This document shows positions 1 through 64,000 of a stretch of 64,000 nucleotides of DNA, piece by piece; position 1 is the first letter of the stretch, and each line of letters starts with the position of its first letter. The stretch spans positions 64,001 to 128,000 of the forward strand of contig CM000436.1 of assembly GCA_000165345.1 (NCBI GenBank), in the 5' to 3' direction. The position numbers and the translations under genes were made by a program. The notes under the pieces were generated by a model that was not told the origin of the DNA, ran no database searches, and worked only from the letters and a program-made list of their open reading frames with translations.

Positions 1-232
1 TTGGTACCCTAATAATAAATTGTAGTGTTTTATCTGTCCAAATACCCTCTTTAGGTTGTAAAACGACTACAAAACAATTAGATATATTGTCAAGATCTAA
101 CTTGCTTGTATCACATAGATTTTCTATAGTATCATTATCAAGAGCTGTTTCTGTATTAAATTTTACCTTACAAAACTCTGGTAATCCAACATCTTCAAAT
201 TCTTTTCTAAGCCTTAGCAGGGAAACATCCAT
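1..232 (-). CDS. Partial CDS (N-terminal ~77 aa; continues beyond the left edge). Ubiquitin-like-conjugating enzyme E2 fold, closest by eye to UBC12/UBE2M (NEDD8 E2).
   Basis: Reverse-strand ATG at 232. Open frame to position 1: MDVSLLRLRKEFEDVGLPEFCKVKF...NCFVVVLQPKEGIWTDKTLQFIIRVP. The LRLRKEF..LP.FC and hydrophobic-P-EG-aromatic-K-G-F-hydrophobic pattern matches the E2 core N-terminus. Not in the supplied ORF track because it is truncated. Confidence 0.4.
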   Translation of the reverse strand, partial: MDVSLLRLRKEFEDVGLPEFCKVKFNTETALDNDTIENLCDTSKLDLDNISNCFVVVLQPKEGIWTDKTLQFIIRVP

Positions 233-551
233 ATTAGTCTTGGCTTTAAGACTAAATTTAGGTCTATAATAAATAGAATTTATATAAATATATCCAGAGT
301 TAATTAACGATAACAACTAGAGACTTTAAGGAAGAATCTTTTGAAAGCCTAGGATTACTTTAAGCTCACATTAATTTATCAATCTAGGAAATTACTGCTA
401 AAGAATTATGCGCTATTATTAAAAATATATAAGGGGGAACATAAAAATATAAAATTGTATTATTCAAAATTATATCTAAGTTAAACCTGCATCTAAAACA
501 TACTTTGTTTAGAAAACCCAAATCCATAAAATACTTGAAATATCTCTGTTC

Positions 552-1229
552 TTAATCAATTATCTCCCCATCTTCAGAGTCCAATTTTGGCTTTGCAGTC
601 TTTCTAAGCATTGATGTCCCGCACTTCTTACATAGTACAGCATTATATGATATAGGATAAGCCATACCTAGTTTACAGCTCTTACAAGGAGCAAAAATGC
701 AGCCAAGATCTTGAGAGTTTGTACTGAGCAGAATCTGAGGAACAACACTTAGAATAGAGCACCTAACAACATCACCAGGTCTATAGCAGTCATTCATCCA
801 ATAGCTAGCCTGAGATTCTAAATGATCATTAGCTAAGCCCGTTGAGGCTGAACCGGATGAAGATCCGGATGTTGAGGATGCATATGTCACATTTGGATCT
901 GCATCACTATTCATATTCCAACATCCAATATCTTGTGGACGTATTAGGCCTGTTACACCCTCTATTTCATTTTTATATCCTCTACCACTCCTATCTAAAA
1001 GTCTAACTTCCACTCCTTTTCTAGGTAAAACTCTGTTTACTACGCCTATGGCTTTTCCTCCTTCATTGTTTCCAACTTGCATTTTACCAATCTGGTCCTC
1101 TCTACACATTAAAGAGGCGTACATATCCCCATTATCATCCATATAGACTCCATATAGTGGCTCTTTGGCCTCTACTATGCGTCTAACTGGCTGACCTGGA
1201 ATTAGAACCTTAACAGATTCCTCCTTCAT
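552..1229 (-). CDS. CSL4: RNA exosome cap subunit Csl4 (EXOSC1-like): N-terminal domain, S1 domain and C-terminal Zn-ribbon.
   Basis: 225 aa. VLIPGQPV and GVYMDDNGDMYASLMC N-terminus. C-terminus RPGDVVRCSILSV...LLSTNSQDLGCIFAPCKSCKLGMAYPISYNAVLCKKCGTSM parallels human EXOSC1 RPGDIVLAKVISLGD..NYLLTTAENELGVVVA...PISWCEMQCP (S1 plus CxxC..CxxC ribbon). Confidence 0.72.
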   Translation of the reverse strand: MKEESVKVLIPGQPVRRIVEAKEPLYGVYMDDNGDMYASLMCREDQIGKMQVGNNEGGKAIGVVNRVLPRKGVEVRLLDRSGRGYKNEIEGVTGLIRPQDIGCWNMNSDADPNVTYASSTSGSSSGSASTGLANDHLESQASYWMNDCYRPGDVVRCSILSVVPQILLSTNSQDLGCIFAPCKSCKLGMAYPISYNAVLCKKCGTSMLRKTAKPKLDSEDGEIID

Positions 1230-1288
1230 CTTAGTCTAATTTTATAATATATTTTGTATTTAATGAAAATATATAGGTAAATGGTATC

Positions 1289-1300
1289 TTGGCGCCAAAA
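1289..1300. promoter_or_regulatory. E2F/DP-like box TTGGCGCCAAAA in the divergent spacer between CSL4 and the downstream membrane-protein gene.
   Basis: Palindromic TGGCGCCA core. The same box family recurs upstream of most genes in the window. Confidence 0.5.
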
Positions 1301-1575
1301 ATAAGGATGAAAAGCAAGAATTAATAATTAATAGTAAAATAATATTTAAAAAGTTGGTGTGAATCAACATGAGCTAGCTTTGTAATATGTATTGTGTTTC
1401 GTCCGAATATTTGTTGAAACTCGTGTTTTTTCGAATTAAAAGGATGCTTTTGTACCAAACAAAAGTTTTGTACATAATAGCTTTGTAGATAGGAAAGATA
1501 ATGTGAAAAATACATACATAATTAAAATGATTAAGGTCATTAGAATAAAATAAAAAAATGACAAAAAGATGGAAT

Positions 1576-1626
<51 letters not shown>

Positions 1627-1850
1627 GGTTTAATCAGAATACATAATATGGCAAGCAAATAGACTTCAACAAGTGGGGAAAGACTGAACAAAATATGTGG
1701 AATTTGTAGCAAGTGTGGGAAGGAGAGAATTATAATTAATTAATTAATTAAAGTTATTCAAGTTAATAGGGGAAAAGGAAAAAGAAACAAAACTGTGAGG
1801 TTTCTAGAATTGTAAGTATAAACAAAATAAGAAGAATATTCTAACCCAAT

Positions 1851-2858
1851 ATGGCAATTACGAGAAGAAGAGGAGCGGAGGAAAATAGGCCAAAGAGTAC
1901 TCCCTCTAGATCAGCCAGAAGAACTAAGGAAGAGGATGTGGAATTTGGTTTAATGGAAGTGATTAGAGAAAAGGTATATAGTATTTCATTTTTATTTAAA
2001 AGTATGATACCATCTTGGGGATTATTACTTTTTTGGTTATTTTCAGCTCTAGAAAGTAGCTTTTTTTATATATACGTATCATTATTCTCCCCACTTCTTA
2101 GACCTCTAGTTTTTGAGGGCCAAGGCCACAAAATATTAATGAGCTACTTGGGAAATCAGAGTTTCTTTCCTTTACTTCAAAAATACAAGATAATAAGCCA
2201 TATTGATCAAGTTTTCGGATGGTTAAGTACATGGGATCAAACAAACCAACTAAGATTTTTAGCATTCTGTTCATCTTTTATTTTTGGATATGTAATATAT
2301 AGAGGATATGAGGTTTGCCCAACTTACTCAATGGTAAATTACCACCTTGGTAAATATCCAAGTTTTGGTATAATGATGGGGTCGGTAATATCTTCCACTT
2401 TGGGAGGAGTAATGGGTGGCATTTTATTATTTTACCTTGGAAACGAATATCAAATAATTCCAAAATATCTACTTGAGGGTTTGAAGCATGGGGATTACAG
2501 TCTTTTCCCTCTGAGTAGTTTTTTTGGAGAAGCTCTACTTTCTTTCCTCTATAGTCTTGGAGTTAGCATTGTGTGTAGGGTTGGACCAGGGTTTTTTGGA
2601 GCGGCAGAAATCTCCTGGTTTTCAAATGCCAATATTAGTATAATTGCTAGTTCCATGAGGGCTCCTGGAAACTTATCTCTAACTTATTCTGCTCTTTATG
2701 GTGCATACTCTGGAGATTATATAGGAGCCACAATTCTTGGAATTGCAAATATCACAGGAACTTTGTTAATGAATTTCCTTTTGATGTTTAGAGGAAGTTC
2801 AATTGCAAAAAAGACCCAAGTTAGGCGCAAGACCACAACCAAATCCAAACAAAAGTAA
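1851..2858 (+). CDS. Hypothetical polytopic membrane protein with a basic N-terminus, several hydrophobic helices and glycine-zipper stretches (LGGVMGGILLFYLG, GPGFFGAAE, GAYSGDYIGATILGIANITG).
   Basis: 335-aa ORF with ATG start. Multiple predicted transmembrane segments by hydrophobicity. No family recognised with confidence (Tim17/22-like glycine motifs considered only). Confidence 0.45.
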   Translation: MAITRRRGAEENRPKSTPSRSARRTKEEDVEFGLMEVIREKVYSISFLFKSMIPSWGLLLFWLFSALESSFFYIYVSLFSPLLRPLVFEGQGHKILMSYLGNQSFFPLLQKYKIISHIDQVFGWLSTWDQTNQLRFLAFCSSFIFGYVIYRGYEVCPTYSMVNYHLGKYPSFGIMMGSVISSTLGGVMGGILLFYLGNEYQIIPKYLLEGLKHGDYSLFPLSSFFGEALLSFLYSLGVSIVCRVGPGFFGAAEISWFSNANISIIASSMRAPGNLSLTYSALYGAYSGDYIGATILGIANITGTLLMNFLLMFRGSSIAKKTQVRRKTTTKSKQK

Positions 2859-3182
2859 TTCTTTGTAAAATGTCTGTTTTTCCTATCTACTCATTTATCA
2901 TTTGTTTTCTTTTTTTTTCCTCACCTTAATTTTTCTCGTTTATGTTTTTTATCTGGCCTTATAAATTCCACGACTTTACGAGCATAAAACATTCAGGCAA
3001 TGAATTCGTGCATCCACGTCATGTGGAACGCCGGTATGGGAAATAAACTTGTTGGGGGGAAATTATTGCATGCAAACAGAGGCATCAGAAGAGTAAAAAG
3101 TTGGGAAATGAGAAAGGTATGAAAAAAATTGTTTTGAATATAAAAAAAAAAGTTAAAGCAAATAAGTATATATATTTGAAAT

Positions 3183-4901
3183 TCACTGGATAGCATTACA
3201 TTCAAAAGGAGCCAAGAAGTTTTCATATGAAGTGTAGTTAATTTTGGAGAGATACATTTGTGTGGCAGGTTTTCCAGTTTTTTGGAGTAGCTGGGGAATA
3301 AGTTGTACAGGAAGGAAAACAAAGCTTTCCCCATTGCTGAGAGACTTTAGAAGACCAAATTCATTGAAAGTCATAAGAATATCATTGCATTCAATTCTAG
3401 TCATCTCACTTAACTGTTGGACGGTGATAAACCTGGTATTTGGGCAGCATCCAATGGAAGGACAAGAAGATTTATCAGAATTTGCATCTGAATTCATTTT
3501 TCTCTCTTTTTGTTTTGAAGATCTGGTAGTCCTTTGAGTGGACTGAGTCTGATGAATAACATCTTGGAAATTACTTATAGTTGCAGCTTGTTTCAGTAAT
3601 GATTTCTCCTGAGGTTGGTCTTTTTGGGGTTTATTCCAAAGAATTACATCTTGAGAGCCGTCCATTAAAAGTTCTAGTAAAATATAGCCCCAATATGATA
3701 TATAAGAGACTCTACCAAGATCTGAAAGTGGTCTTTCAGGAGAGCCTGGCTTTTGCTCAAGATTTGAAAGGCAATATGAAAAGTTAATTAAGTACTTTCC
3801 ATAGCCCTTTCGCTGATATTGAGGAAGAATCATTATACAAGAAAGATTATTCTTGCTGAACTTTTCTTTTGAAAAATATCCAACAATGTGATAACCTTTA
3901 TCATCGCATTCAGTAAGGACATAAAACAAGAAGAGATGTACAGAGTTGTATAAAGTTTTATGATCCAAGAAAAGCTTTGAAAGGAAGCATAGATTTTCGC
4001 AATAAACTCTGGCAAGCCTTCCATCAACTTCAAACATGGAAAGTCCATCTTGTCTAATAAGCTCGTTTCCAGGGGGATAGAACATAATGCAACATCTCTG
4101 ATGTCTAGTATATTCATCTGAATGAGCAAAGAATGAGAGGCAAAATTCGCATATATATAAAATATCAACATTCTGTACCTCCTTAGGGTATGGAGAATAG
4201 TACCAAGTATCAACCACAAAAGGTCCCATAGCTATTTTGCCAATTGTCTTTACTTTGGTTAATTCTTCGTGCTCCTTTAAGTATTCTTCATCCATTCCTT
4301 CGTGTGCTATGTCATGATAATATGGAATCTCCCCAATAATTATGTCATCCTTTGCAACAGAAATATCTGAAGCTTTTAGTTTAGGTTTTGGAGGTTCATT
4401 AGTCGAAGCAGAGGCTTCTGAATTCTGGGTTTCATGGTCGTGTTTTGGCTTGCTGTGAGAAAGAGGTAAGTATTCATTTGGAATAACTCTCAAAGATTCC
4501 CATGTTAGCCAACAATCCAACCTACGATCTGTTCCTTCCCAGTGAATATAGTAGTCATAGTTCATTGCAGGATTAGTATTGCTTCCTTTAAGTTTTGCCC
4601 TTCTTCTCTCTCTACAGTGCACCACTAGAGCTGGCCTCCAGATTCTAATGAGATTGGAGCTTGAATGATCCATACCTTCTGGAAGTCTTAACAAAGGTTT
4701 TCCCGAACTCTTCTGAGCGGATTTTTGTCGATACTCACATCCCATTATTTGTGTCTTGGGTAGCAGTGCTCCCGGAAACTGCTTCATATAAATATCAAGT
4801 CCAGACATTCCTCCACTTTTCTTTTGTTCGCCAGAAGACACCTTCTGGCCTTTCTTAAGTACCTTTGTCGTATCATCTTTGCTACTCTTTGTCATCCACA
4901 C
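3183..4901 (-). CDS. MYST-family histone acetyltransferase (Esa1/Tip60/MOF-like) with an N-terminal chromo-barrel/tudor-knot.
   Basis: 572 aa. Chromo-barrel: YYIHWEGTDRRLDCWLTWESLRV. MYST core: VVDTWYYSPYP, C2HC finger LYICEFCLSFFAHSDEYTRHQRCC, acetyl-CoA motif QRKGYGKYLINFSYCLS. Confidence 0.85.
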   Translation of the reverse strand: MWMTKSSKDDTTKVLKKGQKVSSGEQKKSGGMSGLDIYMKQFPGALLPKTQIMGCEYRQKSAQKSSGKPLLRLPEGMDHSSSNLIRIWRPALVVHCRERRRAKLKGSNTNPAMNYDYYIHWEGTDRRLDCWLTWESLRVIPNEYLPLSHSKPKHDHETQNSEASASTNEPPKPKLKASDISVAKDDIIIGEIPYYHDIAHEGMDEEYLKEHEELTKVKTIGKIAMGPFVVDTWYYSPYPKEVQNVDILYICEFCLSFFAHSDEYTRHQRCCIMFYPPGNELIRQDGLSMFEVDGRLARVYCENLCFLSKLFLDHKTLYNSVHLFLFYVLTECDDKGYHIVGYFSKEKFSKNNLSCIMILPQYQRKGYGKYLINFSYCLSNLEQKPGSPERPLSDLGRVSYISYWGYILLELLMDGSQDVILWNKPQKDQPQEKSLLKQAATISNFQDVIHQTQSTQRTTRSSKQKERKMNSDANSDKSSCPSIGCCPNTRFITVQQLSEMTRIECNDILMTFNEFGLLKSLSNGESFVFLPVQLIPQLLQKTGKPATQMYLSKINYTSYENFLAPFECNAIQ

Positions 4902-5164
4902 GAAAAATCTACTACTCTTTAATAGAAGGTAAAAAAGATATCCTTCTCAATAGTCTTTTGATTTCTGGGTAAATGAGCAACTGTTGAAATCCTCCTCAAT
5001 TTTAATTAATTATTTCAGTTTTTTCCCCTCTAATTTAATTTTTTAAAAAAATCACACTTGGAGTCAAACGCTTTCTTTTGTCCTATACTTTTCCCTATCT
5101 TAAATACTAATTCTATTTAACCTTGATCAAATTAACCCATGGATTCCCCGCCTTAAACACGCAA

Positions 5165-5175
5165 TTTGGCGGTAA
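5165..5175. promoter_or_regulatory. E2F-like half box TTTGGCGGTAA about 270 bp upstream of the MYST HAT start.
   Basis: Direct sequence match to the GGCGG core seen across the window. Confidence 0.35.
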
Positions 5176-5347
5176 TAACTTGCCAGGTAAGTGGGGTGAC
5201 CAGTAAAGAGAATAAGTCAAGAATTAATAGACATGAAGATTAATTAGTATAATATAGATGATTTTGTCAAATTTTTTTGGTTATTAGACTTCTTTTGTGT
5301 GTATACTCTTGTTTATATAAGTTGTAGATATTGTAATAGGTTGTAAA

Positions 5348-7762
5348 TCAAATGAAAGAATTGTTAATGGTGTTTGAAACTTCGGAAATAATTGTCGAAT
5401 TTAAATTTGAGTTATTAATGAAAGGATGGCAGGTATCGGATACTGCATGGGCAAAGAGAATATCCATCCAGCTTGAATAGATACCAGAAATGACATCTAC
5501 ATTCTGAATGCTCCCCGATGTATGTCCTTCAAGGAGCTTATGACAATATAAACAATATAAGGGTACTAAAATTTGAGGTATGGCGTTAGGGTTTACTGAT
5601 AAAATCATTTTAGCTGCATCATCTAAGATCTCTTCCTCTGAGGATGACTGATAGAAAGAGCATTCCTGGCAAAGTTGATTTTTTAAACAGCTCAATTTTG
5701 CAAGACTATCTCTATTAAAATTTGACGTAGATTCCCAAAGTTGCTTTTCTTGATTCCAAGTAGGAGAGAGAACAGTCCAAAATATCAAATTAATATGCTG
5801 AGAAAATTCAATCATTGTTCTTAAAAATGGAGGGATCTTTAGGTTAGATCCTTGACCCGAAAATTCAGGAATTAGTTGTGAAATTGTTTCCAAAATCCCT
5901 CTTTGGGGATAAAATTCTGTCATTAAAATAAGCTGTTTATCAAGAGAGATATCTTTTGTTGGAATAGATTCTGCCATGTACTCTTCCGGGAGATTTTCTT
6001 GAAAGTTATACTGTGAATACATATCTATTTTTTCGTTGATAATATTCAGAAATAGAGTAGGAGAAACACCTACAAAATGCTCCAAAATCATCCAAATAGA
6101 CACTATCTGGTTAGTACCTTCAATTCTTGCCAATTCTATAAGAAGAATTATCTTTTCTAATAACAAAAGCAGTTGTTTTAGAGATATTTTGGGTCCGAAT
6201 GATTTCTGAAGCTCCAAAGTTACTTGGTTAAATCTCTCCACTATAAGTTTTCTAGAAAAATCGATCTGTTGATCTTTTAAAGGCACAATCTGATGAATGA
6301 AATCTCTGATTAACTTGAGAAATACTGAAATTGATTCATCCATGCTCCAATCTGGGATATACTCATTTAGAAAACATTGTCTACACTTTAAATCACTTGA
6401 TTCTCCATTACTCATAAGAAAGATTTTATCTGCCTCTGTTTCAAGATTATCTGATACATATTCAAATAAGAAAGGAATCTTATTTGAAATCAATGTCAAT
6501 GCTCTTAGTACATCATCTTTTAAATCTGGTGAGTCTGAACATTCTTGTAAATAAATTGCAGGGTCGCAAAGATCAGTCTCTACCAGCCAAAGAGCATAGT
6601 TCATCAAAACTCTGGATCTCAAATTCTTTGACTTGAGTTCCAAAGGTACTTCCTCAAGAAATCCTTCATAAAAGAGAGGATCAAACAAATGTACAGCAAG
6701 AAATGGCCCATACAATTCAGATGACTCGTATATATGAACAATTAATTTGCTTAAATCCCTTGAAAGCAAATACAAAGCTCCAAGTTCATGCTCTAATATA
6801 TCTTGAGGAGCTTTCCTAAGAGCAGATGATCTCTTATTTTGTGATGATCTCGTCACAGAAGAGCCGAGTCCAGCTACTGGAGACGTATACTGGCTTAAAC
6901 AGTCCAAGTAAACAGATAAGAACTGAGGAAAGTTATCCAAAGTTATTCCAGAAACATACCTTGAAGAAAACACAAAAGCTTCTAACCAAGAATCAGAACA
7001 GTCCTGAATTACGCCTCCATTACCAAAAATTCCTTCTAAGGCAGTCTGAACTACAGCAGGAAGACTATTCTTCAATGATTGAAGTTCTTTGGTTAAGCCT
7101 CTGCTAATTGGATAAATGTCCTTCGAATAATGGCTTAGCAAATTACTTAAAGTAAGTATAAATTTATTGTTCGGAAACAAACTCCAAAGACTTGAGTTAA
7201 ATAATTCAACCTCTCCCAATAATAGAGCTCTTGTAAGGAGCTTTCCAAGTCTTTCTTCTGCATGCATAGCTTCCGATACCCTACCAGTTTCTTGTAAATC
7301 TAAAAAGTTGTCAGAAGCTTCAGTTAACTGTCCAACTAACTGAGAAACAGAATCTCTCATTCCATATTTAAGATACCATTTGAACAAATTATCTATTAAT
7401 TCATCTTCATCCGAATAAAATACCACGTAGAATAACTCAAATATATATGCACTGAAAAAAAACATGTCCATTGATTCCTGAAGTTCATCAGGATTACCAA
7501 AGTAAGTACTCAAATTACCAAATGACTCAGAAAACACACTTTTCAAGCTGGAAACATACTGCTCCAGAGATTTAGATATTGCTTGGTCGCTTTTATTCCT
7601 TAATGTTGTATTGGCTTCATATTGGAAAGTCTCAAAAACATGATGTAAACTCTTTGCCATTACCTCCATCAAGGCCATCTCTGAGCTACCCGGATCAAAA
7701 CTCGGATCATCCATTATGCCTATTCTTCCAACTTTCTTTACTTTTCTTCCTAATTCCCACAA
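5348..7762 (-). CDS. Large hypothetical protein (804 aa), mostly predicted alpha-helical. No recognisable catalytic motif.
   Basis: Long uninterrupted ORF with ATG. Leucine-rich helical repeat-like composition. Flanked by E2F boxes at 7815-7827 and 5165-5175. Confidence 0.55.
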   Translation of the reverse strand: MWELGRKVKKVGRIGIMDDPSFDPGSSEMALMEVMAKSLHHVFETFQYEANTTLRNKSDQAISKSLEQYVSSLKSVFSESFGNLSTYFGNPDELQESMDMFFFSAYIFELFYVVFYSDEDELIDNLFKWYLKYGMRDSVSQLVGQLTEASDNFLDLQETGRVSEAMHAEERLGKLLTRALLLGEVELFNSSLWSLFPNNKFILTLSNLLSHYSKDIYPISRGLTKELQSLKNSLPAVVQTALEGIFGNGGVIQDCSDSWLEAFVFSSRYVSGITLDNFPQFLSVYLDCLSQYTSPVAGLGSSVTRSSQNKRSSALRKAPQDILEHELGALYLLSRDLSKLIVHIYESSELYGPFLAVHLFDPLFYEGFLEEVPLELKSKNLRSRVLMNYALWLVETDLCDPAIYLQECSDSPDLKDDVLRALTLISNKIPFLFEYVSDNLETEADKIFLMSNGESSDLKCRQCFLNEYIPDWSMDESISVFLKLIRDFIHQIVPLKDQQIDFSRKLIVERFNQVTLELQKSFGPKISLKQLLLLLEKIILLIELARIEGTNQIVSIWMILEHFVGVSPTLFLNIINEKIDMYSQYNFQENLPEEYMAESIPTKDISLDKQLILMTEFYPQRGILETISQLIPEFSGQGSNLKIPPFLRTMIEFSQHINLIFWTVLSPTWNQEKQLWESTSNFNRDSLAKLSCLKNQLCQECSFYQSSSEEEILDDAAKMILSVNPNAIPQILVPLYCLYCHKLLEGHTSGSIQNVDVISGIYSSWMDILFAHAVSDTCHPFINNSNLNSTIISEVSNTINNSFI

Positions 7763-7814
7763 TGATCAGATTTCAACTTTCTAACCAAATTATCTGCCTA
7801 ATAATAATAGCACG

Positions 7815-7827
7815 TTTGGGCGGGAAC
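7815..7827. promoter_or_regulatory. E2F/DP-like box TTTGGGCGGGAAC just upstream of the 804-aa gene (start 7762, minus strand).
   Basis: Direct match to the TTTGGCGGGAAA family. Confidence 0.5.
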
Positions 7828-8618
7828 TTCTTACTTTAAAGTCCCACATTAATACATAGGATTTTTTAGGCCAAAGATTATTTAAATTTTCAAATTTTAT
7901 CCTTTAGTTATATTCTGAGCTTAAAGCGATTAATTGAGTTTTAGAAACAAAATTAATTTAGTGCATTGGAGTAAAAACTCCTTTTATTTCTTGGTAGTAA
8001 GAAAAGGAAGTCTGCTCTACAAACATTTGGACTAGGCCATCTAAAGAATAAGCTTAATGTTTTATTCTTAATCATTTGAAAGTTTAGTTTGTTCAAATTG
8101 TTCACTTCTCTTTTATCATTTTGAATTATAAATTAGCTTCATAGCTCTTTCTTTTATTTACAAACTTCTATTCGTTACATTTGTTTTAAACATGTATGAA
8201 TAAGATGGAATAGGCATGTTTCATCTATAAGCAGTAGATTCCTGTGAGATTCCCTATGGCTAATATACTACAACTCCGTTAGAAAGACATTAAGATCTGT
8301 GTATTATAATAATCTAAATTTCTTGGTGTCAAAGCTAAACTATTTTGAAGAATTTAACCATTATAGGTAGTATTTAAAAATATGTCTCTAACTTTCTTGT
8401 ATTTTATTGTAACTGACTATTAATTTTATTAGTTACTTTCCAACTCAATAAAGTTAGTCTTTTAAATTACAGCAATAACAGAGTTGAGTGATGTATTCTG
8501 CAATACCAAGTCCTTATGGATAAATAATATTTATTAATACTGAATTACTAAACTTCCTTGTATATTTAGCATCTTTACTATTTTCTAACTCAATATTCTG
8601 TTTGCTCAAGTCATGCAA

Positions 8619-8632
8619 TTTTGGCGGGAAAT
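8619..8632. promoter_or_regulatory. E2F/DP-like box TTTTGGCGGGAAAT about 185 bp upstream of the gene starting at 8816.
   Basis: Direct match. Confidence 0.5.
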
Positions 8633-8815
8633 ATGCAACAATAAATATTACCATTTTGTAGGAAAAAATATAATAATAAAAGAATTAGCATAGTTTGTAA
8701 GAATATGAAGGGTAGGCATTAGAGTGGACATTACTTTGTTCGGTATTTATTTAAGAACCAGCTGTGGGAAAGCAGAGTACAAATTTTAACAAGTACAAAG
8801 TTTCCTAAATGAGAG

Positions 8816-9946
8816 TTGAAAATAATGGGTAATTCTTTAGGAGTTGAGATTTTTAGAAATCAAGCTGATATTTGTATAGCAATTAATGAACTAACCAGCA
8901 AAAAAGAAAAGGTTTTGATTCTAGAAAAGATAATTAAAAGGGATGAAATGAAAGAGAAGTTTGTGATATTGGGAGGATCATTAAAGGATATAGAACTGGA
9001 AGAAACTAAAAGTCAAAGATTTTTGTTGATATTTATTCGAACAAGTTTGTTGGATTTTAAGAGAATAATTTTAGAAATTATGGAAGAAATTCAAAAAAAG
9101 ATTCAAATTTCAGTAATGGTAGAAGATAAACAAAATCAGGAAAGTTTTTATTTATTGAAGGGCAGCTTAGGTACAGACTTTGATAAGTTAGAGGTTCTTT
9201 TGTATGAAAAAGAAAGCACTTTTGACCCTGTAAGAATACTGAAACACAACTTTGAACTTGAAGATTTTCTGGAAAGATATACCTTTAAAAATAACTTCAC
9301 TAAAACTTTAGGTATATTTAATTGCCTAGATGACCAAGAACCCATCCAGCTTCAAAGTTTAAATAACAATATGGTAGATTTAACACACTTTGTTCATATC
9401 AATATTGGCAAATCATGCACAGAATTCCTACATTTTACGGAAAATTCTTGCTCAAAAAGAGTTGGAAATATTGAAATTGGAGAATACACCTTCTGGGGTT
9501 TAGTAAATATACTTGACCTCAAGATAGAAAACATGGAGGACATTGATAAGATTGTTTCTAAAGGTAATATTCAAAACTGTGATTTAATTGTTAAAGATAT
9601 TTATGGACAATCTTATCCTGAAATCAATCTTGAAGGAGATTCTGTGGCTTCTTCACTGGGAAAACTACAATTTCTTAACCATGATCAGAAGAACTTCTCT
9701 CCAGAGGATCTAATTAAGAGTATCGTTATACTACTTACGAACCAGCTTGTACAAAAAGGAATATTGCACTCTCAAATTCTCCAAGAAAACAACATTATCA
9801 TCTCAGGATTTATCACTAGCTCCCCAAAAATTATGGCAGCTATTCACAATACCTTCCAAGTTTTATCTGATAAATTTAATGTATTCTTCATCAAATCAAT
9901 TATTAATACTGCATGCATTTGTCCTAATTTCGAAATTAAATACTAA
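8816..9946 (+). CDS. Hypothetical protein (376 aa).
   Basis: ORF with ATG. No recognisable domain. The second Met gives MGNSLG, a weak N-myristoylation-like start. Confidence 0.45.
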   Translation: MKIMGNSLGVEIFRNQADICIAINELTSKKEKVLILEKIIKRDEMKEKFVILGGSLKDIELEETKSQRFLLIFIRTSLLDFKRIILEIMEEIQKKIQISVMVEDKQNQESFYLLKGSLGTDFDKLEVLLYEKESTFDPVRILKHNFELEDFLERYTFKNNFTKTLGIFNCLDDQEPIQLQSLNNNMVDLTHFVHINIGKSCTEFLHFTENSCSKRVGNIEIGEYTFWGLVNILDLKIENMEDIDKIVSKGNIQNCDLIVKDIYGQSYPEINLEGDSVASSLGKLQFLNHDQKNFSPEDLIKSIVILLTNQLVQKGILHSQILQENNIIISGFITSSPKIMAAIHNTFQVLSDKFNVFFIKSIINTACICPNFEIKY

Positions 9947-10101
9947 CATCACTTCCTTCTTCTCCTCAAACTAGCCTTCTTTTCTTAAATGTTGTATATT
10001 CCCACTCCTTTTCCTTTAACTTTTCCATATCTTCTCTCATTCTTCTTATCTTTTATCCTTCCTTTTTATGTTTCTATTAATTTGCATAATCTGCACCTTT
10101 T

Positions 10102-10112
10102 TTTGGCGCCAA
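10102..10112. promoter_or_regulatory. E2F/DP-like palindromic box TTTGGCGCCAA about 150 bp upstream of the gene starting at 10265.
   Basis: Direct match. Confidence 0.5.
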
Positions 10113-10264
10113 GGTCATGCATTACGCTTTAAATACTTGGCTTCTTAAAATTAATAAAAGAAATTGGTTGAAGAAAAAAAAACTTAAATTTAAAAAGAAG
10201 AAAGCATTCCAATAAACTCAACTCAATGCCTCCACTCTTGAAGTATTTGTATGGATGATTTCAT

Positions 10265-11830
10265 ATGTCAAATAAGGAGCATGAAGCAAAAGAGCGTTTC
10301 CGTCCAGGAGACATCTTTGAAGGATATTATTTCCCAGGAGTTCTATGTGGTAGAACTTTATGCTACTATAGGGATGTGGTAAGACTACTTAGAGGCTATA
10401 GGAGAAAGATTTTGAGCATGGATAGAGAGATCGATTTCAAGAATCCAGGTACCTTTAAGTTGTTTAGTCAAACATATAGAGAGATGAAGTTTAGTGCAGT
10501 ACAATTCTGTACCGAAATTGAAGAGAAGGAGGAATGCTTTCAGATTCTACTTGGTGTTGTTATTCGTCTTTTTAATAAGAGATTAGAGCTTGATTTACCA
10601 GATAATCATAATACTAATTATCAAAGTGAAAATGTTCCTTGGAAAATTAGTCAAGAAAAGATTAGTGAATTTCAAGCCAATTCCGACAGTTCTAAGGATC
10701 AAAAATCTGGAAATAAGGAAGATATTTTGGATTTGAATGTTAGTATTATGATTATGGACAGTCTCCAGGACACTTTCGATGATAGAAGCAACCACAATCT
10801 AAGAAATACTGACTTTGAAGACCTTCATCACAACGTTACAATCATATATCTGTTATTTTTAATATTTAAATCCCAATACAAAACAGGTTTGGAAGATGGT
10901 CAAGAGGATTCTCAAACTTTTGAATATATGAGAATTCCTGTTACCATTGAGACCTTAGAAACTATTAAAAAAGTTGTTCAAGATTGTGAAATAAAAGGTA
11001 ATTTATTCCCTGAAGTCAAGTTCATTTTGAATACTATGCTCCAAGATGGAATATTCCTAGTTAACTTATATAATGGACCTCAGTATTACTACCAAGATAG
11101 ATACGGTAATCCTTTGATGCCAGATCCTTTAGAAAAGAGGTTTCTAGAAATTGAAGGTGTTATTGACTCTACGGAATCAAACAATAGAGAGTCCAAAAAA
11201 GAAGATGAAAAAATTTTCATGGACTACCTTCAGGACCTGAGGACTCAATTGATACAGAAAATAGAGACATTAAGTCTCCAAGTACAAAAGGAAGAAGAAT
11301 CTAAAGTTATTTTAGAAAGTTTTCAACTACTACTAAAAGATTTGGATGAAAGGATAGCTAAATACGAACTTTTTAAGTTTAATCATTCTCAAAGGCTTAA
11401 TTCTGTTGATTTGAAAATTTCAAAAGATATTCAAAAAAAGGATGATAACAAAAGAAGAAAGATAGATAATGATCACCTATTAGATCAATCTTTAACAGAA
11501 ATAGACCTCAAAAATGGTGAGACACTTCTTCCAAGAATGTCTTTGCCTTTTACTGGTGAAAATAAAAATGAATATGGTGAATGGAAGGACTTGTTTTCCG
11601 AAAAGGATCCAAATCCAGAAGAAATCATAGATGAATCCAAAATAATTCATGAGAACACTGTTCAAATAGAGGAGAAAAACAATAAAGTAAGTGATAAGGC
11701 TTTAGAAGAAAATATAATAACAACAAGATCAAATAACAATTCTGAGACAAATAATGAATCTCAAGCTTTGGAAAATTCACTAATCTCAATATTAAATAGA
11801 ATAGAAGAATTAGTAAATAGGGAGATTTAA
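10265..11830 (+). CDS. Hypothetical protein (521 aa) with an acidic, coiled-coil C-terminal half.
   Basis: ORF with ATG. KE-rich heptad-like segments near QIEEKNNKVSDKALEEN. No family assignment. Confidence 0.5.
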   Translation: MSNKEHEAKERFRPGDIFEGYYFPGVLCGRTLCYYRDVVRLLRGYRRKILSMDREIDFKNPGTFKLFSQTYREMKFSAVQFCTEIEEKEECFQILLGVVIRLFNKRLELDLPDNHNTNYQSENVPWKISQEKISEFQANSDSSKDQKSGNKEDILDLNVSIMIMDSLQDTFDDRSNHNLRNTDFEDLHHNVTIIYLLFLIFKSQYKTGLEDGQEDSQTFEYMRIPVTIETLETIKKVVQDCEIKGNLFPEVKFILNTMLQDGIFLVNLYNGPQYYYQDRYGNPLMPDPLEKRFLEIEGVIDSTESNNRESKKEDEKIFMDYLQDLRTQLIQKIETLSLQVQKEEESKVILESFQLLLKDLDERIAKYELFKFNHSQRLNSVDLKISKDIQKKDDNKRRKIDNDHLLDQSLTEIDLKNGETLLPRMSLPFTGENKNEYGEWKDLFSEKDPNPEEIIDESKIIHENTVQIEEKNNKVSDKALEENIITTRSNNNSETNNESQALENSLISILNRIEELVNREI

Positions 11831-11842
11831 TATATCTAATTT

Positions 11843-13000
11843 CTATAGTTCATCCCTTGTAGATGTTTTGTCTAAAAAGAGGCTGGTCACCTGAATATAT
11901 TTAATGTTAGGTTTTGAGGGATTACTTTTGACTTGTAGCTCGTTTATAGAATAAGGATGGAAAGACTTATAGTTTGAAGGATCTGGATTATCATTATGAT
12001 ATAGAATTTCAAGCATACATGGTTTCCCATATATTGCTTCAGAAAACCCAGTATCTGCCAGTATAAGTTTATTATCACATTTTATGTTAATCCTATTATC
12101 ATGTTGGATTGTATGACCAACAACCATTCTACTTAGACCCAAAATTTGTAATGTCTCATCAACAAGCTTGCAAGCTTTCTCCTCCTCTCCAAGGGAAATA
12201 TCTCTCGTCCAAAGAGGTCCATCCTCCACAAAAAAGAGAGATGAATAAAAGTCACAAAAATCTCCTTCCAATAGGTCATTAGATAATTTGTCTAACTTAT
12301 CCAGACCAAGTTTTGCGTATTTTGGGAGTAAACCTGCATGGACATAAAGGGAATCGTTAACTCTAATAGCAAGCTTCATTGTTCTTAGATATTTACCCAC
12401 AAAACCTTCTTTTGACCATTCAAAAGTTCTGTTATCTCTTCCTCCATAAGTTTGGAAATCTTCATCTGTTACATAATGTAGTTGTCCACATAAATTCATT
12501 ACTTCATGGTTTCCTAAGAGTCCCACAAACTTGCTTCCAAGAGAAGGAGCTTGAGATTTAAGCTTATTGAATAGCTTATAAATTTGTAAAGCGTGGGATC
12601 CTCTATCAACAACATCTCCAAGTTGAATAAGGAGAGTATTCTTTGCAATCCAGTCTAAGTTACTATTAATGACTCCAGAGAGGAATAAACTTGTAATTAA
12701 AGATTTCAGATCTCCATGTATATCTCCAATTACTAGTACCCTTCCTTTCCAGTTGATTTCAACGTCATTAGGTAGAAAGTTAAACTCTTCTTTGAGGATT
12801 GTCTTGGATAATTGAGATGTGGGATTTTTTGATTTTTGTAAGTTTTGAGTGTTTTTACTTTCTAGGTTTTCCTTGTCAAAAGTTTGGTTTTGTTTTTGGA
12901 TTTCATTAGAAATGTGTGAGTTAACACATTTTAAGATTCCTAAATAAAGACACAAAATAATTATATTCGAGAACAATGTTTTTTTAAGAAGTTTTCTCAT
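11843..13000 (-). CDS. Signal-peptide-bearing calcineurin-like metallophosphoesterase of the bacterial-like PPP type (Shewanella-like phosphatase, Shelph).
   Basis: 385 aa. Hydrophobic N-terminus LFSNIIILCLYLGILKCVNS. PPP motifs in order: GDIHGD, GDVVDRG, GNHE. A later HAG (YVHAGL) is also present. Confidence 0.72.
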   Translation of the reverse strand: MRKLLKKTLFSNIIILCLYLGILKCVNSHISNEIQKQNQTFDKENLESKNTQNLQKSKNPTSQLSKTILKEEFNFLPNDVEINWKGRVLVIGDIHGDLKSLITSLFLSGVINSNLDWIAKNTLLIQLGDVVDRGSHALQIYKLFNKLKSQAPSLGSKFVGLLGNHEVMNLCGQLHYVTDEDFQTYGGRDNRTFEWSKEGFVGKYLRTMKLAIRVNDSLYVHAGLLPKYAKLGLDKLDKLSNDLLEGDFCDFYSSLFFVEDGPLWTRDISLGEEEKACKLVDETLQILGLSRMVVGHTIQHDNRINIKCDNKLILADTGFSEAIYGKPCMLEILYHNDNPDPSNYKSFHPYSINELQVKSNPSKPNIKYIQVTSLFLDKTSTRDEL

Positions 13001-13449
13001 TTGTCAAGAAAACTAGAGTTATTTTCTGTAAGAGTTTAAGTAAAAGAAAATTTAAGAAAAATATACTCTAAGATCCTTGGAGAAAATAAACATTAGTAAT
13101 ATTGATACCCCAAAGTTACCGCACAAAAGAAGCAAAATGAGAAATAATGATGTAAAAAATATAAAAACTTTAAAATGAGTTACTTATGATTATAGTCAGA
13201 TAAAATTAGTACAAAAAAAGTACTTATCTAGCCTTCCTTGACTCCAACTTATCGGAGATTGGGGTGGAAGGTGGACCCATATTCTGCCATTCTCCCTTTT
13301 CCTGAAGAAAAGCTCTGTAAATATAGGAAAAGAATAAGGAATAAAAAGGTTTATAAATAGTATTAGAGGTAGATTGAGTGTATTTATTTCAAAAAGTGAG
13401 AGTTTTAGGAAATATGTTTGGGAGTGTTGACTTCCAATGCATACATAAC

Positions 13450-13740
13450 TTACCTATATACATATATTCCACAAATGATATTTACCAATATGACTGAGAA
13501 AACTGCAGAAACAACTGAGATGGACTGCTCTGGAAGGAATTTCCTGAGAAAAATTGGTGACAAAAAGAATAACCCACACGGAAGAAAGACTAGGGAGATT
13601 GTAAACAAGACAAACTCAGTGAGAACTTTCTTGTTGGAAGATTCTTTCAGTACCTTAGAAATCCCAAATGGAGCAGGACCTACGCAAGAGTCGATAGATT
13701 TGGCTTGTTCCTTTGACATTCCTTCAAATATTTTCAACAA
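13450..13740 (-). CDS. Small hypothetical membrane protein (96 aa; about 40 aa soluble N-terminus plus two predicted TM helices).
   Basis: Three overlapping small ORFs lie here. The minus-strand one was chosen. It is divergent from AC40, with the shared E2F double box at 13863-13884 about 125 bp upstream. It has clean hydrophobic segments (LTEFVLFTISLVFLPCGLFFL and VVSAVFSVILVNIICGIYVY). Confidence 0.3.
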   Translation of the reverse strand: MLKIFEGMSKEQAKSIDSCVGPAPFGISKVLKESSNKKVLTEFVLFTISLVFLPCGLFFLSPIFLRKFLPEQSISVVSAVFSVILVNIICGIYVYR

Positions 13741-13862
13741 ACAAAAATATTGATTATTCTATTAACACAAAGCCTATCTTTCCAGAAGTTTCTCGACCTA
13801 ATTAATTTAACGACCTTCCCCCAATTTATTTGCCCCTGCATTTTGGCCATACCGGAGCAGGA

Positions 13863-13884
13863 GGCCCGCCAATAGGCGCCAAAA
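13863..13884. promoter_or_regulatory. Tandem E2F-like boxes GGCCCGCCAATAGGCGCCAAAA in a bidirectional promoter serving the small minus-strand gene and AC40.
   Basis: Direct match (CCCGCC half box plus GGCGCCAAAA). Confidence 0.5.
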
Positions 13885-14050
13885 TTATGAAAATTAAAAG
13901 TCATAGATAGAAACAAGAAAAGAAATATAGATTCGAGGAGAAGTTCAAGAGAAGAGTCGAGCTGGGGCAAAGAGGAATTGGGAATTAAGAATTAGAGAGT
14001 GAAATTCAAGACAAGTATACGGAGGGAATAGGAAGAAGAACCAGTTCGAG

Positions 14051-15085
14051 ATGGTTTCAGAGAAGAAAGAAAGGAACAATAGATATTTAGAATGTACGAC
14101 AGAAGGCCCGAGAAATGTAGGAGGATATGGTTACATAGGAAGCAATGAGTTAAATTCAATTATTAAGGGAGACAATTATAGAAAACAAACGGTTGAGGAA
14201 ATAATAGAAACGATCGATATAAAAGTGAACGAGCTTAAGAGTGATTATATTAACTTTGACATTTCTGGAATAGATGCATCCATAGCAAACGCTCTTAGAA
14301 GGATTTTATTGGTAGAAATTCCAACAGTAGCGATCGAAACGGTCCAAATTTACCAGAATAATGGAGTAATTCAGGATGAGGTTTTAGCTCACAGACTCGG
14401 ACTAATCCCAATGCTAATCGATCCAAATACAATCGAATTTAGAAATGAAGATGAAGACCTCAATGAAAAGAATAGTGTTTGTTTCAAACTGAATGTGAAA
14501 TGTACTAAAGATGATATAAATCACGAAAAAGGAATCACAAGTAAAGCAATTTACTCGAAAGATTTGGTATGGATTCCACTTAGTGATAATCAAAGGAAAA
14601 AGTTTGGAAAGACTCCCCCAAAAGTTGTTACTGATGATATATTAATTACAAAACTTAGACCTGGCCAATCAATTGAGGCAATTCTTTACTGTGAAAAAAA
14701 TATTGGGAGAGTTCATGCAAAATGGAGTCCTGTTTGTACTGCAAGTTACCGTCTTTTACCTGAATTTGGTTTCCCAAATGGCCCTATTTCTGGCTCGGAT
14801 GCACTTAAGCTAAGAGATACAGTATGTCCTATGAAAGTTTTTGATATTGAAGATGTTACTGGCAATGCTGTCCCTACTAACCCAAGAAACTGTACCACCT
14901 GTAGAGCATGTATTGAAAAATTTCCAAATAAGATAAAGCTCTTAAAGGACAAGTTTCACTTTATTTTTTCGATTGAAACCACAGGATGTATTCCTCCTGT
15001 TGAACTGGTTAAAACTGCCATAGATATTTTGCGAAAGAAGGGTGAGAAGATTAAGAGTTCCGTAAAGTTGTTTTATGAGCAGTGA
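14051..15085 (+). CDS. RPAC1: RNA polymerase I/III shared subunit AC40 (RPAC1; Rpb3/alpha-like).
   Basis: 344 aa. Alpha-like dimerisation motifs DASIANALRRILLVEIPTVAIE and DEVLAHRLGLIP, then HAKWSPV. Overall RPB3/AC40 layout. Confidence 0.8.
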   Translation: MVSEKKERNNRYLECTTEGPRNVGGYGYIGSNELNSIIKGDNYRKQTVEEIIETIDIKVNELKSDYINFDISGIDASIANALRRILLVEIPTVAIETVQIYQNNGVIQDEVLAHRLGLIPMLIDPNTIEFRNEDEDLNEKNSVCFKLNVKCTKDDINHEKGITSKAIYSKDLVWIPLSDNQRKKFGKTPPKVVTDDILITKLRPGQSIEAILYCEKNIGRVHAKWSPVCTASYRLLPEFGFPNGPISGSDALKLRDTVCPMKVFDIEDVTGNAVPTNPRNCTTCRACIEKFPNKIKLLKDKFHFIFSIETTGCIPPVELVKTAIDILRKKGEKIKSSVKLFYEQ

Positions 15086-15250
15086 TAACTGTAAACAAAA
15101 CATGTTCAATCCTCTTCCTCTTATTAATCATATGGACTATTTGTTTCCTCATTTTTATAGTTTGATATATATAGTTTTTCATTAATTCATATTCATTTAC
15201 ATCTTTAATTACGCGTTTTACTCTTTTCTAATTAAATTTTCCATTATTTC

Positions 15251-15943
15251 TTAAGCTCCTTTATTTTTCCCCCCAATTTTCTTAAATAAACCACTATCTA
15301 TAAAGAACCTACTTGTATATTCTAAATATACTTCTGAAAACATTGTCTCACTCACCAAGTGAACTTTTATTAAAGGATTTGAACTACCCATTAAGTTTAT
15401 TACTTTCTCTTCTTGATTAATTTTATTCACTTGTTCATTTTCTTTCTTAACACTGCCCCTTTCATATCCAGACTCTGGATACAATTTAGGATCAGTATCC
15501 AATGAATTAATAATAATATCAGATATATACATTGAATCCAACAAATAATATGCAAGCTCGTGCTTACACGTAATCTCTTTCTTTTGCAACACTACTTTGT
15601 CTATGTAAGAATGGCACGTACAAAAATGTCTCATGACCAGATAACTCATATCTTGTCCTTTTGTAGTTGCCTCCATAATATAAAATCTTCTACAGGATTT
15701 CCTTTCAATATAAACATCAATCTTTCCATGATCTATAAGAGAAATTGCTTTTTCAACCAAACCTGGATATATCTCCGAAATGGTCTGTAAGATTTTCAAG
15801 TTAAAGTCCATAATAGAATTTTCATGGTCTTCTGGTTGAAAATCAAGTCTTGCATTTACCGGTTTCAACTCACTTACTAAACACAAAAGCGAATTAATGT
15901 GATCTTGGTTTTTGATTGTACAATACTTGAGCATGCAAGACAT
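15251..15943 (-). CDS. Small SWIM-type zinc-finger protein (Sws1/ZSWIM7-like candidate).
   Basis: 230 aa. CxCxnCxH signature FCTCHSYIDKVVLQKKEITCKHELA. No other domain. Confidence 0.5.
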   Translation of the reverse strand: MSCMLKYCTIKNQDHINSLLCLVSELKPVNARLDFQPEDHENSIMDFNLKILQTISEIYPGLVEKAISLIDHGKIDVYIERKSCRRFYIMEATTKGQDMSYLVMRHFCTCHSYIDKVVLQKKEITCKHELAYYLLDSMYISDIIINSLDTDPKLYPESGYERGSVKKENEQVNKINQEEKVINLMGSSNPLIKVHLVSETMFSEVYLEYTSRFFIDSGLFKKIGGKNKGA

Positions 15944-16085
15944 TCTTATCTTTTCTTAATATCATATAGAAACTATCAATATATAATTACTAACAAAAAT
16001 CGAAGAGTTTTAATCACTTTCATTCATTCTGTAGTCTTGTAAAATGTTTTAACATTCCATGCATTTAAAGAAAAGTTCAAACGTG

Positions 16086-16097
16086 TTTTGGCGGGCC
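16086..16097. promoter_or_regulatory. E2F-like box TTTTGGCGGGCC about 145 bp upstream of the SWIM-finger gene.
   Basis: Direct match. Confidence 0.45.
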
Positions 16098-16500
16098 TTT
16101 ATTTAAAATTAGTATGTTACAAAGTAAAAATAGAGAATTTACACAATAAGTTTGGGAATAATTTTTTTTCAAAACAAATGGTGCATTTCTTCTTATTTAA
16201 CTTATAAATCCTGATTGTTTTCCATTAAACTGTGAGGATTCTTGTATTTTTTGTTGTGCAGCTACTTAATCCCGCCCCAGCTTAGGATTTGATTATCATA
16301 TCCCAGTAAGTTAGAAAATATCAATGAGCTGAATTGAAACATAGTAGTAATAAAGTAATCCCTTTTTTAATACGTTGTTAAATGATTAAATGTGAAATAA
16401 GTGGAGTAACTTACATTTGATGTATTGATAGTTCTTTATAATGCACAATAAACTTTAAAATCAAAATATGTTTGGCTTGGCGTTTTATTCATGCATTTAC

Positions 16501-18132
16501 TTAACAATAACAGGCAGGGCTTGGTCTTATTCTGTTTAAATGATCAATAGTTCCTGTAGTTCTAACAAAAACAGGATGGCTCCTCTTTTTATTCATTTGT
16601 TTTCCATTTTTCCACATGCATCCTCCATTAGTTGGGTTGGGATCAATAAATTCACCATTCTGTTTCATTTGATAGAATGCATTTGGATTTGTATCGAGGA
16701 GATATTTTTTTCTTAATTCTTCTAACTGTTTCTTGTATTCAAAGTACCCTGGAGGAAAGACAATGGTTTCATAAACCATTGGTTTAAATACTTCATTTGC
16801 ACTGGAGTAGTTTTGTCTAATATGCTTCTCAGCCTCTAAGGCACCGTATTCACCAGAACAATACATTAATGTCTTGGCTGGATTTAAGCATGAAGCTGAA
16901 TCTGCAAACGTATCATCTCTTGCAAAGTCATGAACAGAATTCTTATATCTATTTGGCACACTATAGCAGTTAAGAGATTCCGAATTGTATTGATTATTCA
17001 TTCGTTGAGGAATACAGTTATCAAATGGATTTAAGGTTGTTGAATTTGTAAAGGTTGGTCTACCAGCACTAGAGCTTCTTCCATAATTTGGAGCCGAGTA
17101 TAGTTCTTCTCTGTTATAGTAGTTATCTCCATAGTTTTGTAAGTATTCTCCCTTGTAATGGGTAATATTGGAATTGTAAGGGACATTGGATTTTCCAGCC
17201 ATGAAATTTTTAACATTTGGTGGCGGATTTGATGGTGCATTTTGAGTAACTCTTCTAGTTGGATTTCTTTTTTGTGGAAATTGATCAAAGTTTGGTTGTC
17301 GCTCTGGAAGTCTTTCTTGGGGTTGATAAAAAGATTGGTTGATATTATCTCTCAAATGTCCGTCATCAGAATCAATTGAAAATGGGTATGGTACTGTTGG
17401 ATATTCAGTTTTATTATTTGGGTAATTTGAATAGCAACCTGTAAAACTGGGTCTTGAAGCATAATCTTCAGGTACCTTGTGTCTCTCAATATCAGAATTA
17501 GACTGATTGCTCCTTTGAGCTGTTGTTACACTGCTACTTCGTCTTGGAATTCCAGAATTACTAGCGTTCATTTCATTAATTGACTTTTTTGATCTAGAAT
17601 TTGCGGGGTTATTTCCTGCTGTGCTTGAAACACTACCTAATGACCTTCTATTTGGGATGGAATTTCCATTTTGTCTCTGAAATCTGTCTAATTCGTTTGA
17701 TCCTAATCCTGTTTTAGAGGGCATTTTCCTGGTGCTACTTGTCAGATTCTGTTGAGGTGGCTGGCTCTTATTTCTAAGAGACTCAAAAGACCTTCTTTTT
17801 GGTCTTAAAGTTGCTGAATTCATTACTGTTTGGCTTCCAGGAATAGACTTATTTTCTCCTTGAATTATATTTCTTGTTAAGTCTCTGGTTCTGGGTGTAA
17901 TTACTGGAACAGGAACTGGTATAGGATAAGAATGGTCACCAATTGGAGTTAATTTGTGGGAGTTATTTCTGCCATTTGAATGCATCATTTCGTCATAAAT
18001 ATCTGTTAAAGGAACTCCCGGAGTACCCATAGGTACTACCTTAGCATCCTTACCATTAGATGGCCATATTCCTGCATATCCTAAATGCTCACTGTCCATA
18101 GCATCTAACTTATTTTTATTTGAGTAGTTCAT
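16501..18132 (-). CDS. Hypothetical low-complexity protein (543 aa; N/S/P/R-rich) with a more conserved-looking C-terminal ~120 aa containing several Cys.
   Basis: Long ORF with ATG. Strong compositional bias. C-terminus ...GGCMWKNGKQMNKKRSHPVFVRTTGTIDHLNRIRPSPACYC. Confidence 0.5.
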   Translation of the reverse strand: MNYSNKNKLDAMDSEHLGYAGIWPSNGKDAKVVPMGTPGVPLTDIYDEMMHSNGRNNSHKLTPIGDHSYPIPVPVPVITPRTRDLTRNIIQGENKSIPGSQTVMNSATLRPKRRSFESLRNKSQPPQQNLTSSTRKMPSKTGLGSNELDRFQRQNGNSIPNRRSLGSVSSTAGNNPANSRSKKSINEMNASNSGIPRRSSSVTTAQRSNQSNSDIERHKVPEDYASRPSFTGCYSNYPNNKTEYPTVPYPFSIDSDDGHLRDNINQSFYQPQERLPERQPNFDQFPQKRNPTRRVTQNAPSNPPPNVKNFMAGKSNVPYNSNITHYKGEYLQNYGDNYYNREELYSAPNYGRSSSAGRPTFTNSTTLNPFDNCIPQRMNNQYNSESLNCYSVPNRYKNSVHDFARDDTFADSASCLNPAKTLMYCSGEYGALEAEKHIRQNYSSANEVFKPMVYETIVFPPGYFEYKKQLEELRKKYLLDTNPNAFYQMKQNGEFIDPNPTNGGCMWKNGKQMNKKRSHPVFVRTTGTIDHLNRIRPSPACYC

Positions 18133-19268
18133 TGTTTATTAATACTTAACTTATTACTCCCTAAATTAAATGTAATTTTTGTCAAGTTTTCTTCTCAAAT
18201 TAACATATGAATGTATAATTTGTAGAGTCCTTTGAATTAGCTCCAAATTAATCAAGAGGATGCTATCATCTAATTTTAATTATGTTTCTCAGCTTGGTTT
18301 TTTCTTTCCTTGACTATTAACTTTTTCCATAACTTTTTACATGTAATTTTCTTTTCAAAGAGACATGTACATAATTTGCACACATACCAATATGTATTAT
18401 CACTGGAATAACTCAATAATATAATTATGGTTTAAATTCTTTAAACACTCAGCAGTAATTTTTATGCATTTTTGCGTTTATTTGAGTAATCGATTAGTTG
18501 GTTTCCTAAAGATGTCCTTTTTTATGTTATGAATGTAAGAAAAAATGACTTATATCTCTCAATTATGATGTCTTGTTTATTCTTCAATCCAGGAAATATC
18601 TAATTCAAAATATTTTCTCGTTTCTTTAGTTTCTTTGGAAAAATATGGTAATTTGTTTTAACGTTGGATTACTTTTTTTTTTTTTTTTAATGATTAATTT
18701 TACGCAACTTGCATGCAAACACGTAATTGCAAGTTTTGTTACCGGTATTTACATGCGAACTTTCCACATAAAATTATCACTAAGGAATATCAGTGAAATT
18801 AAAGTTGAAGAAGATTGATTGAAAAAAAAAATCTAAAAATATGTGTTTTCAAGTGATAAGTTATTAAAATTACAAGTTTGATAGAGAAATATAAAATCGA
18901 AATGCCAATAAAAAAATCTTCATACTATTCTACTTAAAAGATTAATATAACAAACAGCCAGGAATTACACAAAAATAAATATTTGATAATTAGTAACTAA
19001 GTTTTTTTTAGAAATCGTATAATTTCTCATATTTATTTTCTGTAATGATTAAAAAGATCCATTTGTGTGGCGCCTTGCCCACGTAAGTGGATTTGTATAT
19101 ATGTAAAATTACATGCGTAATAAATAAAGCATAGGAAAAGGAAGAAATCGAATATTGAAGTATTTAGGTTTAAATATTTAACTTGAACAATTTTCAAGCA
19201 TTCAATACTCACATCCAGACGCACAGTTTATTTGTTAGATATAGTAGGTAATTTCTAATTTCGATTCA

Positions 19269-19812
19269 ATGGAAGAACAAGGTAGGTTTGATTATGCAAA
19301 TTTGTGAATGCAACTAATTATCTACAATTTAATTATTTTGAAAATATAAAGCAAGCACAAGTCAAAATCAAGTTCCAGCTTCTGTACTTTATCAGTCTCA
19401 AGTCAATCAAATGGGCCCAAACGGTGGAATGGGTATGGTTCAACAGGTTCCTGGACAATATTACCAGCCTCAACATGTTCCAGGGTTCAATCAATATGCA
19501 GGTTTAATGAGACCAGAGGGATTTCCAGTTTATACAACTCAATGGCCGAGCGCATTCCATGGAGGAGATCCAACTCAGGTTCAAGCACCCATACAAACTC
19601 AATATTTACCTAGCGAAACCCCTGTATATTATGCATCAGCACAATGGGATACTCAATCTTACCTCCCTATGAGCTATTATGCAGGAGCTTATGACCCAAA
19701 TGGAATGGCTTATCCATTCCCTCAATCTGGCTCCTTCCAATACGTACAAGATGGTCCAGTCATTCCAAGAAAGAGAGGTGCAAAGAAACGTTTATTCAAG
19801 TTTTGTTGCTAA
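19269..19812 (+). CDS. Q/Y/P-rich low-complexity protein with a basic C-terminus ending KKRLFKFCC. Proposed as two exons, join(19269..19281, 19352..19812); the 5' micro-exon is tentative.
   Basis: Main ORF 19411..19812. Upstream, ATGGAAGAACAAG is followed by GTAGGT and an ...ATAAAG acceptor. Splicing 19281 to 19352 gives an in-frame stop-free extension MEEQ-A-STSQNQVPASVLYQSQVNQ-MGPNGG. Confidence 0.35.
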
Positions 19813-20080
19813 CCATCAACTTTTTTTGGAGGATATGCGCATAATTTGCTGTAATACAACAAGGAATTGTTTCAGAATGCATGGAATTCTATTCTGTGTA
19901 AATATAAAGTGTTAGAATAAATTGAAGTATAGTATTTTTGATTCATGAAAAATCTTTCGGAATAAATTGGGGTAGGACCCAACTGAATGGTATTTTACCA
20001 TTTATTTTCACTCTATTTATTAATTTGTTCATTTATAATTTCTACATGTTTTTGAGTTGACCAAACTTAACATATATTCG

Positions 20081-20092
20081 TTTTGGCGGCCA
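20081..20092. promoter_or_regulatory. E2F-like box TTTTGGCGGCCA about 180 bp upstream of the RNase-PH-like exosome gene.
   Basis: Direct match. Confidence 0.45.
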
Positions 20093-20271
20093 TCTTTTTT
20101 TTTCTTACACGGCCGGAAATTGAGAGGTCGCTTTTTCTGAAAGTTACAAAATTATACATCTTAAGCGGATAATCGTGCAAAATTGAACATAGTTATACTC
20201 ATCAATATTACTTATAATTTGTTTAACTGAATTCTTTTCGTTTGGGAATATATTGTGACTTTTTAAAATCA

Positions 20272-21303
20272 ATGACGAAGTCTATATCTGACTCAGAAAA
20301 ACTATTCTTAGAAGACGGGGTTGACCAAGGAATTCGCAATGATGGAAGAGATTTGACCGATTTCAGGCCAATAGTTATTGCTCTGGATGTTATTTCTACT
20401 GCTAATGGATCTTCCCGTATAAGGAATGATGAACTTGATATTATTGTAGCTGTTAAGGTATGTTAATAATTGAATTAAAAACGATTTTAAACCCAATTTA
20501 AACTTATTCAGTGTGAGATAATCTCTGTTACAGGAAAGAATGAACCACAAACAGGGGGCTCTATTTTGGTTAATGTTGATTGGTAAGTTTTTTGAACAAT
20601 TTATTTTTCTTTATTATTGCTTTAATATTATTTAGTTCTAATATCATGGATAAAATATCCAATGTAGCACCATCATTCACAGAAGAGGACTATTCATTTT
20701 ATATAACAAACATTGTCAAGGATATGTGTTTTAAAAATTTTGATCTTTCAAAACTTACAATCTTAGAAAATAAACTCTATTGGAATATTTATATTGATGC
20801 AACTATCCTAAGTTTTGGAGGTAATATGGTTGATTGGGTAACTATAGCAATCCATACTGCTTTAAGAACTACAAGGTAAGCGATTACTTCTCAATTCTCT
20901 CATTTGGTATTTAAAATTTACTGAAAATTACGTCTACAGAATCCCAAAAATTCATGTTTCTCCCTCAATCTCAACAAAGGAGAATAACAAAGATGTATCA
21001 TATACTGTATCACCCTCAGTTTGCTCAGGCACACCGTTTCCTTTTCAAGATATCCCTTTCATAATTTCGGCTGGGTGCATTAGAGGTAAAGTAATATGGG
21101 ATATGAATATGCAAGAACAAATATGCTCAAAAACAATCATTGCACTCTCAATTAATTCAAAAGGAGAGTGCGTTGCAATGAACAAAGTCTACTCGAACAC
21201 TCTTGACCTAAACCTTATTCCAACTATAATTAACAAAGCAGCAGAGATTTCTTCTGAAATATCTAAATCATTAGATGAATTCTTCTCTAACAAACAAGTA
21301 TGA
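20272..21303 (+). CDS. RNA exosome RNase-PH-like subunit of the Rrp45/Rrp42/Rrp43 type. Four exons: join(20272..20457, 20512..20582, 20636..20875, 20940..21303).
   Basis: Each intron starts GTATGT/GTAAGT/GTAAGC and ends CAG/TAG/CAG. Phases are consistent (0, 2, 2). Spliced product: MTKSISDSEKLFLEDGVDQGIRNDGRDLTDFRPIVIALDVISTANGSSRIRNDELDIIVAVK | CEIISVTGKNEPQTGGSILVNVDC | SNIMDK...KLYWNIYIDATILSFGGNMVDWVTIAIHTALRTTR | IPKIHV...IPFIISAGCIRGKVIWDMNMQEQICSKTIIALSINSKGECVAMNK... This tracks human EXOSC9 (DGSA..LG.T.V...VK.E...P...GYV.NVD...KLVWVLYCD...DGN..DA...A..AAL). Two of the exons and a TTG-initiated first-exon ORF appear separately in the ORF track. Confidence 0.7.
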
Positions 21304-21440
21304 GCACACTAGTTAACTATAATTATATATTTTAATTTACATCTTTTATTTATTTTATTCGTAAATTTTCACACTTCCAAAGTTACCGCCAAAAGTGGGG
21401 CATAATTCAGGAGACGAATGACAGTACAAATAGTCAATTG

Positions 21441-21452
21441 TTGGGCGGGAAT
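21441..21452. promoter_or_regulatory. E2F-like box TTGGGCGGGAAT about 55 bp upstream of the AsnRS ATG. Nearby are TACCGCCAAAA (21384-21394) and GGAGACGAATG.
   Basis: Direct match. Confidence 0.5.
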
Positions 21453-21505
21453 GTAATATCTTTGCTTATTAAGCATTTTTACAAGCATAGAAACAGAAAA
21501 TAAAA

Positions 21506-23005
21506 ATGATTAAACCAGAAAAAAAATTTGTTACTGAATATTCAGTAACTGGAAGACTGAGGATAGCCTCCATTTTGGATGGCGAGGATGGTGGGGTCTC
21601 TTATATTGGAAAGAAGGTTACAGTTGGAGGATGGGCAAGAACAGTTAGAAAGCAATGCTCTGACACTTTGCTTTTCATATCTCTGAATGATGGTTCAACA
21701 TCAAGCAACTTACAATGTGTAGTAGAGAAGACTGTTAAAGGGTTTGAAGAGGGTTTAAAGGCGACAGCAGGATGTTCATTTAAAATAACTGGTACAATAG
21801 TAAAGTCACCAGCTCAGGGACAGTCAGTAGAGTTACTTTTGAATACAGGCGATGATGAGCTCAAAATTTGCGGATTGTGTGATGCCTCAAAATACCCACT
21901 TGCAAAAAAGCATCATTCAAAAGAATTCTTGAGGGAAGTTGCCCACTTGCGTCCAAGAAGTCAGTTCTTTAGCTCAGTTATGAGAATCAGAAATTCTCTT
22001 GCTATTGCAATTCATGAATATTTCCAAAAGAACGGTTTTATGTACATTCACACTCCAATTATTACTGCAGCAGACTGTGAAGGAGCAGGAGAAATGTTTC
22101 AAGTAACTACAGTTTTACCACCTGAATCTAAAAACAACATTTCCAACATCCCTGCATCAAAGATTGAGGGAAGCCAAGATATGGCAGTTGACTATAAAAA
22201 GGATTTCTTTGGAAAGGCTTCTTATTTGACTGTTTCTGGACAACTTGCTTTAGAGAACTTTGCATGCTCTATGTCTGATGTTTATACATTTGGACCAACT
22301 TTCAGAGCGGAAAATTCTCACACAACAAGACATCTTGCTGAATTTTGGATGATCGAGCCTGAAATGGCATTTGCTGATCTTAGTGATAACATGAAACTTG
22401 GAGAAGGACTTCTTAAATACACTGTAGAATACGTTTTAATTAACAATATGCCCGATTTATTATATCTTGACAAAAATATAGAAAATGGACTTGTAGAAAG
22501 GTTAAAGGTTATTTGCAAAGAAGAATTTGCAAGAATTTCCTATACCGAAGCAATTGAGATGCTTAAACCTCATGATAAGGAATTTACTGTTCCTGTCTCA
22601 TGGGGCATGGATTTGGGTTCAGAACATGAAAAGTATATTACAGATGTACTCGAAAAAAGACCTTGCATAATCTACAACTATCCTAAAGATATCAAGTCTT
22701 TTTATATGAAATTGAATGAAGACGGAAATACAGTTGCAGCAATGGATATCCTAGTCCCAAAAATCGGAGAGGTTATCGGTGGTTCTCAGAGAGAAGATGA
22801 CATTGAAAAATTAGAGAACGCAATAAAGAGCAGAAATATGGATCCAGCTCCCTATTGGTGGTATAATGAACTAAGAAAGTATGGTTCTGTTCCACATTCA
22901 GGGTTTGGTTTAGGATTTGAAAGACTAATCATGATGGTTACCGGCGTAGAGAATGTCCGTGACGTCATACCATTCCCTAGATACCCCAATCATTGCGAAT
23001 TCTAA
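21506..23005 (+). CDS. Asparaginyl-tRNA synthetase, class IIb (cytosolic type).
   Basis: 499 aa. N-terminal OB anticodon-binding domain. Class II motifs: FRAE..TRHLAEFWMIEPEMAF (motif 2 region), GGSQRED, and WWYNELRKYGSVPHSGFGLGFERLIMMVTGVENVRDVIPFPR (AsnRS-typical motif 3). Confidence 0.9.
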   Translation: MIKPEKKFVTEYSVTGRLRIASILDGEDGGVSYIGKKVTVGGWARTVRKQCSDTLLFISLNDGSTSSNLQCVVEKTVKGFEEGLKATAGCSFKITGTIVKSPAQGQSVELLLNTGDDELKICGLCDASKYPLAKKHHSKEFLREVAHLRPRSQFFSSVMRIRNSLAIAIHEYFQKNGFMYIHTPIITAADCEGAGEMFQVTTVLPPESKNNISNIPASKIEGSQDMAVDYKKDFFGKASYLTVSGQLALENFACSMSDVYTFGPTFRAENSHTTRHLAEFWMIEPEMAFADLSDNMKLGEGLLKYTVEYVLINNMPDLLYLDKNIENGLVERLKVICKEEFARISYTEAIEMLKPHDKEFTVPVSWGMDLGSEHEKYITDVLEKRPCIIYNYPKDIKSFYMKLNEDGNTVAAMDILVPKIGEVIGGSQREDDIEKLENAIKSRNMDPAPYWWYNELRKYGSVPHSGFGLGFERLIMMVTGVENVRDVIPFPRYPNHCEF

Positions 23006-23253
23006 TGCCTAGAATTTGTTGCGTTAATTTACATTAATTTGATTTCCTACATTGCTCAATCATTTGTCGTAGCTGCTGGTGAATAAGTGTTGTGTGCTTC
23101 GGCTTTCTTCAGTGTACTTAGTATTTTAGTATTTTCTTAGATTAATTCACATATTGTTTATTTCTCTCACATTCTTCTTTCAATTGAATTTATTGCAGCG
23201 CATTTTTATTCTTTTTCACATCCCCATCTAGGGTAGCATATAAAATTCGCACT

Positions 23254-23288
23254 GTGGCGCCAGAATTCGGGCGGCAAATATCCCGCAA
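23254..23288. promoter_or_regulatory. Cluster of E2F-like boxes GTGGCGCCAGAATTCGGGCGGCAAATATCCCGCAAA about 290 bp upstream of the V-ATPase E start codon.
   Basis: TGGCGCCA palindrome plus GGGCGGCAAA and CCCGC half boxes, read directly. Confidence 0.5.
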
Positions 23289-23569
23289 ATGCAGGTAAAT
23301 AAATTTTGGAGGCCAATTAATTAAGTAAATAGGAATAAATTATTTTTTTCTATATAAACCTCTTTTTTTAGTGATTTAACTTTCTGAGGTAAAAAAGCAT
23401 CAAAATTCTAATTTGAAAATTTTAGCGCAATTTTTTTTTATTAGTTAGAAGAATACTAATTCTTTATAGTTTAATTAGTAGCTTAAGGATCTTAGCAAAT
23501 ACTAATTAACATATAGAATATTTCTAATCAATAAGCATATTTTGGTGTTAAATCTAAAGAACTTTGAAA

Positions 23570-24335
23570 ATGGTAAGTTTTTAATGTTAATGTAACTATA
23601 TATATTAATTTTTCTTTCCTTTCTTTAATTCAGGACGATATTGAAGCACAAAAGCAAATTCAACAGATGATTAACTTCATCTTAAATGAAGCCAAGGACA
23701 AAGCTAATGAAATTGAGGCAAAGGCTTTGCAAGATTTTAATATTGAAAAGTTGAAGTTAGTTCAAAGCTATAAAGAGCAGATTCGTCAGGATCTCAAGAA
23801 GAAAGTTAAGAGATTAGAGGTTGAAAGAGCAATCGCTAGAAGTACTGCAATTAATAAGGCTAGACTTAAGAAGATGGCAGCTAGAGCACAAGTTTTAACT
23901 GAAGTAGTACAACAAACAAGAAAGAAAATGTGCGAAATTTCTACTAATCCAACTGTCTACGAGCCACTTTTGGTGGATTTACTTACTCAAGCAATGTTGA
24001 AGCTCTTGGAACCAACAGTGATTGTAAAGTGTAGAAAGTCTGATGTTTCTGTTGTAGAAAGCGCAATTCCAAAGGCTATTAAGAAATATAAGGAGATTTT
24101 ACAGAAGGAATGCGGTGTCTCAATGAATGTTGAGGCTAAGGTTGACAAGGAGAACTTCCTTTTCCCTGCTCCTACAAGTGTTGAGCAGAATTCCAAGTAC
24201 TGCTCTGGCGGAGTTATTGTCACTAATTTGGATGGTAAGATTGTTTGCAACAATACTTTGGACGCAAGACTGGACTTAGTCATTCAAAATGATGCTCCAA
24301 TCATAAGATCTACTCTTTTCCCAAAGGCTGCTTAA
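23570..24335 (+). CDS. V-type H+-ATPase subunit E. Two exons: join(23570..23572, 23634..24335). The first exon is the ATG codon alone.
   Basis: ATG|GTAAGTTTTT...TTAATTCAG|GACGATATTGAAGCACAAAAGCAAATTCAACAGATG... gives M-DDIEAQKQIQQMINFILNEAKDKANEIEAKA. This matches the V-ATPase E N-terminus ([34 protein letters not shown]). Later segments agree too: LLEPTVIVKCRKSD..., NTLDARLDLV. Without the splice, the ORF track begins at an internal Met (23667). Confidence 0.82.
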
Positions 24336-24764
24336 TTGAAGCGGAAAAAATTTCAAAAAGAAGAAAAGTATTAGCTGTATTTATTTGTATTTAAGAATTA
24401 TCCATAATTTTTAAATTTATACGTATTTTTTTTTTTAATTTACTGTGAATGCATTTACTTACGTAAATTACATAAATGCCGGTATAGGGGAAATTGTCAT
24501 AGAAATTTGCCGGTTAATTATTTTTTTCCCACACTGATTTTAGGAAAAAGCTTGAAATCAAAGTTAGAATTAAATGGAATTAAAGCAACTTTTGTTTGCG
24601 TTGTTTTTTTTCTGTCGAGTTTAAAATAAAGTGTGAATTAAGAGTAAATGTTTTCATTAGAAGCTTCTCAAGATAAGGTTTATTTATAGGAAGTTAAGTT
24701 TCAGTTAGTAAATTAGTAACGTCGTCATTTGCACACATAAGAGAAAAGTTTAAAGCTTGGAAAA

Positions 24765-27700
24765 ATGGATAAGAAATCAAAACAAAATTTAAGCTCTCAG
24801 AGAGGAGATCGCCAGTCAAGTATCCTTTCATTCTTCTCTCCAAAACCTGGGGTTAAGAAGGAAGCAAGTAATTTCTTACAAGATACATCAACTCCAGTTC
24901 CAAAGAACAAAAGTTCGAGGTTGGATGATATATTAATGAGTGAAGACAAGGATATTGAAAGGGAGCTTTTGAATTCAGAACTGAGTTTTGGTGAACAAAA
25001 GTTGGAATCTATAAATAGAGATTCATCAACGAGACTTAGAGATTTAGAAATGCTTTCAGCAGATGGGAATGCAACTACATGTGAGACTACACCATGTAAG
25101 TCAAAAAACCTAAAATCTGACAAATTTGGTGTGGAAACAACAGGAAGAAGAATTCGAAGAATTTGTGATTCAGACGAGGAACTAAATTCAGATTCGGAGG
25201 TTCTTTCACGTAGAATCAAAAGGAGATTTAATGATGATGGATTAGAAGACAACAATAATGAAAGAAGTGATTTACCAGCTTCACAGATGGATGGAGATAT
25301 CTCAAACTTTGGGTACGATATTAAGGATGATGAGGTTCTGGAGGCGGAAATGGCAGCGAAAATTGAGGAAAAGATTCCTTCAGACTTTACAGATTTGGGA
25401 AAGAGCCTGCCAAAATCCCGTAGAAAAGAGACAGAAATGAAGTTTCAAGAAGGAGGAGATTCAGTAATAAATGCAGATGAGGAGTTGGGGAAAGAACTCC
25501 TTGGTACAGCTGCAGCACAGAGTAGTTTGCTATTTAGGGATTACGTCGAAGCAATGCTTCAAATAGGTCGTAATTTCTCACTTCCATCTTGGGTTCAATT
25601 ACGAAATATTAGGGATTCCAAAGGTACTCGTCCTTTAGATCCATGTTATGACCCATCAACAATTTGGGTGCCAAGTTCAAATAGTAGAGAGGCAAAAGAG
25701 GAGAGGATGCACTTTACTCCTGCAATGGAGCAGTATTGGGAGCTTAAGAAAGAACACTTTGATAAGCTATTGTTCTTTAAAATGGGGAAATTTTACGAGT
25801 TATTTTATATAGACGCTTATATTTGTCAGAAACATTGTGACTTAAGATGGACATCTTCGGATTCTAAGCCGCATGTTGGGTTTCCTGAGACAGCTTTGCA
25901 TGCATATGCAAATAAGCTAGTGGAGTTAGGATATAGAGTGGTTGTAGTGGAGCAAATGGAGACTCCAAAGGAGTTGGAAGAGCGAAATAGGAGTGCATCA
26001 AGAGGGGTAAAGAAAGATAAAGCAATAAAGAGGAGCGTAAACGAGGTGTTTACAAATGGTACTTTGGTACGCCCTGATATGTTAAGCGATATGGCTAGCA
26101 TTTTAATGACTTTATACTTTTCAAAGAAAGATTCTGAAGATTTGACTTACGAGATTGGAGTTGTTTGTGTTGATATTACTACAGGCAAGGCAGAACTTAT
26201 AAATATTGAGGAGAAGGGAGACCAGTTTTTGCAGGTCAGGACAATTGTATGCCAGGTACAACCAAAGGAAATTGCATATTTACCTGGGAATATTCCTTTG
26301 TCTATTTTGAGATACTTGAGTTCCATTGTCCCTTCAATCCAGCTAACCAACTTTAGAGATTTTGTTGACTCAGTTTTAGCAATTAATGATATTTTGGAGA
26401 CTTTTGAAAAGCTAAATGTTCCAGTTCCAGATGTAGTAAATCGTCTTTGCAATGAGTCAAAATCTCTATGTTGTGCATTATCTGGTACTTTTCGGTACTT
26501 AACAACAATATTACTTTGCGATAGATTAATTATGACAGGAACATTTACTGAGTATGATCCATCTGTTTCTAAGCATCTGATAGTGAATGTTGGAGCAATA
26601 AAGGATTTAGAATTATTACAGTCTCAGCATGGTGATGAAAAGAACTCTCTATTTGGCTTTTTAAAACATACTATTACTCCAGGAGGAACCAGATTATTAA
26701 AAAGATGGATTACATATCCTTTAGTCAACACTGAAAGGATTAATGAACGCTTAGACTCGGTTAAGTGGTTAATGGATAACTCTGAAAAGTTATATGAATT
26801 TAGAGATGAGCTTAGAGCTATTGAAAGGTCAGCATCTTCAGCTTCAAGAGGTTCAAGAAAGAAGTACTCACAGCACCTAGATTTTGAGCGTTTGATAAAC
26901 AGGATTACTTCGGGTGTTTTGCAGAATAAGAGAGGAGCAGTTTACTTTTCGAACGTTGTTCAAAGAAGGTTTGATGAGTTTGTTAACTCAATGAATCTTT
27001 TTGACTCAGTTCTTCAATGTATTATTCGTGTTTTTGGTGATGAGAACCTAAGAAAAGATATGCCTAAGCTTTTGGCTGCTTTAACTGGAATCAAGGATGA
27101 ATCTTCTGAGGGATTCCTTGAGAATATATTTGCTACTACTGAAAGATTAAGATCTTTGGTTACTTTGGACTCAAATGGTAAGGATTGGATTCCTGTTCCT
27201 GGTAATTGCAAGGAATATGATGATCTATTAGAGTCCATAAATGAGACAAAGTTATGTTTTGATGAGGAACTCAAGAGAATAAGTAAACAAATGAATACTA
27301 CAGCAATTTCTTTTGTTAACAATAAATACAGGTACGAGGTAGAATGCCCAGAAAGCATTCCAAAGTCAAGATTCCCAGATTCTGCAGAAATTACATCATC
27401 AAAGAAAGGTTACGTGAGATTCCATACTGAAGAAATTAAACAACTTGTATACGATCTTGAATATAAGGAGGAGCAGCTACAGAAGAGTTTATTCCCTTAT
27501 TTACATCTTATGTGCAAAGAGTTTCATTCAGAATTATCATCTTTTATGGGAATTTCGGATTCAATTTCTCAGTTAGACGTATTATCTTCCTTGGCTCTAG
27601 TTTCACTGGATACTTCAGATGGCCCATTCTGCAAGCCAGTTTTTCTCTCTAAAGAAGAAACCAATGGGCTACCTATGTTAGAGCTCAAGGAGAGCAGACA

Positions 27701-28493
27701 TCCTGTTGTAGCTAAACTCAAAACTAATTATATTCCCAATGATATATTGTTGAACGGAGGTTCCTCACCAGCTCCTTGTTCTTTAGTTACTGGACCTAAT
27801 ATGGGTGGAAAATCTACAATTCTTAGACAAACATGTATTTCTGTAATAATGGCTCAGATTGGATGCTATGTACCAGCATCCGAATGTAGATTAACAGCAG
27901 TGGATAAGATTTTCACTAGAATTGGTGCTTATGATTTAATTATTGAAGGGAAAAGCACATTCTTGGTTGAGCTTGAAGAGACAGCTGATATTCTTAATCA
28001 TTCATCTGAGGATTCGCTGGTAATTATTGATGAGCTTGGAAGAGGAACTTCAACTTTTGATGGGACAGCAATTTCTATTGCTACTCTTGAATACATTTCA
28101 AGAGTAATCAAGTGCAGGTGTCTTTTTTCAACTCATCTTCACTTACTTTGCGATGAGTTTTCAAATGACACAAAAGTTCTTCCATTTCATATGGATTTAA
28201 AGCTAAATAATGAAACAAGATCAATTACTTTTCTATACAAGTTCATTTCCGGTATTTGTCCAAAATCTTATGGTATGAATGTTGCACAATTAGCAGGGAT
28301 ACCACAAGAAGTTGTTGATAATTCAGTAGCTTTAGCTAAAGATGTGGAGTCTTCTACTTTACTTTTGAGGAGCATTTCTGAGACTAAGAAGCTTTTAATG
28401 GATGTTCTAAGCCAAGATAACTTTTCTAAAATACAAGAGTTTTTCAAGAACAACAACAAATCTATTCTAAACTGTCTGGAATCATTATCCTAA
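24765..28493 (+). CDS. MSH6: DNA mismatch repair protein MSH6 (MutS homologue).
   Basis: 1242 aa. Mismatch-binding domain: TPAMEQYWELKKEHFDKLLFFKMGKFYELFYIDA. Walker A: GPNMGGKST. Then STFLVELEETADIL, DELGRGTSTFDGTAI, STHLH, and the MSH6-type C-terminus ITFLYKFISGICPKSYGMNVAQLAGIP. Confidence 0.85.
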   Translation: MDKKSKQNLSSQRGDRQSSILSFFSPKPGVKKEASNFLQDTSTPVPKNKSSRLDDILMSEDKDIERELLNSELSFGEQKLESINRDSSTRLRDLEMLSADGNATTCETTPCKSKNLKSDKFGVETTGRRIRRICDSDEELNSDSEVLSRRIKRRFNDDGLEDNNNERSDLPASQMDGDISNFGYDIKDDEVLEAEMAAKIEEKIPSDFTDLGKSLPKSRRKETEMKFQEGGDSVINADEELGKELLGTAAAQSSLLFRDYVEAMLQIGRNFSLPSWVQLRNIRDSKGTRPLDPCYDPSTIWVPSSNSREAKEERMHFTPAMEQYWELKKEHFDKLLFFKMGKFYELFYIDAYICQKHCDLRWTSSDSKPHVGFPETALHAYANKLVELGYRVVVVEQMETPKELEERNRSASRGVKKDKAIKRSVNEVFTNGTLVRPDMLSDMASILMTLYFSKKDSEDLTYEIGVVCVDITTGKAELINIEEKGDQFLQVRTIVCQVQPKEIAYLPGNIPLSILRYLSSIVPSIQLTNFRDFVDSVLAINDILETFEKLNVPVPDVVNRLCNESKSLCCALSGTFRYLTTILLCDRLIMTGTFTEYDPSVSKHLIVNVGAIKDLELLQSQHGDEKNSLFGFLKHTITPGGTRLLKRWITYPLVNTERINERLDSVKWLMDNSEKLYEFRDELRAIERSASSASRGSRKKYSQHLDFERLINRITSGVLQNKRGAVYFSNVVQRRFDEFVNSMNLFDSVLQCIIRVFGDENLRKDMPKLLAALTGIKDESSEGFLENIFATTERLRSLVTLDSNGKDWIPVPGNCKEYDDLLESINETKLCFDEELKRISKQMNTTAISFVNNKYRYEVECPESIPKSRFPDSAEITSSKKGYVRFHTEEIKQLVYDLEYKEEQLQKSLFPYLHLMCKEFHSELSSFMGISDSISQLDVLSSLALVSLDTSDGPFCKPVFLSKEETNGLPMLELKESRHPVVAKLKTNYIPNDILLNGGSSPAPCSLVTGPNMGGKSTILRQTCISVIMAQIGCYVPASECRLTAVDKIFTRIGAYDLIIEGKSTFLVELEETADILNHSSEDSLVIIDELGRGTSTFDGTAISIATLEYISRVIKCRCLFSTHLHLLCDEFSNDTKVLPFHMDLKLNNETRSITFLYKFISGICPKSYGMNVAQLAGIPQEVVDNSVALAKDVESSTLLLRSISETKKLLMDVLSQDNFSKIQEFFKNNNKSILNCLESLS

Positions 28494-28761
28494 TTAATTT
28501 CATGTATTTTTTACTTCAAAATTTACCAAAAAAAAGTCTTTTTTTCTTCTTTTCTGCCCTCAAAAGGCTTTCTAGATAAGTAATAACTTTAATTTATTTA
28601 TTACTGAGTAATTTTTATGTCATAATTTCCCCCAATTCTTTTAATCAATAATAAATCTTATTTACCATAAAAATTTCATGCTCATTTTCTTACAACCTGA
28701 TTACAACAGAAAAATTTCATCCACATGAGTTGCATGCATGCAAATTTGCAAGTCAATGCAA

Positions 28762-28773
28762 ATGGCGGGAAAT
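28762..28773. promoter_or_regulatory. E2F-like box ATGGCGGGAAAT about 270 bp upstream of the MQO-like gene. Adjacent CATCCACATGAGTTGCATGCATGCAAATTTGCAAG composite at 28718-28752.
   Basis: Direct match. Confidence 0.5.
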
Positions 28774-29040
28774 CACTTAATCAAAAAATTTTTGAGGTGA
28801 AAATTATCTTTTCAATTATTATATGTATTTTTTTTTCCTCATATATCTTTGAATATAAATAGGAGATATTGCTAAGATATATTTGAAGTTAGATAGTTGA
28901 AAGCTGGGTAATCTACAATAAGGAAAAGATGGAAAATAGTAGATAAAGGGTTTAAAAGACTACTATATTGATTTGAAGAACAAATTGAAAAAGCATTTGT
29001 AAATTATATTCCTCAGAGGTCATAGAAGGCTGGAAATAAA

Positions 29041-30621
29041 ATGTTAAATTTACAGAGAATAATGGGTAGAACCTGTCTAAGGTCATCAATAATTAATAAA
29101 AAAGTAATATCTATGAGTAATTCTTATCTATCGAGGGGGTTAGAAAGGAGAAATATCAACATAACAAAAATAAAATATAAGAAAGATTTACACCCAATAG
29201 TTGAAGAAGAAGGAGTAAGAAAGAATGCAGTAGATGTATTAGTAATTGGAGGCGGAGTAATGGGTTCTGCTTTAGTTTATTTATTATCAAAGCATACTAA
29301 TATTAAAAATATTGCTTTATTATCAGAGAATAAGGAAGCTGAGAATAATTTAATATATCATTTAAATGGTACAATAAATTCTGGTGAGACTGATTCAAGT
29401 ATGGATTTACAGCATTCATTAAAATTATTAAAGTATTCAAATATGCTAAGAAAAGTAGTACAAGGATTACCAGGAGGGGTAGGTAAAGAATGCATTGAAA
29501 AAAGGACCAAAATATTATTAGGATTAGGTGAGGAGGAGAATAATAGAATTGAGGCAAGATTTGATGAATTTAGGCATTTTTTCCCCAAGATAAGTTTAAT
29601 TGATGGTAAGGATATAAGTAAATTGGAGCCAAAAGTTGCTTATTTGGATGATTGCTCGAGTAAATTGAGAAAGGAAAAAATGAATGGAATATTATTAAAA
29701 GATGAGTATACAGTTGCTAGTTATGGTCTTTTATCAGCAATATTCAAAAAATTGGCAGATGATATATCTTTTTTTAAGAAATCAAAAATAGTAAACTATG
29801 TAAATTTGAACATTAGAAATATTAAAAGAATATCTTCTAATGGAGAGATTTATTATAAAATAGATTCTGGTGAAAAGAGTTTATATTCAAGATTTCTGGT
29901 AATAAATGATATTGGAAATACATTCGAATTAGTAAGAGAATTGGGATATTGCTCTGACTGGATAGTATTGAATATGCTTGGGAAATTCCAAACAACAATT
30001 AAAGAAGGATTAAAAGGGGTGGTAAGTAGCATGCAGAGTTTATCTTTGCCAGGGTCTACATCAGTTTATGGCTTTCCAGAAATTAATTCAAACCAAAGAA
30101 TTCATTTTTTGGTTTCTTCATATACTCTTCCAATAATATGGTTATTAAAATCCATGAATTTGAGTGATAGTATATCAATAAATGATGCTTCTCCCAATAA
30201 TTTTGACTTATTTAAGAGTATTAGAGAAAAATCATTAAGAAGCAAAATTGAAAAATTGGAGATAAAAATTCCAAAGTTGGTTAGTGAGCAAATTATACAA
30301 GGAAGTAGGAAAATTATTCCATCACTCAATTTGAGTCAACTAAAAGACAAACAACAAAATTTTGATATTTCTATCAATCAGTTATTAGATGTATCAGGAG
30401 AGAAGAATCAGGTAATACTGGATCGTTCAAAGATTCATACTGATGAGAATTTGATCTTAAATATTTCCCAGCCTAATAGTGGTACTACCTGTATAAAGAG
30501 TGCTACTGATGACATGATAACTATATGTAATAAGCTTGGGATTAACATTAATGAGAGATCCTTAAAAGCAGATATTCCTGAGTATGAAGTGCATGAGGGC
30601 AATTTTCAGGATGAAATGTAG
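29041..30621 (+). CDS. FAD-dependent oxidoreductase, most likely malate:quinone oxidoreductase (MQO), with a presequence-like basic N-terminus.
   Basis: 526 aa. Rossmann motif VDVLVIGGGVMGSALVYLLSKHTNIKNIALLE. C-terminal SQPNSGTTCIKSATDDMITIC resembles the MQO family PGGTTC region as I recall it. Family-level call only. Confidence 0.5.
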   Translation: MLNLQRIMGRTCLRSSIINKKVISMSNSYLSRGLERRNINITKIKYKKDLHPIVEEEGVRKNAVDVLVIGGGVMGSALVYLLSKHTNIKNIALLSENKEAENNLIYHLNGTINSGETDSSMDLQHSLKLLKYSNMLRKVVQGLPGGVGKECIEKRTKILLGLGEEENNRIEARFDEFRHFFPKISLIDGKDISKLEPKVAYLDDCSSKLRKEKMNGILLKDEYTVASYGLLSAIFKKLADDISFFKKSKIVNYVNLNIRNIKRISSNGEIYYKIDSGEKSLYSRFLVINDIGNTFELVRELGYCSDWIVLNMLGKFQTTIKEGLKGVVSSMQSLSLPGSTSVYGFPEINSNQRIHFLVSSYTLPIIWLLKSMNLSDSISINDASPNNFDLFKSIREKSLRSKIEKLEIKIPKLVSEQIIQGSRKIIPSLNLSQLKDKQQNFDISINQLLDVSGEKNQVILDRSKIHTDENLILNISQPNSGTTCIKSATDDMITICNKLGININERSLKADIPEYEVHEGNFQDEM

Positions 30622-30666
30622 CAAATCAGAGTGATTTATTACCAAGTCTAGCTATGTTTTTTTTAC

Positions 30667-31227
30667 TCAGCTCTTTGGCTTATAATTAGAATATGGTTTA
30701 GAGCCAGAGTTAGAATCAGAATCAGAATCAGAATCAGAATCAGAATTTGAATTGGAATTTGAACCCGAACTAGAGCTTGAGTCAGAATCATTAGCTTTAG
30801 GGAGTTTAGATTTGGCAGTGATAAACTCTCTATAGTGCATTTTTCTTTTCTCTTTAAAAAGATCTTGCTTAGATTTATGAATTGGAGAAGATGTATTATT
30901 GTTAAAATTTGAAAATGAAAATTCATCTAAAGATTCATCAATTCGGTTGGAATGTTCAAATAATTTTGAAGAAAGTTCATTAAGATCTACAGAAAACTTC
31001 TGCCTAACTTTAGATTTCGTATTTGGTTCCTCGTAATCAGATGAACTTGAGCTACCATAATAATATGGGGTATCTGGTTCATTAATTTCCATTCTGGTAC
31101 CTCTCTCAGCATCATGCATGGCAATAGTTTCTTCGTCCCAAGTAATACATTTCGAGATTTTTACCTTATCTTCCTTCAAATGAATATTAAACTTCTCTTT
31201 TTCACTCATGGTTAATTTTCTTTTCAA
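30667..31227 (-). CDS. Protein phosphatase 1 inhibitor-2 (IPP-2/Glc8 family) with a C-terminal Ser/Asp dipeptide repeat.
   Basis: 186 aa. ITWDEETIAMHDAERGTRMEINEPDTPYYY parallels the I-2 KWDEMNILATYH..GLMKIDEPSTPY block. FKEKRKMHYREF parallels FEEKRKLHYNEG. Tail: SDSSSSSGSNSNSNSDSDSDSDSDSNSGS. Confidence 0.72.
   Translation of the reverse strand: MKRKLTMSEKEKFNIHLKEDKVKISKCITWDEETIAMHDAERGTRMEINEPDTPYYYGSSSSSDYEEPNTKSKVRQKFSVDLNELSSKLFEHSNRIDESLDEFSFSNFNNNTSSPIHKSKQDLFKEKRKMHYREFITAKSKLPKANDSDSSSSSGSNSNSNSDSDSDSDSDSNSGSKPYSNYKPKS
30706..30750. repeat. Hexanucleotide microsatellite (AGAATC)n, at least 6 units, encoding the (SD)n tail of the inhibitor-2 gene on the minus strand.
   Basis: Direct reading: gaatcagaatcagaatcagaatcagaatcagaatcagaatt. 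Confidence 0.9.
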
Positions 31228-31448
31228 AAATTTATTTAAATAATATATAAATCAAAGCAATTAAATTAAACATCCAAAGAAAGAATAATCTTGTATTGGT
31301 TCTAATAATAAAATACCAATAAAGTGGTTAAATTTCAGATCAATAGCTTTAAATGCTGAATTTTCTTGAACAAAATTCTTTCATGCATGTAATTGACTTT
31401 AATTTTTTATATTTATTCATCAGAAAATTATCAAGTCTTTTTTTTCGT

Positions 31449-31471
31449 ATACCGGTGCAGAGTGGCGGGCT
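31449..31471. promoter_or_regulatory. ATACCGGTGCAGAGTGGCGGGCT: a TACCGG box plus an E2F-like box about 230 bp upstream of the inhibitor-2 start (minus strand). A second E2F-like box AAAGGCGGGAAACC lies at 31858-31871.
   Basis: Direct match. Confidence 0.45.
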
Positions 31472-32294
31472 CATATTTAAAGATTTAAATTAATAAATTA
31501 ATGTCAATATTTCTAAAAGTAAATAAACTAAGAATTAAAATTTAATGTAAATTAAAATTCAATTATTTCATAAATCACAAATCATATCAAAGTTTGGAAT
31601 ATAATTATTGTTTTTGATCAATGTTATTATAAGCATACTAAATCTTATATATACTATAGTAAACAAATTCACAAATATGTATAAAGCAATTCAAATAAAA
31701 ATTTAACCTAAAAACTCAATTATTATTAATTACGGTTAAAGGAATAAAATTAACATTGGTGAGAAAATTAATTAAAAATTATAACAGCATGTATTTTGAT
31801 CACGAAAAAAATTTTTGCAGATATTTAATTTTATTATTTATTATTCGATACCTTTTGAAAGGCGGGAAACCTATCACGTCTCATCATTGTCTATAAATGT
31901 CTAATATTGTCTCAAAAAAAAAATACAATATGTTATATATAAATTGAATAAACAAGGGCAAATAAAATTATAAATATATAATTGAATAATAATAATAATA
32001 ATAATATTAAATATAATTGCCTTGAATAGTAATATATTTAAATATTTTAGCGGCGAATAAAGGAATACAATTTGACAACAAAAACAAGAATAATTGTTTC
32101 TAATAACAATTAAAAGTCCTCATAAATTTACGAGTGGAAGAAATTTTCAAGGTATAAGATTGACAAAGATTTATAAATCTGAGTTAATTTTGAGCCAGTT
32201 TTTAATAAGGGAAGAAGTACGTAAATAATATTTAAATTTATATATATACACATAACATCCATCGAGTTTAGTAATTAAATATTGAAAGGAAAAA

Positions 32295-32867
32295 ATGAAG
32301 GACATTTTCACTTATGAATCATTCCGTGTAATGGAAGGAACAACAGTTTCTGTTAAGTCTAGAACCGTTACTGTTACTGGAAAGTTTGGTCAAGTTACAA
32401 GATCTTTCAACCATTTACCGGTAGATATTAAGTTATGTGGTAATGGTAAGGTTGTTAGAATTGAAGTATGGTTCGGTACTCCACGCCATCAATCAGCTAT
32501 TAATACTGTCTGTTCAGCAATCAAGAACATGATGGTTGGTGTCATGAAGAAGTTTGAGTATAAGATGCGTCTTGTATATTCCCACTTTCCAATTAACTCA
32601 AATATCTTAAACAATGGCAGTTTGATTGAAATCAGAAACTTCTTGGGAGAGAAGAGGGTCAGAACTGTTAAGATGCTTCCAGGAGTTGTTGTTGAGAAAT
32701 CTAACTCTGTTAAGGACGAGTTAATCATTACAGGTACTGATTTAGAGCTTGTATCTCGTTCTGCTGCTTTGATTCACCAATGCGCTCTTGCAAGAAATAA
32801 AGATATACGTAAATTCCTTGACGGTATTTATGTTAGTGAAAAGGGTACCGTTGTTAAGGATGAGTAA
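32295..32867 (+). CDS. RPL9: 60S ribosomal protein L9 (uL6).
   Basis: 190 aa. Near-collinear with eukaryotic RPL9: FNHLPVDIKL, MRLVYSHFPIN, ENGSLIEIRNFLGEK, and DIRKFLDGIYVSEKGTVVKDE matching the RPL9 C-terminus. Confidence 0.93.
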   Translation: MKDIFTYESFRVMEGTTVSVKSRTVTVTGKFGQVTRSFNHLPVDIKLCGNGKVVRIEVWFGTPRHQSAINTVCSAIKNMMVGVMKKFEYKMRLVYSHFPINSNILNNGSLIEIRNFLGEKRVRTVKMLPGVVVEKSNSVKDELIITGTDLELVSRSAALIHQCALARNKDIRKFLDGIYVSEKGTVVKDE

Positions 32868-33553
32868 ATTAAGGTATTTAGAAGGAGGAAACATTGCACA
32901 ATATGGTGATTGTGAGGTTGATTATTACAAATTCATATTAATAACATGAAAGTATCCAAAACTAATAGAATAAAATATTAATAGGAAATATGCTATAAAT
33001 AAGTTTCTTCTTCCTAATGTTTTGCTTTCTTCTTTTGTAAATATTATTTCCTATAGATTACTAACTATTGGAAAAGGGAGGTATGAGTATTGCAGTAAGG
33101 GCATAGAGTTTAGGTTTAATATTCACAGCTACACTTTGATAATGAGCCATATAGTTTAGAGAAGCAATTTGACTAATAAGTACAAGTTATATAAAGGCAA
33201 AGATTTTCAAATATCTTCTCCCTATCATAATTTGCTCAATATTCTGTATAATCCTTGTGTTAATTATAAATTGTTTATTGATCCCTGGCATGAAAAGTTT
33301 TGAATTATTGTAATTAATTAATTTTTCAAAGTAAGAGGAACCTTGCGAGATTCTAATAACTCTAAAAGCAATAATAATACAATTTCAAAGAATATTCAAT
33401 TCATCTATATGTAACTTATTCACAGTACACAAAATTATTATCTTATAATTAAAGGATTTATTTTTTTAAAAGAATGTTTTTTTCTTCCAATCCTCCCCCC
33501 TAAAGTTATTCCTATACCGGCATTAAGTACCGACACATAATGTCAACTAGACT

Positions 33554-33563
33554 TTGGCGCCAT
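33554..33563. promoter_or_regulatory. E2F-like palindromic box TTTGGCGCCA about 130 bp upstream of the 905-aa gene. ATACCGGCATTA box at 33514-33525.
   Basis: Direct match. Confidence 0.5.
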
Positions 33564-33686
33564 CTATTTTTGAAAAATAAGATTTTTTAATAGAAGAAAA
33601 AAAATATATTAAGAAAAACTTCAGCAAGAATTATTACATTTAAAGTAATATAAAGGGAAACTAGTAACATAACCAATCAATAGAGG

Positions 33687-36404
33687 ATGAGGTTTATGCT
33701 GAATGATTCCCAGTTCCAGAATTTAGGATCGATTATTAAAGATGTTAATAATTCCAGAGGTTTAGATTGTAATACAACATCTATCTGTCAAATTTCAGAC
33801 ATTTTATTTGTAGAATCTGAAGAATCTACTACTCCTAATAAATGCAACTGTAATCCAGAAGTAAATAATAATAATAATAATGATAATGATGATACTGAAG
33901 AATTTTCTTATTGTGAAGAAAAAGCCTTGTTAATTAAAGCTGGTTTCTCTGCCTGTATTAGAGCTTTTACTTTTGAAGGATTTTCTTCCCAAAATACTAT
34001 TGCAAAAGTAATTCGAATCTTTAGAAGGCTATTAAAAGGTGCTTCTATTATTAATATAAATTGCAATATCCATAAAGAAATGTTACAAGGATTAAGTGTG
34101 ATCTTCGGTATGATACCAGATTTCAATATTTTCAAAGTACTTCAAGCTCCTCTTAAAAACTATTTGTTTTGGTGTTATTCACAATCCGAAGATGATTTTG
34201 TTATTAATAATTCTAGAATTCTTCTTTGTGCTATTACTTGGATGAGGGAAGTTTCTTCTGGTAATAATAGTAATAATAATGATAATAACAATAGTAATAT
34301 TAACAATTATAATTCTAATAATAATGGACCAAAATATGGACTCACATTATTAAGTCAAGATTTACTTAACTTTCTAATTTCTGATATAAATATTTCAACA
34401 GAGCAGTTCCAACAAGAATCTAAACTTACTTTGAACAATCCAAATTCTTCTATTTTAGAACTTAAAAAAAGAATTCTTCGAAACCTTGAATTATTCTCTA
34501 ATCTTATCATATATTCTGGATTTTATCTTCCACCAAATTCCAATATATCAATTAACAGCCAGAATCTTTTTAATACCGGTGGGAATTTAGAAAATACATG
34601 CAAAAAAGAGGCGGGGAATTTTGTTACCACGCTGATTACTCCTCAAATTATGCAGGTTTTAAGTAATTTAAGAATAATTATTTTAGAAGAGGTATATAAA
34701 GTAGTTGATGAGTTTGTAAGTATTCATTTGGAAAGAGCTGAATCAGATCTTAATATTAATTCAAATGACAAAGTTAAGGAAAATTCAAAAGTTAAGCCAA
34801 AGTCAAAAGCCATTAATGATTCGGATTTAAGTAATGAATATGATAATAATAAATCAACCCAGTTAATTAAGGTTAAAGTATTGACTTGGATAATTTCTGA
34901 TATATTCGATATAAGGAATAATAGCAATAAGTTAAAGAATAAAGAAAATTCATATTCAACTTTATTCAACATAGGTAATAATAGTATTGAATCCAAACAT
35001 GAGTTATTCAATAAAGTGGAGTATATATTAATGCTTTCAAGTCTTCACCAAGACATCCTTGAAAATATGTTAAAAGTTTCAGGAAAAACCGGTTTGGTTG
35101 TTTATTCCCACATGATCCAAGAATATTTAATCTCAATCTTCTCATTAGAATATGTTCCTTCAACTTATTACAAATTCCAAAATGCTGAGATTTCTCAGTT
35201 TTTATTCAAAAATTATTACTCTAGTATTCTTTTTGGATTTGGTTTAATTCCAGAAACTAGATTCAATGATTTTGATTTCCAGATCTTTTTAACTTTCAAT
35301 GCAAGTATGAAGATATTGGAGTATTTTGAGAAGCTTTTCCAAGAAATATTAACTATTCAGGAATTCTCTATTGAATTAATAAATTTCAATTCGTCTCTAA
35401 ATAATAGCCATGAAAGTTATATACATTTTTCGACCTTAAAAGATATAATTACCATTAAATCACAAAGTCAAAAACTTCTCTCTCTTATAGAAACTTTTTG
35501 TCTTGCTAATAATGTAATTTTGGGTCTTAGATATACCAGAGTTGCTAAAGATTTTAGGCAAAAGAACCCATGCTTATCCTTGGATGGAATAATTAATAAA
35601 TATCATATTTCAAGTTCAAATGTTTTATACAATTTAATTATTAAGAATTGCCAATTATTCAATTTGAATCCTCTTGGAATTCAAAATTTAATAAATTCAG
35701 ATCCTCAAATTAAAAAGATTTTTATTAATTTGACTTATTGTATAGCAAATACTATTTCTGAATACTACCAAGACTCTGAAATAATTGCAAATCTTGCAGT
35801 TTTTAGTAATATTAATCAAATCTTGGACTGTCTATTATTCAATCTGGATTATAATATAAGAGATGAGAGATTTGAACCAATTTTCAAGTTCTTTAGGTCG
35901 AAAATTTATTTAGATTCTTTTTCAAATGATAAAGATAATGATGAAGCATGCTTCAATTCAAAAAATCTCAACAATATTCTTCTTAGTGCATCTTCTTATG
36001 ATTATTCCAAGAAAGAACTGCTTTATTTAGACTATAATGATAAGGACTTTAGTTCTGAGCCAGATAACAAATTAGAATCTGTGGATATAGATTCATTGCC
36101 TCAAGAACAACCAAATTATTTAGAACATCCTATTACTGTTTCTTCATCACCTTCATCTCCATCATCTCAAGTTGAAGAATCCAAAGAATTTGAAATGACT
36201 TCTTCCATGGATTTAGAAGAAGTTATGAAATCCGAATCTGAGACTGAATCTAAATCTGAAACTGACTCTGAATCTGAGTCTGAACCCGAGTCTGAGTTTA
36301 ATAATTTGAAACATGATGAAAACTCTAAAAAAGAGTCGTTGGATATGGATAATATTGATTTTAGTATGAATTTGGAGCCTTCCTCTGGAGAAGATGAAGA
36401 CTAA
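33687..36404 (+). CDS. Hypothetical Asn-rich low-complexity protein (905 aa) with an acidic Ser/Glu-repeat C-terminal tail.
   Basis: Long ORF with ATG. Poly-N tracts (AAT runs at about 33840-33900 and 34260-34330). Tail SESETESKSETDSESESEPESE (GAATCTGA-type repeats at about 36230-36300). Confidence 0.55.
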   Translation: MRFMLNDSQFQNLGSIIKDVNNSRGLDCNTTSICQISDILFVESEESTTPNKCNCNPEVNNNNNNDNDDTEEFSYCEEKALLIKAGFSACIRAFTFEGFSSQNTIAKVIRIFRRLLKGASIININCNIHKEMLQGLSVIFGMIPDFNIFKVLQAPLKNYLFWCYSQSEDDFVINNSRILLCAITWMREVSSGNNSNNNDNNNSNINNYNSNNNGPKYGLTLLSQDLLNFLISDINISTEQFQQESKLTLNNPNSSILELKKRILRNLELFSNLIIYSGFYLPPNSNISINSQNLFNTGGNLENTCKKEAGNFVTTLITPQIMQVLSNLRIIILEEVYKVVDEFVSIHLERAESDLNINSNDKVKENSKVKPKSKAINDSDLSNEYDNNKSTQLIKVKVLTWIISDIFDIRNNSNKLKNKENSYSTLFNIGNNSIESKHELFNKVEYILMLSSLHQDILENMLKVSGKTGLVVYSHMIQEYLISIFSLEYVPSTYYKFQNAEISQFLFKNYYSSILFGFGLIPETRFNDFDFQIFLTFNASMKILEYFEKLFQEILTIQEFSIELINFNSSLNNSHESYIHFSTLKDIITIKSQSQKLLSLIETFCLANNVILGLRYTRVAKDFRQKNPCLSLDGIINKYHISSSNVLYNLIIKNCQLFNLNPLGIQNLINSDPQIKKIFINLTYCIANTISEYYQDSEIIANLAVFSNINQILDCLLFNLDYNIRDERFEPIFKFFRSKIYLDSFSNDKDNDEACFNSKNLNNILLSASSYDYSKKELLYLDYNDKDFSSEPDNKLESVDIDSLPQEQPNYLEHPITVSSSPSSPSSQVEESKEFEMTSSMDLEEVMKSESETESKSETDSESESEPESEFNNLKHDENSKKESLDMDNIDFSMNLEPSSGEDED

Positions 36405-36537
36405 TTAAGCCAAATTGCAAGTTTCTCTTGAGTAATAGCTGCCTGAATTTAAATTCATATATTTTATAGGTATCCATTTATTTATTTTTTTTTTTAACGA
36501 AATAAATAATCACTAACTTTTTCATTAATCCCCAATT

Positions 36538-39500
36538 TTATGTTGTTATCTTTACGAGATTTTGAACAATTTCATTCCATTCACTTATATTCACTTGCAT
36601 TGTATTGTTCTGACTCTTAACCATCCTTAACACAGAGTCCTGTCCAGCAGATGGAACTTTAAGTAACATCTTTCCAATCTTTTTGTTTATATAAGTATCT
36701 CCTGAGTTATTAGATATATTTTCTTCCGTTAATTTCCCTGTTTCAGATATTAATCCTTGCAAAGAAGTTTTCATTATATGCAATTTATACTTGAGCTTTG
36801 ACTCTTTTTTTGTGTATTCTTCCCACTCCTTTTCGAATGATGAGGTTCCTTCTGATCCTTTGTTATTCATAATTGGCATTGAACACCTGTGAAGCATAAT
36901 TTGTCTCTTTAGCTCTTTAAACTCTTCGAATAAAGTCAATATATCTGTATAGTCGTTCTCATCATCCTTGAGCTCGTCAAAATAATTGCATTTCAAATTA
37001 TCATTTTCTTGGCAATGACTTTCGTTTTGTGGATTTAAATCATAATCCATATTCTCGCCTTTATCCTTTTCTTCTTTATTCTCTTCTTTTGCTTCATCCC
37101 TTTCTTTTTCCTTTTGTTTCTCTTCTCTCTTCCTTTCCCTTTCCAGAATCCTTAATGCGATTTTATCCAATGAATTCTTTGAGCGAATTTGGCCCAACAT
37201 AATCTTTTGTGAATAATTTGACTTCAATATTCTATTTGGATCTTCCTTTGCTATTTTCTCGTTCCACCTATTCATTTCTAACTCATATAACTTATTGCTC
37301 ATTAATCTGATTAACCGTCTTAAATATACTGGTTCCAACACATCCAACTCACTATATGCCTTTATCTTTGGAATATTATGCAAATTCTCCAAATCACGCC
37401 TCAAATGATCAGAATCAATTTTCATTTGCCTCACAGTATCTTCATATTTCTTTACACGTTCTCGACTCATTCTCATCTCAAGCTCCTGCTCTTCTATTCT
37501 ATGCATAAGTAGCTGCTTATGATCATGAAGTTTCTTATATTCATCCTGCATTGCTTCAAATGAAGAATATGCTACCTCTTTTTCGGTTAACTCTTTTTTT
37601 AAAGACTGAATCTTCTCATTCAATAATTTGATTGAATTTTCATATCTTGCCTTCTTTGGACTATCCGAATTAACTGTATTAATCAGCTTTGAATCAGCAA
37701 TCTCTACCATTCCAACTGGCCCTGAATCCATATCGACTAAATCTAGCCCTCGAGCTTCAACTGAATCCTCTGTAACTCCTCTCCCTTCTTTGTTTTGGCC
37801 TATTAATGAGTTAGTTCTATTATTATCATTCGCATCTCCATCCAATTCAATTTGGTCATCCGTGCTCAATATCAATTTTTGTAGCTTGTTTGAAATAATG
37901 ACTTCAGGAAGGGAGTCCATACTAATAGTAGTTTTAGAATTTTCTATTTCCAATTCCATGTGAATAGGGTTCAAAAATTCATCTAAATTTGCATCAATTT
38001 CTTGAATCGATTTAAATAACTTATCCACAGATTCTGTTATATTGACTCCATGATTTTCTCCTGGATTATGTATTGTTTCATAAATTTCATTTTGTTTAAT
38101 TATCATTTCTTCAAAATATGTCTTAAGTGCTCCACTTTTACTTTGGTCTAGTATTCTAATCCAATATAGTCCATTCCATAAATATAGCCTATCATCAATT
38201 GGATAATGGATCCCATTCAAACTCAAGTTTCCACATTTTGAGTAAAATTTTTCTGATATTTCTAGCGACTTTTTATATATTTCATCCAAATTTTTTTCTT
38301 GTACTGATTTTATATTTAATCTTAGCAGAATTGATAGTGAAATATTAATATTCATTATTGCGTCCACACAGCACACTGGCAATAATTCTATACCGGCGTT
38401 TTTATTGTCAATATTTTCATGTGGACATGCATTCACAATTTTTGCATGTAGGAGATTTTTAAATTCTTTAATTTCTTCATAAGTAATATTTTGATTTAAA
38501 TTATCATTCAAGGTATCTTGGGATACATTATCAGTCCATTTCAAAATTGCCTTTATTTCAGGAAGAGATGGGAGTTGAGCAATTTGAGAGTTTTGTAGGC
38601 CGGATTCATCTTTATTTAATGATTCTTTAGATGACTTGTACTTGGAAAAATCTCTTATGCTCATTATGAATGAACCTAAATCTAAGATTAGAAAGCCTAT
38701 TTCAATTGTGAGATTACAAACCCATTGTATAATTCCTGTAATTTCTCCTCCATTTGTCATGTTAGGTATATCATGAATCTGTAAATACCTTAGAGCTTTA
38801 TATTGGAAATACTGTAAAAGTATATTGAACTTGCAGAACAAGTCGTATAAGCCCAAAATTCTGTTAATATAGTCAGAGTAAGCAGAGCATGCATCTGAAG
38901 TTGAAACATTCTTGTTTAGTAGCAAATCATTTAAATAGTTACTATTTATTTCACTTTCTTGTCCTTTTAAGTTAAAAGATAGCTCCAAAAGCTCACATTT
39001 TCTTTGGAGTGATTTTTCTTGGCAGTTACTCCAAATAATACCAAATTCATATTCTAAAGGATTCATAATTTCTTTATTCGAATCGTCATTTAAGCTGCTT
39101 TTTTTATTAATTTGGTTCAATATTCCGTTTTGTCTTCCAATATTGTTGTACAAAAACCTTCCTCTAAAGTTATCCACAATTAAAGCTAAATGGCGAATTA
39201 GTGATTGTTGATTATCTATTTTACTAGTGTAGTTTGATATTTTCTTTTGGGTATTTTCGGAAATTGTTTTCAATGCTGTTATGTACTTTTTGTTATCTTC
39301 TTCTAATTTCCGTATTCTATTGTTTAATTCAACCTCTATTTGCTTTGACTGTTTCAAGAGCTGCTGATCTATCTGAATTAATTCTTCATACGAAATTAGC
39401 TTACTATTATTCTCTCTATTTAAAATTTCTTGCTTCTTTGTCTTTTCAAAGAATTTGTCCATTTCCTCCTTCATATTATCTATTGATTTATTTTTCTTAG

Positions 39501-39810
39501 AAATCTGATCTACTAACAATTTTACATATCCTTTCCACTTTGCATTGCTTTCCAAAACCTTCTCATTTATCTTTTTTATTTCCTCATCCTTAACTTGCAC
39601 CATTTGCATACTGTAATTTATGGCACCATCCATATCATCTATCAACTTTTTAAAATCATCAATCATAGTTTCATCTTTATTCCCTTCTTTTAATTGCTTA
39701 TTTTCTGTTTCTAGCTCTTTAATTCTCGCCAAGAGTTTGTTTTTCTCATCATTCTCATCTTCCAATGTTTTCCCAATATGGGAATTTGGATCCTCTTCAT
39801 TAATACTCAT
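36538..39810 (-). CDS. Large coiled-coil protein (1090 aa), hypothetical.
   Basis: Long ORF with ATG. Extended KE/Q-rich heptad segments at both ends (KNKLLARIKELETENKQLKEG..., LNEKIQSLKKELTEKE...). Central non-coiled region. Confidence 0.6.
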   Translation of the reverse strand: MSINEEDPNSHIGKTLEDENDEKNKLLARIKELETENKQLKEGNKDETMIDDFKKLIDDMDGAINYSMQMVQVKDEEIKKINEKVLESNAKWKGYVKLLVDQISKKNKSIDNMKEEMDKFFEKTKKQEILNRENNSKLISYEELIQIDQQLLKQSKQIEVELNNRIRKLEEDNKKYITALKTISENTQKKISNYTSKIDNQQSLIRHLALIVDNFRGRFLYNNIGRQNGILNQINKKSSLNDDSNKEIMNPLEYEFGIIWSNCQEKSLQRKCELLELSFNLKGQESEINSNYLNDLLLNKNVSTSDACSAYSDYINRILGLYDLFCKFNILLQYFQYKALRYLQIHDIPNMTNGGEITGIIQWVCNLTIEIGFLILDLGSFIMSIRDFSKYKSSKESLNKDESGLQNSQIAQLPSLPEIKAILKWTDNVSQDTLNDNLNQNITYEEIKEFKNLLHAKIVNACPHENIDNKNAGIELLPVCCVDAIMNINISLSILLRLNIKSVQEKNLDEIYKKSLEISEKFYSKCGNLSLNGIHYPIDDRLYLWNGLYWIRILDQSKSGALKTYFEEMIIKQNEIYETIHNPGENHGVNITESVDKLFKSIQEIDANLDEFLNPIHMELEIENSKTTISMDSLPEVIISNKLQKLILSTDDQIELDGDANDNNRTNSLIGQNKEGRGVTEDSVEARGLDLVDMDSGPVGMVEIADSKLINTVNSDSPKKARYENSIKLLNEKIQSLKKELTEKEVAYSSFEAMQDEYKKLHDHKQLLMHRIEEQELEMRMSRERVKKYEDTVRQMKIDSDHLRRDLENLHNIPKIKAYSELDVLEPVYLRRLIRLMSNKLYELEMNRWNEKIAKEDPNRILKSNYSQKIMLGQIRSKNSLDKIALRILERERKREEKQKEKERDEAKEENKEEKDKGENMDYDLNPQNESHCQENDNLKCNYFDELKDDENDYTDILTLFEEFKELKRQIMLHRCSMPIMNNKGSEGTSSFEKEWEEYTKKESKLKYKLHIMKTSLQGLISETGKLTEENISNNSGDTYINKKIGKMLLKVPSAGQDSVLRMVKSQNNTMQVNISEWNEIVQNLVKITT

Positions 39811-40000
39811 ATCTTTGAACTTTTTTTTAAAATACTCTTTCTATATTTTAGTTAAGCCTATCCATCAACACACGTCTAAATGAGCATTTCTTTCTTTCTA
39901 AATTATTCTCAATAATTGTTATTATCGCAAAATTTACCTTTCTACGTTAATTTAGTTTATTAATTTCCAATTAATCTGTGGGAACCATTTACATGCACAT

Positions 40001-40057
40001 GCCCGCCACATATTTGGCGGTAAACATATGAGATGGCCAACTCCGTGATTGGCGCCT
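40001..40057. promoter_or_regulatory. Cluster of three E2F-like boxes (GCCCGCCACATATTTGGCGGTAAAC ... GATTGGCGCCTAT) 190-250 bp upstream of the coiled-coil gene. GCATGC box at 40094-40101.
   Basis: Direct match. Confidence 0.5.
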
Positions 40058-40384
40058 ATATGTCGGTACCACGGCAAGCAAGGTTGACGAGTGCATGCAA
40101 TATCAGAGACAATAGTTGCAACAAAAACAACAGAAAAAATGAACAAAGGATAGAAAACTAATAATTAAAGTGAATAATAATAATAATAACAATGACAATT
40201 ATATTATTTAAAAGTTTCAAATGATACATAATGCTATCGCGTAAATTCCAGATAGAGATTTTAATCTTCCTCTTGTTAAGAATAAGTCAGAAAAATACAT
40301 TGACAGCTCTCCGTCTTCATTTTTTTTATCATTCAACCTTGTCAAAATTATTTGTTTTATTATAAAATTTCAGCCCAAATTAAA

Positions 40385-41164
40385 TTAGGCAACAAGACCA
40401 ACCTTCTTTGCCTGTTCCATAGCAAGGATTTTCTCTCTTCTCTTGATAACATGTTGTGCCTTAACACCCATGATTCCACCTCCCCATTTTCTTCTCAATT
40501 CAACATTATCGTTATACTGAGCTCTAAAGTTGTTGCAGAGTAAGTCGAATTCGGCTTGATCTTCCTTTCTAACACCCTCGATTGCTACAACAGCAGCAGT
40601 CTTCTTACCAATTAATTTTCCAAGTCTGGCCTTTCCACCGATGATACAGAAGGCAACATCCTTTCTTCTGCATAAAGCTGGTAGGAAACATACAATTTCA
40701 ATTGGATCAACATCAGAAGCAATTACTACAAGCTTAGCCTTCTTCATTTCAACGAGGTCTGTTACATGGTTTACACCATACTTGAGGAATAATGGCTTCT
40801 TGCTCTCAGTTGTTTCACCAGCTGCTGCCTTCTTAGCTTCCTCCTGGAGTCTAGCCTTCTTCTCAGCACGAGTCTCTGGCTTGTACTTACCCATTAAACG
40901 GAGTAACTGGGATGATTGGTTCTTATCCAAAGTGCAAGTGAATTGGTTCAAAGTTGGTGGAACCTTTAAGCGTCTCATCAAAGTACTCTTTTGACGTTGT
41001 AATAAAATGTAACGTGGATAACGTACATAACGAGTTAAATCAGTCTTTGGACGGATATCACCTCCAAGTCTAAAGTTTCTTGAGGTCTTTTCGATCAAAG
41101 GATGACGAACCTTTTGAGTACTTGTGTTTTTCTTGTTTTGTCCTGATTTGTTTGATGCTACCAT
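40385..41164 (-). CDS. RPL7A: 60S ribosomal protein L7a (eL8).
   Basis: 259 aa. Typical eL8 sequence throughout ([37 protein letters not shown] pattern). L7Ae fold motifs VVIASDVDPIEIV and ALCRRKDV. Confidence 0.92.
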   Translation of the reverse strand: MVASNKSGQNKKNTSTQKVRHPLIEKTSRNFRLGGDIRPKTDLTRYVRYPRYILLQRQKSTLMRRLKVPPTLNQFTCTLDKNQSSQLLRLMGKYKPETRAEKKARLQEEAKKAAAGETTESKKPLFLKYGVNHVTDLVEMKKAKLVVIASDVDPIEIVCFLPALCRRKDVAFCIIGGKARLGKLIGKKTAAVVAIEGVRKEDQAEFDLLCNNFRAQYNDNVELRRKWGGGIMGVKAQHVIKRREKILAMEQAKKVGLVA

Positions 41165-41862
41165 CTTTACTAATTCTTATTTCTCCTAAATATCGTCAAA
41201 TTCCTGATACCTTTCCAGTTAATAAGTTTTTTGAGGATATAAAAAAAATGTTCTCCAGTAAAGCTATTTTTAACTTTTAAAAAAACAGCAACTTCTTGTT
41301 TCTTCTTCTTCGACCTTAATTTAATAACCTTTTACAATTAATATTCAGATTATTACACCGCCTATTTAATTTACTTAGTCCAAGGTATGTTGTTTTGTAT
41401 ATAATTTATATATAAAAGAGACGCCAAATACTAAAAATTAATATATAACTATTTAAAATGTTTTTGAGACGTTTAATAAATTTATGCTTAATTTTAATTT
41501 TTCAATTATAATTATTAAATTAATGTTAACCTAAAAATATAAATATATATTTATTCATTTATTCATTAATTTATATATAAAATATAAATACAATTATTTT
41601 TGACCTTAACCTTTATAATATACCGGCAAAAAAATGTCGTCTCGTCTCCCAATTATATTATACATGTCTCAATTAGAAAAAAAATTATAAATTAACTTAT
41701 GACTACAAGTATAAATACCATTGAGACAGAAGTTTGTTTAAAATATTTATTGACAATATCATTATTAATTAATTTAAGCTTGAATAAATTTTAAAGTATT
41801 TAAGTTTATTTAATAAAATTTAATATACAATATATTTATTAATTACCAATTATAGTATTATT

Positions 41863-41875
41863 TTTTGGCGGCAAA
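41863..41875. promoter_or_regulatory. E2F-like box TTTTGGCGGCAAA about 200 bp upstream of RPL5, in the 900-bp AT-rich L7a/L5 divergent spacer. The spacer also carries GAGACG/CGTCTC boxes at about 41463, 41636-41650 and 41723.
   Basis: Direct match. Confidence 0.45.
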
Positions 41876-42070
41876 CTGATTAATTACTTAAACAATAATA
41901 ATCAATAAATAGTAATTAAAGATTAAATTTGACAATTATAAGTAACTATTAATAATAAGTTTTCCACAAATAATTAAAAAAAGCAAAAGCTGAAAAAACA
42001 AAAAGATCTTTATTTTGGTTTTTAAGGCAAAAAGCATTAGGCATTTTTATTAGTATCTTATATTAAAAAT

Positions 42071-43006
42071 ATGGCTTTTGTTAAGGTTTTGAAGAATAAG
42101 GCATACTTCAGCCGTTACCAGGTTAAACCACGTAGACGACGTGAAGGTAAGACTGATTATCAAGCTCGTCGTGCTATGATTTCTCAGGACAAGACAAAGT
42201 ACAACTCACCAAAGTACCGTTTTGTTGTAAGATTGACCAATACAAAAGTAATATGCCAAATTATCTATGCCACAATTGAGGGAGACAGAGTGATTTGCTC
42301 AGCAGACTCTACAGAATTACCAAGATATGGCGTCCCAGTTGGTTTAGCAAACTTTTCAGCAGCATATTGCACTGGTCTTTTATGTGCCAGACGTGTATTG
42401 AAACAACTCAATATGGATAAAATCTTCACTGGAGTTGGTGAGATTACTGGAGATGACTACCATGTAGAGGAAGAGGCTGAAGATAGAAGACCATTCAAGT
42501 GCATTTTAGATGTTGGTCTCACTAGAACAACAAGTGGAAACCGTGTCTTTGCTGCCATGAAGGGTGCTACTGATGGTGGAATCTATATACCACATTCCCC
42601 AAACAGATTCCCAGGATTCACCAAAGGTGAGAATGGTGCTGAAGACTCGTTCGATGCTGAAGTACTCAAGGATCGTATTCTTGGAAAGCACATTTCCAAC
42701 TACATGTCTGAGATGCAGGAAGATGATCCAGAGAAATACAAGGCTCACTTCTCTCAGTACATTAAGGCTGGTATCACTGCTGACAAACTCGCTGATATGT
42801 ACAAGAACGCCGTCAAGGCAATTCATGCTGACCCATCTCGTCAGAAGAAGCCAGCAAGAAAGGTAACCAAGACTCGTGTTGGAAACACTATTAAGACCGA
42901 GAAGTCCCAATACGTTAGACATGTTAAGCTAACTAACCAACAGAGAAAGGAAAGAGTCCAGAAGAAGATCGAACTTGTTGCTCAGTTGGCTGCTCAGGAA
43001 GAGTAA
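42071..43006 (+). CDS. RPL5: 60S ribosomal protein L5 (uL18).
   Basis: 311 aa. MAFVKVLKNKAYFSRYQVKPRRRREGKTDYQARR is the canonical eukaryotic L5 N-terminus. Family similarity continues throughout. Confidence 0.93.
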   Translation: MAFVKVLKNKAYFSRYQVKPRRRREGKTDYQARRAMISQDKTKYNSPKYRFVVRLTNTKVICQIIYATIEGDRVICSADSTELPRYGVPVGLANFSAAYCTGLLCARRVLKQLNMDKIFTGVGEITGDDYHVEEEAEDRRPFKCILDVGLTRTTSGNRVFAAMKGATDGGIYIPHSPNRFPGFTKGENGAEDSFDAEVLKDRILGKHISNYMSEMQEDDPEKYKAHFSQYIKAGITADKLADMYKNAVKAIHADPSRQKKPARKVTKTRVGNTIKTEKSQYVRHVKLTNQQRKERVQKKIELVAQLAAQEE

Positions 43007-43354
43007 ATTTTGTAGAGGTATCATATAATAATGATGTTGCATCTATAGTGATAGTAACCCTTATTTAACACGTAGCTTTCTTCTTTTCAGTACATTCTTC
43101 CTTTTTTTTCATCTTATTGCGCTATTGCTTATGATTGACGTGCATTCTGACCTTATCTACGCTTTTTCCTTGCTTGTATTTAATTCTCACTCGATTTGTT
43201 CATTTTGTTTTATTCTCAGCTCTAATTTTGATTCCCAATTTAATTTAAATAAATGTTGCTAATCAAATTTACTTGTTCTAATTCTTGATTAAGCTATAAT
43301 TCTAACTTTTAACATTTTGTTCCTTTTTAATTAAACAATAATCATCCAAAAACT

Positions 43355-43470
43355 CTATATTACATGTGGATAAATACCGGCATTACTATTAATTATTTCG
43401 TCCACATTTTTTTAATGCATGTGCATGTTTTACCCGCCTAAATGAAGGTTAAAAATTAAAATACCGGTAG
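43355..43470. promoter_or_regulatory. Composite promoter block upstream of the DNAJC8-like gene: ACATGTGGATAAATACCGGCATTA, GTCCACAT, GCATGTGCATG, TTTTACCCGCCTAAA (E2F half box), ATACCGGTAG.
   Basis: All elements read directly. Each also recurs in other intergenic regions of the window. Confidence 0.45.
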
Positions 43471-43615
43471 TACGTCAAAATATAGTAAAAAAAATTCAAG
43501 TTTGAAAGGAAAAAAAAAGAAACTAGGGGTAAAATAAGGAGCATCAAAACTTCCTCAGTCAAATAATGGAGCTGAGTGATTACATTTTGTACGTGAGTTA
43601 CAAGAGAGGAAATCA

Positions 43616-44500
43616 GTGAAGATGGAGGGGAGTGAAGGTGGTGAGAATGGAACTGCCGAGTTTGATCCAAAAAGTTACGAAGAAAAATCCAGAGATCAAA
43701 AGACAAAGAATACTCAAAGCGAAGATGACCTTTTTGATTTGTTTATGAAGGAGGTTAATGAAGCAAACAGTAAAAGCACTAACCAAGGAAAAAACATTGG
43801 CAGAAATAATCATTCAAAAAGGGTCAAAATATCAAAGTTATTAATTGAAGGAAAAATAAAGGAAGCCATTAGTAGCTCATATGGCAATGATGAATTAACT
43901 ATAGGAACCTCAGAAGAAGAAATCCTACGTCTAACTTCACGTGTGTTTGCCAATGCATATGAAGTTATAGGGATACCAGTCGATTCTGATGATTCTGTGA
44001 TTGGTAAAAAGTATAGAAAGCTCTCATTATTGATCCACCCTGATAAGACAAGTCATGAAAAGGCTAGAGAAGCGTTTGAAATACTCAATAAGGCATATGA
44101 GGAGCTACAAAAGGCTGAAAATCGTGTCAAATACAAGGAAGTCTGGAAACGTGCTGAGGAATTAGTTAAGAAAGAAAACAAGAAAAATAAGCTCTTCAAA
44201 AAGGATCAACAAGATCAGGAAACCTATAAAAAGGAGTTTAATAAACAGGTTATAGAAATGTGCGAGAAGCTTTTAAATGATTTACAGGAGCGAAAGGAGT
44301 ACAGTGAAAAGTGTCTCTTAGCAAATCATAGATTTGAACAAGAATTATATAGACAAAAATTGCAGGAAGAAAAAGAAAGGTGTGTTCAAAGACAAAAATG
44401 GAATGAAAAATTTGAGGAAAGAGCTCAAGGTTGGAGATCATATAAACAAAATAACTCTAAATTATTCAACAATAAATCTAGCTTCGATAATGATGATTAG
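43616..44500 (+). CDS. DnaJ (J-domain) protein of the DNAJC8/Spf31 type.
   Basis: 294 aa. J domain NAYEVIGIPVDSDDSVIGKKYRKLSLLIHPDKTSHEKAREAFEILNKAYEEL with HPD. Followed by a K/E-rich helical tail ending GWRSYKQNNSK, which parallels the DNAJC8 tail. Confidence 0.68.
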   Translation: MKMEGSEGGENGTAEFDPKSYEEKSRDQKTKNTQSEDDLFDLFMKEVNEANSKSTNQGKNIGRNNHSKRVKISKLLIEGKIKEAISSSYGNDELTIGTSEEEILRLTSRVFANAYEVIGIPVDSDDSVIGKKYRKLSLLIHPDKTSHEKAREAFEILNKAYEELQKAENRVKYKEVWKRAEELVKKENKKNKLFKKDQQDQETYKKEFNKQVIEMCEKLLNDLQERKEYSEKCLLANHRFEQELYRQKLQEEKERCVQRQKWNEKFEERAQGWRSYKQNNSKLFNNKSSFDNDD

Positions 44501-44548
44501 ATTATTGAAACATATCAATTGTAAGACAGTTTCAGCAAACTATGTGAA

Positions 44549-46891
44549 TTATAGCAACTGGATTGGTAAGGTAGAATCTTCAATATTCTGTATTAAGTTG
44601 CAGATCTTTTCTCTAATTTCTTTATTATCATTAGGTTCTGTTAAAATTATTCTTTCTTTATAAAGTATATTAACTATAACATTTCTTTTGTTATCTCTGG
44701 TATCTTTTACCGAAAAATAAAAGTTTGGAAAGTTGTCTTTTTTACTATATTCATCAATTTCAAGATTCTTATCCTTAATTTGAGCTTCTATTTGAGGATG
44801 AATACCATCTATACATAATCCATAGTTATTTTCTATAGATGATCTTAAAGTATTATATATTTCAATGTCTGCTAGGCTATTTTCATCCTGTTTATTTTCT
44901 GATAGAAAAGCAATATAATCCAGAATCATGAATGAAAGAGTATCTACTACCAAATCACATAATTGTGAAGAATTCCATTGAATTATTAACTCATGATCAC
45001 CAAGATCATGCCCATCCTGTCCAATTTCTTTTATTATATATATTACAATACTATTTTCATATAGATAAATCATTTCATTATTTAATATAACATCATCAAA
45101 AGATTTCTCAATTTCTTTCTCCAATTTGTTTAGATCCATTACAAAATTCTTTGGTAATGGTATTCTCATTGTTTGTTTAATACAAGACTTTTTCACATCA
45201 ATGATTTCTGATACATCTTGTGGTTTCATTAATAATGTTGGTTCAAAAGGGCGCATAATCAATAAAGTTTCCTCAATATCAATTTTAGAACTTTCTCTTC
45301 TTATTTTTTTAATACCATTATTACTATTCATATCAATTTGATTATCTTTCTCTCCTTTAACAAACAATTGCTTCTCATTTTCTTCTTTTTCTGTCAAATT
45401 CTTGATTACATTGCAAATGCTTCCAATTGCATGTATTGCTTGTTGTGTAGGGAAAGTTAGTCCTACTTTTTGAAGAATTTCAGGAGCAAAAACAGCCAAA
45501 GATGGAGATAATTCTTTTAGCTTATCTTTAAGCTTCTTGCATTCTCCTCTTTCTCCATGAACAAGAATAACATTTGGGACTTTTAAACTGTTTATAAACT
45601 CTTGGGTCTGAGTAAAATCAGAGTGTGCTGAAAACGATATTTGGTCAAATTTAGCTCTCATTGGGATAACTTTTTCTCCAAGTTGAATCATTTCAGGCTC
45701 CTTACGAAGTTCATAAGCTGGTGTGCCTCTAACTGCATATCCTGTCAATATGATTCCATTTCTCTTATCTGGGGCCCAAATTTCAAAAATGTCACGGGAT
45801 GTACCATTTTGAAGCATACCTGGAGCTGCCATTACTACACAAGGACCTGGATTATAGATAATATCTTTAATTTCATTAAGTGAATTGACTGTTTTAATAT
45901 AATTGAATTGAAAAGGATTAATTCCTAAATCTGCTTGTCTTCTAACAGAATCTCCACACTGGTTGATATATGTCTCAAAGACTCTCATACATTTAATTGA
46001 CATAGGGGATGCATATATGATTGGAACATTTTGGATTGATGGAGTTCTCGACCAGTGTTCTTCTAGAATTAAAAGAAGTTCTTGAGCTCTGCCAATAGCA
46101 AATACTGGAAGCAAACATTTTCCTTTTCTTGTGATAATTGACTGAACTCCACCAAGAAACCTTTTTTCTCTATCAATTCGTGGTTCGTGTATTCTTGTCC
46201 CATATGTAGATTCACAAATCAAGACATGCACATCTATTGGAGGTATTTCTGCTCTTGGAACATGACGATCATCTTCTCTACTATAATCACCAGTATAAAG
46301 AATTCGAACTCCTCCAATTTCTACTAGAAACATACAAGCTCCCAATACATGTCCAGCTCCATAGCATGAAAATCTGATTCCATCCAGTTCAACTTGTTGT
46401 CTAAAATCGATAATTTCTGTCATATTAATAGCTTTCTCAATATCTTTTTCCGTATATAAGTTAATACTTGATAATGGTGCTTCCTCTGATTCGATGCTTC
46501 CGGCGGAGAATTTGTTAACTCTTGCATAGTCTTGCCAAACTAGTTTACAAATAGCCTTAGTAGGTTCAGTCATAAATACTTTACCATTAAAGTCTGTCAA
46601 ACTAACAAAGTAAGGAGTTGCCCCAGAATGATCCAAATGAAAATGAGTAATCAAACAAAGATCGATAGTACTCACATCTATTGCATCAAATACCGGAAGA
46701 GATCCAATGCCTGAAAATGCTGGATGTATTCCACAATCAAACATTACTGAACGACCTTTGAAGGATACGACAACGCATGAACGACCTACTTCACATCCTG
46801 CTCCAAGAACTTGAATATAGAGAGTCTCCCCTTCTATATCAATAGTCTGTTCAGTCACTCCTGAGTCCAAAACTACTTCATTGTAACTCAT
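44549..46891 (-). CDS. Cleavage and polyadenylation specificity factor 73-kDa subunit (CPSF3/Ysh1-like), a metallo-beta-lactamase/beta-CASP nuclease.
   Basis: 780 aa. LGAGCEVGRSCVVV, then ITHFHLDHSGATPYF (HxHxDH). Later His/Asp motifs (GHVLGA, YTGDYS, SAHSD) give the expected MBL/beta-CASP order. Confidence 0.78.
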   Translation of the reverse strand: MSYNEVVLDSGVTEQTIDIEGETLYIQVLGAGCEVGRSCVVVSFKGRSVMFDCGIHPAFSGIGSLPVFDAIDVSTIDLCLITHFHLDHSGATPYFVSLTDFNGKVFMTEPTKAICKLVWQDYARVNKFSAGSIESEEAPLSSINLYTEKDIEKAINMTEIIDFRQQVELDGIRFSCYGAGHVLGACMFLVEIGGVRILYTGDYSREDDRHVPRAEIPPIDVHVLICESTYGTRIHEPRIDREKRFLGGVQSIITRKGKCLLPVFAIGRAQELLLILEEHWSRTPSIQNVPIIYASPMSIKCMRVFETYINQCGDSVRRQADLGINPFQFNYIKTVNSLNEIKDIIYNPGPCVVMAAPGMLQNGTSRDIFEIWAPDKRNGIILTGYAVRGTPAYELRKEPEMIQLGEKVIPMRAKFDQISFSAHSDFTQTQEFINSLKVPNVILVHGERGECKKLKDKLKELSPSLAVFAPEILQKVGLTFPTQQAIHAIGSICNVIKNLTEKEENEKQLFVKGEKDNQIDMNSNNGIKKIRRESSKIDIEETLLIMRPFEPTLLMKPQDVSEIIDVKKSCIKQTMRIPLPKNFVMDLNKLEKEIEKSFDDVILNNEMIYLYENSIVIYIIKEIGQDGHDLGDHELIIQWNSSQLCDLVVDTLSFMILDYIAFLSENKQDENSLADIEIYNTLRSSIENNYGLCIDGIHPQIEAQIKDKNLEIDEYSKKDNFPNFYFSVKDTRDNKRNVIVNILYKERIILTEPNDNKEIREKICNLIQNIEDSTLPIQLL

Positions 46892-47090
46892 TTCTAATAT
46901 TCTTTAAATTAGCGCCAATAATCAATTCCTTTACATTTGTGAATCCAAAACCTTTATAGACAATCCAATACTCTTTCAATAAAAATAGCTTTAACTAAGA
47001 AGAAAATTATGATTTAAGTCACTTTTTCTTGAAATTTTTTTTTTCAATAAAAAAAACCCTTTCTTTTGGCATCTTTTTTTATCATAAACC

Positions 47091-47105
47091 TTTGGGCGGG
47101 AAATG
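47091..47105. promoter_or_regulatory. E2F/DP-like box TTTGGGCGGGAAATG about 200 bp upstream of CPSF-73.
   Basis: Direct match. Confidence 0.5.
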
Positions 47106-47235
47106 TAGATCACGAGACGATACATTTTAGGGTATCGGTATTAATTACGACAAAGTTTAAAAATTGTAATAAAATTTGGATTTTTAGATGAAAAATATGG
47201 ACACTGCCGGCTTAATTAGAATCGAAAATCTCTTA

Positions 47236-48225
47236 TCAAATTGAAAATGATTTGTAGTTTCCAATAGAAAATTTTGAGACGTTGTTATTAAAATAGTCAA
47301 TAAATGAATTTACAGTTTTTATAAGCTCCAGTTTGATTGTTTTTACAATTATGTAGTCTGGTTGATTATTCTCTTCATCAGGATCAAGACTTAGGTTATA
47401 TTCACCGAATGAAATATGATCTCCAATAAGTTTCGGTAATATTATTAGTAGTCTAAGTAAGTGCTCAATGCCAAATATTTCAGAAAATTTGGTGCTTTTT
47501 GTAATATTCTTCTCGAAGTAGCTAACTTGATTCATTTCTGATGGGTAAATAAGTCTCTTTTTGAGAGATTTATTGAAAATCTTTGTCAACATATTTAAAA
47601 TCAATTTCTGAATCTCTATTTCAGGGGAAGTTTCTTTCTTTTTCTTTATTAGATTACTTTCATAGATGATATATTCTGAAAAGATATCCTCAATGTTTGG
47701 GCTTTTGGGTAATATCACCAATTTTCCGTGACTTATTTGGTTTTTGTCATGTATCAAGACACTGTATATCATCTCAGAAAATTCAAACCATTCAACTTCT
47801 ATTTTATTAAAGTTTAATATTGAAATTTTCATCTCTTGTTGGGAGTGAAGCTTTCCAAGCATATCCTCAACTATTGCTCGATCTTGGTCTTTTAAGGCAT
47901 TTCGAAGCATTTTCTGAGTTTCAGCACTTTTTTTTCTCGTATATCCATCTATTTCAAATATGAGAGCTTCTGACTTCCACTCATTATAATCTTTATTGAA
48001 ATAATAATTCTTACTCCCAGTCTTGTGCTTTGTTACATATCCCACATAGTAAATGGGGTGCCACCCATTTGGATGTATTTTTAATGAAGTATCTAAAATA
48101 ATTGCTTTCCATAGTTGACCTTTCCATAATGAATAAACCAAATCACCGATTTTATGCTTAAATTTTACTTCATCCTTAACATTATGGGAGTGCAGCTCCT
48201 GGACTAATTTCTCCACATTTTTCAT
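47236..48225 (-). CDS. MRG-family chromatin protein (Eaf3/MRG15-like): N-terminal chromo-barrel plus C-terminal MRG domain.
   Basis: 329 aa. Chromo-barrel FKHKIGDLVYSLWKGQLWKAIILD...YYVGYVTKHKTGSKNYYFNKDYNEWKSEALIF. MRG-domain hallmark FGIEHLLRLLIILPKLIG (compare YGAPHLLRLFVRIGAML in MRG15). Confidence 0.62.
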   Translation of the reverse strand: MKNVEKLVQELHSHNVKDEVKFKHKIGDLVYSLWKGQLWKAIILDTSLKIHPNGWHPIYYVGYVTKHKTGSKNYYFNKDYNEWKSEALIFEIDGYTRKKSAETQKMLRNALKDQDRAIVEDMLGKLHSQQEMKISILNFNKIEVEWFEFSEMIYSVLIHDKNQISHGKLVILPKSPNIEDIFSEYIIYESNLIKKKKETSPEIEIQKLILNMLTKIFNKSLKKRLIYPSEMNQVSYFEKNITKSTKFSEIFGIEHLLRLLIILPKLIGDHISFGEYNLSLDPDEENNQPDYIIVKTIKLELIKTVNSFIDYFNNNVSKFSIGNYKSFSI

Positions 48226-49069
48226 TGGTTTCTATTTTTATCTAATATTAATAAAGTTGAACCTTGATAAATAACTAAATTACCACAACTTGAGTTTATC
48301 ACTCACATAAATTAGCTTAATCAATAATGATTAAATCAAATGTTAATATTAGCCTTTCTTTATTTTATTTGCTAATTTATTATTTTGTTTCTTTTTTCCC
48401 TTTCAGTTACTACATATTATACATGCCTTTTGTCTTGTCTGTGTTTAATAATATACCAGAAATTCATATAACAGCCTTTTTCCCCAAATTTTACCGCGCA
48501 TTTGACATTTTTATTTTTTAGGCCCATTTAAAATAATTCACACGGGCCCCACGTCTTGTCTCCAAAATAATTAAATATATTATTTAATCTTATTGGTATT
48601 GGCATAATGTCAAATAATTAGCATTAGAATGTGTAATGACTAGACAATAATATTCGAAAATGTATTTGAATAATTGTGATTAGCAAAATAAATAGTCTGA
48701 ATTAATATAATGTAATGAGGAGAATTTGATCATTAACCAAATTTTTTTTGAATTATTATAAATAATCTGAGATAATAAGATAAAAATTTTGAATTTCCAT
48801 ATAAATTAATCGGTTGGTTGGTTGGTAATTAAAATCTGTTTGTTCTTTAATTCTGGCTAGGTCAGATTCAAATATAATATTAATTGTGGTTTTATGAATC
48901 TTGAAATTTCAAGATCAAGGATTAATCTGAATTTATGACCAATCTTTAATCTCATTTTTTTTTTTTTGTGAAAAAACTCTTGGACTTCTTTTTATTTCCT
49001 ATATATATATTATAAGCGTGTATATAAATATATGCATAAAATATATATATTTAAATAAATAAAGGAAAT

Positions 49070-51991
49070 ATGGACCCGGACAAAAGTCTAAATGATCACC
49101 AATTAAATATTAAACAAGATGAAGTTTCTCTTCAAAGCTTACCAATAGATAATGATTTAAATCTGGACCACTCACAGAATAACTCACAAAATATTGATAT
49201 TTTCACAGTTAATGCTGATACAATTAATGATAGTAAAGATCAAAATAGTACTAATGAGTTAAATATGGAGGTTATTTCTGACCAAAAATCAACAAATCAA
49301 AGTGAAGATTTTGGCTCTAGGTCAAATTTAGATCAATTGATTAAGTATCCATTATTGGATAGTTTCAATCCCAAACCTGGATTCTTCCAGAAGCTGATTC
49401 ATTCTCGTGACTCAAAAACTCTGAAGGAGTACATTTTCAGCCCAATGAGATGTATTATCAACGATAGGGACTCATCAGGGTGTACTGCTCTGCACATTGC
49501 ACTTTTGAATGCTTATCCGGAGATGCTGGAGATCCTCTTAAGCTGCCAGTCAGAAGATTTAAGACCAAATAATAGTACTGAAAATACTTATATTGCTGGT
49601 GATTCTTTATCAAATACTGCGTACCAAAATAATAATATTATTCCAATTGATTTGTCTATTCCATATGCTGGTATACCAATTTCTCATCTAGTACTTTGTA
49701 AGGCAATTTTTCCAGAGAGATATGAGGATTGTATGAATTGTTTATATCTTCTTTTGCCTTTTACATTAACTCATGGTACTTCTCAAAATGTATCATGGCT
49801 GGATATTAACGCTACAGATCAGCTTGGAATTACTGCATTACATTTAGCATGTAGCTTTGGTGATTCAAAAATTGTATCTTTATTACTAGAATATGGTGCA
49901 TTAGCAAATATTTCAGATTTGAATAATGATGAACCAATTCATCATGCCATATCAAGCAGAGATCCTGATACGCTTTCTGTAATGCTTTCAAGTGGAGGTG
50001 CTGACCCATTGAAAGAAACAACTTGCACAGCGAACTTAATAAAATGTTGTATAGATAAATCAGCGTGGAGATGCCTTCATACATTACTGACAGATTCAGA
50101 ATATCAGCAACATCCTATTTCTGAGAGTGAATATGATTTGCTTTCTTTTCATGCACAAAAACTGGGATTAGGATCTGAATTTGAAAGAGTATTTTCTATA
50201 GCTGTTGAAATTGCCACTAATGATGAATCCGAGCAAAGAAGGGTAGGAATAAATGAAAGTCTAATTGCAGATGGCCCTTCAATGGGACTAGCTTCAACTA
50301 GAATATTCACACATGGTTGTTGCATAGACCATATTTCTCTTCCAGAACCAATGGATATGCCAATTAGACGTTCAAAATTAGTGAATAAGATTCCAGAGAA
50401 TCCAACACGTATGGAAGTATTAGTCAAACCAAATGTTGGAATTTTAAAGAGTAATGAGTTTTCATTACTTCAATGGACTGAGTCGTGTAAGCCTGCAATA
50501 TTATCAGATATTCTTAGAGTTCATGATTGGGCATATGTTCGTTTATTACAACATAAGGTTGAAGAAAGCCGATTAATTTGGGATCAAAGACCATTTCTTA
50601 CCGGATCTATAGATGATGATACCCAGTTAACTCCAGGTTCTTGGAAAGCAGCTTTACATGCTAGTGGCTCAGTTATTAATGCCGTTGATTGTGTCTGCAG
50701 AGGCGAGAATCGAAATGCCTTTTGTGCTATAAGGCCTCCTGGACATCATCTTGGAACATGGGGAGCTGCGCAAACAGTTGGTACTGATGAAGGAATTCCA
50801 TCAGGATCACAAGGATTTTGCCTATTAAATAACGTTGCAATAGGTGCGGCTTATTGTAGGTATACATACTCCAATTTAGGTATTTCAAAGATTGCTATTA
50901 TAGATTTTGATGTGCATCATGGTAATGGTACTGAACAAATTGTCCGAAATGCATCTCCAGGAAATAGGAAGATCAAAACATTGTTTAATCCAGTTCCTGG
51001 TATCAACTTGGATTTGGAGCAGGATATATCTTATTATAAGATTTGGAGGGATGAACTTGATGCGGAAAATATATTTTTTTCAAGTGTTCATGCGTATGAT
51101 GGCACATTTTATCCAGGTACAGGGCCAGATCAATGTATTTCTAAGCCTAATATTATTAATATTGGACTCTCAGAAAAGACCACTTCAAAAATCTTCAGGA
51201 ACAAAATTAAGAGATTTTTGTTACCAAAGCTTCTTCAATTTAGGCCTAATATTATTTTCATTTCAGCAGGATTCGATGGCCATGTTATAGATATTGTGGG
51301 AAAAGGATTCACTTCATGCACTGAGGGAGATTATGCATGGCTTACCCAACAGCTGATAAGTATTGCAAATCTTTGTTGTAATGGTAGAATTGTATCAGTT
51401 TTAGAAGGAGGATATAATACAAAAGCTTTAAGCCTTTCACCTCTGGCAAAGTCTGTCGCAGCTCATGTGAGAACTTTACAGTGGACTTCTCCAAACTTAA
51501 TGCCAAATCCACAAGAGTGGGATGATGAGTTATTAACCGAAGATAATGAAGATCTTGAGAATGAAGATAATGATATAACTGATCACAGAGATTCTGGCGT
51601 TTTTGACGGCTATCCCAATAATGATCTAATCGCTTTTGGTAATTCAAATGTTATTAGCTATAATGCTGATAATCTGAACAATTCAAGCAATTCTAATCAT
51701 TATGTTGTTGATACTGGAGGAGAAGCATCTTATTCACCAAGCTTGAAAAGATATAAATCTCAAGAAAAGAGCGAAACAGATGAAAACCCGCCATCTAACA
51801 ATGATTCATCTTCAGCAGTATTTTCTAACTCTCAAATGGGGAGTTATGAAGTTCATAGCAATGCTAGTAATGTTATTAGGCCAAAGCGAGCAGCGGCGAT
51901 TAAAGCTGAAGAAAGTATCCAAAAGAAGATTCAATCTGAATTGGATTCTTCAAAACAAATTAATGGCAATAACTTGAGCGAAAATATTTGA
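49070..51991 (+). CDS. Histone deacetylase (class II/HDA1-like catalytic domain) with N-terminal ankyrin repeats and a long Ser/Asn-rich C-terminal tail.
   Basis: 973 aa. Ankyrin repeats: GCTALHIALLNAYPEMLEILL, GITALHLACSFGDSKIVSLLLEYGALANISD. HDAC core: RPPGHHLG, GFCLLNNVAIGAAY, IIDFDVHHGNGTEQIV, FSSVHAYDGTFYPGTG, ISAGFDGH, VLEGGYN. Confidence 0.85.
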   Translation: MDPDKSLNDHQLNIKQDEVSLQSLPIDNDLNLDHSQNNSQNIDIFTVNADTINDSKDQNSTNELNMEVISDQKSTNQSEDFGSRSNLDQLIKYPLLDSFNPKPGFFQKLIHSRDSKTLKEYIFSPMRCIINDRDSSGCTALHIALLNAYPEMLEILLSCQSEDLRPNNSTENTYIAGDSLSNTAYQNNNIIPIDLSIPYAGIPISHLVLCKAIFPERYEDCMNCLYLLLPFTLTHGTSQNVSWLDINATDQLGITALHLACSFGDSKIVSLLLEYGALANISDLNNDEPIHHAISSRDPDTLSVMLSSGGADPLKETTCTANLIKCCIDKSAWRCLHTLLTDSEYQQHPISESEYDLLSFHAQKLGLGSEFERVFSIAVEIATNDESEQRRVGINESLIADGPSMGLASTRIFTHGCCIDHISLPEPMDMPIRRSKLVNKIPENPTRMEVLVKPNVGILKSNEFSLLQWTESCKPAILSDILRVHDWAYVRLLQHKVEESRLIWDQRPFLTGSIDDDTQLTPGSWKAALHASGSVINAVDCVCRGENRNAFCAIRPPGHHLGTWGAAQTVGTDEGIPSGSQGFCLLNNVAIGAAYCRYTYSNLGISKIAIIDFDVHHGNGTEQIVRNASPGNRKIKTLFNPVPGINLDLEQDISYYKIWRDELDAENIFFSSVHAYDGTFYPGTGPDQCISKPNIINIGLSEKTTSKIFRNKIKRFLLPKLLQFRPNIIFISAGFDGHVIDIVGKGFTSCTEGDYAWLTQQLISIANLCCNGRIVSVLEGGYNTKALSLSPLAKSVAAHVRTLQWTSPNLMPNPQEWDDELLTEDNEDLENEDNDITDHRDSGVFDGYPNNDLIAFGNSNVISYNADNLNNSSNSNHYVVDTGGEASYSPSLKRYKSQEKSETDENPPSNNDSSSAVFSNSQMGSYEVHSNASNVIRPKRAAAIKAEESIQKKIQSELDSSKQINGNNLSENI

Positions 51992-52182
51992 GCCTTTTTG
52001 TTCATTTTTTCTTTTTAGATAACAATCTCGTTATTGTATATTCATAGCTTTAATTATTATATTTTTTTTTTAAATAGTTTTCTAAAGAAATAATTTTTAA
52101 AAACTTTCTCCTATAAAAATTAGTAAATTACCTATTACGTCATTTTTTACATATAGCTTTTGTACACGTATAATCATCTATA

Positions 52183-52208
52183 TACCGGTATTGCATGCAT
52201 CCACATGA
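52183..52208. promoter_or_regulatory. Composite ATACCGGTATTGCATGCATCCACATG (TACCGGTA palindrome, then GCATGCA, then CCACATG) about 520 bp upstream of the SAS-6 gene. A further TTTTGCATGCCTCCCC at about 52236.
   Basis: Direct match. The same three element types co-occur at 28718-28752 and 43355-43470. Confidence 0.45.
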
Positions 52209-52723
52209 ATTTACAAACATCAATAAAAAAAACTTTTGCATGCCTCCCCACATAAGCAATTGCGCGGTACTAGTTAGAGCAAAAAAAAAAAGTGAGTTAA
52301 TTCATTTTAATATTGTAAAAGAGAGGAAATAAAGAGTTTCTAAAAGAGGGTGGAAGGTAGGAATTAATAGCAAATAATTAAGTGACTAAAAAGTAAGGAG
52401 GAGGATAGATGTAAGATTTGGTCTCAGTTGGTGAATTCTTCAAGTTTATTTTGTGTAATTAGAGTTTATTTGCTGAAATACTGTGGATGAGAATCGCGGA
52501 ATAATATTTCTGGTTACTTTTTATATGAAAAGTTTTAATAAATAATTAGGTTTAAGAAAAGAGTGATTTGAATTCTACTGGCTGCTATAAAAAAAGAAAC
52601 CGTAATAAAATTTATAATACTTATACATTGTAACGTTTTTCAAGTAATAGAGCAATAATTACTGATTTTGTGAAATAGAAGAAATTCTGAGTTTTCAAGA
52701 ATCAATGCTAATTTAAGTTTGAT

Positions 52724-55495
52724 ATGCATAATTCAATGAATTTCCATGAAGAAATGGAATTGCGAAATAGCGAAAGTTTAAGAATAGAAAGCGACTTTGA
52801 AACATTTCAAGGACGTAAGAGTAGAACAGGGTATAACAGGTTTTTGAATGATGATGAGGTTGAAAACGTCGTACACATAAAAGATGTACCAATTTATATA
52901 AAATATAATTCAATTTCTTCAACATGTACTAGCACAGCCCCATCCACCCCAAACTCTCGTGAATTTGACCGTCTAGAAAATAATGCAAGACTTAATAACA
53001 ACATTGTAAATAATGAAAGTTTGCCGCTCCGTTCACAAGTTTCTCACTTTGGAAAGGTGGGAGAGGAAGGATTTTGTAATAATACAGGTAATAGTTTTGG
53101 TAGTTCATTATATAATAGAGGAGGAATTTTGGAGAGCTCGAATATGACTATGCAGTTTTTTAACTTCAGGATAGTTAAAAGAAGGCACTATTCAAGTTCC
53201 AGTAACTTATTAAAAAGTTTTAACAGAGTACATATAGAAATGACCAAGCCGAACGATTTTTCTTTCTTATTGAATAGCGATATTAATGATGGAAATGACT
53301 TTCTACACTTGAAATCAGAACAACGACTTTTGGTTGATTTTCAGGAATTTCCGGTGATGCTGGTTGATTTATTGAATAGGTCTAAGGGAAATGGGTTTTC
53401 TGAAAGCTATTTTGATGCAAGAGTGAATAATAAAGGCATAAATATAGAAAAGGAGACAGTATTTCCTGGTATAAATAGGTACGATCCTGGTAATTTACGG
53501 TCCAGCTTTTCTCCATCAGCAAGCGATAATTTGAACTCACTCAAGATTGTTTTGAACTTGAATATTTCAGAAGGAGGGATAGAGCAGTCATATTTAGGGG
53601 GGCTATCTTCAGGAGCAACTTTCAATTCTGCAGTATTAAGTCGGGTTGATTCATCTACATTGCATTTTGTGGAATTAAACCATTACAAGGAAATTGTTCA
53701 CTTATCACTTCCATTTGAGATGGCTAATGAAGCTTTCTTTAGGGACTATATTTTAAGACATTTGAATAATTATTTTGATTTGTCTAATAGACAACAGAAG
53801 ATAATTACTGGCTATGAGGCAGATCTAGAGTCATTAAGGAAGGAAATAGGACTACTTAATGAGAAACTTTCAAAGACTAATTATCTCTCAGCTCAGAATG
53901 AACGTGATATGTCTGAAAAGTTCCAAGCTGAGATTAAGAGAATTTTTGAAAGGTATGAAAACGATTACAATCAGATAAAAATGATTTATGAGGATACACA
54001 TAATAGAGAGTTGGAGCACTGGAACCAAGAAAGATTATCAAATGAAAAGAAAATTAAAGATTTGCAACAACAACTTGACGAACTTGGAAATGCATTTAAT
54101 GAGCTTAGTAAGTCAAAATCTAGCTTGGAAAGGTATATCAAGGATGACAAAGAAACTAATAATGGGCTTAAAGCTAAGCTGGAGGCAATTCAAAGCTCAT
54201 ATGACGTATTATCCAAGATAAAGGATGAGCAGGAACAAGAGTTGAACAACTTAAAGCTGGAGTATAACAGTTCTATTGAGGCCAATAAGACTCTGAGGGA
54301 CGAAATAGATAAAAAGAAAAAAGAAATTAGTGAGTTAGATACCGCATTAGACGATGCATGCAAAGAGATCGAGAAAGGAAATCAAATTATTTCAAGCCTT
54401 CAGACATCTTTGGGAAATGTAGATTCTAAGTATAAGCAACAAATGACAAGTTTTAGTAATCTAAAAAGGAGTTTTCAGCAAATTGAAAGCAAGAATAGGA
54501 ATTTTGAGGAACGGATTAAGGACTATGAACAATCATTGGATGATTCAAATAATCGTCAGGAACAGCTTATAGAGGAAAATGAGAGATTGAGGAAGATTTT
54601 AATCGAAGCTGAGAGACAAATTGAGGTAAATCAAAGCGTCATATCATCATTGAAGAGACAAATATCTATCAATGAATCGAATTTTTATGGCTTTGACCAC
54701 AATTTTAATGCTGGAATGTCCAGGAGTTACTCTAAATCTTATCAGGGTTTATATAATACTATAGGCTCAGGACAAAGTAATTTAGCTTCTCTGAGTGGGA
54801 CCCACTATTCACTCGGAAACTTGCAGCCAGCTATTGCTTCCGTTTCGGCATCTCGAAGTTCGTATCTCGGTACACAATCGATTAACTCTGTCAAACATAG
54901 AAAGAGATCAGAAGCTACATTTGATGCTAATTCCGTTAATAGAAAATATTCTATGTCTGTTCAGCCAAGAAGATCTCAGACTTGGACAATGGAAAGCGTA
55001 AATCATGAACCGAGATACACTAGTGAAGCTTTTGAAGTAAAAAATCAAAAGAGAAGTGCTGAGACATCGAGCTCAAGGGATCGCCAGAGGATTTCAAGCT
55101 CTTTATATTATCGTGATTTAAATGATGGAACCGGACATGGTGGAGGTAGCAATAATAAAAAGGCATTAGAGACTATAGATGAAAGAGCTTCTTCTATTTT
55201 CACTCCACCAAATAACAGGAAAAAATTAGAGGAAGCTGGAAAGAACAGAAATATTAATTCAAAGAATACTACTAAAGCTTATAAGGAAGGAGAGATTCTT
55301 AATATGGAAGGAACTACATCGTTTGATATTACTGATAAAACAGAAGTTGAAAGGAGCGATTACCACGAAATTGACGATATATTATTTCAACTGGAAGGAA
55401 CTGGAGATAGTTTTGAAAGATCAGCCAAAGATTTGACCACTCCAAGACTTAAAACTCCAATTAAGCCGGTAATATCTGACAACAATGGGAGCTAG
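52724..55495 (+). CDS. SAS6: SAS-6 (spindle assembly abnormal 6, centriole/cartwheel protein) homologue with a long N-terminal extension. Alternative start at 53144.
   Basis: 923 aa. PISA/head domain: RVHIEMTKPNDFSFLLNSDINDGNDFLHLKSEQRLLVDFQEFPVMLVDLLNRS (compare human RVSIRMSIEL...[47 protein letters not shown]). LHFVELNHYKEIVHLSL matches LNVVETNPFKHLTHLSL. A ~300-aa coiled coil follows. MTMQFFNF at 53144 aligns with the human head-domain start. Confidence 0.7.
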   Translation: MHNSMNFHEEMELRNSESLRIESDFETFQGRKSRTGYNRFLNDDEVENVVHIKDVPIYIKYNSISSTCTSTAPSTPNSREFDRLENNARLNNNIVNNESLPLRSQVSHFGKVGEEGFCNNTGNSFGSSLYNRGGILESSNMTMQFFNFRIVKRRHYSSSSNLLKSFNRVHIEMTKPNDFSFLLNSDINDGNDFLHLKSEQRLLVDFQEFPVMLVDLLNRSKGNGFSESYFDARVNNKGINIEKETVFPGINRYDPGNLRSSFSPSASDNLNSLKIVLNLNISEGGIEQSYLGGLSSGATFNSAVLSRVDSSTLHFVELNHYKEIVHLSLPFEMANEAFFRDYILRHLNNYFDLSNRQQKIITGYEADLESLRKEIGLLNEKLSKTNYLSAQNERDMSEKFQAEIKRIFERYENDYNQIKMIYEDTHNRELEHWNQERLSNEKKIKDLQQQLDELGNAFNELSKSKSSLERYIKDDKETNNGLKAKLEAIQSSYDVLSKIKDEQEQELNNLKLEYNSSIEANKTLRDEIDKKKKEISELDTALDDACKEIEKGNQIISSLQTSLGNVDSKYKQQMTSFSNLKRSFQQIESKNRNFEERIKDYEQSLDDSNNRQEQLIEENERLRKILIEAERQIEVNQSVISSLKRQISINESNFYGFDHNFNAGMSRSYSKSYQGLYNTIGSGQSNLASLSGTHYSLGNLQPAIASVSASRSSYLGTQSINSVKHRKRSEATFDANSVNRKYSMSVQPRRSQTWTMESVNHEPRYTSEAFEVKNQKRSAETSSSRDRQRISSSLYYRDLNDGTGHGGGSNNKKALETIDERASSIFTPPNNRKKLEEAGKNRNINSKNTTKAYKEGEILNMEGTTSFDITDKTEVERSDYHEIDDILFQLEGTGDSFERSAKDLTTPRLKTPIKPVISDNNGS

Positions 55496-55943
55496 GAAGA
55501 TCGAGTATTTTCTATTCCATGAAAAATTTACAAGAAATTTTCTCTGTTTCCTTTTGCTGTCTCAATTCAATTTTGTGATGGTTAAAGTTAATTAGTTATT
55601 CATAACTCAAATTGAAAGATAAAAAAGAAGTTATTCAAAAATATATTCTATACATACAGGAAGCCATATTTATGTTAATGAATATCATTACACAGAGTAA
55701 TAACAGTATTATTATCCAAAAACTTCTACAAAACTAGCATATATTTCTTCTCTATGGTAAATGGATATAATTTTGGTACTAATCTATTATCTTGAGATAC
55801 AAATTATTATATAATTTATCATTTTTCCTTACTTTTTTGATTAGGAAAGAGAATCTAGGCAGCTATTAAGGAAATCTTGGATGATAATTACTCCTTTAAA
55901 ATTCAATGGTCTTGGTAAGAGATAATGGTAAAGCTTCCAATAT

Positions 55944-56387
55944 TTAACATTTTTCAGAGTAACGATGGAGTGCTGATAGAAGATCATCAGGGGAAATGGC
56001 ATTATCTCCATCACCATCTAAGTTAGTTAACATAGTTTTTAATTCTTCCTCACTCATTGAAAGACCAAGTCTGGAAGCACATGCTGAAAGATCCTCAAGA
56101 TCTATTGTTCCAGTCTTCTTGATATCAAGGCAACTAAAGATATTTACAGCATCTTCAACAGTGAATTTTTTTATCTCATTTCCACTGTTTACAAGACTTA
56201 CAAATCCTGCAAAATCTAGTTTACCTCCACACTCCTGAGTTAGTGAGTTTAGTCTTCCAATGACTGTGTTATCTAATGGAATATCCATACACGTAGCTGC
56301 AGCTCTTAAGAACCCAACATCTAACCCTGATTTACCATCAAGTAAATCAAAAACATCTCTCAATTCTCTAACTTCAGTACTGTCCAT
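55944..56387 (-). CDS. EF-hand protein (calmodulin/myosin-light-chain-like; the EF loops look partly degenerate).
   Basis: 147 aa. Four helix-loop-helix units (DLLDGKSGLDVGFL; ...CGGKLDFAGFVSL; DIKKTGTIDLEDL; DGDGDNAISPDDLL). The last two loops are closest to canonical. Confidence 0.65.
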   Translation of the reverse strand: MDSTEVRELRDVFDLLDGKSGLDVGFLRAAATCMDIPLDNTVIGRLNSLTQECGGKLDFAGFVSLVNSGNEIKKFTVEDAVNIFSCLDIKKTGTIDLEDLSACASRLGLSMSEEELKTMLTNLDGDGDNAISPDDLLSALHRYSEKC

Positions 56388-56743
56388 TTTTTTTAAAATA
56401 AAATCAAACTGCCAATATTAGTATTAGTTTTCCTTGGATAAAGCCAAATAAAAGAAAATTAATAAAGCTCTGATATATAATTACTCTTTTTTTTTTTTTT
56501 TAAATCTTTACAAATACAACTTCCTTTATAATCTATTTATTACCTTGGCTTAAACAAATACAACAAATCTCGTCAGAAAATAATAATTCGCTTCCACTAT
56601 ATTCGTATTTTATTATTCTCCCTTCCCCTTTGCTCCTCTTTAATACTAAGCTTATATCTGAGATGCTTATATTTATACTTTCTCTTATTTTCCATGTATT
56701 GCCGTTTACATGTCTAATATTATGCACACTTTAATGATGCAAA

Positions 56744-56786
56744 TGTGGCGGCAAAAATGCCCGCCAGACATGCCATATGGCGGTAA
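56744..56786. promoter_or_regulatory. Triple E2F-like cluster TGTGGCGGCAAAAATGCCCGCCAGACATGCCATATGGCGGTAA. It sits in the bidirectional spacer between the EF-hand gene (minus) and the OB-fold gene (plus), 72 bp upstream of the latter's ATG.
   Basis: Direct match. E2F sites are classically upstream of DNA-replication genes. Confidence 0.55.
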
Positions 56787-56857
56787 TGGTGGGGAATTGT
56801 GTAAAAGATTAAAAGAGCTAATTTAGTAGAGAATATAAAGGATGGAAAAGAGGGATT

Positions 56858-57636
56858 ATGTTAGGTAGAGGAGAGGACAATGTGAATGATAGAGACAGTA
56901 ATAGTTTGGAAGATAGTGTGAACGGTTTAGTGGAGGATGAATTGGCAGAGATGATATTGCTGCAGGAAGTGTATGATTTAAGGTTGGAGAAAAAGAAAAT
57001 TAGAGTTGCTGGAATTGTAAAATCCGTGGACTTGATTGAGCAGGAGATTGCGATATTCTACGAGTCCAGAAGCTTAAGAGTGAGTTTGAGGTATGGATTT
57101 TAACTTATAAAGTGCATGGTTTTGGTGAAGGAAAGTAAATATATAGATAATAATTATTGAAAAAAAAAGAAATTAAAAGAAGGGGAGGAGCCATCGTAGT
57201 CAGGTGTGTAATAAGGATAAAAATAACCAATAACACGAGCAATGCTGGCGCCTTTACACGTCATTTCAATGTTTTTAGGTTTTAAACATTGTTTTACCAA
57301 AATCATGTATCATTTCCATAGAGAAAAAAAACTTTTTTTCTTCGAGTAGAAATGATTACTAGATTAATTATCTAACTTTAATATTAATTTATTTTTAGGA
57401 ACTTGAAAAAACCAAGGATTCAAAGCATAGAAAAAGGAAGTAAGGTGGAAGTTATAGGTTACATAATAAATCAGGAAGATTTCAATACATGCGAACTGAA
57501 AGAAAGCAAAACTAAGGGGAATTTGGTTATGATCGCTCAAGTAATAAGAAATATTGATGAAACTAATTTATATTTCCATCAATTAAGTATTATTTTACGT
57601 AGAAAAATACTAAATTCCGTGAATATTATATATTAA
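56858..57636 (+). CDS. Small OB-fold protein of the RPA/CST type (RPA3/Ten1/Stn1-RPA32-like), 156 aa. Two exons: join(56858..57090, 57399..57636).
   Basis: The two ORF-track pieces 56858..57103 and 57403..57636 (the second TTG-initiated) are joined by a GTATGG...TTTTTAG intron (308 nt) with matching phase (2+1 gives AGG). The product shows the OB-fold pattern of RPA32/Stn1: KKKIRVAGIVKSVDLIEQEIAIFYESRS (compare [25 protein letters not shown]) ... GSKVEVIGYIINQEDFNTCELKESKTKGNLVMIAQVIRNIDETNLYFHQLSII (compare [38 protein letters not shown]). It lies directly downstream of the triple E2F box. Confidence 0.4.
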
Positions 57637-57941
57637 AGGGTTATAATTTAATTAATTTTATTTTCTAATTGGTTTTTTTTTGCATAGCTTGTATCATATA
57701 TTAAATTATCAATAATAAATGGGTGTCTGCTAATTGATTCAATCCATTCAATCCATCTAAATAGGTAAAGAAAAAAGAGTTAATTTCAAAGTCAGATTTT
57801 GTTCAATTTTTTTTTTTATTAAATAATTTATGTAATCGTAATTATTATTGAATTACGTGTTTTTTGCATGCATGCAAAAAATAACGGTAATTAAATAAAT
57901 TATTAAAAAAAAAAATTGGTATTAGTGATCCCAAAGTAAAC

Positions 57942-59447
57942 TTACTTGTTATAGTTTTCTTCTGAAATAGTTGAATAGATTTTGGAGTAGATTGAGTTAA
58001 CTTTAAAAGATTCCATTTCTTTAACAAAATGGCAATCCTTAATATGAAATGAGAGAAATTGAATTGCAAAATCAGTTTGATCAGTGGAAATGCTTCTTTT
58101 TGTATTATATGAGTTATAAAAAACTCTATCTAGAAGAAGTCCTTGGCTTGGAGCTAAATGAATGGAAAATTTATCGGGTAAAAAACAAAGTTGAATTCCA
58201 TTGCTTGGAGCTGTTCCTCTAAAAATTTCTATAGCTAATGCTACCATTTTTCTTATTTGGTGCAATAGAAATGACTGGCCTTTAATTATAATCTTAATAA
58301 GGTTAATTTCCCCTTTAATTTCGTTTTGACTAACTTTTACTACTTTAATTTCTTCAATATGCCTCCAAGAAGTGGAATCTTCATAACTTGATTTTGATGT
58401 AAAATTATGAAAACTATGTGTACCAATATATTCATTCAAAATTGATTGAAATCTCTTTAAATCTTCATCTGATAAACTGAATCTCCTTTTTGGGTCTAAA
58501 TAATCCTCAATTTTATAATTTACCAACCTGTAATCATTTCCAAAACCATAGTTGTTGAGTCTATTAGTTTGATGAAATTCAAACTGTTTCATCCTCTCTC
58601 CTTTTTCATCATCCTCATCATCTTCTTCTCTTTCAACTTCTTCTTCGATTTCATTGACTTCAGGGTTATGGTTTAAACTTGTATTGATAGTTTCTCTTTT
58701 TCTTTTTTTACTTGCATTCTTTAATTCATTTAATCCTTTCTCAAATCTAGATAAGCTTGCTTTGTTAAGCTCTTCTTTGAAATCATCATTGTTAATATTT
58801 ACATGTTTAAGAAGAAATTCAGGCATTAAGTATTCGTATTGTCTTCTAGAACAATCTGTTCTGGCATCAAAATTCTTTGTTACTCTAAAAATCTTAAAAA
58901 CCTTAATTTTTGTTGATTCTAAAAGTTCATTGAGTTTAGTTACTATATAATCAAGAATCAATAATTCATCCAAAAATTCATCCAAATTATTTTTTAAAAC
59001 TAATGAAGCTCCTCCTAATAGAGGATTTATACTCTGAATTTTATCTACTCCATTCTTATTTAAAATATCTCTCTCTTCTTTAAGTCTTTTACAGATTTCT
59101 ATTATTTTTTCATCAACATCCTTATTCTTTAAAATAAGTTCTAACTCGTCATTTATTTTAATTTTAGCTCTAAAAGATACTACTTGACAAACTGAATGTA
59201 CCCCTTTATCAGTTCGCCCAACTCTAGACCACTTAATCTTCTTTAATAATCCTCCTTGATCATCATTTTGTTCATTACTTAAAAAAAACATACCAAGCTT
59301 CTCTAAACAATCTTCCATTTCTCCTTCAATAGTTCTCAATTCTTCTACCTTTTTATTATTTCTCATTTGAATCTGCATCCCATGATAATCTGATCCATCA
59401 TATCCAAAGGACATGCAATATGTTTTCATAGGGATTACCTCTTTCAT
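57942..59447 (-). CDS. tRNA pseudouridine synthase of the TruA family (Pus1-like) with an acidic insert.
   Basis: 501 aa. YCMSFGYDGSDYHGMQIQ; catalytic-Asp motif SRVGRTDKGVHSVCQVVS; conserved C-terminal FLLHQIRKMVA. Confidence 0.78.
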   Translation of the reverse strand: MKEVIPMKTYCMSFGYDGSDYHGMQIQMRNNKKVEELRTIEGEMEDCLEKLGMFFLSNEQNDDQGGLLKKIKWSRVGRTDKGVHSVCQVVSFRAKIKINDELELILKNKDVDEKIIEICKRLKEERDILNKNGVDKIQSINPLLGGASLVLKNNLDEFLDELLILDYIVTKLNELLESTKIKVFKIFRVTKNFDARTDCSRRQYEYLMPEFLLKHVNINNDDFKEELNKASLSRFEKGLNELKNASKKRKRETINTSLNHNPEVNEIEEEVEREEDDEDDEKGERMKQFEFHQTNRLNNYGFGNDYRLVNYKIEDYLDPKRRFSLSDEDLKRFQSILNEYIGTHSFHNFTSKSSYEDSTSWRHIEEIKVVKVSQNEIKGEINLIKIIIKGQSFLLHQIRKMVALAIEIFRGTAPSNGIQLCFLPDKFSIHLAPSQGLLLDRVFYNSYNTKRSISTDQTDFAIQFLSFHIKDCHFVKEMESFKVNSIYSKIYSTISEENYNK

Positions 59448-59652
59448 CTTAATTTTTCAATTTTTTTCCTTTTAACTTATAATAAAAAAAACCTATCTAA
59501 TTATCTAAAACATTTATTATATTAGAAATAGTAATCAAATGAAATCAGAAAAACTTTTTTTAATCTTGAAATATCACTTTAAATTCAAAACCTTAGATTA
59601 CTAATATTTTCCTCCATCTAATTATATTTTTTGATACTTAGAAAAGTCTAGA

Positions 59653-59670
59653 CTAGTTACCGGTAACTAG
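59653..59670. promoter_or_regulatory. 18-bp perfect palindrome CTAGTTACCGGTAACTAG (core TACCGGTA), preceded by TCTAGA, about 210 bp upstream of the Pus1 start (minus strand). Related AATGCCGGTATAG at 59747-59759, TTACCGCCTAAA at 59778-59789 and GCATGC at 59805-59812.
   Basis: Read directly. The reverse complement is identical. Confidence 0.45.
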
Positions 59671-59885
59671 TTTTTTTTATTAAAAAATTACTTTTAATAT
59701 TCTTCATAACCAAAAATTATTTTATACTTAAATATTTTAAATAATTAATGCCGGTATAGAAAGTAGTTTTTTCTAATTTACCGCCTAAACTGAATTTTTT
59801 TAATGCATGCAAGTACAATAATTAAATTATTAAAAGTGTTGAATTTTCTTTTTAAATTATATTAAGAAACTTTTTGACTTTAGAA

Positions 59886-61034
59886 CTATTCATCGTCATC
59901 ATCAATATTTGAAGCTGAGCTTTGACCATTGTTACCAGCTCTTCCGCCTCTAGTCATTTTCTTTACGATGAATGCTAATTTAGATATATTACTATTGAGT
60001 CTCTTGATTACATCCTTTCTTTTTTTATTTTTTGAAATCAATTTACTAACTTTAGCTTCCAAAGCAGATAATCTGGTCTCAACATCTCCTCCAATTACAT
60101 CTCCAGTACCTGCGCCGCCAGTACCACCAGCACCACCAGCACCACCGGTGTTGTTATATAAGTTAATTAAGGTCAATCTTGGATTTCCATTCTTCCTTGC
60201 TTGTTTAAGTTGTTTTTTAAGCTCTTTTACTTTTTTCTTCGCATCTTTCTTGTTCATACCAGATGAAGTCATCATTTTAATTAATTCTTTTTCATCTTTT
60301 TTGTCTTGTTTCTTTTGTTTCTTTTTCTCTTCTTTCGTTAGTTCTGCTGTAGATGCAGCTCCAGCGGTTACATCAGTAATAGAGTCAGATGCGTCTTGAA
60401 TTCCTGAATTTGAGTCTGTATCAGAATTAGCATTAGCGGCCCCACTACCACTAAAACCTCCAGAATTATTAAATAATTGCATTAGTGTTAATTGAGGATT
60501 ATTCTTTCTTTCAGCCTTAAGTTGTTTCTTTAGCTCTTTTAGCTTCTTACTAACTTCTTTTGAAGGTACATTATCTTTCTTTCCCAAATTTTTAATTTCC
60601 CTTTCATCCTCTTTATCTTTTTTCTTCATTTCCTTAGCTTGAGCTTTTGCTGAGGCCTTTTCTTGTTTCTTCTTTTCTTTTTCTTGTTTCTTCCTTTCCT
60701 TCTCTTCCTTCTTTTTTCTTTTTTTTTCTTCTTTGTTTTTACTTTTAGATTTTTTCTTTTTTGAAAGTTGAACAAGTGAAACATTTTCAAAGACAATACC
60801 AGTTTGTTTTTCTTCTAAAAAGAAGGAAAACCCAGGTTTTCTTTCAAACAATTCTGATCGAAAGAATTCATCTACTAAGAATGAACAGCTTTTTCTTAAA
60901 TGGTGGCTTTCTTCTCCACTAAATAAAACAATAGCACTCAAACTTAATAGTGAGTAACCATAGAAAAGGAGTTTTTTTATTTTACTCATCCTCCAATTGA
61001 TTTGTTCTCGTCTCTTTCTGAACTTACTCAGCAA
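59886..61034 (-). CDS. Lysine-rich repeat protein with an N-terminal hydrophobic/signal segment, two copies of a ~45-aa repeat and Gly-rich tracts. Hypothetical secreted or surface protein.
   Basis: 382 aa. N-terminal LLFYGYSLLSLSAIVLFSG. KKEEKERKKQEKEKKKQEK block. Repeats SKKLKELKKQLKAERKNNPQLTLMQLFNNSGGFSGSG and KKKVKELKKQLKQARKNGNPRLTLINLYNNTGGAGGAGG. Acidic DDDDE end. Confidence 0.55.
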   Translation of the reverse strand: MLSKFRKRREQINWRMSKIKKLLFYGYSLLSLSAIVLFSGEESHHLRKSCSFLVDEFFRSELFERKPGFSFFLEEKQTGIVFENVSLVQLSKKKKSKSKNKEEKKRKKKEEKERKKQEKEKKKQEKASAKAQAKEMKKKDKEDEREIKNLGKKDNVPSKEVSKKLKELKKQLKAERKNNPQLTLMQLFNNSGGFSGSGAANANSDTDSNSGIQDASDSITDVTAGAASTAELTKEEKKKQKKQDKKDEKELIKMMTSSGMNKKDAKKKVKELKKQLKQARKNGNPRLTLINLYNNTGGAGGAGGTGGAGTGDVIGGDVETRLSALEAKVSKLISKNKKRKDVIKRLNSNISKLAFIVKKMTRGGRAGNNGQSSASNIDDDDE

Positions 61035-61160
61035 CTTATACCTTATATATGCATATATTATTTTTGTTTATAAGTATTTTTAAATATATCCAATTATCAA
61101 TAAAATATTCCTCATATTTGCACCTGTGCATGCATTCATAATAATGTGTGACTATTTTGA

Positions 61161-61170
61161 TTGGCGCCAA
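61161..61170. promoter_or_regulatory. E2F-like palindromic box TTGGCGCCAA about 130 bp upstream of the Lys-rich gene. GCATGC box at 61128-61136.
   Basis: Direct match. Confidence 0.5.
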
Positions 61171-62401
61171 CCCATTAGTAATATTAAATTTAAAGATTTT
61201 TAAAGTGAAAAGAAGATATTTTTGAGTTCTAAAGCAATGGAATTTGTTATATAGTTTTACTGAAATGGAAACAGATTGATTGTTTTTTTCTACTTTTTTC
61301 CCCATTCTATCTTTCTTTCATAATAAATTCCAATAAAATACATTGCTAATAGTTAGTTTGTTATATAGAAAAAATTTTTGAATTTATTTGGGGTTTAAAT
61401 TAGAAAAACAAAGATAAATTAAATAATTTTTTGAGTAATCTTTGAAAATTTATTCCAATTCTAATTCTAACTAAATAAAAACTCGTAATTTTTTTTAGAT
61501 TTAAATAAGCTTAAATGTAGAATTAACTTCTAATAGATTTTTGTCATCTAAATTATCAATCAGCTCATATTTCAGTCAAAATTTTTTTTATATTATTGAT
61601 TTATTTTATCCCACATATCATACTTTATTAATAAAAATGATGAAAGATGCACTCACAATTATTTTCAACAATAATGAATATAAAAACCTAGTTAGAAAGT
61701 AAGTGTAATTTCTTCCACTTAATCTTAATCAGTTACGTTTTATTTAATATCTTGTATACCATTAAAATATAAATAACCAAATTAAATAACGTTGGTTTGA
61801 AGTGTTTGCCGCCATTTGTGTGCATTGTATTAAAATAAATAATAAAATAAGATGCGTGTAAAAATATTTGTGGGTTAGAATTGAAATAATTAATATTTGT
61901 GTAGAATTTAAATTAAAATAATACTTTTTGGTATGAGGTGAAGTGGTTTGATAATCATATAATTTATTATTTAGAAACAACCTTAAAAGCCAATTTGATA
62001 TTTAGCCGGAAATATTTTCATTACTTAGTCAAGTCAATTTGACATTAACAAAGTATATTTTCATTGATATATATATATATATATATAAAGAAAAATGTCA
62101 GCTGCTGAAGTAAGTTTTGACTACAGGTATACTTGAAGTTTTTTTTTATATTTTTTTTAATTAAAAAAAATATTCAATAGCTCTGTTTCCTTCTTTAGGT
62201 GAGAATAAGAAAGAAACAAAAGCAATAATTCATTTTTTGAATTTTCGAAAATTTATAAATTACTTCAAGTATCCCTTCCTTGCCGTGTTTTCTATTTAAA
62301 CTCAAATACTCATCTTAAACTGCTAGATTGAAAACTGTGCCAACATTCTTGATTGTGAAAAAAAAAATCAATATGATTTAAAACTATCCCATAGAATTCT
62401 A

Positions 62402-62413
62402 ATTTTGGCGGGT
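62402..62413. promoter_or_regulatory. E2F-like box TTTTGGCGGGTG about 105 bp upstream of the small two-exon gene starting at 62516.
   Basis: Direct match. Confidence 0.45.
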
Positions 62414-62515
62414 GTTTTTGTTAGGTAAGTTTATCGCATGTATTACTTATTAAAGAAGTAAATTAAACAAAATATTTGATTTATAAAATCTAGTGAAGAT
62501 AAAGTACAAGAGTAT

Positions 62516-62944
62516 ATGGAAACCAACTCCAAAACTTCTTTAACCATTGAGGTAAGTCTAATTTCTAAGATTTATGCAATTTCAAAAACGATGTTGTATC
62601 AACCCATAAAGTAAATTATCCAGAAAATTTTTATATTTATTCAACTTTAATACACTCCAATCTTTTTACAGGATTTAAAATCATTTGCGGGAAATGCTAA
62701 GTCAGGTATTCCTACTAAAGATTCTATTAAAAATATGTTTAACCTATTAGATGTTGGTAAATCCGGCCAAGTTGACCTCGAACTACTTAAATATGGACTT
62801 ACATCCATTGGTGCTGACAAATTTAATGGATTTGAAATGGAAGATTTCTACAAATCATTGAATATTAATCTAGAAGAAACAAAAACTGTCACTATTGACC
62901 AAATGGTTGATCATATAATGGAATTACTAACAGCATTCAAATAA
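62516..62944 (+). CDS. Small EF-hand-like protein (about 103 aa; light-chain-like). Two exons: join(62516..62551, 62672..62944).
   Basis: ATGGAAACCAACTCCAAAACTTCTTTAACCATTGAG|GTAAGT ... TTTTTACAG|GATTTAAAATCA gives METNSKTSLTIE-DLKSFAGNAKSGIPTKDSIKNMFNLLDVGKSGQVDLELLKYGL...HIMELLTAFK. Intron is phase 0 and 120 nt. The ORF track shows only the downstream part from the internal Met at 62735. DVGKSGQVDLELL is a degenerate EF-type loop. Confidence 0.35.
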
Positions 62945-63275
62945 AGTCTAGATTTTACTCCTTATCTGATATCTTAAACTTATTTTAAATCAATTAAATA
63001 TATTACTTTGCCATTTTCATAATTTATTATTTAATGCATATTTATTTCTTTTTTTTAATTTGATTTGCATGATTTTCCCGCCTACATGTAATTATTTTAT
63101 TTAATATTTCATTCTGTCCCATTTTTAAATATTAAATATCAAAATTTAACAAATACCGAAGATTCTGAAAGAACTTGTTCTATAAAAACCTGTTTGCTTA
63201 AGTTAAGAGAAACTTGAGAGTTAAAGAGCTGTTTAACTATTGAAATTGTAAATTATTACATAGGGGAAAATAAAA

Positions 63276-63420
63276 ATATTATATGTATATATAACATATT
63301 ATATGTATATATAACATATTATATGTATATATAACATAATATATATATATATATATAAGTGTATATATATATATATATATATATATGTTATAATATATAT
63401 ATTTATATTTATATATTATT
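63276..63420. repeat. Tandem repeat of a 20-bp unit (ATATTATATGTATATATAAC, 3 copies) followed by (TA)n/(AT)n tracts.
   Basis: Direct reading: ...catattatatgtatatataacatattatatgtatatataacatattatatgtatatataacataatatatatatatatatataagtgtatatatatatatatatatatatatgtt... Confidence 0.85.
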
Positions 63421-63742
63421 CATTGATGTGTGTATAAATCAAATATAATACAGGTAAATTGAATCGAATCAGATAATAAATAAATTAATAATAAAGGTGT
63501 CTGGACAAAGTTCTTTCCCCATTTTTTTTACGCTTATCTGCTTTTCTTTCGACAAAATATCTTTAATATAACTCAAATAATAAATATTACTAAAAAAAAT
63601 AACATTAATAATTCCGATAACTCTTAAATAATTAATTCTGCCAATTTCAATATTCAAAATCACTTAAGATTAGTATTACTATTCTTTTAACTTGATATTA
63701 AAGTATTAATATTCACTTCACACCTCACTATTGATTTATTTT

Positions 63743-64000
63743 TCATATTAATATGGCATTATCAATTTCAATATTCCCACCAAGAATTTGGTCAAAAATT
63801 ATTTCTAGAACCAATGGAAGATCTTTGGATATCTTTAAATACTGCTGTTGTTGTACTTCTAGTACTACTAAAGCATTATATAGATTTATCAGCATTTGGA
63901 GTGGGTTCTTACTTATATTCAATATTTTAATACTATTGCTTTGTTTAAGAACATCCAATAAATATCCATTGTTTTTAAAATATTTATTCCCCAAATTATC
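63743..64000 (-). CDS. Partial CDS (C-terminal ~85 aa of a minus-strand gene whose start lies beyond the right edge), hypothetical.
   Basis: The frame is open from the window edge down to the stop at 63743 (...NKYFKNNGYLLDVLKQSNSIKILNISKNPLQMLINLYNALVVLEVQQQQYLKISKDLPLVLEIIFDQILGGNIEIDNAILI*). No family recognised. Confidence 0.25.
   Translation of the reverse strand, partial: DNLGNKYFKNNGYLLDVLKQSNSIKILNISKNPLQMLINLYNALVVLEVQQQQYLKISKDLPLVLEIIFDQILGGNIEIDNAILI

What the first reader, a model, noticed from the sequence alone, without database searches (positions are those of the whole stretch)
18739..59759. Recurrent palindromic TACCGGTA / ATACCGGCATTA motif family in intergenic regions
A motif with a CCGG core flanked by TA occurs repeatedly in non-coding spacers. 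TTACCGGTAT occurs at 18739-18748. ATACCGGTGC occurs at 31449-31458. ATACCGGCATTA occurs identically at 33514-33525 and 43374-43385. ATACCGGCAAAA occurs at 41619-41630. ATACCGGTAG occurs at 43461-43470. ATACCGGTATTG occurs at 52183-52194. The 18-bp perfect palindrome CTAGTTACCGGTAACTAG occurs at 59653-59670. AATGCCGGTATAG occurs identically at 24475-24487 and 59747-59759. In this roughly 30 % GC sequence a GC-containing 8-12-mer recurring about 10 times is far above chance. The motif usually sits 100-500 bp upstream of a start codon, next to E2F and GCATGC boxes. I do not recognise it as a described apicomplexan cis-element; it could be the site of an unassigned (for example AP2-family or Myb-like) factor.
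Basis: seen in the sequence. Interest (0 to 1): 0.6.

Follow-up and report, generated by a model that had tools for sequence, protein, structure and literature searches.

The report
Conserved ATACCGGYAT promoter motif in Cryptosporidium
A short near-palindromic DNA word (ATACCGG[T/C]AT) recurs in the gene-upstream spacers of this Cryptosporidium parvum chromosome 8 segment and is kept at the same promoter positions in related species, so it is most likely the docking site of a still unidentified transcription factor that current motif catalogues of this parasite do not list.

Summary
TACCGGYA occupies 10 loci, against 0.4 strand matches expected. Nine of the ten loci lie in the 21 kb of intergenic DNA.

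The window is C. parvum chromosome 8, including cgd8_370 to cgd8_490. In its intergenic DNA the motif is the third strongest k-mer family, after E2F (GGCGGG/GGCGCC) and GCATGC.

It is not a dispersed repeat, and no tRNA or Rfam RNA family was detected anywhere in the window. The sites lie 134-668 bp from the nearest ATGs, in either orientation, and close to E2F and GCATGC boxes.

In syntenic loci from C. meleagridis, C. ubiquitum, C. canis and an unnamed Cryptosporidium, the sites are kept at orthologous promoter positions more often than background 6-mers. One two-site cassette is inverted in place in C. ubiquitum. The signal fades in C. felis and C. bovis.

The motif is absent from the published C. 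parvum motif lists I could read, and from the recorded specificities of the array-tested ApiAP2 domains. An identical consensus (ATACCGGTAT) is reported in oomycete promoters, also without a known factor.

Best reading: an orientation-independent transcription-factor site in housekeeping promoters. The factor is unknown. This makes it a new member of a known kind, of moderate interest.

The parts
18739..18748 (.). TTACCGGTAT, a palindromic-core site in the divergent spacer between the 543-aa gene (16501-18132, minus strand) and the 157-aa gene (plus strand)
   Evidence: C. ubiquitum keeps CCGGTAACAAAACTTGCA at the aligned position; the site is lost in C. canis and C. felis.
24475..24487 (-). 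CTATACCGGCATT (read on the minus strand), 285 bp upstream of the MSH6 (cgd8_370) ATG
   Evidence: The block AATTTCCCCTATACCGGCATTT is identical in C. ubiquitum and C. canis; C. felis has CCCCCTGTACCGGTCTT.
24506..24517 (-). Second, variant site in the MSH6 promoter: TTAACCGGCAAA (minus strand), 31 bp from the first
   Evidence: CCGG at 24510. CCGGCAAAT is conserved in C. ubiquitum and C. canis.
31449..31458 (+). ATACCGGTGC in the divergent RPL9 | IPP-2 spacer, 12 bp from a GGCGGG E2F box
   Evidence: CCCGCC-N8-CCGGTAT is kept in C. ubiquitum, C. canis and the unnamed species L008; C. meleagridis has CCTGTAT.
33513..33534 (+). Two-site cassette TATACCGGCATTAAGTACCGAC, 169 bp upstream of the 905-aa gene and 39 bp from a GGCGCC box
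   Evidence: Kept in C. meleagridis. The same 22 bp (19/22 identical) is inverted in place in C. ubiquitum. L008 has a single TGTACCGGTATAGG.
40062..40071 (-). Possible variant site GGTACCGACA in the cgd8_420 promoter, 15 bp from a GGCGCC box
   Evidence: The aligned position reads GGTACCGG in C. ubiquitum and C. canis, and GGTACCTG or GGTACCTA in C. meleagridis and L008.
41620..41631 (+). ATACCGGCAAAA in the middle of the divergent RPL7A | RPL5 spacer, next to GAGACGAGACGA
   Evidence: CCGGTA follows GAGACGAGACGA-N10 in C. meleagridis, C. ubiquitum and C. canis; it is lost in L008 and C. bovis.
43374..43385 (+). ATACCGGCATTA, the distal site of the DnaJ (43622-44500) promoter
   Evidence: Kept only in C. 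meleagridis.
43461..43470 (.). ATACCGGTAG, the proximal site of the DnaJ promoter, 157 bp from the ATG and about 30 bp from the E2F + CATGCACATGCAT module
   Evidence: ACGTAYTACCGGTAT is kept in C. meleagridis, C. ubiquitum and C. canis. L008 (CCGGTATA) and C. bovis (TATACCGGCATTAAT) have a site on the same side of the conserved GGCGGG box.
52182..52193 (.). ATACCGGTATTG abutting GCATGC, in the HDAC to SAS-6 (cgd8_490) spacer
   Evidence: C. canis has TGCCGGTATAG. C. ubiquitum has CCAGTAC and C. felis ACGGTAT inside an otherwise conserved block.
59653..59670 (.). CTAGTTACCGGTAACTAG, an 18-bp perfect palindrome upstream of the Pus1-like gene
   Evidence: C. ubiquitum keeps TTACCGGTTAA, but the long palindrome is not conserved; the site is lost in C. 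canis and C. felis.
59747..59759 (-). CTATACCGGCATT (minus strand), the second site upstream of the Pus1-like gene, 29 bp from an E2F-like box
   Evidence: C. canis has CAATACCGGTATTAG at the aligned position; C. ubiquitum has ATACTGTAAT.

Best explanation
ATACCGG[T/C]AT is a sequence-specific protein-binding site. It acts as an orientation-independent promoter element of Cryptosporidium parvum and its close relatives, and sits within tens of base pairs of E2F and GCATGC boxes in the upstream modules of mostly housekeeping genes. These genes include ribosomal proteins L5, L7A and L9, a DnaJ protein, MSH6, a Pus1-like pseudouridine synthase and SAS-6. What is shown: statistical over-representation, restriction of the full 8-mer to non-coding DNA, proximity to known promoter boxes, retention at orthologous positions across species, and tolerance of inversion. 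What is inferred: that a protein binds the motif. The near-palindrome suggests a dimer, or a monomer reading TACCGG plus YA. It is also inferred that binding helps to set up or activate these promoters together with E2F/DP. The factor is unidentified. Candidates are a DNA-binding Myb-type protein (the canonical Myb site TAACGG differs from TACCGG by one base; this is from my own knowledge) or an ApiAP2 protein for which no array motif was obtained.
For: Enrichment: 10 loci against 0.4 strand matches expected. The motif is the third-ranked k-mer family in intergenic DNA after E2F and GCATGC. Location: 9 intergenic and 1 coding locus for the 8-mer; 3 of the 9 intergenic loci are in divergent spacers that contain no 3' end. 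Neighbourhood: median 56 bp to an E2F-like box and 68 bp to a GCATGC-like box, against 186 and 498 bp for random intergenic positions. Conservation by local alignment: retention is 5/10 against a 20% control in C. ubiquitum (p 0.035), 6/10 against 15% in C. canis (p 0.001), and 4/5 against 17.5% in L008 (p 0.004). Global pairwise alignments agree for C. ubiquitum (6/14 against 19%, p 0.036) and C. canis (7/14 against 8.9%, p 8.5e-5), but not for L008 (1/6 against 10%, p 0.48). Conserved modules are visible in the alignments. Independent instance outside the window: a CCGGTAT site upstream of the 814-aa gene in both C. ubiquitum and C. canis. Intergenic enrichment is also seen in the 23-kb region A of C. 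meleagridis, C. ubiquitum, C. canis and L008. Orientation: non-palindromic copies occur in both orientations relative to the downstream gene, and a 22-bp two-site cassette is inverted in place in C. ubiquitum. The pooled consensus from 53 intergenic instances is ATACCGG[T/C]AT. The sites are not part of a repeat, and no tRNA or Rfam family was detected in the window.
Against: There is no binding, chromatin or transcription-start data, so function is inferred from sequence statistics alone. Only 64 kb of C. parvum plus about 20-kb orthologous loci were available, not the whole genome. The orthologous sites are not independent samples. Several sites turn over: 43377 is kept only in C. meleagridis; 52185 is mutated in C. 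ubiquitum and C. felis; 59660 and 18742 are lost in C. canis. There is no intergenic enrichment in C. felis (1 vs 2.6) or in the C. bovis region (1 vs 0.55), and only weak enrichment in regions B and C of C. ubiquitum and C. canis. The half-site TACCGG is also over-represented in C. parvum coding DNA (11 vs 2.7), which hints at some context bias. Earlier genome-wide motif searches did not report the motif (PMC3734150, PMC1779779). ATAC-seq peak analysis reported E2F1, a poly-T motif and E2F6 as its top three enriched motifs (10.1101/2025.01.17.633476).
Confidence: 0.7

Rival explanations
1. The motif binds a general regulatory or boundary factor, comparable to yeast Reb1 (site TTACCCG, a Myb-like protein; from my own knowledge). 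Such a factor would hold promoters nucleosome-free and block read-through transcription from the upstream gene in this very compact genome. It would not be a stage- or pathway-specific activator.
For: Six of the nine intergenic 8-mer loci lie between the stop codon of one gene and the start of the next gene on the same strand, 134-651 bp past the stop. The target genes are functionally mixed housekeeping genes that fall in different expression clusters (2, 14, 69, 82) of Oberstaller 2013. The sites work in either orientation. Read-through and polycistronic transcripts are reported for C. parvum (10.1101/2025.01.17.633476).
Against: There is no direct evidence. The Reb1 consensus differs (CCC rather than CC). 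Whether C. parvum has a Reb1/TTF-I-type protein was not tested. Three loci lie in divergent spacers, where no read-through needs blocking. Convergent spacers are too short in the window to be informative.
Confidence: 0.15
2. There is no function. The recurrences reflect a context-dependent mutational or compositional bias that preserves CCGG mainly in a TA-flanked context, plus shared ancestry among closely related species.
For: TACCGG is also in excess in C. parvum coding DNA (11 vs 2.7). Of the 40 CCGG in the window, 21 carry a TA on at least one side. Enrichment is absent in C. felis and C. bovis.
Against: A bias would not confine the full 8-mer to intergenic DNA (9 vs 1 despite half the length). 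It would not place the motif next to E2F and GCATGC boxes. It would not preserve it at orthologous positions in C. canis and L008, whose spacers are otherwise about 50% identical and have 45-47% GC rather than 30%. It would not preserve an inverted 22-bp cassette.
Confidence: 0.1
3. The motif is an RNA-level or 3'-end signal (terminator, polyadenylation-associated element or hairpin) that belongs to the upstream gene.
For: Several sites lie 134-650 bp downstream of a stop codon. The 59653-59670 copy is an 18-bp perfect palindrome that could form a hairpin.
Against: Three loci are in divergent spacers with no 3' end. Copies occur in both orientations, and one cassette is inverted between species. 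The extended palindrome is not conserved in C. ubiquitum or C. canis.
Confidence: 0.03
4. The sites are remnants of a dispersed repeat or miniature mobile element.
For: Two pairs of copies are identical over 12-13 nt: ATACCGGCATTA at two places and AATGCCGGTATAG at two places.
Against: No direct or inverted repeat family includes the sites; only low-complexity families were found. Flanks beyond about 13 nt are unrelated. The sites are syntenic across species rather than variably inserted.
Confidence: 0.02

Closest known systems
Catalogued C. parvum upstream motifs: E2F, AP2_1 (TGCATGCA), G-box, GAGA, CAAT and the unknown sets (Oberstaller 2013, PMC3734150; review PMC12246861, Table 3)
   Same: The same kind of object: a 6-10 bp word over-represented in the short upstream spacers. 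It co-occurs with E2F and GCATGC boxes in the same promoter modules.
   Different: The sequence differs (TACCGGYA has no GCGC/GGCGG, GCATGC, GGGG or GAGA core). It is absent from the 25-motif table and from the 2025 review table. The genes that carry it fall in different expression clusters, which may explain why cluster-based discovery missed it.
Oomycete promoter motif ATACCGGTAT (Plasmopara halstedii streme-5, equated there with Phytophthora infestans motif-9 GTACCGGTA; PMC10031896)
   Same: The consensus is identical to the pooled Cryptosporidium consensus ATACCGG[T/C]AT. It is found upstream of genes, it is palindromic, and its factor is unknown. Oomycetes and apicomplexans both belong to the SAR group.
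   Different: It belongs to a different phylum. The reported gene set is enriched in effectors, proteases and transcription factors rather than housekeeping genes. Whether a homologous factor is involved was not tested, and convergence on a short palindrome is quite possible.
Plant DRE/CRT element TACCGACAT, bound by DREB-type AP2/ERF domains (from my own knowledge)
   Same: It is one base away from TACCGGCAT. Exact TACCGACA variants occur at 33528 and 40064, the first within a conserved cassette. Apicomplexans have AP2-domain proteins.
   Different: Most sites have a CCGG core, not CCGAC, and about half are palindromic. No array-tested C. parvum AP2 domain is recorded with a CCG-containing motif (PMC12246861, Table 4).
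Myb-type sites: c-Myb TAACGG and yeast Reb1 TTACCCG (from my own knowledge)
   Same: TACCGG is one substitution from TAACGG and one deletion from TTACCCGG. Reb1-type sites are orientation-independent and sit in promoters of housekeeping and ribosomal-protein genes. C. parvum has 16 annotated Myb-domain proteins, a few of them listed as DNA-binding with unknown specificity (PMC12246861, Table 6).
   Different: The match is not exact, and no binding data exist for any C. parvum Myb protein.
Toxoplasma ribosomal-protein promoter element TRP-1, TCGGCTTATATTCGG (cited in PMC3734150; sequence from my own knowledge)
   Same: It occurs in ribosomal-protein promoters together with a GCATGC-type element (TRP-2). 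There is a loose CGG...TATA resemblance to CCGGTATA.
   Different: The sequences do not align convincingly. The Cryptosporidium motif is not restricted to ribosomal-protein genes; the ribosomal-protein-specific boxes in this window are GAGAC[GA].

Membership tests
Transcription-factor binding site / promoter cis-element | Over-represented relative to a composition-matched background | tested here: met
   Ten loci against 0.4 strand matches expected. In intergenic DNA, ATACCGG occurs 11 times vs 0.76 under an order-2 model and vs 1.7 under an order-3 model.
Transcription-factor binding site / promoter cis-element | Preferentially located in non-coding upstream DNA, near other promoter elements | tested here: met
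   The 8-mer has 9 intergenic and 1 coding locus. Sites are 134-668 bp from ATGs. Median distance is 56 bp to E2F-like and 68 bp to GCATGC-like boxes.
Transcription-factor binding site / promoter cis-element | Retained at orthologous positions more than the surrounding non-coding DNA | tested here: met
   By local alignment: C. ubiquitum 5/10 vs 20%, C. canis 6/10 vs 15%, L008 4/5 vs 17.5%. Global pairwise alignments give the same result for C. ubiquitum and C. canis but not for L008 (1/6 vs 10%). Not met in C. felis or C. bovis, apart from one or two sites.
Transcription-factor binding site / promoter cis-element | Bound by a protein and required for normal expression | not testable with these tools
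   This needs DNA-affinity capture, DAP-seq or protein-binding arrays, and reporter mutagenesis.
ApiAP2-binding motif | Matches the array-derived specificity of a C. parvum AP2 domain | tested here: not met
   The review's Table 4 (PMC12246861) lists AP2_1-like, AP2_2-like, GTGTGT, GCGTGCA, AAAA and G-box; Oberstaller 2014 adds GGTGCACC. None contains ACCGG. Four AP2 proteins are recorded as not binding DNA in the arrays, so they remain open.
E2F/DP site | Core [C/G]GCGC[G/C] or GGCGGG flanked by T/A runs | tested here: not met
   TACCGGYA lacks that core. The E2F boxes are separate elements 12-120 bp away at most sites. TTACCGCCAAA words are E2F variants, not this motif.
Dispersed repeat / mobile element | Similarity extending beyond the core; terminal repeats; variable presence at orthologous sites | tested here: not met
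   No repeat family passes through the sites. Flanks are unrelated. The sites are syntenic across species.
Oomycete ATACCGGTAT promoter motif | The same consensus sequence upstream of genes | tested here: met
   The pooled consensus ATACCGG[T/C]AT matches ATACCGGTAT and GTACCGGTA as quoted in PMC10031896.
Oomycete ATACCGGTAT promoter motif | Recognised by a homologous factor | not testable with these tools
   The factor is unknown in both lineages.
Plant DRE/CRT (DREB) element | Core RCCGAC | tested here: not met
   Only 2 intergenic copies read TACCGAC (33528, 40064); the other 11 intergenic TACCG[GA] loci read CCGG.

The most novel reading that the evidence does not exclude
ATACCGGTAT is the site of an ancient factor shared by oomycetes and Cryptosporidium, probably Myb-like. 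This factor acts as a general promoter-organising and boundary protein in compact genomes: it keeps promoters open beside E2F and stops read-through from the upstream gene. On this reading it would be a functional counterpart of yeast Reb1 that has gone unnoticed in alveolates.
Probability: 0.1. Interest if true: 0.7.

Novelty: new member of a known kind. Interest (0 to 1): 0.45.

Why it matters
Transcriptional control in Cryptosporidium is poorly mapped. Current catalogues list E2F, GCATGC-type, G-box, GAGA and CAAT motifs, and most AP2 specificities are redundant. In this window, a third conserved promoter word with no assigned factor is nearly as prominent as GCATGC. That gives a concrete handle for finding a non-E2F, probably non-AP2 regulator of housekeeping genes. 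A defined 10-bp bait can be used for affinity capture. There are at least three promoters with conserved sites suitable for reporter mutagenesis: cgd8_370 (MSH6), the DnaJ gene and the RPL5|RPL7A spacer. The identical consensus in oomycete promoters raises a testable question of deep conservation against convergence. If the genome-wide test fails, the finding reduces to a local curiosity.

Tried and rejected
**Dispersed repeat.** The repeat finder over the whole window returned only low-complexity families, and none passed through the sites.

**RNA genes.** The Rfam gathering scan and ARAGORN found nothing in the window.

**Ribosomal-protein-specific element.** All three ribosomal-protein genes in the window have a site in an adjacent spacer. 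So do MSH6, DnaJ, SAS-6 and Pus1. The truly ribosomal-protein-clustered boxes are GAGAC[GA] and TTGAGACA.

**AP2 assignment.** The listed array specificities contain nothing similar. The supplements of the AP2 paper are not held.

**Literature search.** Searching for the word with Cryptosporidium gave only primers and unrelated hits, apart from the oomycete paper. Bankier 2003 is not held. The text of Seidl 2012 does not spell out the motif.

**Conserved coding-region copy at 38393.** The constant part can be explained by an A/T-G-I-E peptide written in preferred codons, so I did not pursue it.

**Global MAFFT alignments.** These misplace some sites, for example the C. bovis and L008 DnaJ-promoter sites. 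I added a local-alignment retention test with random intergenic controls. Low-scoring local hits can land on non-orthologous motif copies, so those numbers are approximate.

Full report
**Identity of the window**

The 923-aa protein encoded at 52724-55495 is found unchanged on a 1.34-Mb chromosome of assembly GCA_048859185.1. The Pus1-like protein at 57942-59447 is 100% identical to a C. parvum entry. Relatives of the 1090-aa protein at 36538-39810 form a graded Cryptosporidium series, from C. hominis at 98% identity to C. ryanae at 43%. Gene names in a supplementary table of Oberstaller 2013 place cgd8_370 (mismatch repair), cgd8_420 (coiled coil), cgd8_440 (RPL5) and cgd8_490 in the window. 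The window is therefore C. parvum chromosome 8. It is about 31% GC and about 67% is covered by ORFs of at least 90 aa.

**The observation**

Eight are at the stated coordinates and two are shifted by one base.
- TACCGGYA gives 15 strand matches at 10 loci, against a mean of 0.40 in dinucleotide-preserving shuffles.
- Nine of the ten loci are in the 20.9 kb of intergenic DNA. One, at 32416, is inside the RPL9 coding sequence.
- In an unbiased ranking of all 6-, 7- and 8-mers in the intergenic DNA, the TACCGG/ATACCGG family comes third, leaving aside the simple (TA)n and poly-A words. It follows the E2F words (GGCGGG, GGCGCC) and GCATGC/TGCATG.
- Enrichment survives an order-3 background (ATACCGG 11 vs 1.7).
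- One caveat: the 6-bp half-site is also in excess in coding DNA (11 vs 2.7). The full 8-mer is not (1 coding locus).

**What the motif is not**

- No direct or inverted repeat family passes through the sites.
- The flanks of the copies are unrelated beyond 12-13 nt.
- The window has no Rfam family or tRNA.
- TTACCGCCAAA-type words that share TACCG are E2F variants (TTTGGCGGTAA), not this motif.

**Anatomy of the sites**

- Oriented copies read (C/A)TATACCGG(C/T)AT(T). Four of them share CTATACCGGCATT or ATACCGGCATTA.
- Pooling 53 intergenic instances from C. parvum and the fetched loci of seven other Cryptosporidium species gives ATACCGG[T/C]AT: A at position -1 in 33/53, T or C at +6 in 44/53, A at +7 in 37/53 and T at +8 in 31/53.
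- The sites lie 134-668 bp from the neighbouring start or stop codons. Three of the nine intergenic loci are in divergent spacers (18742, 31452, 41623). The other six lie between tandem genes.
- Non-palindromic copies occur in both orientations relative to the downstream gene.
- The sites are much closer to E2F-like boxes (median 56 bp) and GCATGC-like boxes (median 68 bp) than random intergenic positions are (186 and 498 bp).
- By Pfam, the adjacent genes are RPL9, RPL7A, RPL5, a DnaJ protein, MSH6, SAS-6, a Pus1-like synthase, IPP-2 and three proteins without a Pfam match.
- Four of these genes sit in four different expression clusters of Oberstaller 2013. This offers a simple reason why per-cluster motif discovery did not report the word.

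**Comparative evidence: loci and conserved modules**

I fetched perfectly syntenic loci of 21-23 kb around three anchors:

- **Region A** (window 26.5-49.8 kb): C. meleagridis, C. ubiquitum, C. canis, C. bovis and an unnamed Cryptosporidium from a Logan assembly, here called L008.
- **Region B** (47.9 kb to beyond the window end) and **region C** (6.5-28 kb): C. ubiquitum, C. canis and C. felis.

Several C. parvum sites sit in recognisable conserved modules:

- **DnaJ promoter.** ACGTAYTACCGGTAT lies about 30 bp from TTTAGGCGGGYAAAACATGCACATGCAT. It is kept in C. meleagridis, C. ubiquitum and C. canis. L008 and C. bovis (TATACCGGCATTAAT) have a site on the same side of the conserved E2F box.
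- **RPL9 | IPP-2 spacer.** CCCGCC-N8-CCGGTAT is kept in C. ubiquitum, C. canis and L008.
- **RPL5 | RPL7A spacer.** GAGACGAGACGA-N10-CCGGTA is kept in three species.
- **MSH6 promoter.** AATTTCCCCTATACCGGCATTT is identical in C. ubiquitum and C. canis, and is TGTACCGGTC in C. felis. A second conserved copy, AACCGGCAAAT, lies 31 bp away.

An additional CCGGTAT site lies upstream of a gene beyond the window end, and is shared by C. ubiquitum and C. canis.

**Comparative evidence: retention statistics and turnover**

Local alignment of 84-bp segments, with random intergenic segments as controls, gave these retention rates for CCGG plus a TA flank:

| Species | Motif sites retained | Control rate | p |
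|---|---|---|---|
| C. ubiquitum | 5/10 | 20% | 0.035 |
| C. canis | 6/10 | 15% | 0.001 |
| L008 | 4/5 | 17.5% | 0.004 |

Global pairwise alignments gave the same direction for C. ubiquitum and C. canis, with C. canis at 7/14 vs 8.9%. For L008 the global alignments showed no excess (1/6 vs 10%).

A 22-bp cassette with two sites, TATACCGGCATTAAGTACCGAC, lies upstream of the 905-aa gene. In C. ubiquitum it is present at the same place but inverted, with 19/22 bases identical. L008 has a single palindromic site there. That argues for orientation-independent DNA recognition and against an RNA-level signal.

Turnover is also evident. Site 43377 is kept only in C. meleagridis. Site 52185 is mutated in C. 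ubiquitum and C. felis within an otherwise conserved block. Sites 18742 and 59660 are lost in C. canis.

Intergenic enrichment is clear in region A of C. meleagridis, C. ubiquitum, C. canis and L008. It is weak in regions B and C of C. ubiquitum and C. canis, and absent in C. felis and C. bovis.

**Mechanism**

The pattern fits a protein-binding promoter element: a short near-palindrome, restricted to non-coding DNA, next to known promoter boxes, kept across species while its surroundings diverge, and tolerant of inversion. I take this as the best explanation (confidence 0.7). Binding itself and any effect on expression are inferred, not shown.

A more specific reading is a general promoter-organising or boundary factor of the Reb1 type. 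Three observations are compatible with it: the mixed housekeeping targets, the position of the motif between tandem genes, and reported read-through transcription in this parasite. It rests on analogy only (0.15).

A purely compositional origin is hard to reconcile with three findings (0.1):
- the intergenic restriction of the 8-mer;
- its neighbourhood of E2F and GCATGC boxes;
- its retention in species with 45-47% GC.

An RNA or 3'-end signal and a dispersed repeat are contradicted by the data.

**Comparison with what is known**

- The motif is not among the 25 motifs of Oberstaller 2013. It is not in Mullapudi 2007, nor in the motif table of the 2025 review.
- The review's table of primary binding motifs for all 18 C. 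parvum AP2 proteins contains nothing with ACCGG. Four of those proteins are recorded there as not binding DNA in the arrays. In the primary study some individual domains gave no motif, for example cgd6_5320_D1 to D4, cgd4_1110_D2 and cgd6_1140. The AP2 idea is therefore unsupported but not excluded.
- The ATAC-seq preprint reports only its three most enriched motifs, which were E2F1, a poly-T motif and E2F6.
- The closest published sequence match is in oomycetes. ATACCGGTAT (Plasmopara halstedii) is equated there with GTACCGGTA of Phytophthora infestans, and no factor is known.
- Three resemblances recalled from my own knowledge are leads, not tests: the plant DRE TACCGACAT, Myb TAACGG and Reb1 TTACCCG.
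- Bankier 2003 could not be read.

**Verdict**

This is a real, conserved and apparently uncatalogued promoter word of the C. parvum clade: a new member of a known kind. Interest is moderate (0.45). It would rise if the genome-wide test and factor identification succeed, or if the oomycete parallel turns out to reflect a shared factor.

Noticed in passing
window 41418-41721 (RPL5|RPL7A spacer) and 31877-31908 (upstream of RPL9): GAGACG, TTGAGACA and TAGACA boxes cluster in the two ribosomal-protein spacers, with six and four copies. TTTGAGACA is conserved in all six species compared, including C. bovis. These boxes match the 'Unknown set 1' motifs (GAGWCA, WTAGACR, VYGTCBC) of Oberstaller 2013 and look specific to ribosomal-protein genes in this window.
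   Followed up: partly
window 33513-33534; L005 16190-16211: The 22-bp two-site cassette TATACCGGCATTAAGTACCGAC is inverted in place in C. ubiquitum relative to C. parvum and C. meleagridis (19/22 identical), between conserved flanks. L008 has a single palindromic site at the same place.
   Followed up: yes
window 38393-38410 (inside the cgd8_420 CDS): CCGGTATAGAA is identical in five species whose proteins are 58-91% identical to the C. parvum protein. This is probably protein and codon constraint (A/T-G-I-E-L-L), but an internal regulatory site was not excluded.
   Followed up: partly
window 5170, 21384, 40018, 56781, 59779: TTACCGCCAAA (= TTTGGCGGTAA) recurs in spacers. It appears to be an E2F-site variant with GGCGGTAA in place of GGCGGGAA.
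   Followed up: no
window 40062-40071; aligned positions in L004, L005, L006 and L008: GGTACC is conserved about 10 bp from an E2F box in the cgd8_420 promoter in five species. The following bases vary (GACA, GG, TG, TA). GGTA/TACC may therefore be the constrained half-site.
   Followed up: partly
window 52255-52275; aligned in L009-L011: ACTAGTACCGC[GC]CAATT and TATGTGGGGAGGCATGCAA are conserved in four species, including C. felis, in the HDAC to SAS-6 spacer. This promoter block is unusually well preserved.
   Followed up: no
window 13000-14050, 19812-21506 and 56387-57942: Spacers that look empty in an ORF scan hold intron-containing genes in the annotated orthologous loci: VMA21, an RNase PH exosome subunit and a Ten1-like protein. 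The intergenic fraction used here is therefore slightly overestimated.
   Followed up: partly
window 1570-1625 and 63300-63400: Long (TA)n tracts lie near both ends of the window.
   Followed up: no

What the first reader, a model, noticed from the sequence alone, without database searches (positions are those of the whole stretch)
20272..21303. Four-exon exosome RNase-PH-like gene in an intron-poor genome
Translations of four consecutive segments (exons 20272-20457, 20512-20582, 20636-20875, 20940-21303) concatenate into a collinear Rrp45/Rrp42-type exosome subunit. Donor sites are GTATGT/GTAAGT/GTAAGC, acceptor ends CAG/TAG/CAG, and phases are consistent. Three introns in one 1-kb gene is unusual for this genome type and would fragment ORF-based annotation. 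The exosome cap gene CSL4 (552-1229) is in the same window but unlinked.
Basis: partly seen in the sequence, partly recalled or inferred. Interest (0 to 1): 0.55.

Follow-up and report, generated by a model that had tools for sequence, protein, structure and literature searches.

The report
Known four-exon Cryptosporidium RRP42 gene
The four segments are the real, already annotated RRP42 (EXOSC7-type) RNA-exosome ring subunit gene of Cryptosporidium parvum (cgd8_340), so the finding is correct but ordinary.

Summary
Exons 20272-20457, 20512-20582, 20636-20875 and 20940-21303 have GT..AG borders and consistent phases.

- **Already deposited:** the window is C. parvum chromosome 8, and the exact 286-aa product is in GenBank (QOY39782.1 / CPATCC_003825, WRK33778.1; UniRef "Ribosomal RNA-processing protein 42").
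- **Identity:** it aligns end to end with human RRP42/EXOSC7 (E 6e-31), without a break across all three junctions. An AlphaFold model (pLDDT 87) superposes best on human RRP42 (TM 0.85).
- **Intron conservation:** position and phase are identical in seven other Cryptosporidium species, including the gastric C. muris. Intron sequence diverges faster than exon sequence. Intron 2 sits in the same codon and phase as an intron of a chytrid fungus orthologue.
- **How unusual:** published re-annotations report introns in about 10.8% of C. parvum genes, with 2-10 exons per intron-bearing gene (mean 2.6). Four exons is above average but within that range.

Nothing here is new. The most likely function is a catalytically inert structural subunit of the Exo9 ring.

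The parts
20272..20457 (+). Exon 1 (186 nt, ATG at 20272, ends in phase 0 after K62)
   Evidence: The length is identical (186 nt) in all eight Cryptosporidium orthologue loci.
20458..20511 (+). Intron 1 (54 nt, GTATGT...TTCAG)
   Evidence: An in-frame stop follows 3 codons after the junction if the intron is retained. The position is conserved across the genus.
20512..20582 (+). Exon 2 (71 nt, ends in phase 2 inside the C86 codon)
   Evidence: Its first two codons, C63 and E64, are invariant in the orthologues. This favours the acceptor at 20511/20512 over the one 6 nt downstream (after 20517) that the 284-aa model KAL5366763.1 uses.
20583..20635 (+). Intron 2 (53 nt, GTAAGT...TTTAG)
   Evidence: It lies in the same codon and phase in all Cryptosporidium orthologues and in the Synchytrium microbalum orthologue.
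20636..20875 (+). Exon 3 (240 nt, ends in phase 2 inside the R166 codon)
   Evidence: It is 240 nt in the six intestinal species with usable deposited models (C. parvum, meleagridis, canis, felis, bovis, ryanae) and in my re-derived chipmunk-genotype model, and 213 nt in C. muris.
20876..20939 (+). Intron 3 (64 nt, GTAAGC...TACAG)
   Evidence: Position and phase are conserved across the genus.
20940..21303 (+). Exon 4 (364 nt, including the TGA stop at 21301-21303). It encodes the C-terminal RNase-PH domain 2 and the terminal helix.
20083..20089 (+). E2F-like motif TTGGCGG, 189 nt upstream of the ATG (candidate promoter element)
   Evidence: TTGGCGS occurs 19 times in the window against 2.3 expected. 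The E2F-like upstream motif family is already described for C. parvum (PMC3734150). No function was tested at this site.

Best explanation
This is the C. parvum chromosome 8 gene cgd8_340 (CPATCC_003825). It is a four-exon, three-intron nuclear gene, and its mRNA is spliced at canonical GT-AG sites to encode a 286-aa Rrp42/EXOSC7 orthologue. By homology, the protein is one of the six RNase-PH-like subunits of the ring of the RNA exosome core (Exo9). There it most likely acts as a catalytically inert structural subunit that helps form the central RNA channel and docks the cap proteins and the Dis3/Rrp6 nucleases. The three short introns are old. They predate the split between gastric and intestinal Cryptosporidium, and at least intron 2 is probably much older. 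They are survivors of the genome-wide intron loss in this lineage, not a new feature. Shown here: the gene structure, sequence and fold homology, conservation of intron positions, and prior annotation. Inferred: ring incorporation, lack of phosphorolytic activity, and the splicing itself, which rests on published RNA-seq-based annotation and not on reads I could inspect.
For: - Exact match of the spliced product to GenBank QOY39782.1/WRK33778.1 and UniRef 'Ribosomal RNA-processing protein 42'.
- The flanking AsnRS is identical to C. parvum EAK87485.1.
- Pfam RNase_PH hit at 1.8e-16, 61.2 bits against a cut-off of 25.5.
- Human RRP42 at 6e-31 over residues 4-273, against RRP43 at 6.7e-15 and RRP45 at 7.6e-8. 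Among the yeast exosome chains that hit, Rrp42 is also the best.
- AlphaFold model with pLDDT 87 and pTM 0.88. The top Foldseek hit is human RRP42, chain 6d6q_E, TM 0.85/0.85 over 288 columns.
- Identical intron positions and phases in C. meleagridis, canis, felis, bovis and ryanae, C. muris and the chipmunk-genotype DNA.
- The same gene order (RRP42 followed by AsnRS, then vATPase E where the locus extends that far) in all these loci.
- Exons are 58-98% identical between species against 45-86% for the adjacent introns. Intron GC is 22.2% against 33.8% for exons, equal to the published genome-wide intron GC of 22%.
- dN/dS of 0.082 for cgd8_340 between C. parvum and C. hominis. The listed identity of 0.986 equals the 282/286 I computed.
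- C. parvum is reported to encode six distinct RNase-PH ring proteins (PMC7000224).
Against: - I could inspect no transcript reads, so splicing is supported only indirectly.
- Pfam RNase_PH_C is below its gathering score (16.3 against 20.8 bits), although sequence and structure alignments cover that domain.
- One deposited C. parvum model (KAL5366763.1, 284 aa) uses an acceptor 6 nt downstream, so the exact intron 1 acceptor is not unanimous.
- I did not do a reciprocal search from human EXOSC7 against the full C. parvum proteome.
Confidence: 0.95

Rival explanations
1. The gene is the same, but the true or major mRNA uses the in-frame acceptor 6 nt downstream in exon 2 (cag|TGTGAG|ATA, exon 2 starting at 20518). 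This gives a 284-aa protein without C63-E64, or both isoforms exist (tandem-acceptor alternative splicing).
For: GenBank KAL5366763.1 (CPHLJ_8g340) is exactly this 284-aa form. The TGTGAG hexamer is also present in the chipmunk-genotype sequence.
Against: C63 and E64 are invariant in all well-modelled Cryptosporidium orthologues. The outgroup sequences in the alignment keep a matching K-[CF]-[ED] motif. Four independent annotations give 286 aa: CPATCC, WRK, C. hominis and C. tyzzeri.
Confidence: 0.08
2. The protein is an RNase-PH ring subunit but is the orthologue of Rrp45 (EXOSC9) or Rrp43 (EXOSC8), not Rrp42.
For: All three belong to the same Rrp42-like subtype, and all give significant hits. 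Foldseek scores for Rrp45 and Rrp43 chains are only a few orders of magnitude weaker than for RRP42.
Against: Human RRP42 scores 110.8 bits against 58.2 (RRP43) and about 35 (RRP45). Yeast Rrp42 scores 44 bits against 20.7 for yeast Rrp45. The top structural hit is RRP42. Independent source names also say RRP42.
Confidence: 0.03
3. It is not a functional spliced gene, but a decaying pseudogene whose ORF fragments merely resemble an exosome subunit.
For: The unspliced sequence has stop codons in every frame, and only fragments appear in a plain ORF list.
Against: - Every interruption is bounded by canonical GT..AG at conserved positions and phases in eight species.
- Exons are more conserved than introns.
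- dN/dS is 0.082.
- The spliced product folds confidently as a complete two-domain subunit.
Confidence: 0.01

Closest known systems
Human EXOSC7 / RRP42 (PDB 6d6q_E, 6h25_E, 2nn6_E)
   Same: The alignment is collinear over the full length (residues 4-273, E 6e-31). The predicted fold superposes with TM 0.85. Both have a two-domain RNase-PH-like architecture and similar length (286 aa in the window; the deposited chains are 293-305 residues).
   Different: Identity is only about 27-28%. The Cryptosporidium protein has a short lineage-specific insert around residues 87-100 and a low-confidence loop at 175-185. Exosome incorporation has not been shown experimentally for the parasite protein.
Archaeal exosome Rrp42 (for example S. 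solfataricus 2br2_A, 3l7z)
   Same: It is in the same Rrp42 subtype of the RNase-PH family: sequence E 2.6e-18 and Foldseek E about 1e-21 to 1e-22. In archaea this is the non-catalytic partner of Rrp41 (established knowledge).
   Different: Archaeal rings contain three copies of one Rrp42. Eukaryotes have three distinct Rrp42-like paralogues, each in a single copy.
Deposited Cryptosporidium orthologues (C. hominis CUV07580.1, C. tyzzeri TRY49823.1, C. meleagridis P0017, C. canis, C. felis, C. bovis, C. ryanae, C. muris RN66 P0023)
   Same: The locus and gene order are the same, with RRP42 followed by AsnRS. Intron positions and phases are the same. Identity runs from 47% to 99%.
   Different: Exon 2 is 62-71 nt and exon 3 is 213-240 nt, depending on the species. 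Intron lengths range from 45 to 101 nt.

Membership tests
RNase PH-like exoribonuclease family (Pfam PF01138 / PF03725) | N-terminal RNase_PH domain 1 above Pfam's gathering score | tested here: met
   PF01138 at E 1.8e-16, 61.2 bits against a cut-off of 25.5. Residues 30-168 cover profile positions 1-130 of 130.
RNase PH-like exoribonuclease family (Pfam PF01138 / PF03725) | C-terminal RNase_PH_C domain 2 | tested here: inconclusive
   Pfam PF03725 scores 16.3 bits, below its 20.8 cut-off. However, the PDB sequence alignment to human RRP42 runs through residue 273. The model also superposes on RRP42 over 288 columns, including this domain.
Eukaryotic exosome subunit Rrp42 / EXOSC7 | Closer to Rrp42 than to the other five ring paralogues of the same reference species | tested here: met
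   Human RRP42 110.8 bits, RRP43 58.2, RRP45 about 35. Yeast Rrp42 44 bits, Rrp45 20.7. The best structural hit is 6d6q_E, RRP42.
Eukaryotic exosome subunit Rrp42 / EXOSC7 | Reciprocal best hit: no other C. parvum paralogue is closer to EXOSC7 | not tested
   The C. parvum proteome was not available as a searchable set. Only the published statement that C. parvum has six distinct ring proteins (PMC7000224) and the names given by the sources bear on this.
Eukaryotic exosome subunit Rrp42 / EXOSC7 | Physical incorporation into the Exo9 ring | not testable with these tools
   This needs co-purification or a structure of the parasite complex.
Eukaryotic exosome subunit Rrp42 / EXOSC7 | No phosphorolytic activity (inert ring subunit) | not tested
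   Inferred from established knowledge of yeast and human Exo9 and of archaeal Rrp42. I did not examine active-site residues.
Spliceosomal (GT-AG) intron-containing nuclear gene | Canonical GT..AG borders, phases that restore one ORF, and positions conserved in orthologues | tested here: met
   Introns diverge faster than exons, and intron GC is 22%.
Spliceosomal (GT-AG) intron-containing nuclear gene | Spliced transcript observed | not testable with these tools
   No reads were available. The evidence is indirect: the CPATCC annotation that contains this exact model reports all its introns as RNA-seq supported (PMC8744675).

The most novel reading that the evidence does not exclude
The most novel reading the evidence leaves open has two parts. 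First, the conserved tandem acceptor at intron 1 (cag|TGTGAG|) may produce two real isoforms (286 and 284 aa). Second, the retention of three ancient introns in this exosome-subunit gene may be functional, for example splicing-dependent control of exosome dosage, since each retained intron gives an immediate stop. The alternative is that the introns are simply leftovers of incomplete intron loss.
Probability: 0.07. Interest if true: 0.3.

Novelty: already known. Interest (0 to 1): 0.08.

Why it matters
It matters little beyond quality control. The result shows that the first-stage reader can reconstruct a correct multi-exon gene from raw sequence in a compact apicomplexan genome. It also flags deposited models that look wrong or divergent: the chipmunk genotype I model, and the 284-aa C. 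parvum variant. The conservation of all three intron positions across the genus, and of one in a chytrid fungus, is a small data point for the view that Cryptosporidium's few introns are retained ancestral ones.

Tried and rejected
- **Transcript evidence in the protein and contig collection:** the exact protein is carried only by two genome contigs longer than 1 Mb. There was no transcript-like contig, so no direct cDNA evidence.
- **Supplements of PMC8744675:** none are held as text.
- **Polycistron preprint:** it does not mention cgd8_340.
- **Outgroup intron comparison:** beyond the genus, the profile search returned only one orthologue with a long genomic contig suitable for reading introns, Synchytrium. 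No Toxoplasma, Plasmodium or gregarine orthologue was found, so intron ancestry within Apicomplexa could not be tested.
- **Rfam (gathering threshold) and tRNA scans of the whole window:** nothing found. The introns are too short for snoRNAs in any case.
- **Bacterial promoter/terminator scan:** not informative for a eukaryote.
- **My own error:** three exact look-ups (window 5348-7759, 15251-15940, 16501-18129, minus strand) failed because I trimmed the wrong end, removing the start codon and not the stop codon. Those 'not in the collection' results mean nothing.
- **Pseudogene reading and Rrp45/Rrp43 orthology:** both considered and rejected (see rival explanations).

Full report
**Where we are.** The window is AT-rich (about 31% GC). 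The 499-aa ORF just downstream of the finding (21506-23005) is identical to the asparaginyl-tRNA synthetase of Cryptosporidium parvum Iowa II, EAK87485.1. A 21-kb stretch of C. parvum chromosome 8 (CP141125.1) is base-for-base identical to window 10272-31303. The "intron-poor genome" is therefore C. parvum.

**Checking the observation.**
- Donors are GTATGT, GTAAGT and GTAAGC.
- Acceptors are ..TTCAG, ..TTTAG and ..TACAG.
- Exon lengths are 186, 71, 240 and 364 nt, so the introns lie in phases 0, 2 and 2.
- The concatenated 861 nt form one ORF with a single terminal stop.

The product is 286 aa. The introns are 54, 53 and 64 nt with 22.2% GC, against 33.8% in the exons. Retaining any of them gives a stop within 2-3 codons. 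That is why a plain six-frame ORF list shows only pieces of 74, 99 and 66 aa.

**What the product is.**
- **Pfam:** RNase_PH domain 1 matches over its full length (E 1.8e-16, 61.2 bits, cut-off 25.5). RNase_PH_C is below threshold (16.3 against 20.8 bits).
- **PDB sequences:** the best matches are the three versions of human RRP42/EXOSC7 (E 6e-31, query 4-273). The alignment runs without a break across all junctions. Junction 2 lies inside the conserved "VDCS" and junction 3 inside "TRIP". Human RRP43/EXOSC8 scores 6.7e-15 and RRP45/EXOSC9 7.6e-8. Archaeal Rrp42 reaches about 1e-18. Yeast Rrp42 (1e-10) beats yeast Rrp45 (2e-3).
- **Structure:** an AlphaFold2 model built on a 20-sequence alignment is confident (mean pLDDT 87, pTM 0.88). 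Its best Foldseek match in the PDB is human RRP42, chain 6d6q_E (E 4.8e-25, TM 0.85/0.85, 288 aligned columns), followed by archaeal Rrp42 chains.

**It is already annotated.** An exact-sequence look-up finds the 286-aa product as QOY39782.1 (CPATCC_003825) and WRK33778.1, and as UniRef A0A7S7LE30 "Ribosomal RNA-processing protein 42". Near-identical entries exist in C. hominis ("Exosome complex exonuclease RRP42") and C. tyzzeri. The locus tag CPHLJ_8g340, and the neighbours' names (cpbgf_800330 upstream, Cgd8_360 for the vATPase E gene two genes downstream), identify it as cgd8_340. In the supplement of Isaza et al. 2015, cgd8_340 is listed with 0.986 identity to C. hominis and dN/dS 0.082. 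I computed 282/286 = 0.986. Baptista et al. [quoted passage not shown] That is the only transcript evidence I could reach, and it is indirect.

**Intron conservation.** I fetched the orthologous loci and threaded each deposited protein exactly onto its DNA. The species were C. meleagridis, chipmunk genotype I, C. canis, C. felis, C. bovis, C. ryanae and C. muris.
- In C. meleagridis, canis, felis, bovis and ryanae the structure is the same. Exon 1 is 186 nt (phase 0), exon 2 is 65-71 nt (phase 2), and exon 3 is 240 nt (phase 2).
- The gastric species C. muris (47% identity) has the same three positions and phases (186, 62 and 213 nt).
- The deposited chipmunk-genotype protein (291 aa) skips exon 2 and uses an early acceptor in intron 3. 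Its DNA nevertheless supports the same four-exon model and yields a 287-aa orthologue.
- Against C. parvum, exons are 58-98% identical. Every intron is less conserved than the exons beside it (45-86%).
- Gene order is conserved everywhere, with RRP42 followed by AsnRS, and then vATPase E where the fetched locus extends that far.
- Outside the genus, the only orthologue with a long genomic contig was from the chytrid Synchytrium microbalum. Its first intron lies in the same Cys codon of V-[DE]-C-S, in the same phase 2, as Cryptosporidium intron 2.
- With 3 x 4 intron pairs over about 860 aligned coding positions, an exact coincidence is expected roughly 1-2% of the time (my rough estimate). This suggests, but does not prove, an ancient shared intron. 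Introns 1 and 3 are not shared with Synchytrium.

**How unusual is it?** Isaza et al. report introns in 10.8% of C. parvum genes (4.3% in the original annotation). They count 688 introns in all, with mean length 99 bp and GC 22%. Intron-bearing genes have 2-10 exons, mean 2.6 (PMC4637869). Four exons is above the mean but inside the range. Locally, 4 of the 21 complete genes called in window 10.3-53 kb carry introns, and RRP42 is the only one with more than one. The gene is uncommon, not exceptional.

The claim that it would defeat ORF-based annotation has indirect support:
- Neither this protein nor any homologue found carries a 2004-era accession (EAK/XP_62xxxx for C. parvum, XP_66xxxx for C. 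hominis TU502). The flanking genes carry consecutive ones: EAK87484.1 upstream and EAK87485.1 downstream.
- Two deposited models disagree with the consensus: the chipmunk-genotype model, and KAL5366763.1. The latter uses an acceptor 6 nt downstream and lacks C63-E64.
- C63 and E64 are invariant in the orthologues, so the 286-aa form is preferred.

**Mechanism.** By homology, the protein is one of the three Rrp42-like subunits of the six-membered RNase-PH-like ring of the exosome core. The ring is capped by Csl4, Rrp4 and Rrp40 and feeds RNA to Dis3 (architecture as summarised in PMC7000224). That paper also states that C. parvum, unlike Plasmodium, encodes six distinct ring proteins. In yeast and human the ring is catalytically inert, and in archaea Rrp42 is the inactive partner of Rrp41 (established knowledge, not tested here). 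The most likely role is therefore structural. Ring incorporation and inactivity are inferences.

**Surroundings.**
- A TTGGCGG motif lies 189 nt upstream of the ATG (20083-20089), and another lies upstream of AsnRS (21386-21392, minus strand).
- TTGGCGS occurs 19 times in the window against 2.3 expected (0 of 100 shuffles reach 19). Every site I compared with the ORF list lies outside the large ORFs, mostly just upstream of a gene start.
- This is the known E2F-like upstream motif of C. parvum (PMC3734150; bioRxiv 10.1101/2025.01.17.633476).
- No Rfam family or tRNA is present in the window.
- The "CSL4" ORF at 552-1229 is on the minus strand, 19 kb away. It has no Pfam hit at 1e-3, but all nine of its PDB sequence hits are CSL4 (best 2.9e-5, C-terminal part). 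One recent annotation calls it "exosomal 3'-5' exoribonuclease-like protein". The identification is plausible but weak.

**Verdict.** Novelty: already known. Interest: low.

Noticed in passing
It has no Pfam hit at E<=1e-3, but all nine PDB sequence hits are exosome CSL4 (best 2.9e-5, C-terminal S1/zinc-ribbon part only). Most annotations call it 'hypothetical' (EAK87474.1). One recent annotation calls it 'exosomal 3'-5' exoribonuclease-like protein'. A TTGGCGC palindrome lies about 60 nt upstream of its start.
   Followed up: partly
window 23570-24335 (+): In the deposited 234-aa model of the vacuolar ATPase subunit E gene (Cgd8_360), exon 1 is only the ATG start codon (23570-23572). A 61-nt GTAAGT...TTCAG intron follows. 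Older models are 222 aa (internal ATG at 23667) or '252 aa, partial'.
   Followed up: partly
window 19269-19812 (+): The upstream gene cgd8_330 has a 13-nt first exon and a 70-nt intron in recent models (157 aa). The 2004 model (EAK87484.1, 133 aa) starts at the internal ATG at 19411. The protein is Q/P/Y-rich and has no Pfam hit.
   Followed up: partly
window 13224-13719 (minus strand): The VMA21 gene has a single 139-nt intron. Together with cgd8_330, RRP42 and vATPase E, this makes four intron-bearing genes within about 11 kb. In contrast, all nine complete genes between 32 and 53 kb are intronless.
   Followed up: partly
L006 3001-4040 (Cryptosporidium sp. chipmunk genotype I, SCFC02000026.1): The deposited RRP42 model (P0018, 291 aa, 'exoribonuclease PH') appears mis-annotated. 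It skips exon 2 and uses an early acceptor in intron 3. The DNA supports the genus-wide four-exon model and gives a 287-aa protein.
   Followed up: yes
window 20512-20517: There is a tandem in-frame acceptor, cag|TGTGAG|. The C. parvum model KAL5366763.1 (284 aa) uses the downstream AG and drops the invariant C63-E64. This could be an annotation error or a minor isoform.
   Followed up: partly
window-wide, e.g. 1289, 5166, 8621, 10103, 13866, 16088, 20083, 21386, 33554, 40014, 41865, 46912, 61161: TTGGCGS occurs 19 times against 2.3 expected. Every site compared with the ORF list lies outside the large ORFs, mostly just upstream of a gene start. This matches the published E2F-like upstream motif of C. 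parvum.
   Followed up: yes
L010 501-1867 (Synchytrium microbalum QEAO01000009.1): The first intron of the chytrid Rrp42 orthologue is in the same codon (Cys of V-[DE]-C-S) and the same phase as Cryptosporidium intron 2. Its other three introns are at different positions.
   Followed up: partly

Follow-up and report, generated by a model that had tools for sequence, protein, structure and literature searches.

Two chromatin genes lie head to head within the 64,000-nucleotide stretch of Cryptosporidium parvum chromosome 8 analysed here (the window). The first, cgd8_480, occupies 49070..51991 on the + strand, starts with ATG and encodes CpHDAC3, a 973 aa ankyrin-repeat class II-type Zn-dependent lysine deacetylase. 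The second, cgd8_470 (also cpbgf_800470), occupies 47236..48225 on the - strand, likewise starts with ATG and encodes a 329 aa homolog of Eaf3/MRG15; it is an already annotated MRG gene (Oberstaller Table S1). The protein encoded by the 973 aa ORF is matched exactly on the C. parvum chromosomes CM109968.1 and CP141125.1, and the primers used by Mauzy for cgd8_480 and cgd8_470 map to 51038-51059 and 47451-47474, inside the 973 aa and the 329 aa ORF, respectively. Between the two genes lies a divergent spacer of 844 bp (48226..49069), AT-rich (23% GC), that holds both promoters. A preliminary description of this DNA had given the head-to-head arrangement and the limits of the spacer correctly. 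The gene downstream of cgd8_480 is cgd8_490, encoding SAS-6.

A MYST acetyltransferase is encoded at 3183-4901 on the - strand, as had been described, with matches to MOZ_SAS (6.6e-68), zf-MYST and Tudor-knot. Its gene lies 44 kb away from the pair in a window of mixed housekeeping content, in keeping with the earlier remark that its proximity may be coincidental. We rejected the view of the window as a chromatin gene cluster: beyond the MYST, MRG and HDAC genes it carries only a housekeeping mix, including genes for ribosomal proteins, a tRNA synthetase, V-ATPase E, MutS, the RNA polymerase subunit Rpb3, CPSF73 and SAS-6.

The ankyrin-repeat deacetylase CpHDAC3

The ankyrin-deacetylase of the window is the already published CpHDAC3. 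Rider and Zhu reportedly described an ankyrin-repeat class II-type histone deacetylase of this name in 2009 (Int J Parasitol 39:747), under a title that is said to name Ank-HDAC relatives in photosynthetic eukaryotes; among the relatives that we found, the green alga Trebouxia is such an example. Their CpHDAC3 and cgd8_480 are the same gene, with the same Ank plus class II HDAC architecture and no gene-level difference. A review equates cgd8_480 with HDAC3 (PMC12246861), and a 2026 preprint speaks of "the ankyrin-repeat-containing CpHDAC3" and assigns it to class II. According to passages in later papers citing Rider & Zhu 2009, CpHDAC3 was cloned and expressed, and the recombinant protein is active and responds to vorinostat by inhibition. 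CpHDAC3 is thus a published enzyme and already a drug-target candidate.

The deacetylase catalytic domain spans residues 442-789 (50393..51436, + strand), as delimited by Pfam PF00850, alignment to the structure 5ji5 and Foldseek. The Hist_deacetyl match (E=1.7e-62, 211.9 bits where the cut-off is 27.9) covers profile positions 2-289 of 298, a complete core, so that ORF and Pfam agree with the 973 aa fusion that had been proposed. The residues H559/H560 (50744-50749), D614 (50909-50911), H616 (50915-50917), D736 (51275-51277) and Y782 (51413-51415) align with their equivalents in 5ji5. Furthermore, H559-H560, the DxDxH motif D612/D614/H616, D736 and G780-G781-Y782 are invariant in an alignment of 16 members of the Ank-HDAC family (16/16), which bears out the HH, DxH and GGY residues picked earlier by eye. 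The sequence thus shows the canonical set, in which the HH pair acts as charge relay, D-H-D bind the zinc and Tyr serves the transition state; activity is as reported in the literature. Two family-specific inserts (residues ~561-581 and ~628-675) are found in the catalytic domain.

Upstream of the catalytic domain, an ankyrin-type repeat scaffold extends over residues ~103-346 (49376..50107, + strand), delineated by Pfam, AlphaFold and PDB matches. The Pfam models Ank, Ank_2, Ank_3, Ank_4 and Ank_5 all score above their cut-offs in two stretches, the best being 244-313. The "at least two" repeats of the preliminary description are therefore exceeded: the AlphaFold model, confident at residues 101-390, displays ~5-6 ankyrin-type helix hairpins (helix pairs at pLDDT 76-91) in a series that a disordered insert breaks at 163-188. 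Matches of this region in the PDB are DARPin and ankyrin structures. The scaffold most likely supplies protein-protein targeting. At the other end of the protein, a long disordered, low-complexity tail precedes a conserved C-terminal helix (residues 940-966, 51887..51967, + strand) seen in the AlphaFold model, in which R940 and E957 are almost invariant across the aligned Ank-HDAC family.

The Eaf3/MRG15 homolog cgd8_470

The neighbour had been described as a chromo-barrel/MRG protein, and both domains were recovered. The MRG domain (47422..47805, - strand) covers residues 141-268 by Pfam, with a helical region running to ~320; the PF05712 match has E=1.5e-21 and 77.1 bits, where the cut-off is 22.8. 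The MRG profile matches are structures of Eaf3, MORF4L1 and MSL3 (7e-13 to 1e-9). The chromo-barrel domain was placed at residues ~22-92 (47950..48162, - strand), with a variable loop at 65-78, by model, Foldseek and alignment; a Pfam search at E<=0.1 returned no chromo-barrel or Tudor-knot match. The AlphaFold model displays an N-terminal beta domain of five strands at low confidence (mean pLDDT 58). Foldseek with this model retrieved Eaf3 in Rpd3S and the chromo domains of MRG15, MRG701 and MRG2 (TM to target 0.59-0.79). Likewise, BLASTP aligned cgd8_470 from one end to the other with an Eaf3 of the fungus Rhizophagus (E=2e-18), and alignments with canonical Eaf3 proteins, made by BLASTP and HMMER, extend through the chromo-barrel region. 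Four aromatic residues, W39, Y59, Y63 and W83, do not vary among 12 orthologs and fall in barrel strands of the low-confidence model; they are candidates for a cage of the kind with which MRG-family proteins bind H3K36me2/3 or H3K4me3.

In a search of 1.8 billion proteins the next-best homologs of cgd8_470 were canonical Eaf3/MORF4L1 proteins. Neither a word-indexed profile search nor an exhaustive HMMER search placed a second MRG paralog near the top, with 1059 weaker matches below. As judged from these searches, cgd8_470 appears to be a single-copy gene and the only detectable Eaf3/MRG15 homolog. By homology, its chromo barrel would be expected to read methylated H3, and its MRG domain to dock into NuA4-type (MYST) and/or Sin3/Rpd3-type (class I HDAC) complexes. 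A literature search found no interaction data for apicomplexan MRG proteins.

The divergent spacer

The preliminary description had seen in the spacer a shared promoter that hints at a co-regulated reader-eraser pair. Put in full, a bidirectional promoter would co-regulate the MRG reader and the Ank-HDAC eraser, and the MRG protein would bring the deacetylase to chromatin that carries methyl marks. C. parvum has many bidirectional promoters, more than half of its regulatory ATAC peaks being annotated as such (polycistron/ATAC preprint), and each species' spacer carries a single E2F-like and a single G-box-like site. Divergent junctions account for 8 of the 28 in the window, with spacers of about 1 kb (471-3373 bp), among which 844 bp is typical.

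The E2F-like site TTTACCGCGC lies at 48490..48499 on the + strand. Such sites are present in all divergent spacers of the window (8/8), and 163 of 200 expression clusters contain genes that have one upstream (PMC3734150). We therefore rejected it as evidence of co-regulation: being so widespread, it is uninformative for the MRG/HDAC pair, with nothing specific to these two genes. The G-box-like element at 48547..48555 reads CCCCACGTC on the + strand and GACGTGGGG on the MRG-sense (-) strand. It occurs once per species, on the MRG-sense strand every time, with a chance of 0.004-0.067 per spacer. Words shared across the species' spacers were AT-rich only, and the k-mer comparison revealed no common central GC-rich element. 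An Rfam scan of 46800-52800 gave no match, thus no known ncRNA in the spacer. The 844-bp spacer carries promoter elements of a kind usual in C. parvum.

Expression of the two genes

We compared the transcript profiles of the two genes in qRT-PCR data from mixed-stage in vitro cultures sampled at 7 time points (Mauzy 2012 Table S1). Transcripts of cgd8_470 were undetectable at 2 h and climbed to 42% of their total at 72 h, whereas those of cgd8_480 peaked at 6 h (28%) and 24 h (23%) and were lower by 72 h. The cgd8_480 profile is biphasic, early and mid, and different from that of its neighbour. With noisy replicates, the Spearman coefficients in four independent time courses were 0.07, 0.21, 0.29 and 0.04, and the mean profiles gave 0.14 (p=0.76). 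Instead, cgd8_470 correlates with cgd8_490 and cgd8_770 (0.96). The cgd8_470 transcript is ~30x as abundant as that of cgd8_480, and among the clusters of Oberstaller 2013, cgd8_470 belongs to cluster 112 and cgd8_480 lies outside it. The expression data thus contradict the proposed co-regulation; uncorrelated profiles were the very outcome that the preliminary description had named as refuting it.

Genes peaking at 72 h have been linked to G-box motifs and to cgd8_810, the ApiAP2 protein that binds them (PMC3734150). The MRG-sense orientation of the G-box-like element fits the late, 72-h-peaking profile of cgd8_470.

Conservation of the locus

Head-to-head order of the MRG and HDAC genes was found in every Cryptosporidium species examined, and the order CPSF73-MRG-HDAC-SAS6 is retained in C. 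ubiquitum, C. felis, C. ryanae and C. serpentis. This genus-wide conservation would favour co-regulation. Against it, at four Ank-HDAC loci outside Cryptosporidium no MRG gene was found within +-10 kb.

The MRG gene is intact in C. serpentis. In both C. muris and C. andersoni it has lost its ATG and has a stop at codon 59 and identical frameshifts, with extra stops in each species. Substitutions in these two species are spread evenly over the codon positions of the MRG gene (0.082/0.074/0.074), as opposed to 0.009/0.008/0.048 for the HDAC gene. Their copy of the MRG gene is a pseudogene evolving neutrally, beside an HDAC gene under purifying selection. With or without an intact MRG gene, the HDAC keeps a length of 956 aa and more than 90% identity among C. 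serpentis, C. muris and C. andersoni. Together with the missing adjacency outside the genus, a pseudogene beside a conserved HDAC speaks against the functional coupling of the pair that had been suggested.

The pseudogene is seen in genomic assemblies only, and an assembly error or unrecognised introns could mimic such decay, in which case it would be uninformative on coupling. We regard this as extremely improbable. The entire 1838-bp gap reads the same in three independent assemblies of C. andersoni, and the lost ATG, the codon-59 stop and the frameshifts are common to C. andersoni and C. muris RN66. The stops fall inside conserved blocks, away from plausible intron borders, and the even spread of MRG substitutions is unlike that of the flanking genes on the same contigs. 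Furthermore, the word-indexed profile search and the exhaustive search both returned no annotated MRG protein from C. muris or C. andersoni.

The two proteins might be partners even if their genes are not co-transcribed. MRG domains bind an FxLP pattern in Pf1 and MRGBP, and CpHDAC3 contains F716-L-L-P719, which fits this pattern and whose P719 is invariant in the Ank-HDAC family. The MRG domain of intestinal Cryptosporidium would then dock on CpHDAC3, at an FxLP-type motif or at the ankyrin scaffold for example; the adjacency kept throughout the genus would be a relic of this link, and the gastric species C. muris and C. andersoni would have lost the module or rewired it. However, FLLP sits in a helix-to-strand element before the zinc-ligand strand (ISAGFD) and aligns with 'IWLPRL' of the bacterial 5ji5, so it is a buried element of the fold that is kept in relatives with no MRG partner. 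We therefore rejected residues 716-719 as an MRG-binding motif. In addition, the HDAC shows no relaxation after the supposed loss of its partner. Such a partnership is, in our estimate, highly improbable.

A related conjecture, to which we give an equally slender chance, is that in intestinal Cryptosporidium cgd8_470 is a targeting subunit of CpHDAC3 that acts late, when the MRG protein is abundant, the MRG decay in C. muris and C. andersoni then being a lineage-specific rewiring of chromatin targeting. If it were true, cgd8_470 and CpHDAC3 would form an MRG-class II HDAC module of a kind unknown elsewhere.

Discussion

Our data argue, with a probability of roughly 85%, that cgd8_470 and cgd8_480 are two separately regulated chromatin genes that happen to lie head to head, their pairing reflecting genus-specific synteny in a gene-dense genome and not a functional module. 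Of the traits of a co-regulated pair, the locus has the head-to-head arrangement with a short spacer; correlated expression and selective retention of the pairing are both missing, the latter because the pairing is absent at the four non-Cryptosporidium loci and an MRG pseudogene stands beside an intact HDAC. As there is no co-expression and the MRG gene has decayed in two related species, the pairing resembles the gene order that is usual in a compact genome. Co-regulation from a shared promoter is accordingly very unlikely, the more so as MRG is decaying neutrally beside an HDAC under selection in C. muris and C. andersoni.

Expression and comparative genomics both argue that reader and eraser are independent, and functional coupling should not be deduced from adjacency in the compact C. 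parvum genome. A small by-product of the analysis, possibly of interest to Cryptosporidium chromatin biologists, is the MRG pseudogene. With the loss of MRG, C. muris and C. andersoni are in effect natural knock-outs, which suggests that this gastric lineage can do without MRG-dependent targeting.

Compared with known MRG proteins, cgd8_470 has the two-domain architecture, chromo barrel plus MRG, of Eaf3, MRG15 (MORF4L1) and Alp13. It is nevertheless very divergent from them (~25% identity), with a lineage-specific loop at 65-78 and a barrel missed by the Tudor-knot model. Eaf3, MRG15 and Alp13 serve as subunits in NuA4/TIP60 as well as in the Rpd3S, Clr6-II and SIN3B complexes, and in Rpd3S and SIN3B the partner of the MRG protein is the class I enzyme Rpd3/HDAC1-2, not a class II enzyme. 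In C. parvum the class I HDACs are cgd6_80 and cgd6_1380. The earlier statement that MRG proteins recruit deacetylases in other eukaryotes thus stands insofar as they are found in HDAC complexes (our PDB matches include Eaf3 in Rpd3S and MRG15 in SIN3B), which lends co-regulation some plausibility. It does not readily carry over to this pair, in which the neighbour CpHDAC3 is class II-type and nearest to bacterial HdaH-like enzymes.

On sequence and model, CpHDAC3 is best assigned to the class II HDACs and not to class I (Rpd3/HDAC1-3,8). Its sequence matches in the PDB are, in order, 5ji5, HDAC6, HdaH, HDAH, HDAC4, Clr3 and HDA15, and Foldseek gave the same order. With fungal Hda1/Clr3 it shares the class II catalytic fold and the catalytic Tyr (GGY). 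Unlike them, it has an ankyrin N-terminus, no Arb2 domain (by Pfam) and no context of an Hda2/Hda3-type partner, and Clr3 (5ikk) scores 80 bits, below the bacterial-type relatives. We therefore rejected a strict Hda1/Clr3 subfamily assignment, and the label "HDA1-type" given to it earlier holds in the loose sense of class II. Its nearest solved relative is the bacterial HDAC-family protein of Burkholderia phymatum, 5ji5 (166 bits, 31% identity, Foldseek TM 0.84), and HdaH, HDAH and HDAC6 CD1/CD2 are the next closest. CpHDAC3 has the HH, DxH, D and GGY residues in common with the bacterial HDAC-family and the class IIb enzymes HDAC6 and HDAC10, and differs from them in carrying an N-terminal ankyrin scaffold, two inserts in the catalytic domain and long disordered N- and C-terminal tails.

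Identity of the divergent genes

The window is Cryptosporidium DNA of ~30% GC whose densely packed ORFs are for the most part uninterrupted. As the preliminary description had it, two ORFs stand head to head: the deacetylase (HDAC) ORF at 49070-51991 (+, 973 aa) and the MRG ORF at 47236-48225 (-, 329 aa). Between them lies a spacer of 844 bp. An identical copy of the 973-aa protein is found on the C. parvum assemblies CM109968.1 and CP141125.1, ~112 kb from one end, and its C. hominis counterpart shows 98% identity. Of the published qRT-PCR primers, those for cgd8_470 fall with 0 mismatches inside the MRG ORF (47451-47474, -) and those for cgd8_480, likewise without mismatch, inside the HDAC ORF (51038-51059, +). 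Furthermore, the gene downstream of the HDAC (52724-55495) is SAS-6 by Pfam, listed in the literature as cgd8_490. Thus, the MRG gene is cgd8_470 and the deacetylase is cgd8_480, the already known CpHDAC3 (Rider & Zhu 2009).

With Tudor-knot, zf-MYST and MOZ_SAS domains, the product of the ORF at 3183-4901 (-) is clearly a MYST acetyltransferase of the Esa1/Tip60 type; according to a 2025 review, the original C. parvum reference genome lacks an annotated MYST HAT (PMC12246861). Since the ORF as listed opens with GTG, translation probably starts at an ATG further downstream. Lying ~20 genes off, its occurrence near the pair is a coincidence, as had been suspected. The remaining genes of the window are a housekeeping mix. 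The 3.4 kb between two divergent genes at 18133-21505, unusually long for the window, contain no ORF of at least 150 aa and could conceal a gene that is short, non-coding or split by introns.

Expression of MRG and HDAC is uncorrelated

The two genes had been proposed to form a reader-eraser pair co-regulated from a shared promoter. Both were measured in four infection time courses by Mauzy et al. (2012). The MRG transcript is undetectable at 2 h and climbs steadily, with 72 h accounting for 42% of the summed signal. The HDAC transcript has its maxima at 6 h and 24 h and is down by 72 h. Spearman coefficients of MRG versus HDAC were 0.07, 0.21, 0.29 and 0.04 in the four courses; the mean profiles gave 0.14 (p=0.76). 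In the same courses the coefficient of MRG with SAS-6 and with cgd8_770, two genes that have no promoter in common with it, is 0.96. In the clustering of Oberstaller et al. (2013), cgd8_470 belongs to cluster 112 with a membership of 0.98, and cgd8_480 falls outside this cluster. Together, the uncorrelated profiles (0.04-0.29), an outcome that the preliminary description had itself named as refuting its idea, and the absence of cgd8_480 from cluster 112 speak against co-regulation. The tracking of cgd8_490 by cgd8_470 is almost perfect though the HDAC gene stands between them, both genes rising late.

MRG has decayed in two gastric species

MRG has become a pseudogene in C. muris RN66 (locus L012, ~1489-2712, -) and in C. 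andersoni (loci L009, L010 and L011, ~1490-2710, -), and is intact in C. serpentis (locus L013, 1474-2703, -; 409 aa); all are orthologous to window 47236-48225. Both decayed copies carry GTG instead of ATG and have in common a stop at codon 59 and frameshifts. In C. andersoni, codon 5 is also a stop, and TAG stands at the conserved Trp of 'NEW'; the C. muris copy has many further stops. An 1838-bp gap is identical in three independent C. andersoni assemblies. Between the two species, MRG substitutions fall evenly on the three codon positions (0.082/0.074/0.074) and many indels have lengths not divisible by three, whereas HDAC (0.009/0.008/0.048) and CPSF73 (0.010/0.010/0.055) bear the signature of purifying selection. 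The HDAC is 956 aa and >90% identical in C. serpentis, C. muris and C. andersoni; its conservation where MRG has decayed indicates that the deacetylase is independent of its neighbor. Because the lesions are common to C. muris and C. andersoni and the gene of C. serpentis, a related gastric species, is intact, the loss dates to the muris/andersoni ancestor. We found no MRG paralog among the top matches of the profile searches, the decayed gene being the only detectable Eaf3/MRG15 homolog. The pseudogene is a modest by-product that may merit a line in a comparative-genomics paper.

The pairing is unremarkable in its genomic setting

The gene order CPSF73-MRG-HDAC-SAS6 is retained in C. ubiquitum, C. 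felis, C. ryanae and C. serpentis, as expected for a strongly syntenic genus. Outside Cryptosporidium, none of four loci has an MRG gene within 10 kb of the Ank-HDAC by called genes, Pfam or six-frame HMM search (best E=0.26). Head-to-head junctions make up 8/28 of those in the window, with spacers of 471-3373 bp, so the 844-bp spacer is typical. Of the ATAC regulatory peaks of C. parvum, more than half carry the annotation bidirectional promoter. Expression, phylogenetic distribution, co-retention and base rates all speak against a meaningful pairing, and the idea of a co-regulated reader-eraser pair finds no support.

The closest non-Cryptosporidium Ank-HDAC (P0010, 35% identity) lies at 1341-3800 of the metagenome contig L017 (ERZ27263703 k141_1777137), which is eukaryotic, has 48% GC and is extremely compact, with intergenic gaps of ~15-50 bp. 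An EF-hand gene is directly downstream of P0010; in Cryptosporidium, an EF-hand gene is two genes downstream of the HDAC.

Elements of the spacer

The MRG-HDAC spacer has 23% GC and matches no Rfam family. Each species' spacer contains one E2F-like site, which is uninformative and was ruled out as a mark of this pair because it occurs in 8/8 divergent spacers of the window and because 163/200 C. parvum expression clusters include genes with an upstream E2F motif (PMC3734150).

A G-box-like element (hexamer GTGGGG) is located at 48547-48555 on the MRG-sense strand. Exactly one such hexamer, always on that strand, is present in each species' spacer (the window and loci L013-L016), the chance per spacer being 0.004-0.067 for what is a post hoc observation. 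Positions are not orthologous: the distance to the MRG ATG is 322 bp in C. parvum and 1-89 bp in the other species. C. parvum has a decayed copy, ACCACAAC, at the site of the C. ubiquitum G-box, which suggests motif turnover under constraint. G-boxes and the G-box-binding ApiAP2 cgd8_810 are linked to genes peaking at 72 h (Oberstaller et al., PMC3734150), which fits the MRG profile and not that of the HDAC. We infer that the spacer may consist of two promoters of an ordinary kind, the G-box acting on the MRG side.

The deacetylase

The fusion of ankyrin repeats with a deacetylase core holds: Pfam recognizes the Hist_deacetyl domain in full (residues 442-789, E=1.7e-62), ankyrin families exceed its thresholds, and the AlphaFold model displays five to six ankyrin-type helix hairpins. 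Mean pLDDT is 59 overall and 76-91 over residues 101-390; the termini are disordered, with a conserved C-terminal helix at 940-966. We aligned 16 proteins of the same architecture, from nine Cryptosporidium species, five metagenomic eukaryotes and the green alga Trebouxia. The catalytic residues, previously judged intact by eye, are invariant throughout (H559-H560, D612/D614/H616, D736, G780-G781-Y782). Judging by homology, the ankyrin scaffold probably targets the deacetylase via protein-protein contacts. Enzyme activity is reported in the literature: according to two later papers, CpHDAC3 was produced as a recombinant protein and vorinostat inhibits its deacetylase activity. A 2025 review (PMC12246861) lists cgd8_480 as HDAC3, 'not stage-specific'. 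Published HDAC class statements conflict with one another.

In the model, the catalytic domain contains two family-specific inserts, ~561-581 and ~628-675, which could matter for inhibitor selectivity. These inserts relative to 5ji5 (window 50744-51100) are conserved in the Ank-HDAC family (invariant G562, G565, P630, G644, W659, D661 and D664); the first starts right behind the catalytic His pair, and both have low pLDDT.

The MRG protein

cgd8_470 passes the MRG-domain profile search (residues 141-268, Pfam E=1.5e-21), bearing out its description as Eaf3/MRG15-like. Pfam matches no chromo or Tudor-knot domain. A chromo barrel is nevertheless supported by a low-confidence model (pLDDT 58) with five beta strands at residues 29-91, by Foldseek matches of the N-terminus to the chromo domains of MRG15, MRG701 and MRG2, and by BLASTP, in which residues 22-329 align end to end with canonical fungal Eaf3 (E=2e-18). 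The aromatic residues W39, Y59, Y63 and W83 do not vary among 12 orthologs. Below 1e-30, exhaustive HMMER searching of 1.8 billion representatives returned only three Cryptosporidium ortholog clusters, so the gene appears to be single-copy in the genus; the next matches were ordinary Eaf3/MORF4L1 of fungi, animals and stramenopiles.

Comparison with known deacetylase systems

Together our data confirm the Ank-HDAC/MRG observation and its structural interpretation. The label 'HDA1-type' stands as far as class II is concerned and fails for the fungal Hda1/Clr3 kind. By sequence and predicted fold, the nearest solved structure is the bacterial HDAC-family 5ji5 (166 bits, 31% identity, TM 0.84), followed by bacterial HdaH/HDAH, HDAC6 and HDAC10, class IIa enzymes and Clr3. 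Thus, cgd8_480 is of class II type and not specifically of the fungal kind, from which it also differs in having no Arb2 domain by Pfam.

The whole chain of cgd8_470 matches Eaf3 within Rpd3S (8jho_O, Foldseek E=4e-6). By homology, it is probably a reader of methylated H3 that docks into complexes of the NuA4 (MYST) or Sin3/Rpd3 type. The solved MRG-HDAC assemblies matched (Rpd3S, SIN3B) all contain a class I deacetylase, whereas cgd8_480 is class II-type. The expected partners of cgd8_470 would be the two class I HDACs of C. parvum (2026 preprint), rather than its class II-type neighbor.
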